A stretch of 64,000 nucleotides of DNA. Source: Neocallimastix sp. 'constans' (taxonomy: Eukaryota). The stretch is taken from positions 62,001-126,000 of the forward strand of contig JBODTK010000015.1 of the NCBI GenBank assembly GCA_050613775.1. Reading direction: 5' to 3'. Both the position numbers and the translations under genes were made by a program. Below are positions 1-64,000 of this stretch, in pieces. Each line of letters starts with the position of its first letter. The stretch's first letter is position 1. The notes beneath the pieces are model-generated. The model was not told where the DNA came from. It did no database searches and saw only the letters and a list, made by a program, of their open reading frames with translations.

Positions 1-727
1 AAAATTATTATAAAATTATTAAAATTATTAATTAAATATTATTCTAAAAATTATTATAAATTATTAATATTATAAAATTATTAAAATTATTAAATATTAT
101 TATAAAAATTTATATATTATAACTATTAAATATTATTATAAAATTATTAAGATTATTAATTAAATTTATTATTAAAAATTATTATTAAAAATTTTTACTT
201 ATTATAAAAATTATTATTTAATTATAAAAATTTTATTTTATTTTGAAAATAATTACAAGTATTATTTAAAATAATTAAAGATTATTAAATTTATTATATT
301 AATCTTTAAAAACAATTTATTTAACTTAAAAATATCAAAGAAAATAGTAAAAACTATTTTCTATATATTTATTTTATAATTATTTTTAATTAAATTATAT
401 TTGAATATTATATTATTATATTTATAAAAATTAAAACAAAAATGAATTATTGATATAAAATTAATTCAATAATTCTATAAAATTATTTAAATTATAAACA
501 ATTAATTATACTTTAAATTTATAAAAAAATATAAATATTGTAACAATTTCTTAAAAATTAAATATGTGTACTTTAAATAAAAAGTTTTATATTAATAAAA
601 AAAAAAATAAATAAATAACTTTTAAAAAAAGAATTTTTTTTTTTTTTTTATTTAAAATCAAAGCAGGGTAATAACCGTCCCCCCCTGCTTGATTTTAAAT
701 ATCTAAGTGTCAACCCCGAGTCTACCA
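1..727 (+). repeat. LTR of family A (TGGTAAAG...CTACCA), cut by the window start
   Basis: Matches 24768-25854, 31935-32746 and 38943-39863; ends CCCCGAGTCTACCA and carries the U5 hairpin AAAATCAAAGCAGGG...CCCTGCTTGATTTT. Confidence 0.9.
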
Positions 728-731
728 TTGA

Positions 732-1369
732 TGATACGGAACTAACTAATAATTCGTATTATACTATTGGAAATTATAATTAAGTTTAATAACTTTATGT
801 ATTAAATATTTTAAACTATTTTTATAATTCCAAAATTTTATTCTTAATTTAAAATAATTATATAAATTATCAAATTAAATTGATTAATGACTAATTATTA
901 AAAAATCATTATTTAATTAAATTGATTAATGACTAATTATTAAATAATTATTATCTTATATTAATTAAATTGTTTTATTATTATATTTAATTATTATTAA
1001 TATTAAATTGTTTCAAGAATTATATTATCAAAAATATTACCAATAATTTTATTGTTAAATTTTTTAATTTTATCATTAATAATATTTGTCATTAAAGATA
1101 ATATTAATTATATTAGTATTAATATTTTTATTATTAAAATAACTCTTAAAAAATATTATTTATAATCACATGTAATAATTATACTAATAAGAATTAAAAT
1201 AATTTAAATTATTATAAAAATTCATGTAGTAAAAAAGTATAAAAGAAAAAGAAAATACTTAATAAAAAATCAGGTGTTAAAAAAATAAAAAAAACGGAAA
1301 GTGAAATTAAATTATTAACTAATATATTATTTTCATTTTTTTTTTGAAGTTTATTGTGTACCTGCACCA
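732..1369 (+). repeat. 5' LTR of element 1
   Basis: Direct repeat of 6348-6985 with TG...CA termini. Confidence 0.96.
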
Positions 1370-1372
1370 AAT

Positions 1373-1389
1373 TGGCGAGCTATGCAGGA
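1373..1389 (+). promoter_or_regulatory. Primer-binding site, probably tRNA-Arg
   Basis: TGGCGAGCTATGCAGGA 3 nt after the LTR; resembles the complement of tRNA-Arg(ACG) 3' ends (from memory, not checked against host tRNAs). Confidence 0.7.
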
Positions 1390-1511
1390 CACAAAGAAAA
1401 TAATATGAAAAATTAATAATTTAAATGAATATTAAGAAATTTTAATTATAAAAAGAAAAAAATTAATTCTATATTAAAAATAATATAATAAAATAAATTA
1501 AATTGCCAAGA

Positions 1512-2396
1512 ATGAAAATCTTAGAACTTGAGGAACTACTACCTAGGCTTGATGAAGATGCTAGAGACGTTGATATCTGGGCCGAAGAATTCACAAGATT
1601 AATGAAATTAGCTGGTATTAACAATCCAGCTAGCATTCATACCTGGGCGACTGAATGTGTTGAGGGCAAACTCAGGGGAATCTTACAAGATCTGGTGAAA
1701 GTCAATGAAGATGAAGAAGAAGAATTTCCTTCTATGAAAAAAATAAAAGAAGCTTTAGAAGAAGCCTTAGAAATCACTCCACAGGATAAATGTAAAAGAT
1801 TACAAAGATTAAAAATAAAAAGAGGAGAAAGTATTAAAAATTTTAATTGGCGATATAAAAAACTTTACAACAATTTACCAAGACTTTATCAATCTTTCAT
1901 AACAGTGGAGGATTATACTGAATCCATTTCATACCGACCTTTTGCTAGAGCCCAGGTTATAACTCAAAGATGTGTAGATCTCGAGGATGCATTTGAGGAA
2001 GCGGAATTAGCCGAAAGAGCCGAAGAGAGGAAAGAAACAAATGAAACTGTAATGTCTACTTTATATACTCGGGGGGTTTATTCAAACTTTTCTCAATCAA
2101 ATAGAACTGGGAAACATCCTTTTAGACAATTTTCTGCCAATAATTATATAGAAGTTAACAACCCCAAAAGAAATACGAGAAGTCGCACTAATGATAAACT
2201 CTTAAATAAGAATCCAAAATACGAGACTAACAATACATATAAAAGAACATATAAGTGTTTCAGATGTAACCAGGAAGGTCATGGTGTCAAGCAATGCCCT
2301 TATTCATTTAAGGAATTAGCTGAGTTAGAGGAAAAAGGTCAGATTTCAAAGGAATCTTTAAACTCCCAAATGGAAGAAGGAAAACTTCCCTTATAA
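1512..2396 (+). CDS. gag: Gag of element 1 with CCHC zinc knuckle
   Basis: First ATG at 1512; CFRCNQEGHGVKQC; follows the PBS. Confidence 0.9.
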   Translation: MKILELEELLPRLDEDARDVDIWAEEFTRLMKLAGINNPASIHTWATECVEGKLRGILQDLVKVNEDEEEEFPSMKKIKEALEEALEITPQDKCKRLQRLKIKRGESIKNFNWRYKKLYNNLPRLYQSFITVEDYTESISYRPFARAQVITQRCVDLEDAFEEAELAERAEERKETNETVMSTLYTRGVYSNFSQSNRTGKHPFRQFSANNYIEVNNPKRNTRSRTNDKLLNKNPKYETNNTYKRTYKCFRCNQEGHGVKQCPYSFKELAELEEKGQISKESLNSQMEEGKLPL

Positions 2397-5300
2397 AAAC
2401 CATAAATGATACTGAAACTGATGATATCGTAGCAGCTGTCACTAGGCAAACAAGACAATTAAATACAAAAAAGAAACCTTACGATAAACATCAGAAAATA
2501 GCCACATTAAAAGAAAATCCTCAACCAATAAAAATGCTTTCGAAATCACAAACAAATGATCGAAAAATGGAAGTAGAAGTAGAAAATATTAATAATGAAC
2601 CAAAAAGTAACAATGAAGAAGAACCCTTAAATAACTCAAAAAATAGAGAAGAAACGGAAACCTTAAAAGAAATTGACTTGCCTGTGATTGCCAACCCATC
2701 AATAAACAAAGCAAAAAGGGATTCAAAGAAGGAAAGAATATCAGAAATAATGGATAAGAAACCCGAAGAAGAAGAAATGAGAAAAAAGGTTACAGCTAAA
2801 CTACCCAGTACTCAAATGGAAGAAAAGAAGAATAAATGCGAAAGATTAAAAAATGATAAAAATAAAGAAGAAATGAGAATCGAAAATAATAATGAAGAGA
2901 ATCCAAATAACAAAAAGGAGAAGCACATTATTCTAATGGAAAACCAAGCAAAGTACGATCTTGTAACTGATTTAACATCTACCACAGCTAATATAACTCT
3001 GGCTCAATTGTTGGATATAAGTCCAAAATTACGAGCTCAACTTAATAAATTGTTAAAGCTAAAAGAAACACCTCATAACGGAAAAATGGAAGAAATGGTA
3101 TTATCTACTGTCTCAAGGAAGGATATAGCTACTACTAAATGTAAAATTAACGGAGAAGATGGATTCGCCTTTTTAGATACATGTGCAAGCATCAACATAA
3201 TAACGAGTAAGTTTTTAGGCAAGTTGAAAAATATAAAACCATTTGGTTATACAACTAACAATATTATACAGGTAACTTCGAAGACCCACATATCCTCTGA
3301 ATTATATCATTTAACAGTTGAATTCAACGATTTCATTATTCAAGACGTATTTAGAGTAATAGAACATGATCAGGATCTGTTTGATATCTTGATAGGTTTC
3401 AGGACCTTAAAGGATAATAATTTATTCATTAATCCTATTCGTAATAGTCTATGTAAAATGAAGAAAGATGGTACATTTACAACAATCTCAGCTTTAGAAA
3501 TAGATGAAGAAGAAAAAGAAATAGATGAAGAAGTAAAAATTGAAGAAACTGAAATGCAAGATAATCCAGATTCCATGTTATTTTGTTTCATAAACAAAGA
3601 ATCATCAGAAATACAGAATGCAATTACGATTAAGGAAAATAAAAAAGACAAAGAAGAAAATACAATCATTGAAGAAAAGAAGACAAGAATTGAACAAATT
3701 ATAAAAAATACAATAGAAGTAGTTAGAGGCCGATTCAAGGAACTATTAAAAGATAATATTGAAATCTTAGCAATAAAAATAGATGAATTAGGTTCAACAA
3801 AGTTATTACCGCACCATATCAGTTTAGAAGAAAATACGATTCCAATCAAACAAAAAGCTTATCGATTATCTAAAGTACAAGCAGACGCCCTGAAGGAAGA
3901 GCTAATTAAATTACTGAACAACCATTTAATTGAACCATCCAGTTCACCATGGTCTTCTCCAGTTATTCTTGTAAGGAAGAAGAATAATAAATGGAGAATG
4001 TGTATAGATTTTCGGAAGCTCAACAACGTTACTATTAAAGACGCTTATTCTCTGCCACTAATAGATGATATACTTTTCTCAATCGGAAAGAAAGTTAAAG
4101 TATTTTCAACAATAGATTTATTCTCCGGCTTTTATCAAATTCCAATGTTCCATGAAGACATTCCCAAAACAAGTTTTACAACAATGTACGGTAATTACCA
4201 ATTCCGGGTAATGCCGTTTGGTTTATGCAATGCCCCAGGAACCTTCCAGAGAGAGATGAACAGGATATTTTTTCCGCTCATTGGGAAGTGTATGTTTATA
4301 TATATCGATGATTTAATCATATTCTCTCCAACTTTTGAACAACACATAGAAGATTTAAAGAAAGTATTTGATATCCTAAAGGATAATGGATTAAAAATCA
4401 ATCTCGACAAATGTGATTTTTTCAAGGAATCAGTTGAATTATTAGGCCACACAGTATCAATTGAAGGAATATCACCAATTAATAAAAAAATTGAGATTAT
4501 ACGTGAATGGTTACCTCCTACCAACATCACGCAATTACAATCATTTCTTGGAGCAGTAGGTTATTATAGGAAGTTTATATACAACTTTGCAACAATTGCC
4601 AAACCTCTATTTAAACTACTTAAAAAGAATGTAAAATTCTCTTGGGAAGCTGTTCAACAAGAGAGCTTTGAAGAACTTAAACGAAGATTAATCACAGCCC
4701 CTATTTTATCAATGCCTGATTTCGACAAACAATTTATAATCAGGACAGATGCCTCAAAAGATGGAATAGGTGGAGTCCTGATACAAAAAGATGAAAATAA
4801 TATCGAAAAACCAATACATTATATGAGCAGAACTTTGAAACCAGCTGAAGTAAACTATGGGATTACAGATTTAGAAGGAGCTGCCGCCGCTTTTTGTGTT
4901 AAAAAATTTAAATCCTATATTTCGGGAAGTAAATTCGAAATATTGTTGTTCACAGATCACAAACCATTAATAAGTATATTCAAAAGTAAAGAAACCTTAA
5001 ATGCCAGACAGTCAAGATGGGTAATTATGTTCTCTATGTTAAAAGTTAAAGTCATTTACGAACCAGGAAAACGTAATGTATTAGCGGATGCGTTATCTCG
5101 ACTTAGATCAAAACCATCGGAAGTAATAGCTACCTATTTAGAAGAAATTAATACAGGAAAAAATTCGTTATTAAAGAAGTTTGAAGAAAAATTTTCAAGA
5201 ATAAACAATGAAGAATATTTTATAGATGGAGGCACATTCAGAAAAGTAATTAAAGAAGATAAAGAAAAAATTAAACTATTATTAGAAGCCCATAGGATAG

Positions 5301-6334
5301 GCCATGAGGGAATCTTCAAAACGTATAACAGGCTCAAACGTGATTACTATTGGAATAACATGGTCTTGGATGTAAAATACATAGTCAATACGTGTAAACA
5401 CTGCCAACTGTTCAAACCACAAACTTTCAATTCAAACACCGAACACATCCCAACAAAGCCGGGATTACCTTTTACCCAGGTAGGACTGGATATAGTAGGC
5501 CCTTTACCACAAACAAAAAATGGAAATCAGTATATCCTAGTATTAGTCGATTATTTAACAAAGTGGGTTGAAGCTGAACCCACTGTCAAGATTGAATCTG
5601 ATGATATAATAGGCTTCTTAACAAGAGTTTTCTCAAGACATGGAGTTCCCGAAATATTAATAACGGATAACGGTCCCCAGTTCAAGTCCGACAAAACTAA
5701 AGCTTTCCTAGATTTATATGGTATTTATGTGCACTTTGTTTCTGTCTATCATCCTGAATCTAATGGTATGGTAGAAAACAGAAATAAAGAAATAGGAAAA
5801 TATCTAAGAATATTATGTAATGAAAATATAGAAAATTGGGATTTAATTCTACCAAGTGCTTTGTGGGCTCTCCGTACCTGCAAAAACGAAGTAACAAAAT
5901 TTTCAAGCTTTGAATTACTCTACGGCCGTCGTGACTTACAACCCTTCGAGCTATCTTTAAATCTGGATAAAAAAGAAAAAGGTGAAAGTATTACGGAATA
6001 CCTTATAAGAAAATTTGCTAAACATTACCAATGGATTCATGAAGCAATTAATAATATCACTACAGCCAACAAAATTTGGGAAGACAGAAGGAACCAGATG
6101 AAAAGAATGAAAGCCAACTACAATCCAGGAGACCTAGTATTAATACGATTAATAAACAGAAGAAAATTAGATCCTTATTTCGTAGGCCCACTGAAAATCA
6201 TCAAAAAGGAATTTAATACAGTTACTCTCGCAGATCCTATTACCGGCGAAATTTCTGATAGGAATGTACATCTAAAAAATATAGTTCCTTATAAATTATG
6301 TGAATTAGAGACTTCAGGGACGAAGTCTAAATAA
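2357..6334 (+). CDS. pol: Pol of element 1 (protease, RT, RNase H, integrase), entered by -1 frameshift
   Basis: The -1 frame is open from T_TTA_AAC (2357) into ORF 2534-6334; FLDTCAS, WRMCIDFR, MPFGL, YIDD, TDAS, HHCC, TDNG, GPL motifs. Confidence 0.95.
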   Translation, partial: FKLPNGRRKTSLIKTINDTETDDIVAAVTRQTRQLNTKKKPYDKHQKIATLKENPQPIKMLSKSQTNDRKMEVEVENINNEPKSNNEEEPLNNSKNREETETLKEIDLPVIANPSINKAKRDSKKERISEIMDKKPEEEEMRKKVTAKLPSTQMEEKKNKCERLKNDKNKEEMRIENNNEENPNNKKEKHIILMENQAKYDLVTDLTSTTANITLAQLLDISPKLRAQLNKLLKLKETPHNGKMEEMVLSTVSRKDIATTKCKINGEDGFAFLDTCASINIITSKFLGKLKNIKPFGYTTNNIIQVTSKTHISSELYHLTVEFNDFIIQDVFRVIEHDQDLFDILIGFRTLKDNNLFINPIRNSLCKMKKDGTFTTISALEIDEEEKEIDEEVKIEETEMQDNPDSMLFCFINKESSEIQNAITIKENKKDKEENTIIEEKKTRIEQIIKNTIEVVRGRFKELLKDNIEILAIKIDELGSTKLLPHHISLEENTIPIKQKAYRLSKVQADALKEELIKLLNNHLIEPSSSPWSSPVILVRKKNNKWRMCIDFRKLNNVTIKDAYSLPLIDDILFSIGKKVKVFSTIDLFSGFYQIPMFHEDIPKTSFTTMYGNYQFRVMPFGLCNAPGTFQREMNRIFFPLIGKCMFIYIDDLIIFSPTFEQHIEDLKKVFDILKDNGLKINLDKCDFFKESVELLGHTVSIEGISPINKKIEIIREWLPPTNITQLQSFLGAVGYYRKFIYNFATIAKPLFKLLKKNVKFSWEAVQQESFEELKRRLITAPILSMPDFDKQFIIRTDASKDGIGGVLIQKDENNIEKPIHYMSRTLKPAEVNYGITDLEGAAAAFCVKKFKSYISGSKFEILLFTDHKPLISIFKSKETLNARQSRWVIMFSMLKVKVIYEPGKRNVLADALSRLRSKPSEVIATYLEEINTGKNSLLKKFEEKFSRINNEEYFIDGGTFRKVIKEDKEKIKLLLEAHRIGHEGIFKTYNRLKRDYYWNNMVLDVKYIVNTCKHCQLFKPQTFNSNTEHIPTKPGLPFTQVGLDIVGPLPQTKNGNQYILVLVDYLTKWVEAEPTVKIESDDIIGFLTRVFSRHGVPEILITDNGPQFKSDKTKAFLDLYGIYVHFVSVYHPESNGMVENRNKEIGKYLRILCNENIENWDLILPSALWALRTCKNEVTKFSSFELLYGRRDLQPFELSLNLDKKEKGESITEYLIRKFAKHYQWIHEAINNITTANKIWEDRRNQMKRMKANYNPGDLVLIRLINRRKLDPYFVGPLKIIKKEFNTVTLADPITGEISDRNVHLKNIVPYKLCELETSGTKSK

Positions 6335-6347
6335 AGAAAGGGCGTCA

Positions 6348-6985
6348 TGATACGGAACTAACTAATAATTCGTATTATACTATTGGAAATTATAATTAAG
6401 TTTAATAACTTTATGTATTAAATATTTTAAACTATTTTTATAATTCCAAAATTTTATTCTTAATTTAAAATAATTATATAAATTATCAAATTAAATTGAT
6501 TAATGACTAATTATTAAAAAATCATTATTTAATTAAATTGATTAATGACTAATTATTAAATAATTATTATCTTATATTAATTAAATTGTTTTATTATTAT
6601 ATTTAATTATTATTAATATTAAATTGTTTCAAGAATTATATTATCAAAAATATTACCAATAATTTTATTGTTAAATTTTTTAATTTTATCATTAATAATA
6701 TTTGTCATTAAAGATAATATTAATTATATTAGTATTAATATTTTTATTATTAAAATAACTCTTAAAAAATATTATTTATAATCACATGTAATAATTATAC
6801 TAATAAGAATTAAAATAATTTAAATTATTATAAAAATTCATGTAGTAAAAAAGTATAAAAGAAAAAGAAAATACTTAATAAAAAATCAGGTGTTAAAAAA
6901 ATAAAAAAAACGGAAAGTGAAATTAAATTATTAACTAATATATTATTTTCATTTTTTTTTTGAAGTTTATTGTGTACCTGCACCA
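6348..6985 (+). repeat. 3' LTR of element 1
   Basis: Direct repeat of 732-1369. Confidence 0.96.
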
Positions 6986-6989
6986 TTGA

Positions 6990-7740
6990 AGAATAAATAA
7001 TAAAATCTGAACAGAAATTGTTATGTAAGTTTACCTAAAAAAAAACTTAACCCTTCAAATAAATAATTAATTAAATTATTATATAAAATTGTTTTTCTTT
7101 ATACTCATTGAACTCGTCTATATTTTAAAAAAATCATTATTTTCACAAAACTATTAATAATTATTAGTGTTTTTTAAAATAATTTTATACATTATGATTA
7201 AAGAATAATATAATATTCTATTATTAATTATTTTAATAATATTAATTTATATTTATTATTAATATTCTAGTCTTTTTATCAATATTCAATATATTACTAT
7301 TTATAATAATTCCTTTATTACTATCTATATTAAATTTTAAATAACTCTTTTTTAAATAAATAATTTAAATAATAAATTTATTAATATTACTTATTTTTAA
7401 ATTTTTAAATTGTTTTACTAAATTATTCTACCAGAAATAGAATAGTTTTTTATGTTTATATACATTTTTTTCTTATTAAAAGTAAAAAAAAATTAACCAA
7501 TGTAAAAAAAATTTACAATAAAACAAATATTATCTTAAATATAGAATCTTTTTCTTCTTTTTATATTATATTTTTCTATCTTTTATAAATATATTTTAAC
7601 TAATCAAAGTTTTAATATCATTTTTCAATAATTGTAATAAAAAAAAAAATAATAATTATATTAATAATCTTTATATATATATATATATATAAATTTTTTT
7701 ATTAAAAATTGAATTAAAAATAATAATATAAAGTCAAAAA
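6990..7740 (-). repeat. tRNA-Met downstream flank repeat, copy 1
   Basis: Homologous to 23461-24119 and, inverted, to 57056-57965 and 59630-60557 (e.g. CAGAAATTGTTATGTAAGTTTACCTAAAA). Confidence 0.85.
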
Positions 7741-7813
7741 TGCAAATTGTGAGGTTCGAACTCACGACCTTAAGATTATAAGACTTACGCGCTGCCGACT
7801 GCGCCAACTTCGC
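7741..7813 (-). tRNA. tRNA-Met-derived gene with anticodon changed CAT to TAT; possible pseudogene
   Basis: Reverse complement of 56978-57050 except C34T and two acceptor-stem changes; A/B boxes intact; T5 terminator at 7736-7740. Confidence 0.88.
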
Positions 7814-8332
7814 TTCTTTTTGCTTTGATAAATAACAAAATTAATAAATCTTAAAAATATATTATACATAAAATCGAAACTAACCTTAGCCAAGTTTAAT
7901 AATAATTTAATAAAATAAAAAAAAAAAAAAAAAAATTTAAAAATTAATTAATTAATTAATTAAATAAAACAAATAAATTACACTTAAAAATTACATTAAT
8001 ACTCAGATATGAAAGAAATATTATATATTTTTCAAAATAAAAATATTAAGATTAAATTTAAAATAAAATAATTAATTTTTATAATTAGTTTTATAATAAT
8101 TTTTATAATTAATTTTATAATTAAATAATATTTTTATAATAATAAAATTAATTTAAATAACAAAATATTTTTAATTATTTTTATAATAAACAAATTTATT
8201 TATTTTATTATTAATTATTTATTTTATTATTAATTTTATTACTTTTATTTTATTTAATTATTCTTTTTATTTATAAATTATAAATAGTTTAATTTTAAAG
8301 AAAAATATAAATACTTGTAAATATTTCATGTA

Positions 8333-8364
<32 letters not shown>

Positions 8365-8598
8365 ATTTTATAATTTTAATAATCACTTTTAATTTTTATA
8401 ATGTTTAATAAATTTCAATAAAAGATTTATAAAATAAAATATTAGAAAACAAGTGTTCTAATAAATCAAATTTTTAGTGTTATTTTTAATAAAACATTTT
8501 TAATTCATAAATAACTTATACAGTTATTATTAAAATAAATTGAAATTATCACTTTTTAATTCTATATTAAAATTAAGATAATTTCTAAAATTTATCAG

Positions 8599-8615
8599 TG
8601 GTCCTTCGAACCGGA
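8599..8615 (+). promoter_or_regulatory. Primer-binding site, probably tRNA-Tyr
   Basis: TGGTCCTTCGAACCGGA 1 nt after the LTR; resembles the complement of tRNA-Tyr 3' ends. Confidence 0.75.
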
Positions 8616-9324
8616 GAGGAAGCTAACTTATTATTAATAAGTATTATTTATTAACACTAGAGTATGAACTAGTATAAAAATTCATAATAATAAAATAAAG
8701 GATAAATAATATTTATTATATAATAATAATTAAAAATTAAAACTAGAGTATGAACTACTATAAAAATTCATAATTTAAAATTAAAAATAAAATATATATA
8801 TATATGTATATATATATAATAATATAATAATAATATAATAAATAGAAATTAAATTAATATTGGGAAGAAAGCCATTTATATTAAGAAGAAAATAATAAAT
8901 AAATAGGAAAAGAACGACAAATATAAGGAAAGGAAACGATAGATAATATTTTGAAAAAAAAAAAAAAAAAAAAAAATTCTATTTTAATTTTAAAGAATTA
9001 TATAGGTTTATATTTTATTAATCATAAACTATTGGAGCTTGACTCTAGGTCGCGATTAATAAGATATAAATTAGAGTAGCAAGAGAGAGTATTGGGTCCT
9101 GATTATAGAGAGTAGAGGTTAGACAGAACTGAAAATTGTACTGGAGAGTAATTGATTGGTTATATCGATACTTTGGTGAGAGATCCAGAGAAACGGAAAA
9201 CTTTATAACCAGTCGAATGAAAACAGCACAAGAGAGTAAGTAGAGTCTAATGAGGTCGAAAATATAATCAGAACGCCAAGAAAATCTATTACTGCTACAT
9301 ATATAATTCGAGGTTCTTAAATAA

Positions 9325-9394
<70 letters not shown>

Positions 9395-9600
9395 ATAATA
9401 ACTAATTAAAGAAACGTATAATAAGTGAATGAATAAATATATTGAAATTGAATATATAAAATTTTAATTAATTAAAAATTTGATTAAATAATTAAATTTA
9501 AATATATAAATATTTTGTTAGCGAATAAATTATTATATAAAATAAAGTATATAAATTATATTAAAGAGAAAACAAAAATACTTCTAAATTCCAGAGTAAA

Positions 9601-10494
9601 ATGTCCGATTTAAAATCAATTAATTTCAACAGAATTCCTATATTAGGTCAACCGACTGTAGAATTTGATGATTGGAATTTCTCATATACTCGTTGGTGTA
9701 ATTCCAATAAAATTGACGAAGAAGAAAAGATAGAATGTTTAATTTCAATTACTACTGGTATTGCAAGAAAGATAGTAATAAATTCATTAAATAAAACTAC
9801 CCCAGATAAATATGATACCATTATAAGTAAATTACAGGAACATTACAAGGGTCCTCTTCCTAAAAATTCAAGGTTATTAGAACTTTCAACAGCTACAATT
9901 AAGAAAGGTGAAAGTGTTGCAGAATTCAACATAAGGTTTGAAACACTTTTAAATAAAATTAGAATTGATTTAAATAAGGAAGTTATAATCTCTTATTATA
10001 TTAATGCATTTCGGACTTTAACTAAAACCTATGAGGCTTTATTAGAAGCAGAACCGCAAAACTTAAAAGATGCAATGCAAATAACGTCTAAAAAGGAGAA
10101 GATATATAAATTAGTAGAATCAAATAGGTCTAAAGATAAAGGAGAATCAAACAAAAGAAAAATAAAATCTAACACTCAAAATGATTATGGAACATATTAT
10201 ACAAGTACTTATAATAAAAATAATTCATTTAATAATAAGAATAATAATATAAATAATAGTCACAACAATAATTACCAAAAATATAATAATAATATAAAAC
10301 CTACTCATAATTATATTAATCAAAATGTTGAAAATAGAAAAGTCACATTGAAACCTACACAACTTCAAGATGATGAATTACAAGAAATAACTCAGAAACT
10401 TGCTGATTTAAAAATCAATGTATGCTTAAATTGTCAAAGAATAGGTCATGTTAAAGATGATTGCCCTGAATTAGAAGAAGAGTGTTTAAATTAA
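9601..10494 (+). CDS. gag: Gag of element 2 with CCHC zinc knuckle
   Basis: CLNCQRIGHVKDDC; capsid-like IKKGESVAEFNIRF. Confidence 0.9.
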   Translation: MSDLKSINFNRIPILGQPTVEFDDWNFSYTRWCNSNKIDEEEKIECLISITTGIARKIVINSLNKTTPDKYDTIISKLQEHYKGPLPKNSRLLELSTATIKKGESVAEFNIRFETLLNKIRIDLNKEVIISYYINAFRTLTKTYEALLEAEPQNLKDAMQITSKKEKIYKLVESNRSKDKGESNKRKIKSNTQNDYGTYYTSTYNKNNSFNNKNNNINNSHNNNYQKYNNNIKPTHNYINQNVENRKVTLKPTQLQDDELQEITQKLADLKINVCLNCQRIGHVKDDCPELEEECLN

Positions 10495-13400
10495 ATTATG
10501 GGAGTAAGCAATCTCCCAAAATAACTAAAATTGCATCATCAAATCAATCAATAAATTACCTTAATAACGAAAATAATCAAATCCCTCAAATTAATGTAGC
10601 CCAGAAAAAGAAAGTGCCTACAAGTACTTTGGATAAGAATAAAATCTCTCAAAATAATAAAAGTATAGTTAAACCATCCATTCTCAATCAACCAAATATT
10701 AAGAAAGTTAAACAATAAAAGAAAGCAATTAGGAATACAAGAAGAAGAAAAATAAGTGAAGAACTTAATAATGAAAAACAAAATGACCATGAATTAAATG
10801 ATAATGAGGAAATTATTATTGATGAACCATATAATACAAAGGAAAATACAAAAGATTCTGAAATGAAAAATAATTCAGAAATCAATAATGGAAATAATAA
10901 TGAAAGTAATAATGGAAATAATAAAAATAATGTAATTAACATAATTGATGAACATAGAAAAATAAATAATGAAAATAATACCAAAGACGTTCTAACACAT
11001 AGTCAATCTCTCAGTCAAACTAAACAAACCAGAAAAAGAAGTATGACAGATATACAAATGTTAGAATCAGGTAATAAATTTAGTATAATTAAGGAAGCCA
11101 ACAACTTGTTTCCGAAAATTAGTCTTGCACAATTACTTTCTATTAGTCCTACTCTTAGGAAGGAATTAGGACAAGGATGTAAGCCAAAAATAGATAATGT
11201 ATTATGCTCTCTTTATAATATTCCTATCCCAATCTTTATTGGAAAAACGAAAGAAGTATTTTTAAAAATTCTTTACGATACAGGAGCAAATGTAAATGTT
11301 ATAACAACAGGATGTTTAAATAAATTTAATGATGTGAAAATTGAAGAAGATATAATAGAACAAAATATTACTTTAGCAAATGGATCTACAGTACCTACTA
11401 AATACTATGTTCCATTGAAAATTAACATTAATGATTCTTGCAACATTTATGAAAAATTTTATATTATAAATCAAGATAATCCATACTTTGATATTATTTT
11501 TGGAAGAAGTATCCAAAAGAAATATAGATTACTTATTGATCCAGATGATGATTTCATATATCAGAAAACAAGAAAAGGTCTTAAAAAGATAATCCAGATA
11601 ATTAACTCAAATAACACAAATAATATTCCCTTAATGAATGCTATTTATGTATCTAAAGAAGATGAAGAAATTCGTGAATTTAACTCTACCTTAAACGAAA
11701 TTCTCAATTCTGTTCCAGATAAAGTTAAATCAAAATTTGAAAGTCTTATTAATCAATACAAAAATTGTATGGCAACATCACTAAGTCAGCTAACAACTGC
11801 TAACCTTGAACCACATTCAATAATTACTACTACGGAAAAACCTATTAAGCTAAAACCTTATAAATTATCAAAAGAGCATTCTGATATTCTAAAAGAAGAA
11901 ATTATATCCTTACTTAATAAAGGCTTAATTATTCCCTCGCATTCTCCTTGGTCATTTCCTGTTTTATTAGTCAGAAAGAAAAATGGGAAATGGAGACTAT
12001 GTATAGATTACAGAAGGCTTAATGAAATCACTATTAAAGATTCATATGCACTTCCTTTCATCGATGAACTTGTCTCTTCAGTTAGAGGTGCTAAAATATT
12101 TTCAGCCCTTGACTTATATTCGGGTTATCACCAAATCCCAATGAATCCCAGAGATATCGAAAAAACTTCTTTCACAACAAAATTTGGAAACTATAATTTT
12201 GTTGTTATGCCTTTCGGTTTAACTAATGCTCCCGCTACCTTTCAAAGGGAGATGAACAGAATCCTTTTACCCCTCATTGGTAAATGCTTATTCGTTTACA
12301 TCGATGACATAGTTGTATATTCTACTTCTATTGAAAAACATCTTGAACATTTAAAACAAGTATTTGAAATATTCTCCAAGTATAATCTCTCCCTCAATCT
12401 TCAAAAATGCAAATTTTTCCAAGAATCAATTGAAGTCTTAGGTCATGTTCTTACCCCTAATGGTTTAAAAACTGTTCCTTCTAAAGTTCAAAGTATAGCC
12501 CTTTGGGAAGCTCCCAAAAATGTTAATGAACTCAGGTCTTTCCTTGGTCTTGCTAGTTATTACAGAAAATTTATACAAAATTTCTCTATTAGAGCTGACT
12601 CTCTTTTTAAACTTCTTAAGAAAAATCAACCATATATATGGACTTCTGATCATAATGAAGCTTTTGAAGACATACGTCACTGTTTATTGTCTGACCCTAT
12701 ATTATGTTATCCTGACTTTGATAAAGAATTTATTGTTAGAACAGACGCCTCTACTCATGGTATCGGTGCTGTCCTCTTACAGGTGGAGGAAGACAAATTG
12801 GAACACCCAATTTGTTGTGTAAGTCGTACTTTATCACCTCCAGAAAGAAATTACTCTGTAACTGATCTTGAAGGTTTGGCTATTAATTACGCAATCCAAA
12901 AATTCCGTCAGAACTTAATTAGTAACAAGAAACCAACTATATTCATTACGGATCATAAACCACTCTTAGGATTTTACAAAAATACTATTCCAAATAAAGG
13001 AAGACACATGCGTTGGATAGAAGAATTTAGCAAATATAAAATTGAACTAAAATATGAAAAAGGAAAGAAAAATGTTTTCGCAGACGCTCTTTCAAGACTA
13101 CCTTCAAAAGACAGCGAAGATATTATAAAATGTATTAATACAATTTTAGCTGATCTTAATCCAAAAGATTTAAACCTACCAGAAGGAATAATCAAATACT
13201 TCACTAAGAATTATCAAGTTGTTGATAACATCTTATATTATAAGAAAGATGATACTTATTTAAAAGTTATCTACCGTGATGAAGACAAAAAGGATATAAT
13301 TAATCGTGCTCATTCTGTAGGACATGAAGGAGCCGAAAAAACTGTAAACAGAATACTAAATTCATATTATTGGCCCGGCATTTGGAATGACGTTAGGATG

Positions 13401-14360
13401 TGGATCAAATCTTGCAGAAAATGTCAACTTTGTAGACCAAAACCAATCCCGAAAAACACTGCAGATAATGTAACACCAGTTGAACAACCATTTACTCGTG
13501 TTGGACTTGATACGATTGGTCCTCTTCCAATTACTAAAAATGGAAATATGTATATTATTACATTGGTTGACTACTTCACAAAATGGGTTGAAGCTAAAGC
13601 CATTCCAAACACAAAGACTGAAGAAGTTATAAAATTTTTAACTGAAGTTATATCAAGACATGGTCCTCCAGAAATAATTGTTACAGATAATGGAAGTTCG
13701 TTCGCATCAGATATTACTAAAATGATGATCGATCTTTATGGGTCATGGGTGCACTTTGTATCTCCACATCATCCAGAATCAAATGGTATGATTGAAAACC
13801 GTAATAGAGAAGTAGAGAAAATTTTAAGACTCTTAGTTGAAAACGAAAGTGAATGGGATGAATATTTACCATCCGCACTTTGGGCTCTTAGAACAACAAA
13901 AAATTCCAAAACAAAATTTAGCAGCTTTGAATTACTTTATGGGAGAAAAGACACCTGGCCATTAGAAGTAATGTTTCCAGATATTTACAAAGATCCAAAT
14001 GAAACAGATGAAGAATATATTTTTAGAAAATTCCTAAGACATCAGAATTGGGTGAAACAAGCAACAGAATATTCGGATTACGCAAATCAATATTGGGAAC
14101 ATCGCATTGGACTATCGAAATCACTAAAGAAAAATTATAAACCCGGAGATTATGTGATGATAAGATTAATTGGAAGAAGTAAGTTAAATCCTTACTTTTA
14201 TGGACCATATAAAGTAGTTAACAAACAAAAATTCAATACAGTTGTCCTCGAGGATCCTCAAACAGGAAAACTTCTTGATCGAAATGTACATATTAAAAAT
14301 GTTTTTCCTTATATCATTCCAGAAAAAGAATTAACTTCAAGGGACGAAGTTCAATCTTAA
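10485..14360 (+). CDS. pol: Pol of element 2, -1 frame, with one in-frame TAA at 10716-10718
   Basis: ORFs 10482-10718 and 10863-14360 are in the same frame with no other stop between; LYDTGA, YIDD, TDAS, HHCC, TDNG, GPY. Confidence 0.92.
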
Positions 14361-14883
14361 CCGCCGAGGAATTGATAAATAACAAAATTAATAAATCTTA
14401 AAAATATATTATACATAAAATCGAAACTAACCTTAGCCAAGTTTAATAATAATTTAATAAAATAAAAAAAAAAAAAAAAAAATTTAAAAATTAATTAATT
14501 AATTAATTAAATAAAACAAATAAATTACACTTAAAAATTACATTAATACTCAGATATGAAAGAAATATTATATATTTTTCAAAATAAAAATATTAAGATT
14601 AAATTTAAAATAAAATAATTAATTTTTATAATTAGTTTTATAATAATTTTTATAATTAATTTTATAATTAAATAATATTTTTATAATAACAAAATTAATT
14701 AATTTAAATAACAAAATATTTTTAATTATTTTTATAATAAACAAATTTATTTATTTTATTATTAATTATTTATTTTATTATTAATTTTATTACTTTTATT
14801 TTATTTAATTATTCTTTTTATTTATAAATTATAAATAGTTTAATTTTAAAGAAAAATATAAATACTTGTAAATATTTCATGTA

Positions 14884-14915
<32 letters not shown>

Positions 14916-15152
14916 ATTTTATAATTTTAATAATCACTTTTAATTTTTATAATGTTTAATAAATTTCAATAAAAGATTTATAAAATAAAATATTAGAAAA
15001 CAAGTGTTCTAATAAATCAAATTTTTAGTGTTATTTTTAATAAAACATTTTTAATTCATAAATAACTTATACAGTTATTATTAAAATAAATTGAAATTAT
15101 CACTTTTTAATTCTATATTAAAATTAAGATAATTTCTAAAATTTATCAGCTT

Positions 15153-16194
15153 TGATAAATAACAAAATTATTAAATTAAAATAAATAATAAAAAACAAAT
15201 TCATGTTAAAGTTTTCTAGCTTAACCCAAAAATTAATCCATTCTAAAAAAAATTAAATCCATATTTAAGAAAAATTAATTAAATAAAGATAATTAAAATA
15301 AAATAATAATAAATTAATTAATCATTAATAATTTTAATTAAAAACTAAAATAAATTAATAAATAATATTTTTCTAAGACTCCAAATAAACAAAATAATAA
15401 ACAAATTTAATAAATTATAAATAACAAATAAACAAACTTATAAACATCGCAAAATTAAAATTAGATAGTTAAATAATTTTTTAAGTTACTTTTATTTAAA
15501 ATAATGATTATTTTATTTATTTTATAACTCAACTTTTATAAACAAATTGTAATTAAAATAACATTTTAAAACTCATCTTTATCAACATTTTATTTGTAAA
15601 TATTGTTTAATTTAATAATAAATTATTCTTTATTTCTCTTTTATTAATTTTATTATTTTTAATGTAAATAGTTTAAAATCAAAGAAAAATATAAAAACAT
15701 GTAAATATTTCTTATAAATTATTCTTTATTATTAATTATTTAATAAATTATTATAAATATTTTATTAGTTTTAATAATCAAAAAGTATGATTATTAATTA
15801 TTTAATAAATTATTATAGATATTTTATTAGTTTTTAATAATCAATTTTTATGATTATTAATTATTTTGATAAATTATTATATATTTTATTAGTTATTAAT
15901 AATCAATTTTATTATTAAAATTTAAAATAAATTAGTATAAATAATAAATATTTCATTTTATTATTTTATTAGTTTTTAACAATTATTTTATTAATTTAAA
16001 CAAAATTAATTATTAAATAAATAAAGATTAATATTAAAATAAAAATAAATTTTTTTAATAAAACATTTTTGTGTTTAATAATAAAACATATTTATTTTTT
16101 TAAATTTCTTAAATCAATTTTATTCAGTATTTATCCTTTTATTCACTTCTACAAAATTTAATTTTTGTAGATTAAGAATATTAGGTATAAATCA
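15153..16194 (+). repeat. Solo LTR (TGATAAAT...ATAAATCA) abutting element 2
   Basis: Starts right after TSD GCTT; inverted homolog at 60562-61540. Confidence 0.8.
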
Positions 16195-16200
16195 ACTTCA

Positions 16201-17395
16201 TGATAAAAGATGAAATTTATAATTTAAAATTAATTAATAAACTAAAATTAATAATTTATAATAATAATTTACTAAACTATAAAATTATAAATAATTATTA
16301 TAAAAAGTTAGTATTTTCAAATAAAATTTTAAGATTAATAAAAGAACAATGTAAATTTAAATAATTAATATAGAAATTAAATTTAAATAATTTTATTATG
16401 TAAAATATATTTTATTACATAAATATTTGTTATTATTTGATATAATTAGTAAATAGTTATTTTACTTTAAAGACTTAAAACTAATTCTTTTTTTTTAAAA
16501 TAGAAAATAAGACTTTAAATAGAATTAAAATAGTAATACTTTTTCTTTTTTTAATATTTCTAAAAGATATAAATAGTAATTAAATTAGATAGTTAATTAT
16601 ATAGCTTAATCTTAACGAAAATTATAAAAACATGTAATAATTCTTATTTAAAAGAACAACATTTTTGTTAACATTTTTGTTTATCAAAACTTGTTCAATA
16701 AATACTTATTTTATCTTATTTAAATTTAAAAGTATTTATTTAATATTATAAATTTAAAATTTAATAAAAATTAATATTTAAAAATTAAATAAAATTTATG
16801 TATTAAAATAACTTCATTGTTTCTAATAAATCAATTTTAAAAAGTTTTATAATAAAATATATTTTAATTATCTTAAAATTTATAACTTTGATAAAGAGTT
16901 ATTAATAAACTAAAGTAAGTTATTAATAATTTCTTATCAAATTTTGGTGGAGAATCCTAAAAAACGGCCGGTGAAGGTTATGTATTATTTTCAAATAGTG
17001 GTAAGATATTTGAAAATTAATTATATGAAATAAAGTTAATATAAAATTTACTGTTATAGTTTAAATCTAACTAAAATAACTATAAACTAAAAATTAAATT
17101 TAACGATCTAAATATATTGAAATACATTATTGAAATATATTTAGTAAATTACTACACATATTAATTAATAGAAAATAATTATATTGTTAAAATATAATAG
17201 TATAATATTATATAATATATTAAAAAAAAAAAAAAAAATAAAAAAAAAAAATAAAAAAAAAAAATATAAAATTAATTTTATAATAAATATTATAAATAAA
17301 TTAAAAATATTCTATTCAAAAATTGAAAATATATATATAGAATAAATATATATAAATAATATAATAGTAAATATCAAAATAATTAAATAAAAATA

Positions 17396-17433
<38 letters not shown>

Positions 17434-17647
17434 TATATATATAATAATATTAAAATAATAATATAATATTTAAAATAATTTAAAATAATTTAAAATAATA
17501 TTTAAATAATTTAAAATAACTTCATTGTTTCTAATAAATCAATTTTAAAAAGTTTTATAATAAAATATATTTTAATTATCTTAAAATTTATAACTTTGAT
17601 AAAGAGTTATTAATAAACTAAAGTAAGTTATTAATAATTTCTTATCA
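16201..17647 (+). mobile_element. Internally deleted LTR element: 5' LTR, PBS, leader and last ~136 bp of the 3' LTR
   Basis: LTR 16201-16939; TGGTGGAGAATCC at 16945; LTR end repeated at ~17512-17647; TSD TTCA at 16197-16200 and 17648-17651. Confidence 0.85.
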
Positions 17648-19433
17648 TTCAATGTTAAGGAATGAACAAATAATGTTAATTTTATTATTTTTCATAAAAA
17701 TAACTTAACCACTAAAATTAAATTATTTATTTCCTTACTTGGGGAACTTTCTTATGTTCTATTACAGCCAAATTATTACTAATATTAAATTTATTATTAT
17801 TAATATAAATTCTTTATTAATATCAATACTTTATTATTAAAATTAATACTATATTATTAATATCAATATTATTATCAATATCTAGTTTTATTAATATGAT
17901 TTATTCTATCAATATTTTATTATTAAAGAAAATTTTATTTTACAAATATTACTAATACAGATTATTTATTATTAATAAAAATTAATATAATTAATAATGA
18001 TTTAAAAATATTTTACTTAAATCCATGATCCTTGTCATTAAAATTAGTAATACTTCCTAAATAATACTCTATTACTAATAGTTCTGTAAAAGTAATAAAA
18101 TTATTTTTAAAATATATTATCACTACAATTAATAATAAATAGTTTAGAATTTAATAATATGTAATAATTATTTATTATAATAGAATAGATTATGAATTTA
18201 TAATTTAAATACAATTCAAACATGTAACTCTAAGATATTCTAAAGAAATGGCTTGACCATTTCTAACGATAAAAAAAAAAAATATAAATAGATGAGAAAA
18301 TTGTATTTTAGAAAAATAATCTGAAAAAAAAATATAATCTTATTAAAGAAATTAATTTATTTTTAGTTTTTAATTGAATAATTTTTATTAAATAAATAAA
18401 TAAATAAAATATTTTAAAAAAAAGATATATTTTAATTTTTAATTTTTTTTATTTTAGTGTTTATTTCTATATTTATTATTATTCTGTCCCGAACCTCAAC
18501 ATAAAAAGTGGTGGAGATATCGGGGAAGTTAATAATCGTAAATATAGAGTAAACAATAATAGGATAGTAATATTTCTAATAAAACAATTTTTTTTTGTTA
18601 ATTTTTTTTTTAATATTAAAGTGATAGGTAAGCAATTACCGGTGAAGCTTTAATAAAATAAAATTTATTGGAAACATATAAAAAGGGATTTAGTACGGTT
18701 TAGAAGCATACCTAGTACTAAAATTCCAACAGTAGGTAGTTTCCGGATTAATTTATCTCAAGAATTGAAAGGTCATTCTTGAGCTCTGGTCGTTCTGTTT
18801 ATTTGAAAGCAGAAGCGTCTGGTTTGATTACTACATGACACCGTAATAGGCAAGCTGTGGTAATTCAAGCACTACATACCTACTTTTTAGTACTGGATAT
18901 GGAAAATTCCAGGAAATGCTCTTTTTATATGTATATTATTCCATAAAATTTTTTTTTTTGTTCTAATAAATCATATTTTATTTTTTTTTAGTTGTTTACA
19001 AATAATATTTTTATTTTTAAATTTTATTTGAGTTATATCAAAGTCGTCTTACGATCAACTCAGAAAAAGTTTCCTACCACATTGCCAATTGATAATAACA
19101 AAAGCACACAACAACACCATTAATTCGAAGAGTTTATTACATTAAAATTTTTTTTTTTGAAAGTAAAGAACAATACAATTATCAAGATATATTTAGGGGT
19201 TATCACTACACTAGTTTATATCTATATATTATTCTTTTCAGATATATTTGGGGGTCAGTGTAACACTAGTTTATATCTTCAATAGTATATTTGGTTGTCA
19301 TTGGACTTTAGTTTATACTAGAATTATTAACTTCAAGAAAAATCTGATATTACTTCAGTCAATATTATTTATTAATTATTTTCAAACATTCATTTTGCTC
19401 AATTCTATTCTGTTACTTTCAATATTAGTTAAA

Positions 19434-20383
19434 ATGAGTTCAGGATCTTCTCCATCAACTTCAAATCCTTCAGTTCCAATTCCAACTGTTATAAACAAAA
19501 TCACGCTATTAGCTTTAGAGAACTCAAGAAAGAATTAAAAGACATAGAAAAACTAAGCAAAGAACATCTCGATATTAGATCTTGGGCTTCAGATTTAAAA
19601 TTTTGGATCAGATATCAGCATGTAGATGATCCAGAAACTATTTTTACGGCATGTATCTTAACTTCGACTGGTGAACCAAGAGAAGTAATTCAAAATATGG
19701 AATATGGCAAAAACTTTAGTGATGACGATGACGATGATGATGATGACGATGATGAAGATGATAGCGATGATGAAGAAGATAATCATTATCCAAGTCTTGA
19801 TGAAATTATTAATGAGTTAGAAACATTTTATGGAAAAAAAGAAGATCAAAACGTCTTGCTTAAGGAACTTCGCTCCTTAAAAATTAAAAAGTATGAAAAA
19901 GTTAAAGATTTTAACATTCGCTATCGATCACTCTATTTAAAACTCGATAAAAAGAGGAAAAGAAGAATTAGTGTATTGGATTATGCTGATTCTTTGAAAA
20001 ATAATAAAGAAGCCTGGAAAAAGGTTTCACTCAAGGATGACATTTCTTTAAAGAAAGCATTTGCAATAGCTGAAAAAGTAGATAGATTGATGCCTACCTT
20101 TAACCAAGAAATAAACGAAAATTTTAGAACAAATTTCAACAATTCTTATAAATCATCAAATTTTAATAACAACCAATCTAAAGGAAAAGTATTTAATGAT
20201 TCAAAAATAAAGAAAAAAGATTCAACTGTTGATAACTTAACTAAAAGAATAAAAGGTTTAACTGTTAGTACCTGTTTCTTTTGTAGTGAAGAAGGTCATT
20301 TTCAAACCGAATGTCCAAAACTTAATGCTATTATCAAAAAGAATCGTCAGGAATACTTCGAAAACAAACGTTTAAATCACTAA
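19434..20383 (+). pseudogene. gag: Gag of element 3, frameshifted near 19510
   Basis: Homologous to element 4 Gag (KKELKDIEK); poly-Asp tract; CFFCSEEGHFQTEC. Confidence 0.82.
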
Positions 20384-22725
20384 AAGGGAGAAGAAGCACT
20401 CCCATTGTCAATAAAATAGCTTCCGTTAAATATCAACAATCTTCAGCTAATGACTACTTCCATGAAGAAATAGAAGATCAAAAAAAAAGTTATGAATTAT
20501 CTGAGGATGAAATTGAAGAAGAAGACATCAATGATTTAGAAGATATTGACTTAATTCAAGATGAAAACGACTACTTGGTTGCTGTTTTTAAAAGAAAGCG
20601 TGATAACATTAGTAAAGATCATAAAGGTAATCAAGAAAAGAAAATTCACAAAAGTCTTAGAGATAATCCTCGACCAATTGTTACTCCAGCTTTGCGAAAG
20701 AAGAAAGAAAATGAATTGAAAGTTAATCCAACTCCAAAACAAACATCAAGTCAGATACATCCTTCGATAATGTCACAGCCCTTAATCAATCTCGAAAAAC
20801 AAAAAGAAAAAGAAATTCGTGATAAAGAACGTGCTAGTACTTCTCAATCACCTATGGAAATTACTGATATAGATTTATCTAATCGCAGAAAAGAAAAAGA
20901 AAAAGGAAAAGAGGTTAGTGATACAGAACTTGCATCTACTTCCACCTCGCCCATTGAAATTGTTGATATTGATGAAACAGATCATATTATTTCTAATAAT
21001 GATGAAAATAGTATTCCAAATAATACATTAAATAAACTCATTAATGATAAACTAAAAGTAAATAAACTTCCTGGAAACAAAATTCCTAGAGTTCCAAGAA
21101 AGATCCAAATGATAGCTGATCATCTACCTTACAATGTTATTAAAGACTTAAATACTACTAAATGTAATATTACCTTTGGAGAATTATTTGAAGTATCACC
21201 AAAAATCAGATCTCAAGTTGCAAAAGGTTTAAAGTTAGAAAAAGATTCTATTAAGATAGCCGGTGCCGTTGACAACATTTGTGCTTCTACTACTATAGTT
21301 AATAATCTTGATCACACTTATAAAAGTAAAAACAAAGAACCCAAAGAAGATGATATAGCCATGGTCGACGTTACTGTTGAAGGAGTCAAAGGAAAAGCAT
21401 TGATTGATTCTTGTAGTAATTTAAATATTATTACTAATCAATTCCTTAGAAAGTTACCTTCTGTATATGAGCCTATTGGAATCAGTCGTGGAAGAATCCG
21501 ACTAGCAACTATTAATGATGATTATTCGGAAGACTATTTAATCAATATTCCTGTACAAATTAATAATTTTCATATGGTTGCTACATGTAGAGTTATAGAT
21601 AAAGAAGATCCTTTCTTTGATATTTTTATTAACTTGAAAACTCAAATAGATCATAAATTGTTTATTCATCCTATTCTTTATAGTCTTTGCCAATTCAATG
21701 ATAATGGATCGGTTGAAGAAATTGCTCCTATAAACAATCAATATGAAAATGAAGAAAAACTAGTTTGTTTTGTAAAAGCTATTTCTAATGAATCTATTAA
21801 GAAAGAACTTAAGAAAATGGAAGGTCTTCCTCCTCGAGAATATATTCATAACGAAAAATTTATCAATACTCTTAATAAAAAGTATCGAGATCAAATAATT
21901 AAACTTTTAGAAGATAATATAGTTATAATTGCGACCTCTTCTGAAGAATTAACACCTTCGAACTTATCTCCACATAAAATTCACCTTAAACCTGGTGCTA
22001 GGCCAATTAAACAAAAATTTTATAGAATCTCAAAACTAAAAACAGATATTCTTAAAGAAGAACTTACTAAATTAATAAATAAAAGACTTATTGAACCATC
22101 ATGTTCAGAATGGTCTTCGCCTGTTGTTCTTGTTCCTAAACCAAATGGTAAATGGAGAATGTGTGTTGACTATAGAAAAGTCAATGATGCTACTATAAAG
22201 GATTCATATTCTCTTCCAAATATTGATGAAATATTCGATAGTTTAGATGGTGCTATAATATTTACTACAATGGACCTTTACTCCGGATATCATCAAATAC
22301 TTATGGATGAAGAGCGCGTTGAAGTTACCAGTTTTACCACAAAATTCGGAAATTATCAATTCAAAGTCATGCCTTTCGGACTTACTAACGCTCCAGCAAC
22401 TTTCCAACGTGAGATGAACAAAATTCTCTTTCCTTTCATTGGTGATTTTGTTTTCAATTTCATTGACGATATCCTTATATACTCAAAATCTTTAGAAGAA
22501 CACCTCGAACATATTGCTAAAGTACTCGCTGTTTTCAAAGAACACAAACTTAAAATCAATATTGAAAAATGTTCGTTTATGCAAACAGAAGTTGAAGTCC
22601 TCGGTCACAAAGTATCTGCACAAGGTCTGAGCCCTCTTGATAGCAAGATTGAATCAATTAAAAATTAGAAACTTCCTTCAAACCTCCATGAATTACGGTC
22701 TTTCCTAGGGGCAATAGGTTATTAT
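20371..22725 (+). pseudogene. pol: Truncated pol of element 3 (protease and RT only)
   Basis: Frame open from T_TTA_AAT at 20371; LIDSCS, WRMCVDYR, FIDD; TAG at 22666-22668 where Trp is expected; no RNase H or integrase. Confidence 0.9.
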
Positions 22726-22757
22726 TATTTCTTGTTGAATAATCCTACTTAGGGCGT

Positions 22758-23460
22758 TGTTGAAATTATAACTGAATTGAAATCTCAATTTCAGTTATTT
22801 ACATTTCAATAATTAAAAATATTATTTATTTAATTATAAATAATATATATATTTAAATAATTAATAATTAATATAAATTCTTGTTTAATATTTAAAGGGT
22901 TATCTTAGGCCTAATAATTCTGAGAATATTAATAAATAAGGTTTATATTAATAATTAATTTCAATGATACATTTGACGTCACGTGTATTTTATTTATATT
23001 ATGTTTTTATATATGTTTACAACATATCTATATTAAATTCAATTATTCAAATTAATTATGTAATTAAATTTATCCTTATATTTTATTATTATTTATATTA
23101 CTATATTATTACTATCTTATAATTAAATATTATTATTATGTAACTTACAAAATATAAAAGAAAGATGTAAAAATCTATCTTTTATGTTCTTTGTAAGGTT
23201 ATTGTAAAATTACCTTAATAGTAATATATTATAGATATTTTATTATTAACAAATTTAAAATTAAATTAATTTGATAATTCTAATTATCAAAGTTTATTAT
23301 AAATAAATTTTTATTAAACTAAACATTTAAATATTTATTATTTTTATTATATATCTATATAGTATATTACTATATAGACATATCGACTTAGTGAATATTT
23401 TTTAATAAACCATATTATTTTATTTAAATTTAAACTATAAATTATATCAAAATCTTAACA
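22758..23460 (+). repeat. LTR of the TGTTGAAATT family with a short upstream PPT-like remnant
   Basis: Homologous to 50178-50913 and 48785-49493; preceded by TTAGGGCGT; ends TTAACA. Confidence 0.8.
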
Positions 23461-24119
23461 AAAAAACTTAATCCTTCAAATAAATTATTAATTAAATTAT
23501 TATATAAAATTGTTTTTCTTTATACTCATTGAACTCGTCTATATTTTAAAAATTCATTATTTTCACAAAATTATTAATAATTATTAGTGTATTTTAAAAT
23601 AATTTTATACATAATGATTCAAGAATAATATAATTATTTAATTATTAATTACATTAATAATATTAATTTATATTTATTATTAATATCTTAGTCTATTTAT
23701 CAATTTTAAATTTTAAATAACTCTTTTTTAAATAAATAATTTAAACAATAGATTTATTAATATTACTTATTTTTAAATTTTTAAATTGTTTAACTAAATT
23801 ATTCTACTAGAAATAGAATAGTTTTTTATGTTTATATACATTTTTTTCTTATTAAAAAGTAAAAAAAATTAGAGAATGTAAAAAAAATTTACAATAAAAC
23901 AAATATTATCTTAAATATAAAATCTTTTTCTTCTTTTTATTTTATATTTTTCTATCTTTTATAAATATATTTTAACTAATCAAAGTTTTAATATCATTTT
24001 TCAATAATTGTAATAAAAAAAAATTAAAAATAATAATGATTTTTTATATATATATATAAATTTATGAAAAATTGAAATTATTATAAAACGAATTAAAAAT
24101 AATAATTTAAAATTAAAAA
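23461..24119 (-). repeat. tRNA-Met downstream flank repeat, copy 2
   Basis: Closely matches ~7041-7740. Confidence 0.88.
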
Positions 24120-24192
24120 TGCGAAATGTGAGGTTCAAACTCACAACCTTAAGATTATGAGACTTACGCGCTGCCGACTGCGCCAACTTCGC
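24120..24192 (-). tRNA. tRNA-Met(CAT) copy with mutated T-loop/B box; probable pseudogene
   Basis: Three C-to-T changes relative to 56978-57050, including TTCG to TTTG in the T loop. Confidence 0.88.
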
Positions 24193-24203
24193 TTCCTCGA
24201 ATT

Positions 24204-24759
24204 AGTAAAAGGTAAGTTTATTATTAACTCAAATAACGAATGACAATTAAATCTAAAGACTAAGATAATTTAACACCTCTCTATTCGAGTTGTTAATAAT
24301 AAACACTAAATTAATTAATTCTATAACTATTATTTCTTATTACACTAGAATATAGTGCAGCACTTTATAACTCTATTTGTTATCAGTTACTGGGTTTACA
24401 CTGAGTAATATATTTTATTTAATAATTATATTTTATTTATTAATATTAATATTTATAATAACAATTTACGTTAATAGTAACGCTAGTGCGTTACAGTTAC
24501 AAGTTCAATTATTATTTATACATGTCAATAATATTATGATTGGTAAATAATTTAATTTAACTTAATTTACTAACCATTAAATAAAATATATTTAACTAAG
24601 TATTTAACTATATAATTAATTATAAAATAATAGAATTTAATGTACGAAATTAACAAAAGATTTTATTTGATTAGCCGAAATTGCTAGCTGTTTAGAGATA
24701 CGTTACGTAACCAAAGAACTATCATTGAATAGGCTTGAAGTTACCATGTATCTGTTACA
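24204..24759. repeat. Solo LTR (TGTAAAAGG family) 11 bp upstream of tRNA copy 2
   Basis: TSD GAATT at 24199-24203 and 24760-24764; homolog at 42162-42721; first base T changed to A. Confidence 0.85.
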
Positions 24760-24767
24760 GAATTTCG

Positions 24768-25854
24768 TGGTAAAGAATGAATTAATAACCTTTATTTTAT
24801 TATTAATAATTCTTTACTAAATTGTACTTTTCTATATTCTTAATAACCTAAACTTAATTATAAAATTTAATTTATTTTGATATAAATTAATTTTAACTTG
24901 TAAATAATGTAAATCAATTTTAATTAATTACTTTATTGTTATATTATTAAATATATTTATATATTAAAATACAATTGTAAATATTAAAATTATACTTTTA
25001 AGATACTAAATTATTAAAATTATTAATTAAATATTATTATAAAAATTATTATAAACTATTAATATTATAAAATTATTAAAATTATTAAATATTATTATAA
25101 AAATTTATTTATTATAACTATTAAATATTATTGTAAAATTATTAAAATTATTAATTAAATATTATTATAAAAATTATTATAAATTATTAATATTATAAAA
25201 TTATTAAAATTATTAAATATTATTATAAAAATTTATTTATTATAACTATTAAATATTATTATAAAATTATTAAGATTATTAATTAAATTTATTATTAAAA
25301 AATTATTATTAAAAATTATTAATTATTATAAAAATTTATTATCTAAATATTATCAAATTTATTAATTAAATATTATAAAAATTTTATTTTATTTTTGAAA
25401 ATAATTATTTAAAATAATTAAAGATTATTAAATTTATTATATTAATCTTTAAAAACAATTTATTTAACTTAAAAATATCAAAGAAAATAGTAAAAACTAT
25501 TTTCTATATATTTATTTTATAATTATTTTTAATAAAATTATATTTGAATATTATATTATTATATTTATAAAAATTAAAACAAAAATGAATTATTAATATA
25601 AAATTAATTCAATAATTCTATAAAATTACTTAAATTATAAACAAATAATTATACTTTAAATTTATAAAAAAATACAAATATTGTAACAATTTCTTAAAAA
25701 TTAAATGTATGTACTTCAAAAATAAATTTTAATATTATTAAATAATAAATAAATTTTAATAAAAAGAAATTTTTTTTATTTAAAACCAAAGCAGGGTAAT
25801 ATCCGTCCCCCCTGCTTGATTTTAATTCTATACGTGTCAACCCCGAGTCTACCA
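24768..25854 (+). repeat. Solo LTR of family A
   Basis: TSD TTCG on both sides; matches the element 4 LTRs. Confidence 0.92.
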
Positions 25855-25858
25855 TTCG

Positions 25859-26384
25859 TGATAAAGAATGAAATAATAATGATATTTTTAATTAAATTCT
25901 TGATAATTAATTATATAAAAATATATTATTATATTCTTTACTATTAATAATTTTCTTATATTCTATATTAATAATTTTTATATTAGTTATATTTTATTAT
26001 TTTAAATATTAAATTTATGTAATTAATTAATTTATATGATTGGTTTTAATAATGTAATTAAATAATATAAAATATGTATTATCCATATTATTTTATGAAG
26101 GGGGTTTTTCTGAGGAAAGAAATAGTAGAAATAGTAATGATAATGAAATAGGAATAATAATTGAAAGGTTTCCCATATTGTTATAAAAATAAATATTAAT
26201 ATTAATAAAGTATTTTTAACAATAAAATAATTATATAATTTATAAATAATAAATATTTTTAATAATAGTTCTTTAAATAAAATTTATAATGTGTAATAAT
26301 AATTTCTTTTAGTGTAATTTAGTAGTTAGTTAATTTATCTATTTATTTAATGTTCACACTCCTTTTACAATATGAACCTCAATA
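25859..26384 (+). repeat. Solo LTR (TGATAAAG...GAACCTCAATA)
   Basis: TTCG on both sides; end resembles the element 3 LTR end GAACCTCAACA. Confidence 0.75.
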
Positions 26385-26388
26385 TTCG

Positions 26389-26439
26389 TGACACGGGTTG
26401 TCACTAAATACCTTGTATTTCCTATTAAATACTCTTAAT
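26389..26439 (+). repeat. Truncated LTR start (TGAYACGGG family)
   Basis: Matches the starts at 42089 and 42730; follows TTCG. Confidence 0.8.
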
Positions 26440-26442
26440 TCT

Positions 26443-29413
26443 CACGAATACTAGTGGATTTGAAGTTAAAATTCACTATTAGATCAATTGAAATTAAATT
26501 TAATTTAGTTATTGACAAAAATTATTTTAATTCGATTTTAATTATAAAAATAAATATTAGAAACATTAAAGAATTAGAAACCAAAGAGTTTGGACTTATT
26601 TATTAAAGATAATTTAATTTAATTTAACCCTTTAGAATTTGATAAAAATAACATGAAGAAAAACAACGATAACTCAACAAATAATGGAAATAATATATTG
26701 ATATTCCCACTAAAATTATATCCATTGGAAAGCTACGATCGAGAACTACAACATATGTTAAAATCAACCTTATTGGACAACTAGATAACGAGATATTGGA
26801 CTTTAAAGATATTTAAATATAAAAATATAATTTAATTATTTAATCAAGACCCTAAATTATTATTTAAGAAATCTATATTAGATAAAATCTCTTAACTTGG
26901 AAATTATATTATTAATTTGTATTATTAATTAAAAATACAGAATTAGTTATTAGTAATAGTTTTATAATATTTTAAATAAGTTTTATAAGTTTTATATATT
27001 TTATTATTATATATTTTATTCAATTATTTCTAAAAGATTCTAAATAATTCTTTATTATTTTAAAGATTTCCGAAAGAGAATTTTTAATTAGTTTTAATAT
27101 TTTATTTTATTTTATTTATATTTTATTATTAAATTAGTTTTATTATTAAATTGTTTTATGAATAAGTTATATAGTTATTTTATTAAAAGATTCTTATCAA
27201 TATTATTTTATTATTATGTTTATATAGTTTATATACATGTATGAATATATTAAGATTAAAATGTATTAATTAATTATATTGTTAATTATTATTTTAGTTT
27301 AGTATAAAAAGGATTTGAAATTCCATATTTTGAATTCTTTGTAAGATTATTAACTAACTAATAAATTCTAAAATATTAACATAAAGTTAATAAATTAATT
27401 ATAACAATAAATAATTCTTTATATTAATCTTAGTTAAAATTTATTATTAAAATATATATTAAATAAAGTTCTAATAAAACATAAATCTTAAATATTGAAA
27501 TCTTAATTATAAAACTCTGTGTGTACTATTTATTATTTAAATTTAATTAAATTGTTATAATTAATAAAAAATATCTTGACCTGACCAATTTAACCCTAAC
27601 TAGGAAAGATATAGCAAGAATCTTACCTAAATACTCAATTTAATTTTACACTTAATCCTTAATAATTATTAAGTTTACTTAATTTTATAAATAATTATTA
27701 ATAATGTAGCAAATTTTATTAAATTATGTATTAAATTTTACTGAATTTATTTTGTATTTATTTTGTATGTATTTCTATATTCATTTCTGTATTTATTTCT
27801 GTATTTTTCATAATTTTATTTTATTCGTAAGTTAATTCGGTTAAATTGTTAAAGTGAGAATTAATTTAACCGTTTAACTTACGTAATTTAGAATATCAGT
27901 TATTAAGGTTTTTCCATAAAAATGGTTTTACCTAATAATACAATAACCAATAAGTATAGATTATTGGTTGAAATCTTTCCAGGTTTTTCTACTAATCTTT
28001 TCCTGGAAAGTATTTTGTTAAGATTAGAAATTTCTTTATTTCTTTATTTTAAAGTATAAAAAGGACTCTTGAGTTTCCTTTCGAAAATCAAGAGTTATTA
28101 TTATAAGAAATTGTAATAATAATAATAATAATAAATATTTATAATTTTTAAATAAAATATTTAAATCTTAAATAAAAAATTTTATAATAATTTTTAAAAT
28201 AAAATTTATAATAAAATATAAAATATTTTAATAATAAAACATATTAATAAATTATCATAAAACATATTTTTTTTTTTATTTTTCCTTTCACACTTAGTGT
28301 TTCTAAGTTTATTATAGTTTCTTATAATAAACTATCTCTTAAGATAAGTATTTAAATTATTATTTTATTTTGTTCAAATTAATATTAATATTAATATTAA
28401 TAGAGATAATAATTTCTATATTTTTGTAGAAAATATTACAGAAATTGTTACTGAACAAATAAAATAATTAAAACTATATTTAATTATTAAAGATTAAAAA
28501 TTATTAATATTAGTGGAATTAAATAACAAATATTAAAATATTAAAATAATTATAAATTTAGTTATAATAAATTAGAAAATGTATTAATTATTATTTTTAT
28601 TTAATATTGTAATACTTAATAATATTTTAATAGTTTATTATATTTATTATTAAATTTTTATTATTAAATTTTTATTATTAAATTTTTATTATTAAATTTT
28701 TATTATTAAATTTTTATTATTAAATTTTTATTATTAAATTTTTATTATTAAATTTTTATTATTAAATTTTTATTATTAAATTTTTATTATTAAATTTTTA
28801 TTATTAAATTTTTATTATTAAATTTTTATTATTAAATTTTTATTATTAAATTTTTATTATTAAATTTTTATTATTAAATTTTTATTCTAATCCAATCAAA
28901 TAACTATTCTAAATGTATAAAAGAACAAAGTAGTACAATACTTTAGTTCTCTCTTTTTTTCTTACAACTTTATTATTATATTATTCTTTTGATATTTTCG
29001 AGTTTAAATGATAAATTCAGATAGTTAAATTAAAATAAAATTAGTTTAAATAATTAAATTTAAATAGTTTAAATAATAAATTAGTATAGTTTAAATAATA
29101 AAATTAGAATAGATTAAATAATAAAAATAAAATAGTTTATTTTAAATAAAGTTAAAATTAAAAATAATTTAAGAATTGTATTAAGTGTTTAAAGGTTTTT
29201 AGTGTTTGGTTAATAGTTTTAATAATTATAGTTGTTAGTTAAATTATTTATATTAGGTTATATTAATTTTGAATAGTTTATTTTAGTTTAAATTGTTTAG
29301 TATTTAGATTTTTAAATTAGAATAATTGATTAGAATAATAGAATAGAATTTAAAATTTTCTTTAATTATTAGAATATATTATTTTATGATAAAAATTCTT
29401 CAATACTGTACCA
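26443..29413 (-). repeat. Inverted duplicate of 46552-48775 with an extra ~840-bp LTR-like segment (27651-28490)
   Basis: 26443-27650 matches the reverse complement of 47580-48775; 28491-29413 matches the reverse complement of 46552-47579. Confidence 0.9.
28651..28886. repeat. 14-bp minisatellite (TAAATTTTTATTAT)n, about 17 units
   Basis: Perfect tandem units. Confidence 0.95.
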
Positions 29414-30385
29414 AAATAATAATTATTTACTAATAAATAATTACTATTTCTTAGTCTTTATAATTATTGATAATAATTATAAATTTATTTAAATTATAAT
29501 TAATTCATACATTTAAATATTATTATCAAATTTATTAAAAATATAATTATTCATACACTAAAATAATATTAAAAAATTTATTTAAATGATTATTATATAT
29601 ACTTTTATTAATATTATTAATTTTATTTAGTTATTTATTTAATTATTAAGTTAATGTAAACATTAGTTTTATTTATTTTGTACATTGTACATTTAAAAGA
29701 ACAATTAATAAGTTTTTGTATTTTTTAAAGATAGTTTTATGTTAATAAATTTTAGATTAGATTTTAAAAATAATATTTAGAAAAATAGAATAATTTAGAT
29801 CATTCCGGTTATTATTTATTTTTCCTTTTATTTGATGATCTAAATTAAAATTTAGAAAATCGATATATTAAGGTTTTATCCAAATATAAAATAATATATT
29901 TGGTTTTACTTAATATATACGATGATCGATATGAATAGAATATCGATCAAAACTTATCTAGTTTTTTCTTCTAATCTTTTTCTAGATAAGATAATTTTTA
30001 AGATTAGAAAAACTTTTTATTTAACCTTAATTCAATAAAAAAATATAAAAAGGGCTCTTGATTTCTCTTTAAGAAATCAAGAGTTATTATTATAAAAAAG
30101 GATAGTTATAATAATAACAATATTACATTCTAAACTTTAATAATTTAATAAAATATTTTATTCAAAAAACATATTTTTTAAAATAAACTTTAACTTTATA
30201 CAAATATTTCTTCCTTTGGTTTTATAAAGTTTTGGTAAAAAAATAGATTATAAATCAACACTTCAATAATAACACTAAAACACAAAATAATAGTTTTAAA
30301 GAACAAGTTTTATTAATTTTTTAAATATTAAAATCTTTATTTATTTTAAAGTGTTATTAACAAGAAATCGTTAATAACAATTACA
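29414..30385 (+). repeat. LTR related to the element 5 LTR, left end unclear
   Basis: Shares CTAATCTTTT..AGATTAGAAA, TATA box and TCAAGAGTTATTAT; ends TTACA. Confidence 0.7.
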
Positions 30386-31147
30386 TCGATTAAAATACAT
30401 GAAATTTGATAACTATTTATATTTTTATCTTATTACATTTATAATATATAATTCCTATTGAATTATATTATCTAGCTATTTATTTAAAAACAATACTAAC
30501 CTAAACTAATAATAAATAATTAACTATTACTAAATAAAGAGAATTATAATTAATAACTAAAATAAATATAATCAATTCTAATTGAGTTCATTTATTATTT
30601 ATTTATTATTTAAATATTATTAGTAAATTTATTATATGTTTTCTATTTAAAAATAATATAAAAGTTGTCATAATTATTTAATATAAATTTAGCATAAAAT
30701 GCCGTAAGTTTCAACATGACTAATTGCATAGTTTCATGTTGTTAATTTATCTTGTGAAAAACCTTAACTCTTATTATTTAAATTAAATTACATAAAAAGA
30801 AATGATTTTCAAATACTAGTTTCACAAGAGAAATTTTTAATTTATTAGTATGATTGGGAAAAAATCGAAATTATGTTAAAAATATTTTCAATAATTTTAT
30901 ACACGTGATTTCAAATAAATTTATTTTAATTTTACTTAAATTTATGATTAAATTTAATTAAAATTATTTAAAGATATTAATAATATCTTTACAGGTTTTT
31001 GTGTTGTTATTATAATTAATTTTATAATAAACACTTTTTTAGGTAAAATTTTTATTTTTATTTTATTTTTCAACTTAATGAATTAGTCATTAAGTTGAAG
31101 TTAATAATCATATTTAGTAATAGAACTTAGTATGATTATTACATTCG

Positions 31148-31930
31148 TAATACAGAATGAACAAATAATACTAATTGTGCTAGAATAATATAAATTATTC
31201 TAACCTTATAGATTATTCTATTCTATATAATTGGAACTTTCCAATATTCTTCAAATATTACTAAATAGAAATCTTAAGTTAATAAATCACCAATTAACTT
31301 ATAATTCCTTTTTGAATTATCGATCCGATTCCATTATAATGTATTAAAAATCTTTAGCCAAGAATATTGTCCTTGCCCACTTAATATATTAATATTATAT
31401 TTCTTTTGTAATATGTTATATTGAAAATAATCAAATCTATTTAATTAGTTATTAAAATTTTCGTTATCAATTTAAATTTATTTTTAATTACTAAATTTAA
31501 CTAAACCACAATAAAATATTCTGTATAATATCTTTATTTTTATTTTATATATTAATATTAAACTATTATTAAATAATTAATAATTCAATAATATATAACT
31601 ACTATTTATAACAATAATATTATTAACTAAAATAATAATTCAATTTCAATTTAAATGTTTCATTTATAAAAATAATTAGTAATTAGTTTATTAAAAAAAT
31701 AGTTAGGTTTTACAAATTTTAATTTGATAAAAAAATATAAATACATGTAATTTTTAGTGAAATAAAATATAATCAATAACTGACTTTTATTAAACAAATA
31801 ATTATATTATTATTTTTCTTTTATAAATTTAAATAAATAAATATTGATTTTAAAACAAAATTAATTTTATTGTAATTTTATTATTTGTGTTAATTATTAT
31901 TATATTCCTAAAACTATATGAACCATACCA
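31148..31930 (+). repeat. Solo LTR
   Basis: TTCG at 31144-31147 and 31931-31934; ends GAACCATACCA; TATA motif AATATAAATACATGTAA. Confidence 0.75.
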
Positions 31931-33922
31931 TTCGTGGTAAAGAATGAATTAATATTCTTTATTTTATTGTTAATAATTCTTTACTAAATTGTACTTTCCT
32001 ATATTCTTGATAACCTAAACTTAATAATAAAATTTAATTTATTTTGATATAAATTAATTTTAACTTGTAAATAATGTTAAATCAATTTTAATTAATTACT
32101 TTATTATTATATTATTAAATATATGTATATATTAAAATACAATTGTAAATATTAAAATTATACTTTTAAGATACTAAATTATTAAAACTATTAATTAAAT
32201 ATTATTATTAAAATTATTATAAAATTTACTATTAAAATTATTAATTAAATATTATAAAAATTTTATTTATTTTTGAAAATAATTACAAGTATTATTTAAA
32301 ACAATTAAAGATTATTAAATTTATTATATTAATCTTTAAAAACAAGTTATTTAACTTAAAAATATCAAAGAAAATAGTAAAAACTATTTTCTATATATTT
32401 ATTTTATAATTATTTTTAATTAAATTATATTTGAATATTATATTATTACATTTATAAAAATTAAAACAAAAATGAATTATTGATATAAAATTAATTCAAT
32501 AATTCTATAAAATTACTTAAATTATAAACAAATAATTATACTTTAAATTTATAAAAAAATATAAATATTGTAACAATTTCTTAAAAATTAAATGTATGTA
32601 CTTCAAAAATAAATTTTAATATTATTAAATAATAAATAAATTTTAATAAAAAGAAATTTTTCTTTTATAATTTAAAATCAAAGCAGGGTAATACCCGTCC
32701 CCCCTGTTTGATTTTAAATCTATACGTGCTAACCCCGAGTCTACCAAAATTGGTGGAGATATCGGGGAAGAAGAAGAAGAAAGAGAAGAAGAAGTAGAAG
32801 AAGAAGAAGAAGAAGAAGAAGAAGAAGAAGATAAGAAGAATAAGGAATTTGGAACTACTAGAATTTATTTTTTTTTGGAATTATTAGAATAATTTTTTTT
32901 AATTTAAATTTAATAGAATTAAATTAAATTAAATTAAAAATTTAAAAAAAAAAAAAAATTAATTTTCACACTTTTTTTTTTATCATCATCATTAATTATT
33001 TTTATTGTTATCTGTTTTGGAGTGTTGTGGTTGTTGTTGTTGTGGTTGTTGTGGTTGTTGTTGTTAGTAGTGAGTTATAAAAATTAACATTAGATTTATT
33101 TGGTCTTCGCGTGCTCCAAATAAAACTTCAAACTGAGTGTACTGCGTACTAAGCAGTTATAGATAATTCTATAATTGCGAGTGGTTTAATCAGGTGCTTG
33201 GAGAGGGGCCGGTTACTAACTAATCGAACCCCGATTAGATATAGCGGTAAATACTGTTGGGAAGCAGAAATTACCCTATAGATCACCCATTATACGTTCA
33301 ACACGGTTTGGGTGCTCCTCCACTTGACTCAGGCAAATTCACTTAGTATACCGAAATACTAAGGTCCCTCTGCGAGGTTGGCAGTTGTAATAGATAGTGG
33401 TTTTTCAAGTTGTATTAGGTTTGTTAATTTACCTTGTTTTTAATTAAGTTTATTTGTTTTTTTTAAGTTGTAATTATATAAACTTAATAATAATTGTAAT
33501 TGTAATTGTAAATATTGTAATAATAACCGATAACAAATAAATAAAAAAAAAAAAAAATAATAATAATAATTTTTGTGTTTTTAAATATTTTTAATTGCTA
33601 TATTAATAATTTTTCTTGTAAATAATTATATATATATTTTTTTATTTAAGTAAAAATAAACGAAAGGGGTTAATAGCTTGAAAGAATAGTGAACACTCCA
33701 ACTTGTTTATTAATTTATATTTATTCTAGTGTCCAGGAGGGGGAGTACGGGTGTATATAGCAAAATTAAATATACACTAGCCGAAAACGTCTCACTAGAG
33801 ATATAAATTACTTAAATATATAATTTTAATTGTAAATAAATAAATAAATAAAAAATATAGCAATTAAATAATTAATAAAACAATTTTTTTTTTATTTTTT
33901 TTTAAAGTGTGTTTTTTTTAAA

Positions 33923-34876
33923 ATGAGTACAATTAATTTTAAAGATTTAAAAAAGGAACTTAAGGATATTGAAAAAATATCCAAAGAAAATTTAGATGTT
34001 AAAACTTGGAAGTCTGATTTAGAGCTGTGGATAAAGCTTGAACATGTTGAAGACTCCAAGATTATATTTTATGCCTGTGTTTTAACCTCAATTGGTGAAA
34101 CCAGTAAAGTCATCCAAGAATTAATGGATGATAATGATAAAGGTGATTATAGTGATGATGATGATGATGATAATGATGATGATGATGATGATAATTATAA
34201 GGATATTGATGATGATGATGAGGATGATGATAATGAAGAAGATAAAGAAATTGATAAAAAGAATAAGGCTTATCCTTCCCTTAATCGAATTGTAAAAGCT
34301 ATAGAAGAATTTTATGGCATTAGGGAGGATCAAAATAATTTATTAAGAGAGCTACGTGCTCTCAGAATTAAGAGAAATGAAAGAATTAAAGATTTTAATA
34401 TTAAGTATAAAATTTTATATTTAAAATTAAACAAAAAGAAAAGAAGTCAGATAAGTGTTTTAGATTACACAGACTCCATTGAAAACAATGTTGAAGCCTG
34501 GAAACGTCTAACCTTATTTGATAACATTTCTCTGTCAAAAGCCTTTAAAATTGCTGAAAAAGCAGATAGGTTAAATTATATGGGTACTAATCAAAGAAGA
34601 CATCCTTTTACCCCTTCACCTTCTGCAGATACATCTTCTTTTAATAATAGAGTTAATTTTCATCCTCCTATTAAAAATAAATTAGAACAAAAAGTTAATA
34701 TTAAACCTAAAGAAGATAATGACATAGAGGAATTAACAAGAAAAATGAGAAATTTAACAATAAAGGCTTGTTATTTCTGTAAAGAACCAGGTCATTATCA
34801 AAACAATTGCCCAAAGCTGAGAGCAATTGTTGAGAAAAATAGGAAGGAAATTAGAAACAATAAACGTTTAAATTGA
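33923..34876 (+). CDS. gag: Gag of element 4
   Basis: 317-aa ORF with poly-Asp tract and CYFCKEPGHYQNNC. Confidence 0.9.
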   Translation: MSTINFKDLKKELKDIEKISKENLDVKTWKSDLELWIKLEHVEDSKIIFYACVLTSIGETSKVIQELMDDNDKGDYSDDDDDDNDDDDDDNYKDIDDDDEDDDNEEDKEIDKKNKAYPSLNRIVKAIEEFYGIREDQNNLLRELRALRIKRNERIKDFNIKYKILYLKLNKKKRSQISVLDYTDSIENNVEAWKRLTLFDNISLSKAFKIAEKADRLNYMGTNQRRHPFTPSPSADTSSFNNRVNFHPPIKNKLEQKVNIKPKEDNDIEELTRKMRNLTIKACYFCKEPGHYQNNCPKLRAIVEKNRKEIRNNKRLN

Positions 34877-37800
34877 ATAATGGGATAAGAAGCTTTCCCA
34901 TACTTAATAAAGCAGCTTCAATTAAATATCAAAAAGAAATTAAAAATTCTCGTCTTTCTAATATTGAAGAAACTCCTGCTAATAAAAGGGTGGTTAATAA
35001 AAAGAAAGTTGATTATTTAGTAGGAGCATCTAAACGTAAAATTTATGATATTAATAATGATGAAGGTAGTGCGGAGAAAAGGATTCATAAGTCGTTGAAG
35101 GAGAATCCTAAACCTATAATAACTCCTGCATTACGGAAACAGAAAGAACGAGAAATAAAAGAAAATAATATAAGTAATAAAATTGTTAAACAAATTAAAC
35201 CATCTATTCTAGCTCAACCACGAATTGAAAAAGAAAAAGAGATTGAAAGATAAATTCGTGATAATGAAAGAGCTAGTAATAGTAATACTAATTATAATAA
35301 TAATAATAGTAATAATAATAGTAATGATAATATTAATAATAATTCATTAGTGAATGATGAAGTTATTAAAAATAATGTAAATAATGATAAAGAAAAGAAT
35401 AAAAATTTAATGAAGAAAATAATGATAATAATAAAAATATTGTGAAGGAGAATAATAAAGTAATTGATTTAACAAGGGTGTTAAATAAAAAAGATAAAGA
35501 TACTCAAAAGAAACTTAAAGTTCTAGAGTATCTAGGAAAATTAAGATGCAATCGGGGGAAGAAGAATATGATATTCTTAAAGATTTAAATTCTGCCCATT
35601 GCAATATTACTTTTGGACAGTTATTGGATGCTGCTCCAAAATTAAGATATAAGGTGTCACAGGGTATTAAATTGGATAGGGACCAATCTTATATCTCTGG
35701 GGTGTTGGATAATGTGTCAGCTACGACTGTGGTCGTTAATAATATTGACCATACTTATAAAAGTAAATGTAACGAACCATGTGAAGAGGATATTGCCATG
35801 GTTGATGTTACAGTTGAAGGTGTTTCGGGGAAGGCTTTAATTGATTCATGTAGTAATTTAAGTATAATTACTCAACAATTTTTAGATAAGCTTCCGTCCG
35901 AATATGAACCTATTGATATTAGTCGTGGCAGAATTAGGTTGGCGACTAAGAATGATGATTACTCGGAAAGTTATATCATTCGGGTGCCAGTAAAAATTAA
36001 TAATCTTGTGTTAATGGTTAATTGTAGAATAGTAGAAAAGGAGGATCCTTTTTACGTATTCTAATTAACTTAAAAACCCAAATTGATTATAAGTTATTTA
36101 TCCACCCCATTTTATATAGTTTGTGTCAAATTACTCCGGAAGGAGTAATTGACGTTATTGCACCTATTAATAATGATTATGAAGATGAAGAAAAGTTGTT
36201 GTGTATGATTAAGGCCTTGGATGAGGATTCCAAAAAGAATGATTTAAAGATAATTGAAGGATTATCCCCAAAGCAATATATTCATCATGAAATTTTCCTA
36301 AATATTTTAAATGAAAGATATAAAGATGAAATAATTAAAATTCTGGAGGAGAACTTAGAAATAGTTGCTACTTCTTCAGAAGAATTAACACCTTCTGATC
36401 TTCCTCCACATAAGATTAATTTAATTCCTGGTGCGAAACCAGTTAAGCAAAGGTGCTATAGATTAGTTAAATTTAAGTCGGATATACTTAAGGAGGAATT
36501 AATTAAATTAATTAATAAGAAATTAATTGAACCTTCTTGTTCCGAATGATCATCGCCAATAGTGTTAGTACTGAAGAAGAACGGTAAATGGCGATTATGT
36601 ATTGATTATCGTAAGGTTAATGATTTAACAGTTAAAGATTCTTATTCATTACCTTACATTGATGAGATATTTGATAGTTTAGATGGGGCACAGATTTTTA
36701 CAACAATGGATCTTTACTCTGGTTATCATCAAATTTTGATGGATGAGGAAAGTGTAGAAATTGCCACCTTCACCACAAAATTTGGTAACTACCAATTCAA
36801 GGTTATGCCTTTTGGTTTAATCGGAGCCCCAGCTACATTTCAAATGGAAATGAATAGGATTCTTTTCCCATTTATAGGAAAGTTTGTTTTTAACTTTATA
36901 GATGATATTTTAATATACTCTAAGAGTATAGAAGAACACATAAGTCATATTAGACAAGTATTGGATGTATTTCGCCAACACAAATTGAAAATCAATATTG
37001 AAAAATGTGCCTTTTTGCAGTCTGAAGTAGAAGTCTTAGGTCATAAGGCATCAGTGAAAGGTTTAAGTCCCCAGGATAGCAAAATTAAGGCTATCAAGGA
37101 GTGGATAGCACCTGTTGATGTTCATGAATTACGATCTTTTCTTGGAGCAGAAGGATATTATAGAAACTTTATTGATAAATATGCTCAAATCTCTGCTCCT
37201 TTATGTAAATTATTAAGAAAGAATGTTAAATATAAATGGAATACTGAACATCAACAAAGTTTTGATCTGTTAAAAGAAAAATTAATAAATGCTCCAATTT
37301 TAAAATATCTAAGTTTTAATCAAAGGTTTATAAATAGAACGGATGCTTCCTGTGAAGGTATTTGAGGAGTATTACTCCAAGAAGATTTAGAAACCAAAAA
37401 GGAACATCCAGTTCATTATATAAGTAGAAGTTTAAGTAAAGCCGAGAAAAATTATGGCATTACTGACTTGGAAGGAGCTGCATTAATTTATTGTATTACT
37501 AAGTTGAAATCTTATATATTAGGAAATCCTAATAAAACAGTAGTAATAACAGATCATAAACCTTTAATCAGTTTCTTTAAAAATAAGGAACCTAATAATG
37601 CTAGGCAAGCAAGGTGGTGCTTAACTGTTAGTACCCTTGGTGTTGAAATTCAATATCAAATGGGTAAGAAAAATGTGTTAGCCGATGCATTATCTAGGAT
37701 GAAGAAAAGAGATGATTCTGTGGTATTGGCAACTAAGTTAACTTCAAAGGAAGAAGAAGAGTTGCTTTCTAAAACTATTAAAGACTTTATAAATGAAAAA

Positions 37801-38919
37801 TTTGATACGATTGATGGTGAAGATTACTTTGTTGATGGTAATGACTATCGTTAATTAATTACTGATCAAACGGAAAGAGTAAAACTTATTTTAGAAGCCC
37901 ATAAGATAGGTCATGAGGGATATTATAAGACTTATCAAAGGCTTCGTAAAAGTTTTTATTGGAATAATATGGTGATGGATATTAAAAGAGTGGTGCAAAG
38001 TTGTGACAAGTGTCAGTTGAATAGGTCACAACCCTATCCAGAACCTACAGAAAATATTCCAACTAAAGTAGAAGGTCCTTTTATACATTTGGGTTTAGAT
38101 ATTATTGGACCTTTGATTAAAACTAAAAATAATAATCAATATATTATGGTTGTGGTGGATTATATCACCAAATGGGTTGAAGCAGAACCCACAGAAAATA
38201 TAACATCACAGGATGTGATTAAGTTTTTAATTAATGTGTTTGCTCGTCATGGTGTTCCACAGGTAATAACAACTAATAATGGTGTTCAGTTCACCTCGGA
38301 CATGACGAAAATATTTTTAGATCTCTACGATGTATATGTGAAGTTTATTTCCACATATCATCCAGAAAGTAATGGACTTACGGAAAACCGTAATAAAGAG
38401 ATTGGAAAGTTATTGAGGTTGTTGGGTTCTAATAATAAGGATTGGGATGAAGTTTTACCATCCGCCTTATGGGCTCTTAGAACTACCAAAAATAAGGTAA
38501 CAAAACATTCAAGTTTTGAGTTGGTTTATGGTAGGGAAGATCAGCAGCCTTTTGATATTGCTGCTAGACCTACCAAGGATATTAATAAGTCATCGGATGA
38601 AGTGTTGTTAGAAAAATTTATAAATCATTACCGATGGACTTTAGAAGCAGCCGAAAATGTTAAAAATGCAAATAAGTATTGGGCTGCTAGGAGAGAGGAA
38701 AAGAATAGTTTGAATGAAGGAAAAAGAATTAGGGAAGGTGATTTAGTCTTAGTTCGTAATTTTTCAAGAACTAAACTAGAACCTTATTTTGTTGGTCCTC
38801 TTAAAGTTATAAAAAAACAATTTAATACGGTTACCTTGGCTGATCCAAATTCTGGAATTCAAATGAATAGGAATGTTCATTTGAAGAATATAGTCAAGTA
38901 TAACTCAGCTTCGATGTAG
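34867..38919 (+). pseudogene. pol: Pol of element 4, broken by several stops and frameshifts
   Basis: Collinear fragments with LIDSCS, WRLCIDYR, FIDD, TDAS, HHCC, GPL; stops at 35251, 36547, 37363, 37852; integrase TDNG changed to TNNG. Confidence 0.93.
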
Positions 38920-51691: not shown

Positions 51692-54600
51692 ATGGAAAGT
51701 GAAGAAGCAACAAGTACAAAAAATAATTTTCAAATTCCAATAATCAATCCCAATAATATCGATGCTTCGAAATTTATATCAGCAATAACCGATTTTATTC
51801 CTACATTCTTCTCCCCAAATGGAGTTCTTACCAAAGAAGGAGAAGCAAATATAAAGCCGAATATTCAAGAAGTTTTAATTCAATGTGAGAGTTTTTTCAT
51901 CGATCATCCAAATTCATTCCAAAGCGATGAAAACAAAAATACATACGTAATAAATAAACTAAATGGTCTACCTAGAAGATGGGGTCTCTCTCTATTAGTT
52001 GATGGTACACTGAAAACTCTGAGCTACCAAAAATTTAAGAAGTTACTACTCAAGAATTTTGACTCGGGTGATGAGAAGAAGCAGAAGTACATGCTGATGA
52101 AGCAGTTATGGGATTTGAAGCAAGAACAACTTGGAAAGGTTGCTGAATTCACGATAGAGTTCCGAAGATTAGCAGCAAGGCTTAAATGGCCAGATGAAGT
52201 TTTCATCGACATAATTGGAAAAGGTCTACTGGATGAAGTACGTGAAGAATATGATAAAATAAAGAAGCCAAAAACACTATTTGAAGCTACAAATGTTATT
52301 ATTGACATAGACAAAAAATGCTACTTGGAGACCAAAATTCGCAATTCCTGTCATTTTAGAAACCACAAAACAAAGTCATTTAATAGAAAGAAATATGAAT
52401 TCAATAAAAGCAGTACTAAGTCGAGAAATCTACATCATAGGAAGAACAAGTTCAAAAAAGAAATACTCTCTGCTAATTATACACCAAATAGTTCCAATTC
52501 TATGACAACTACCTTTGTTATATCTACCAACTCAAAGTCTTTCAAAATTAATTTACTAATTGATTCAGGCTCTGCCAAAAGCTTTATTTGCAAGGACTTT
52601 ATTTCAGCTAATAAAATTCCAATCTCAGGCCTTTCTTCTCCTATTAGTATCCAATTGCCCAATAGTAAAAGTATGGTAATTAAACAATCTACGAAGCCTT
52701 TAAAACTGAAAATAATGGACCATATTGAAACCTATGAATTCTACGTTGGTAATCTACAACTTCAAGGTATAAGTGGTATTTTAGGAAGGGATTGGCTCTC
52801 GATTCATAATCCCTATATCAACTTTAAATCCAATAAAATCTATTTCTTGGAAAGTAACTGTGGACAACATTGTCATTCTTGTAAAGGAAATAAATTTATA
52901 TTCCGTTCTAATAATATAACAGCACCTATGCTAGAAGAATCCTCACAATGCGGCCATGACTCAATTATACCTTCATTTATTTCTGAAGATGAACTATATG
53001 ATGAGGATATATGTTGTGTAATTGTTGAAAGTCAAGAACAAGTCAAAACTGATAAAAGTAATAACACAAATGAACTTAGAAATAAAAATAAAATTCTCAA
53101 TAATAAGAAACTTAGAAATAAAAATAAAATTCTCAATAATAAGAAACTTAGAAATAAAAATAAAATTCTCAATAATATGGAACTTAGAAATAAAGATAAA
53201 ATTCTCAATAATAAGAAACTTAGTACTAAAGAAATCATTCAAAAATACTATTCAGATCTAGTGAAAGTCTTTAAAAAAGAAGAAGCTGATAAATTACCTC
53301 CCCACCGGAGCTATGACATAACAATCGATTTGATCCCTGGAGGACAATTATTCTTTGGACCAATATATCCTTTAACTACGGTGGAAATGAAAGCCTTGAA
53401 AGAATATATCGAAGAAAATTTAGCTAAAGGCTTCATTCGAAAATCAAAATCCCCAGCTGGTGCTCCAATATTGTTTGTTAGAAAACACGATGGTTCTCTC
53501 AGGTTATGCGTGGATTATCGCCGTCTGAATGCTATTACAATCCGTAATAGTTACCCACTGCCAAGGATTAACGATTTAATGGAAGTATTTAAAGGATCAA
53601 AGATTTTTACCAGACTTGACTTAAGGTCTGCGTATAATCTTGTCAGAATAAAGGAAGGACATGAGTATCTTACAGCCTTCCGTACTCCAATAGGTCATTT
53701 CGAGTATCTTGTAATGCCTTTCGGCTTACGTAATGCTCCTTCAGTTTTTCAAAGATTCATACAAGATACATTGTCAGAAATCACTGGATCCTTTGTTCAG
53801 GCATATTTGGATGATATAATTATCTTTTCTCCTGACTTTGATACTCACATTAAGCATGTTCGTCATGTTCTTACTCTACTAATAAAAAATGGCTTATTCG
53901 TGAAATTAGAAAAATGTGAATTTCACGTATTTGAAACTACATTCTTAGGTTTCACGGTTTCTATACATGGACTCACTATGGATAAGGATAAATTAAAATC
54001 AATTTTGGAATGGCCCATACCCAAAAACATCAAAGAACTCCAAAGTTTTCTTGGTTTAGGGAATTACTACAGAAAATTTATAAAAAACTTTGCTGAAATC
54101 ATTGAACCTTTGCGGAAACTTTTAAAAAAGAATGCTGATTACTTATGGAACGAGGAAGCAAATTATGCATTTAATAAACTTAAAAATGCTTTCCTCAACA
54201 ATGAAGTACTTATCTTTCCCGATCCAGAGAAAGAATTTGTAGTAGAAACAGATGCCAGTGATTTTGCTGTTGGCTGCATTCTTTCCCAAGTTAGCCCTAA
54301 GGATAATTTATTACATCCTGTAGCATTTTACTCTCGCTCTATGAATAAGGCTGAAGTTAATTATACAATTTACGACAAAGAACTTCTAGCCATTATTACA
54401 GCATTTGACGTATGGAGGCATCATCTTGAAGGTGCCAAATATCCAGTTCAAATTCTTACAGACCATAGGAACCTACTTTATATGAAGAAACCTCAACATC
54501 TTAATCAGAGGCAAATTCGTTGGAGCCTCTTCTTATCTAAATTTGACTTTAGAATTGCTTATAGACCGGGAGTTAGTTCTGGTAAACCGGATTCCTTGTC

Positions 54601-55939
54601 AAGAAGACCGGACTATAAGAAGAATAACTCCTTAGAGGGCTCATCTATCATCAATGATGATGTATTCTGCTGTACAATCGACAGAAATATCAATAGCTTA
54701 AAAGAGTCCCAGTTGTCTGATAAATTTTGTCAAGATACGATAAGAAAGATCCAAGAAAAATCTGGTAAAGTTAAAAGCTCCATATTCAGCCTCTTTAAAG
54801 GTATCCTACATTTCCAAAATAGAATAATTGTGCCAGCATCACTCAAGGCTAGACTTCTAAAATCCTTTCATGATACTCCAACTAGTGGCCATCAGGGGGT
54901 AGATAGGACCCTCGAAAAACTTAGAAGGTACTACTGGTGGCCTAATATGAAAAAGGACGTTATTAATTACGTTCATTCATGCGAAGTATGTGGAAGAAAC
55001 AAGATAAGAAGACATAAACCGTATGGCAAGTTACAGCCACTCCCCATTCCTACAAAACCCTGGGAAGTTATAGGTGTCGATTATATTGTTTACCTCCCTA
55101 CTTCAAGAGATTGTACTTGTATCATGGTAGTATCGGACCACTTAACTAAAATGGTCCATTTAGTCCCTTGCTCTGATGTTCCTTCTGCTGATCAAACTGC
55201 AAAGCTCCTTCTTCTCAATGTGTTCAAATTTCATGGATTTCCTAAAACCATTATTTCGGATCATGGCTCACAGTTTTCTTCGGAATTTTGGACCTCCTTG
55301 TGTTATGCCCTTCAGATAAAGCCCAGATTAGCTACTGCTCACCACCAACAATCTAATGGTCAAGTAGAGCGTGCGAATGCTGTTATTGAACAATATCTTC
55401 GTTGTTATTGTTCTACTGCTCAAAGTGACTGGTGTTATTATCTACCTTTATGTGAGTTTGCTTATAATAATTCTCTACATAGTTCCATTGGTATGTCGCC
55501 TTTTTATGCAAACTACGGCTTCCATCCCAATTGTTTTATAGATTCACCTCCTATTCTTTTAAAGGATAATGCTTCATGCTTAACTAGGGATTGGTCTTCA
55601 CATTTCGAATCTCTCAAGAAACACCTTATAAAGGCAAAAGAAGACTACAAAAAATATGCGGATGTTGGAAAAGCTGAAGGCCCAAATTTCAATGTTAATG
55701 ACTTAGTATGGTTAAGAAGATACTACTTTACCAATGAACCGGCGAAAAAATTAGCTTCTCAATATCTCGGTCCATTTAAAATCATTGAGAAAGGGCAAAG
55801 AATGAACTACCGTTTGGAGTTACCGGAAAACCTCCATCTCCATCCGGTATTTCATATCTCTCAGCTTGAGCCATATACAAAAAGAAATCCAGAATTATCA
55901 GAACCATTAGAAACAGAAGAAGAAAGAAGAGCAATGTAA
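51692..55939 (+). CDS. Single-ORF Gag-Pol polyprotein, Tf1/Tf2-like, no chromodomain
   Basis: LIDSGS, ILGRDWL, LPPHR, SPAGAPILFVRKHDGSLRLCVDYR, YLDD, TDAS, HHCC, SDHG, GPF...HPVFHISQLEP. Confidence 0.95.
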   Translation: MESEEATSTKNNFQIPIINPNNIDASKFISAITDFIPTFFSPNGVLTKEGEANIKPNIQEVLIQCESFFIDHPNSFQSDENKNTYVINKLNGLPRRWGLSLLVDGTLKTLSYQKFKKLLLKNFDSGDEKKQKYMLMKQLWDLKQEQLGKVAEFTIEFRRLAARLKWPDEVFIDIIGKGLLDEVREEYDKIKKPKTLFEATNVIIDIDKKCYLETKIRNSCHFRNHKTKSFNRKKYEFNKSSTKSRNLHHRKNKFKKEILSANYTPNSSNSMTTTFVISTNSKSFKINLLIDSGSAKSFICKDFISANKIPISGLSSPISIQLPNSKSMVIKQSTKPLKLKIMDHIETYEFYVGNLQLQGISGILGRDWLSIHNPYINFKSNKIYFLESNCGQHCHSCKGNKFIFRSNNITAPMLEESSQCGHDSIIPSFISEDELYDEDICCVIVESQEQVKTDKSNNTNELRNKNKILNNKKLRNKNKILNNKKLRNKNKILNNMELRNKDKILNNKKLSTKEIIQKYYSDLVKVFKKEEADKLPPHRSYDITIDLIPGGQLFFGPIYPLTTVEMKALKEYIEENLAKGFIRKSKSPAGAPILFVRKHDGSLRLCVDYRRLNAITIRNSYPLPRINDLMEVFKGSKIFTRLDLRSAYNLVRIKEGHEYLTAFRTPIGHFEYLVMPFGLRNAPSVFQRFIQDTLSEITGSFVQAYLDDIIIFSPDFDTHIKHVRHVLTLLIKNGLFVKLEKCEFHVFETTFLGFTVSIHGLTMDKDKLKSILEWPIPKNIKELQSFLGLGNYYRKFIKNFAEIIEPLRKLLKKNADYLWNEEANYAFNKLKNAFLNNEVLIFPDPEKEFVVETDASDFAVGCILSQVSPKDNLLHPVAFYSRSMNKAEVNYTIYDKELLAIITAFDVWRHHLEGAKYPVQILTDHRNLLYMKKPQHLNQRQIRWSLFLSKFDFRIAYRPGVSSGKPDSLSRRPDYKKNNSLEGSSIINDDVFCCTIDRNINSLKESQLSDKFCQDTIRKIQEKSGKVKSSIFSLFKGILHFQNRIIVPASLKARLLKSFHDTPTSGHQGVDRTLEKLRRYYWWPNMKKDVINYVHSCEVCGRNKIRRHKPYGKLQPLPIPTKPWEVIGVDYIVYLPTSRDCTCIMVVSDHLTKMVHLVPCSDVPSADQTAKLLLLNVFKFHGFPKTIISDHGSQFSSEFWTSLCYALQIKPRLATAHHQQSNGQVERANAVIEQYLRCYCSTAQSDWCYYLPLCEFAYNNSLHSSIGMSPFYANYGFHPNCFIDSPPILLKDNASCLTRDWSSHFESLKKHLIKAKEDYKKYADVGKAEGPNFNVNDLVWLRRYYFTNEPAKKLASQYLGPFKIIEKGQRMNYRLELPENLHLHPVFHISQLEPYTKRNPELSEPLETEEERRAM

Positions 55940-56977
55940 GAAATCATAATTATTCAATAATGAATAATTAATATTTCTTATAATTAATGAAAAATCATTA
56001 ATAATTTATAATTATTTATAAAATAATAATTATTTTTAAATAATTATTTATTTAAATAATAATTAATATATTCATTGATTTTAACTTATAAATTTATTTA
56101 ATAGTTATATTTTCATATATTGATTTAAATTTATTTATATATTATAATTTTATACATTTATATAAATAATATAAAATTTATTTACTTATTATTATTATTC
56201 ATTTAAATAAAATTTTTACAAAAAATTATGTAAATTTGTATTTAATATTTTACCATAAAAATATTAGTTATTTTAATTAAAATGAATTATGTATTTTATA
56301 ATGTATTATAAACTATAAATGTATCTAATCTATCATATTATTTAATCTTTTTTTTAAATGAAAAAAAAAAAAAAAAAAAAAAAATCTTTTTTTTTCATTA
56401 ATTCCTATCCTATCAATATTTAATATTTTATAATTAATTAGAAAATCGGTAATTAATGTTTTTCCTAACAAATAGGTTTTCTTTAATTATACGATGATCA
56501 ATATGATTAGAATATTGATCGAAAAACTATTTAGGTTTTTCTTCTAATCTTTTCCTAAATAGATTTTTTGTTAAGATTAGAAAATAAATTTATTTAACCG
56601 ATTAATTTTTTAAAAAAATATAAATAGGACTCTTGAATTCTCTTTGAGAAATCAAGAGTTATTATTTTAAGAAAATATAATAAATAATAACAAATAAAAT
56701 AAATTTTTTTATTTATATATCAAAAAAAAAAACTGTTATTAATCATAAAAGATTTTTTTTTAAAAAGAATATTTTCAACTACTATTCTGCCGTTGCTTGG
56801 TTATTGTTTGTTATATTTACTTATAATAAACTCTTTATAATTAAGTATAATTTTTATTTTTTTTAATTTTATTTTTCTCAATTTTAATATTATGTAAAAA
56901 TAATATTAAAATTGTAGATAATAGTTATATTAATTAATTTTAGTTTTAGTATAGCTATTACACAGAAATTTGCAAAA

Positions 56978-57050
56978 GCGAAGTTGGCGCAGTCGGCAGC
57001 GCGTAAGTCTCATAATCTTAAGGTCGTGAGTTCGAACCTCACACTTCGCA
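56978..57050 (+). tRNA. tRNA-Met(CAT), elongator type, intact
   Basis: Acceptor stem GCGAAGT/ACTTCGC, anticodon loop CTCATAA, GTTCGAAC T loop, G1-C72 pair, TTTTT terminator at 57051-57055. Confidence 0.96.
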
Positions 57051-57055
57051 TTTTT

Positions 57056-57965
57056 GAATTTAAATCATATTTTAATTTATTTTTTCTATATAAAAAATAT
57101 ATATATAGATATATTACATGTAAATATATTCAAAATTATTACTTATTATAACTAAATTTCGTTTTTACATTTTTTTTATTTTCTAAATATATATATATTT
57201 ATTTTTATTTATTTTTTTTATTCATTTTTTTTGTTATATATATATAATTTTTTCCAAGAGAAATAAGAAATCCATAGACACCTTTAGTTTCAATATACAA
57301 AATAAAAGTGTGTTTTTTCTTTTTCTTTTTTTATTTTTTATTTCAAATTTTTTTTTATTAAATTATAAATTCAAAATAGAAAGACAATTGAAATAGAAGA
57401 AGATAATGATAAGGAAGAGTCTATTTTCGAGAAAATATTTATTTTATTTTTTTTTTCTACATATAATTTTTTTTCTTCATCAAAAAAAAAAAAAAGATAC
57501 ATATATGCCATTTAAAAGACTATTCTATTTCTAATAAAAAAATTTAGTTAATAAATTTAAAAATTTAAAAATAAATATTATAAATAAACATATTGTTTAA
57601 ATTATTTATCTAAAAAAAAGTTATTTAAAATTTAAAATTTTGATATAGATAGTAATAAAGGAATTATTATAAGTAGTAATATATTGAATATTGATTAAAA
57701 GACTAGGATATTAATAATAAATATGAATTAATATTATTAATATAATTAATAATTAAATAGTTATATTATTCTTGAATCATAATGTATAAAATTATTTTAA
57801 AAGACATTAATAATTATTAATAATTTTGAAAATAATGATTTTTTAAAAGTATAGGAAATTCAATTAGTATAAGGAAAAACAATTTTAAAATAATTTATTT
57901 GAAGGATTAAGTTTTTTTAGGTAAACTTACATAACAATTTCTGTTCAGACATTACTATTTATTTT
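57056..57965 (+). repeat. tRNA-Met downstream flank repeat, copy 3
   Basis: Inverted homolog of 6990-7740, clearest over ~57520-57965. Confidence 0.8.
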
Positions 57966-57969
57966 TCGA

Positions 57970-58610
57970 TTATACAATATAAGTAATAAAGTATCAAATT
58001 TTTATTTATTTAATTATAACGAGGTCGAGCAAATAGGGAATTTATAAAATAATATATTCCAACTCAAAGATAATAAATAATAATTTACACAAATAATAAA
58101 ATTTATTTATTTCTTTTTAAATCTTGTTTTTATTTACTTATTTAATTTTACATAAATTATTACAAATATATTTCATATTCCTCTGAATGTAATAATTATT
58201 AACTATCTCTAATAATTCAATATATATTAATATCTTAATAATAATTTTACTTATAATTGTAGGATTCAACTCTTATCCTTTAACTATAAGTAATTAATTA
58301 TTTAAACTAAACTATAAGTTCTCTAAAACTATTATTTTATTCTCAATTAGAATTTCCAAAACAACAAGAAAACTCTCTCAATTTTTATTTCTTTCTTTTC
58401 TTTTATATTTATTAATTAATTTTATCTTGAATATTATTGGCTGTCTGATAATTTTAATCTATTTATATGATTTAGTATATTATATATTATAATTATTTTT
58501 CACTATTATTATAGGATTTCTCTTTTGTTAATTTTCTTGCGTATTTCTAGCTGTATCGTATCAAAACGCCCCCACTTAGTCTTGACTTCGTCCCTTGAAG
58601 TCTATTACTT
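57970..58610 (-). mobile_element. 3' end of a minus-strand LTR element: LTR 57970-58563, PPT and pre-PPT hairpin
   Basis: Minus strand reads GACTTCAAGGGACGAAGTC...GTGGGGGCGTTT then TGATACG; no coding sequence remains upstream. Confidence 0.75.
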
Positions 58611-59629
58611 GGGTATTTAGATACAATTTATATAATTTTTTTTTATAATAAATTTATAATGATTTATAAGATATAAGATATATAAATTTTTTTTTTTTTT
58701 TTTTTTTATAATAAATTTTTAATGATTTATAAAATATATATATATATATTTTTTTTTTTTTAGGTAAGTCATTATTTTATTTTTGTTATATATATTGAAT
58801 AATTTTAATTTAACTTTGAAATTGAAATTGAAATGAGATTTTGAAATTTAAATTTTGAAATTTAAAATTGAATTATTAATTTATTATTATTCTAAATATT
58901 TATATATATGTATTTATAATTTTCTTATGTGTATTGTTTATATCTTAACGTGTCATTCATAATGTGATTTATTTATGTTGTCATTTAAAATAAAATATAT
59001 AAATAATAATAAAAGAAAATAATTGAATCTTGTATTGTAGTTTAACTATTATTAGAGTGTTAAGTATATATATATATCTTCTCAATTATTAATATTAATT
59101 AATATTATTTATCATTATTATTATGATATTATTTATTTTCCAAAATAAATCATTTTTAAATTATTTTTCTATGTATATATATTATATCTTATCTATTCAT
59201 AAAGTGTCGTAATAAATTATATTATACTATATATCATTTATTTTATTATCTATCTCTTATTATATTACCTAAGTCCTATATAAATTTGTTTATACTATAT
59301 ACATATTTTAATATTTCTAATTTATTCACTATTATATATATTGTTTTATATATTTTATTCTATTATATATATTATCCTTTCTTATATCTTATTACTATTA
59401 TCCTATATGTTATTATACTATTTATTTATTTATTATACTATTATATATACTTATTTATTCATTAAATATTTTTATTATTTATTGTATATGATTACGGTTG
59501 TTTATTTATATATATACTATCCTATTATTGATTATTATTATTCAATTTTTTAATTTTTTTTTTTTTTTTTTAAATTTTTTTTTTTTATTTAAATTTTATA
59601 TATATATATATATATATATTATATCTATC

Positions 59630-60557
59630 TGATTGTTTAAATTATTTATATAAAAAAGAGTTATTTAAAATTTATAATTTTGATATAGATAGTAATAAAG
59701 GAATTATTATAAGTAGTAATTTATTGAATATTGATAAAAAGACTAGGATATTAATAAAATATAAATTAATATTATTAATATAATTAACAATAAATTATAT
59801 TATTCTTGAATCATAATGTATAAATTATTTTAAAAGACATTAATAATTATTAATAATTTTTGAAATAATGATTTTTTGAAAGTATAGGAAATTCAATTAG
59901 TATAAAGAAAAGCAATTTTAAAATAATTTATTTGAAGGGCTAAGTTTTTTTAGGTAAACTTACATAACAATTTCTGTTATATAAGTTGAAATAGAAGAAG
60001 AAGATGATAAGGAAGAATTTATTATCAAGAAAATATTTATATTATTTTTTTTTATATATATAATTTTTTTTTTCATCAAAAAAAAAAAAAAAAAAAAAGA
60101 TACACATATGCAATTTAAAAGAATATTCTATTTCTAATAAAAAAATTTAATTAATCAATTTAAAAATTAAAAATAAATAATATAAATAAACATACTGTTT
60201 AAATTATTTATTTAAAAAAAAATTATTTAAAATTTTTATATAGATAGTATTAAAGGAATTATTATAAGTAGTAATATATTGATTAAAAGACTAGGATATT
60301 AATAATAAATATAAATTAATATTATTAATATAATTAATAATAGAATAATAATATCATTATTAAATCATAATGTATAAAATTATTTTAAAAGACATTAATA
60401 ATTATTAATAATTCTGTGGAAATAATGATTTTTTTATAATATAGACCAATTCAATTAGTTTAAAGAAAAGCAATTTTAATATAATTTATTTAAAGGGTTA
60501 AGTTTTTTTTAGGTAAACATACATAACAATTTCTATTCAGACTATACTAATGATTTT
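59630..60557 (+). repeat. Two further partial copies of the tRNA flank repeat, without a tRNA gene
   Basis: ~59630-59978 and ~59985-60557 match 57385-57965. Confidence 0.82.
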
Positions 60558-60561
60558 TTGA

Positions 60562-61540
60562 TGATTTATACCTGATATTCTTAATCTACAAAATTAAATT
60601 TTGTAGAAGTGAATAAGAGGATAAATACTGAATAAAATAGATTTAATAAAAAAAAAAAAATAAATATGTTTTATTATTAAACGCAAAAATGTTTTATTAA
60701 AAAAATTTATTTTTATTTTAATATTAATCTTTATTTATTTAATAATTAATTTTGTTTAAATTAATAAAATAATTGTTAAAACTAATAAAATAATAAAATG
60801 AAGTATATATTATTTATACTAATTTATTTTAAATTTTAATAATAAAATTGATTATTAATAACTAATAAAATGTATATAATAATTTATTAAATAATTAATA
60901 ATCATACTTTTTGATTATTAAAAGTAATAAAATATCTATAATAATTTATTAAATAATTAATAATTATACTTTTTGATTATTAAAACTAATAAAATATTTA
61001 TAATAATTTATTAAATAATTAATAATAAAGAATAATTTATAAGAAATATTTACATGTTTTTATATTTTTCTTTGATTTTAAACTATTTACATTAAAAATA
61101 ATAAAATTAATAAAAGAGAAATAAAGAATAATTTATTATTAAATTAAACAATATTTACAATTAAAATATTAATAAAGATGAGTTTTAAAATGTTATTTTA
61201 ATTACAATTTGTTTATAAAAGTTGAGTTATAAAATAAATAAAATAATCATTATTTTAAATAAAAGTAACTTAAAAATTATTTAACTAGTTAATTTTAATT
61301 TTGAGATGTTTATAAGTTTGTTAACTTGTTATTTATAATTTATTAAATTTGTTTATTATTTTGTTTATTTGTAGTTTTAGAAAAATATTATTTTAATTTA
61401 TTTTAGTTTTTAATTAAAATTATTAATGATTAATTAATTTATTATTATTTTATTTTAATTATTTTTATTTAATTAAATTTTCTTTAATATGGATTTAATT
61501 TTTTTTTTAGAATGGATTAATTTTTGGGTTAAGTTAGACA
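60562..61540 (-). repeat. LTR homologous to 15153-16194, interrupted by element 6
   Basis: Long reverse-complement match; preceded by TTGA. Confidence 0.85.
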
Positions 61541-61545
61541 AGAAT

Positions 61546-63378
61546 TGTTAAGATAATAACTGAATTTCAATTTCAATTTCAATAATTCAGTTATTTGAAT
61601 TTCAATATTAATAATTAATAATATAATAATTATTATTAAAATATTTAGGAAATAGTCTAGGCCAACTAATTGACTAAATATTATTAACATATTGAAATTA
61701 ATATATATTAAATAATGATATAAAACAAATATATGTAGTAACATATTTGTATATTTAATAATAATTATTAAATATTAAATTTATATCTTTTTGATAATAA
61801 TTATTTTATTTTATTTTATTTTAATATATATTATTATAATTATAATAATTATAATACTTTAATTCATATAAAATTTATATAGTTCTATATATTAGGATAT
61901 ATAATTAGTATATTACCTATTTCTTATAAATTAAATTATTTATATTAGAAATAGTGAACTCTCTTGTAAATTTTTAGAAATTAGAATTATTATTTAATTG
62001 TACGAATATTATAATTTTATTAATAAAATTTACTAAACTAAACCCACTGCTTATAAATTATTGCACATAAAAGTCCCGCATATCAATAATGTAAACACGT
62101 GATTGTCATATTAAATTAATTTCTACATATTATATTTTAATTATAAAATATAATATTTAGCTATATTAGATTCTTATATTTTATTTATATTAAATATTTA
62201 TATTATTATCTTAGTTTATATTATCAATATCAAACTTTTATTAATGCTATTACATATTCATATTAATAATTAATATTTAATTAATTATTTTATATAAATA
62301 CATGTTTAAATCTTTTGATTAATCCTTTGTAGGATTTTTGTAATTTAAATTATAGTAATAATTATATAAAATAATAATGTAATAAAATATTATTAAGATT
62401 AAATAAAATTTATATTTTAAATAAAAACTTAATTATAAAATTTACTAATAACAATATGTTTTAAATAAGAATAAAATTTAATTATTAATTAATTACTATA
62501 ATTTGGCATCTTGACCTAATCGTTAAGACCAAATTATCACAAAACTTTGACAATAATCCTACCAACAATCTATCGATTACTTCAAGATGTCCACAACAAT
62601 TAGGATCGATCCTAATATATCATTAACAAGTAATGATATATTAAAGCTACTAAAAGAAGAATTTGTTACAATCGAAGAATATAATGAATTTATTCACAAG
62701 ATGAAGAAGAAAATAAAATCGAGGATATCAGAGATGAACAAAGCAAAACAGGTCGTCTACTCTCAGAAAGTTGTTGTAACAAAATCAATGCTAAACGGAT
62801 CAATAGACTTCAGAAGTGCTAAGTTAGCTTTATGTCAAATTGAAAGATTAATATTACAAATTAATCAGAATATTTCTAATTTTGAACAGGTTGATAAGTC
62901 CATGATATTTTTAAAAGAAGAAATTTCTAATAAAAGACAGAAAGAAGCTAATATTAATGAAAACAACATTAATAAAAATAATAATGAATTAATTAATAAA
63001 AATAACATAAATCTCATCACAAAATCTGAACTTCCTGATAAGGAATCCTACGAAGAAACTACAAGACACAGTAAAAATGACTCTAACGAAGAATCAAATA
63101 CAATTAAAGGTAGCAATCACAAAAAAGAAAAAATAAAGTCTAATAAAGTTAGTGGAAATAATAAAATGAAAACTAAACAAAAATTAAAATTAAAGAAATC
63201 ATATAATAAAAATACATATAATAAATTCAATCCAAATCTATTAGTTGCAGTATTTTCATTTCAAAAATTAATATTTATTTTTTTTCAAATTAAAAGAGGA
63301 ATAAGAGCAAATTCACATGAATCTGATTTTTCTCCACTAGTAATGGGAATAAAAAATTCATTCAGTTCAAAAAATTGA
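61546..63378 (+). mobile_element. Element 6: LTR (61546-62552), self-complementary PBS and one ORF; no pol seen
   Basis: TGTTAAG...TTTGACA; ATAATCCTAC directly after the LTR; ORF starts 34 bp later. Confidence 0.72.
62587..63378 (+). CDS. Putative Gag-position ORF, unrecognised; 3' third probably degenerate
   Basis: 263-aa ORF right after LTR and PBS; helical N-terminus then Asn/Lys low complexity. Confidence 0.5.
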   Translation: MSTTIRIDPNISLTSNDILKLLKEEFVTIEEYNEFIHKMKKKIKSRISEMNKAKQVVYSQKVVVTKSMLNGSIDFRSAKLALCQIERLILQINQNISNFEQVDKSMIFLKEEISNKRQKEANINENNINKNNNELINKNNINLITKSELPDKESYEETTRHSKNDSNEESNTIKGSNHKKEKIKSNKVSGNNKMKTKQKLKLKKSYNKNTYNKFNPNLLVAVFSFQKLIFIFFQIKRGIRANSHESDFSPLVMGIKNSFSSKN

Positions 63379-64000
63379 CTTACTATTTTAATTAATACTG
63401 CACTAAAGATATATTCAATTATAATTTACATTTTTTGTATTCTATGATAAATAATTATATCAAACTAAAATTTCTATTTCTTTAAATAAATATCCAAATC
63501 TTTACAGTTATATTGTTTTTTTTATAATGAAAAATAAAAAAAAAAAAAAAAAAAAAAAAACGAACAGTTATATTTAATAAAATTATATATTTAATTACAA
63601 TAAATACAAAAACAATTCAAAAATTCAGTAGGAATCAATATTTGAAATCAACAATTTTTCTTTGAAATCAAAAACCTTATTTATATAATAATTAAACAGT
63701 TGAAAATAATCAACTTTTTCCTTATTTTACAGTTAATAATATTCTCTATAAGAGTTATAATTAAAATTTTAAAATTTATATAGTTATTAAATTAATACTA
63801 GTTAAAATTTAATAATAAAGTATAATTTTATTATATTTATAATTTAAAATTCAACAATATCTTATTGGAACTGATCTAATATTATATAGAGAGGGACGCT
63901 TTTCTTATAGAATTATTTTGTGTTGAAATGATAATTATGATAAGGACGCTTTCATAATTATTAACGTTAAAAATATATTAAATTGAATATTATAAAATAT

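Follow-up and report, generated by a model that had tools for sequence, protein, structure and literature searches.

Stacks of Ty3/gypsy elements from two lineages just upstream of tRNA-Met genes in the gut fungus Neocallimastix sp. 'constans'

Within 64 kb of the genome of Neocallimastix sp. 'constans' (the window, meaning the whole stretch of DNA that was analysed), about 28 Ty3/gypsy elements or fragments, with at least 18 types of long terminal repeat (LTR), abut at one homologous site of a tRNA-Met unit. This supports the original prediction that at least ten LTR types re-use one tRNA-proximal position, and a literature search found no description of such stacks. The arrangement probably reflects integration directed by the RNA polymerase III (Pol III) complex, in which two distantly related Ty3/gypsy lineages use a putative host tether. 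The insertion spot, the target-site duplications (TSDs) with their registers, the two lineages and the orientation bias of lineage 1 are all observed in the window.

The window is a decayed tandem array in which the repeat is a tRNA-Met unit of roughly 840 bp. An Rfam scan of the 64 kb returned three tRNA genes and nothing else (Table 1). All copies had been taken for tRNA-Met, which the CAT anticodon bears out for tRNA2 and tRNA3, while tRNA1 (7741) has the anticodon TAT. The flank at 6990-7740 is 74-87% identical to 23460-24119, 57051-57970 and 59590-60558. There are six B-box pattern matches against 3.5 expected, and the pattern search of the window found no further perfect B box accounting for the location of E1.

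Table 1. Features of the window, in order of position (TSD registers are relative to the tRNA gene).
Feature	Position	Strand	Description
I0	1-727	+	family I LTR cut by window start; stack S0; 85-89% to I1/I2 LTRs; then TTGA
E1	732-6985	+	full-length clade-1 Ty3/gypsy (lineage 1); TSD TTGA
E1 parts	LTRs 732-1369, 6348-6985; gag 1497-2396; pol 2324-6334		Pfam RT/RNaseH/IN
3' flank of tRNA unit	6990-7740	-	common to all unit copies
tRNA1	7741-7813	-	Met-derived, anticodon TAT; acceptor-stem mismatches; B box intact
A	7826-15148	+	clade-1; LTRs 7826-8597, 14373-15148; TSD GCTT at -9..-12
B	15153-16194	+	solo LTR; flanks GCTT/ACTT; 95.6% to B2
C	16201-17647	+	5' LTR 16201-16939, primer site, internal deletion, partial 3' LTR; TSD TTCA (-11..-14)
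D	17653-22757	+	5' LTR 17653-18501 followed by gag and a truncated pol; TCAA on the left (-12..-15)
E0	22758-23460	+	control-type LTR (TGTT...AACA), non-targeted; 83% to E3
tRNA2	24120-24192	-	elongator-type Met(CAT); T-loop change abolishes B-box match
G1	24204-24759	.	solo LTR; 5-bp TSD GAATT (-7..-11); 91% to G2
I1	24768-25854	+	solo LTR; TSD TTCG (-11..-14)
J	25859-26384	+	solo LTR; TSD TTCG; first 20 bases 18/20 to I
H2p	26389-26438	.	first 50 bp of H-type LTR, cut by inversion
Inverted copy	26439-29413	-	of about 46552-48780 (LTR O), 91-93% identity
Patch in inverted copy	27651-28490		840 bp; contains F-type LTR piece
X2/K0	29414-31143	+	F-like LTR, left end lost; TTCG after right end; 72% to F3
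K	31148-31930	+	solo LTR; TSD TTCG
I2	31935-39863	+	clade-1, broken pol; LTRs 31935-32746, 38943-39863; flanks TTCG vs TCAA
F1	39870-40675	-	chromovirus-type solo LTR; 5-bp TSD CAATG; short reversed matches to T 3' LTR
M	40679-41164	.	solo LTR; right word TCAA
F2	41171-42085	-	chromovirus-type solo LTR; TSD CAATG; reversed: 82% to F3, 67% to T 3' LTR
H1p	42089-42161	.	first 73 bp of H-type LTR, fused to G2
G2	42162-42721	.	G-type LTR that has lost its left flank; followed by GCTTT and CAA
H	42730-43845	.	solo LTR; TSD TCAA
F3	43852-44820	+	chromovirus-type solo LTR; TSD CAATG; 68% to T 3' LTR
N	44824-46547	+	solo LTR interrupted by control-type LTR E5
E5	45849-46496	-	control-type LTR within N; TSD ATTAC
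O	46552-48768	.	long LTR, 14-bp tandem expansion; flanks TTTA and TTCG
P	48773-48784	.	12-bp LTR start following TTCG; cut by E2
E2	48785 onward		control-type LTR interrupting P
YZ	49461-50964	-	A/B-type LTR pointing away from tRNA3; start matches A and B; carries E3
E3	50178-50858		control-type LTR within YZ; TSD TATTA
T	50968-56962	+	chromovirus-type, single ORF 51611-55939; 5-bp TSD CAGAA (-11..-15)
tRNA3	56978-57050	+	intact elongator-type Met(CAT), 66.8 bits; B-box match present
Q	57970-58563	-	clade-1 3' LTR behind polypurine tract; ends at homologous site, word TCGA; stack S4
B2	60562-61545	-	B-family LTR ending at homologous site, word TCAA; cut by E4; stack S5
E4	61546-62551		control-type LTR interrupting B2

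Within this single window, and for this single tRNA type, all three visible tRNA copies are targeted at the Pol III start region, the nearest LTR lying 12, 11 and 15 bp from the tRNA 5' end, within the 11-15 bp first noted. The 13 junction words listed beforehand were likewise all in place, namely TTCG at 24764, 25855, 26385, 31144, 31931 and 48769, TCAA at 17649, 39864, 41165, 42726 and 43846, and GCTT at 7822 and 15149. The stacks extend further than the 7814-56977 first proposed, as three more, S0, S4 and S5, end at the homologous site beyond those limits (728/6986, about 57966 and 60558), each terminating at an identical point in the shared flank. The tRNA gene of S0 would fall to the left of the window.

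The junction words are TSDs in staggered registers, from -7 to -15 at the visible genes. The idea that one TSD is duplicated again and again holds inside a single register, but families differ in register (4 or 5 bp, -7 to -15); nor is it always a single word that separates neighbouring LTRs, several junctions being composites of overlapping 4-bp and 5-bp duplications (GAATT, CAATG, CAGAA, TTCA). Across the site the words GCTT, TTCA, TCAA, TTCG, TTGA, GAATT, CAATG and CAGAA occur; they are unlike, yet their registers overlap, which indicates that the place is constant and not the sequence. Similarly, G1 and G2 share a register relative to the 4-bp word while the letters differ. Flanking words match perfectly in 12 of the 18 stack elements tested and in both control elements, against a chance match for random word pairs of 1.6% (4-mers) and 0.6% (5-mers); the matches of J, K, M, H, N and O are partly circular, because their ends were placed with help of the words. 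For 11 elements (E1, A, B, C, G1, G2, I1, I2, F2, F3 and T) another copy defines the ends; of these, eight match, B has one difference, and I2 and G2 do not match. Ten elements are joined to a visible tRNA by an unbroken chain (A, B, C and D; G1, I1, J and H2p; T and YZ), and the duplications of all ten lie inside -7 to -15, an outcome with a crude chance of about 2e-18 on a bare 840-bp unit if independence is assumed and selection ignored. About 18 of the 28 entries have no chained tRNA in view.

The elements at the site belong to a gut-fungal Ty3/gypsy clade (clade 1, here lineage 1) and to a chromovirus subfamily comprising T and the F types. Lineage 1 has 4-bp TSDs (E1, A, C and I1) and a tRNA-type primer site, and it faces away from the tRNA in 14 of the 14 cases with orientation evidence; the self-priming chromovirus group occurs in both orientations (three toward, one away), and T, F and G have 5-bp duplications. 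RT/RNaseH identity is 53-81% within lineage 1 and 38-42% between lineage 1 and T, and the two lie on separate branches of an RT/RNaseH tree (support 0.96 and 1.0). In this tree, which contains no named Tf1 or Tj1 row, the T RT groups with chromoviruses; T also has a Tf2-like SH3 barrel. By Pfam, E1, A and T all have the Ty3/gypsy pol order of protease, RT, RNase H and integrase; additionally, E1 and A have paired TG...CA LTRs, a primer site, a polypurine tract and a TSD, and the RT/RNaseH of A, which has a stop early in the pol frame, matches that of Ty3 (E 1e-76). The self-priming site of T is a 12-nt complement in its 3' LTR, and no such complement of at least 8 nt was found in E1, A, C, D or I2; the 5' end of T is a 132-bp palindrome of the U5 end. 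Pfam found no chromodomain in T, and PF00385 is assigned to none of its 17 close relatives vs 78 of the 93 rows P0148-P0240 (counted by eye). Past the GP[YF] motif, the integrase tail measures 52 residues in A and 56 in T, with medians of 41.5 for lineage 1 (38 of 100 scored) and 48 for the close relatives of T (16 of 17 scored). Neither lineage has room for a vestigial chromodomain, T having 16 residues past the barrel. The control-type LTRs, E0 and E2-E5, lie inside other elements in five of five cases and at a junction in none. Their family has a likely self-priming site (11-nt complement) and is otherwise unclassified, since the ORF at 62557-63378 has no Pfam family and no match among the 245 proteins compared.

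As proposed, most elements have collapsed to solo LTRs; five, however, keep gag/pol. The further suggestion that the stacks are an ordered record is borne out locally. In the stack at 7814, LTR divergence is 0.1% next to the gene (A, one substitution over 772 bp) and 1.9% two places out, and in all four complete F/T insertions the 5-bp duplication consists of two bases of the neighbouring LTR and three of the host word. It fails across the window. The stack is no clean time series, having been scrambled by inverted duplication (26439-29413), hybrid elements and lost tRNA copies, and 24193-56977 is not one single-site stack but pieces of at least three, joined by rearrangement. Flanks are unlike in N, O, I2 and G2, and I2 (3.2% substitutions between its LTRs) is likely a recombinant. 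E1 is outermost in S0 although its LTRs show no differences over 638 bp, and among four I copies compared over 411 columns, the inner I0 has 15 private differences and the others 4, 4 and 10; both facts fit poorly with the newest element being innermost. Age could be compared with rank only for A, C and E1, the three that have two LTR ends; I2 was excluded as a likely recombinant.

Recognition of a DNA sequence, whether the unit junction or, by hitch-hiking, the end of an older LTR, would make the tRNA gene a mere neighbour. Every site copies one unit, so a preference for unit sequence is compatible with the data, and TTCG, TTCA, TCAA, TTGA and TCGA resemble one another closely. In all four F/T insertions the cut falls between the TG and the AT of a TGAT word at the end of an older LTR, and the position of E1, outermost and with identical LTRs, shows that a distal junction may be used. 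Such recognition is nevertheless improbable, given that GCTT, GAATT, GCTTT and CAGAA share little, that one place is shared by two lineages whose integrases and duplication lengths differ, that only four of the 686 TGAT words on both strands of the window are used, and that an empty unit offered no LTR to guide the earliest insertions.

It is less probable still that true integrations were few and that unequal exchange and gene conversion among the tandem units built most of the pile. Exchange of this kind accords with the unlike flanks of I2, the H1p-G2 fusion, the inverted copy, the lost tRNA copies and the partly doubled unit flank at 59590-60557, but it cannot account for the first arrival of each type at this position. 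Moreover, for most of the at least 18 LTR types no other copy in the window exceeds 80%, and 12 of 18 elements have their own perfect duplications. Least credible, and very unlikely indeed, is random insertion into a repeat-rich region with the picture left by selection or assembly error. The region is nearly all repeats, and its junctions are known from the assembly alone; yet the four flank copies (572-916 bp) and the LTR bodies are far larger harmless targets, and the only insertions in them are of the control type. The repeat copies diverge from one another by 4-20%, which an assembler would not invent, and parts of 23460-26440 recur in 24 sequencing runs from 18 studies, one of which, with 0.70 of the words, may be the source; small word shares among runs were not counted as habitat evidence.

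Under Pol III-directed integration, the integration complexes of both lineages would be tethered by TFIIIB/TFIIIC bound upstream of the tRNA-Met gene, each new element presumably landing between the gene and the previous element. Most elements would then shrink to solo LTRs via LTR-LTR recombination, and later recombination among unit copies may have fused stacks and dropped tRNA genes. Since both integrases end 40-57 residues after GPY/F, the tether is predicted not to be the Ty3 chromodomain; candidates are the C-terminal barrel, short and SH3-like, or contacts of RNase H and the integrase N-terminus with TFIIIC, the arrangement known from DGLT-A.

The distances measured here equal those given for Ty3, DGLT-A, Tyl6 and Tj1 in the available parts of the sources. 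According to these, Ty3 of Saccharomyces cerevisiae integrates at Pol III start regions, roughly 15 bp ahead of the mature tRNA (PMC5911963, PMC6101501), with 5-bp duplications, and a vestigial chromodomain behind its C-terminal barrel binds Brf1 (10.1101/2021.07.27.453949). The pol order, the start-region insertion, the 5-bp duplications of T and F and the match to the T integrase (E 5e-55) are all Ty3-like. In contrast, Ty3 integrase continues for 99 residues beyond the aligned barrel and that of T for only 16; lineage 1 has 4-bp duplications, one-way orientation and an integrase nearer, among PDB entries, to that of foamy virus (E 8e-31) than to Ty3 (5e-18); T is self-priming with a single ORF; and a single site serves two lineages and no fewer than 18 LTR types. 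In Ty3 itself, the integrase binds TBP/Brf1, and insertion depends on both the A and the B box. DGLT-A of Dictyostelium discoideum is described, in the excerpts available, as inserting 13-18 bp upstream of tRNA genes without a chromodomain and with a short integrase tail, its chromodomain-bearing relatives, Skipper, having targets elsewhere (PMC5006619, PMC6101501); its RNase H and integrase N-terminus bind the TFIIIC subunit Tfc4 (PMC6101501). T resembles it in lacking a chromodomain, in its short tail, in lying about 15 bp upstream of the tRNA and in its single ORF (1442 codons vs 1437 aa), a likeness by description, whereas DGLT-A lives in the compact genome of an amoeba, where it has about 20 insertions genome-wide vs about 28 in 64 kb here. 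Tj1 of Schizosaccharomyces japonicus, as far as the accessible text goes, is a self-priming Ty3/gypsy element with a 5-bp duplication, inserted 5-11 bp upstream of tRNA genes, accumulating in tRNA-rich repeat regions and oriented the same way as the tRNA (PMC4600332). T shares the self-priming, the 5-bp duplication and the upstream position; unlike Tj1, the group with fixed orientation here is tRNA-primed lineage 1, facing away, while the self-priming group goes both ways. Tca8/beta (Candida albicans) and Tyl3/Tyl6 (Yarrowia lipolytica) have Ascomycete hosts, and multi-family stacks are not mentioned for them, nor in the S. osmophilus preprint or in PMC7175516, in the parts of those sources that were available.

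Targeting of tRNA starts has been recorded in ascomycete yeasts and social amoebae and, in the sources as far as available, interpreted as a safe haven where genomes are compact (PMC5006619, PMC5911963). An early-diverging, repeat-rich fungal case with two lineages targeting concurrently would, if true, add independent origins and question the compact-genome reading. The balance is even on whether such targeting arose at least twice independently in gut fungi, once in the away-facing Ty3/gypsy clade and once in a chromodomain-shed chromovirus subfamily, in both without the Ty3 module and in large repeat-rich rather than compact genomes, the staggered TSDs then tracing, base by base, the footprints of several different integration complexes at a single Pol III start site. 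Targeting without the chromodomain that positions Ty3 would, if true, imply that the Pol III machinery has new surfaces for tethering, and the subfamily that lacks a chromodomain, having close kin with one, is a natural system for comparing the states before and after a target switch. As E1 has open frames and identical LTRs, its targeting is testable. A site-specific integrase would be useful in gut fungi, to our knowledge a group without genetic tools.

Outside the window, the exact tRNA pattern was found on one metagenome contig (L001), where the tRNA is identical; no verifiable LTR end lies 11-16 bp upstream of this tRNA-Met, a putative CCACCA end lies 6 bp upstream, and the opposite strand carries a lineage-1-like gag remnant (E 9e-8) some 210 bp downstream. 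Viral contigs held one and five distant elements, none close. Prokaryote genome bins gave 14 loci, of which 12 are AT-rich lineage-1 contigs (L003-L014), with a tRNA on none of the 12. ARAGORN, run on 20 loci, found a tRNA in one, L016, where the distance to a 29% match is about 9.5 kb. The five bins contained no copy of the window's tRNA, and the 17 tRNA genes in their 19 stretches around tRNA matches are prokaryotic in appearance. The first 25 bases of C equal the LTR start of the clade-1 pol contig L004. On L006, from another sample and without a tRNA on the contig, a lineage-1 3' LTR abuts the start of a G-type LTR with no spacer, as expected from a -12 to -15 duplication if the G-type element sat 11 bp from a tRNA.

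The LTR stacks at the tRNA genes of the window are a real feature. The original prediction had placed an LTR 12, 11 and 15 bp from the three tRNA copies; these gaps were borne out, and the junction words that it listed were found as written in 13 of 13 cases. Of 18 stack elements, 12 carry the same word on both sides, as do 2 of 2 controls (chance 1.6 % and 0.6 %), and among the 11 elements whose ends are set by a second copy, eight match, one differs by a single base and two are mismatched. In an all-against-all comparison of 34 segments, the approximately 28 stack entries comprise at least 18 LTR types at an 80 % cut. The duplication registers at tRNA1 overlap one another exactly, letter by letter, those at tRNA2 overlap by one base, and element G2 has an overlap like that of G1 with different letters. 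The T duplication at tRNA3 includes the final two bases of LTR YZ, while each of F1, F2 and F3 has duplicated CAATG, made up of three host-word bases and the TG of the adjoining LTR; since bases of the outer neighbours were thus copied into their duplications, F1–F3 and T are younger than those neighbours. All four share a common register, and stacks S0 (at the left edge), S4 and S5 share a common end point on the flank. LTRs of a control type (TGTT...AACA, 5-bp duplication, n=5) occur only within other elements; they have a terminal hairpin and are likely self-priming, and the control-type ORF gave no Pfam match.

Coordinates of features in the window, with duplication registers in bp upstream (negative) of the mature tRNA
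Feature	Position	Strand	Remarks
tRNA1	7741-7813	-	GCTT -9 to -12 (A, B); TTCA -11 to -14 (C); TCAA -12 to -15 (D)
tRNA2	24120-24192	-	GAATT -7 to -11 (G1); TTCG -11 to -14 (I1, J, H2p)
tRNA3	56978-57050	+	CAGAA -11 to -15 (T)
Fourth flank copy	59590-60557		tRNA gene lost
S4 end point	~57966-57970
S5 end point	~60558-60562
G2 overlap	42722-42729
Control-type LTRs	22758, 45849, 48785, 50178, 61546
Control-type ORF	62557-63378
T 5' palindrome	50968-51099		132 bp
Lineage-1 5' leaders	18500-19430, 33000-33800, 8600-9560
Inverted copy	26439-29413		of ~46552-48780
Patch in inverted copy	27651-28490		840 bp
14-bp unit, >20 repeats	47060-47420 (LTR O), 28588-28900 (inverted copy)
Segment in other data	23460-26440		parts present in 24 runs

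GC content is ~10–15 % across the window outside coding parts, and there are five Ty3/gypsy coding regions. A protein search, for which the A integrase half served as query, returned 100 proteins at 43–100 % identity, the next matches being at most 35 %; both named rows among these 100 carry an Orpinomyces genome label, which makes an anaerobic gut fungus (Neocallimastigomycota) the likely host. The RT/RNaseH regions of E1, A, D and I2 (lineage 1) are 53–81 % identical to one another and 38–42 % identical to T, and they form a single branch (support 0.96) in a midpoint-rooted FastTree tree of 79 segments, subsampled from the 232 proteins left of 245 after a coverage filter and drawn without named Ty3, Tj1 or DGLT-A. 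Lineage 1 has 4-bp duplications, TGG primer sites for which no self-complement was found, and gag and pol in separate frames, with a heptamer (TTTAAAC/T) at the overlap that we take to be a slippery site. All 14 of its elements whose orientation could be read, from the primer site (E1, A, C, D, I2), the purine tract (Q) or likeness (I0, I1, B, B2, YZ, J, K, N), point away from the tRNA side, with M, H and O outside the count. The long 5' leaders contain GC-richer stretches that may fold; none matched an Rfam family at gathering score.

In the same tree, T and its close kin (support 1.0) are placed among chromodomain-bearing elements, yet T, which has one ORF and a 12-nt self-priming complement, lacks a chromodomain. 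Counted by eye, PF00385 occurs in 0 of 17 T relatives at ≥66 % vs 78 of 93 further rows, and 47–57 residues follow GP[YF] in the close kin vs a median of 120 in others. Orientation in the F/T group is mixed, three toward the tRNA and one away. The T 5' end is a palindrome built from the last 66 bp of the 1-kb 3' LTR rather than an LTR copy; its arms have 0 and 2 differences, the 5-bp duplication is intact, and both ends of T may have been of U5 type at integration.

We regard tRNA-directed integration as probable. The insertion site, the registers, the two lineages and the orientations are observed directly. By analogy with Ty3, DGLT-A and Tj1, the Pol III initiation complex would tether integration of both lineages. 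Targeting involves TFIIIB for Ty3 (PMC5911963) and Tfc4 for DGLT-A (PMC6101501), Tj1 is a tRNA-targeting analogue (PMC4600332), and in the Ty3 structure Brf1 is gripped by a vestigial chromodomain that follows the C-terminal barrel (10.1101/2021.07.27.453949); further sources are PMC5006619, 10.1101/2022.12.06.519325, PMC7175516 and PMC6673722. Whereas Ty3 has 99 residues past the barrel, T has 16 and the lineage 1 tails are equally short; the tether is therefore predicted, from sequence, to be a surface other than the Ty3 vestigial chromodomain. The stacks work like Ty3, DGLT-A and Tj1, yet are not Ty3, and their notable points are the host group, the use of one site by two lineages, the missing Ty3 tether and the stack depth. 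The youngest inner elements, A and T, adjoin the B-box-bearing tRNA1 and tRNA3; tRNA2 has no B-box match and its inner LTR end is decayed, a pattern compatible with insertion requiring the B box, although three genes are too few to count.

The three tRNA copies share a 3' flank of 570–920 bp that is 74–87 % alike, and the array probably once consisted of tandem ~840-bp tRNA units. tRNA3 is an intact Met tRNA, of elongator type to judge by G1-C72 and the T-loop. tRNA1 has a TAT anticodon and acceptor-stem mismatches, the latter suggesting decay; it is Met-derived and, if expressed and Met-charged, would read ATA codons.

The predicted ordered record of insertions held for S1, the stack at tRNA1, where A (0.1 % LTR divergence) lies inside C (1.9 %, 156 bp) in the expected order, and failed for S0 and the rearranged tRNA2–tRNA3 region. 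In S0, E1, with no LTR differences, is outermost. I0 has the most private differences among four I copies, I2 bridges the TTCG and TCAA stacks, H1p-G2 is a fusion, the flanks of N and O are unlike, and a short shared word marks the joint of the inverted copy; the tRNA2–tRNA3 interval is pieced together from at least three stacks. The patch within the inverted copy contains GAAAT together with the end of an F-type LTR and the beginning of another LTR, and is likely a captured piece of a further stack.

In the literature searched, largely articles outside subscription journals, no paper appeared from its listing to describe gut-fungal tRNA-start targeting or such stacks. Sequences from elsewhere add little evidence. 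A tRNA-free contig from a different sample (L006) has a lineage-1 3' LTR directly against a G-type LTR; a zero spacer of this kind is expected from the registers. Another contig (L004) connects LTR C with a coding lineage-1 element. These belong to a set (L003–L014) of AT-rich gut-fungal retrotransposon contigs inside bacterial and archaeal species-representative genome bins, where they are contamination. On metagenome contig L001, where no verifiable LTR end was seen 11–16 bp from the tRNA-Met gene, a lineage-1-like gag remnant (240–1050) lies immediately downstream of that gene, facing it.
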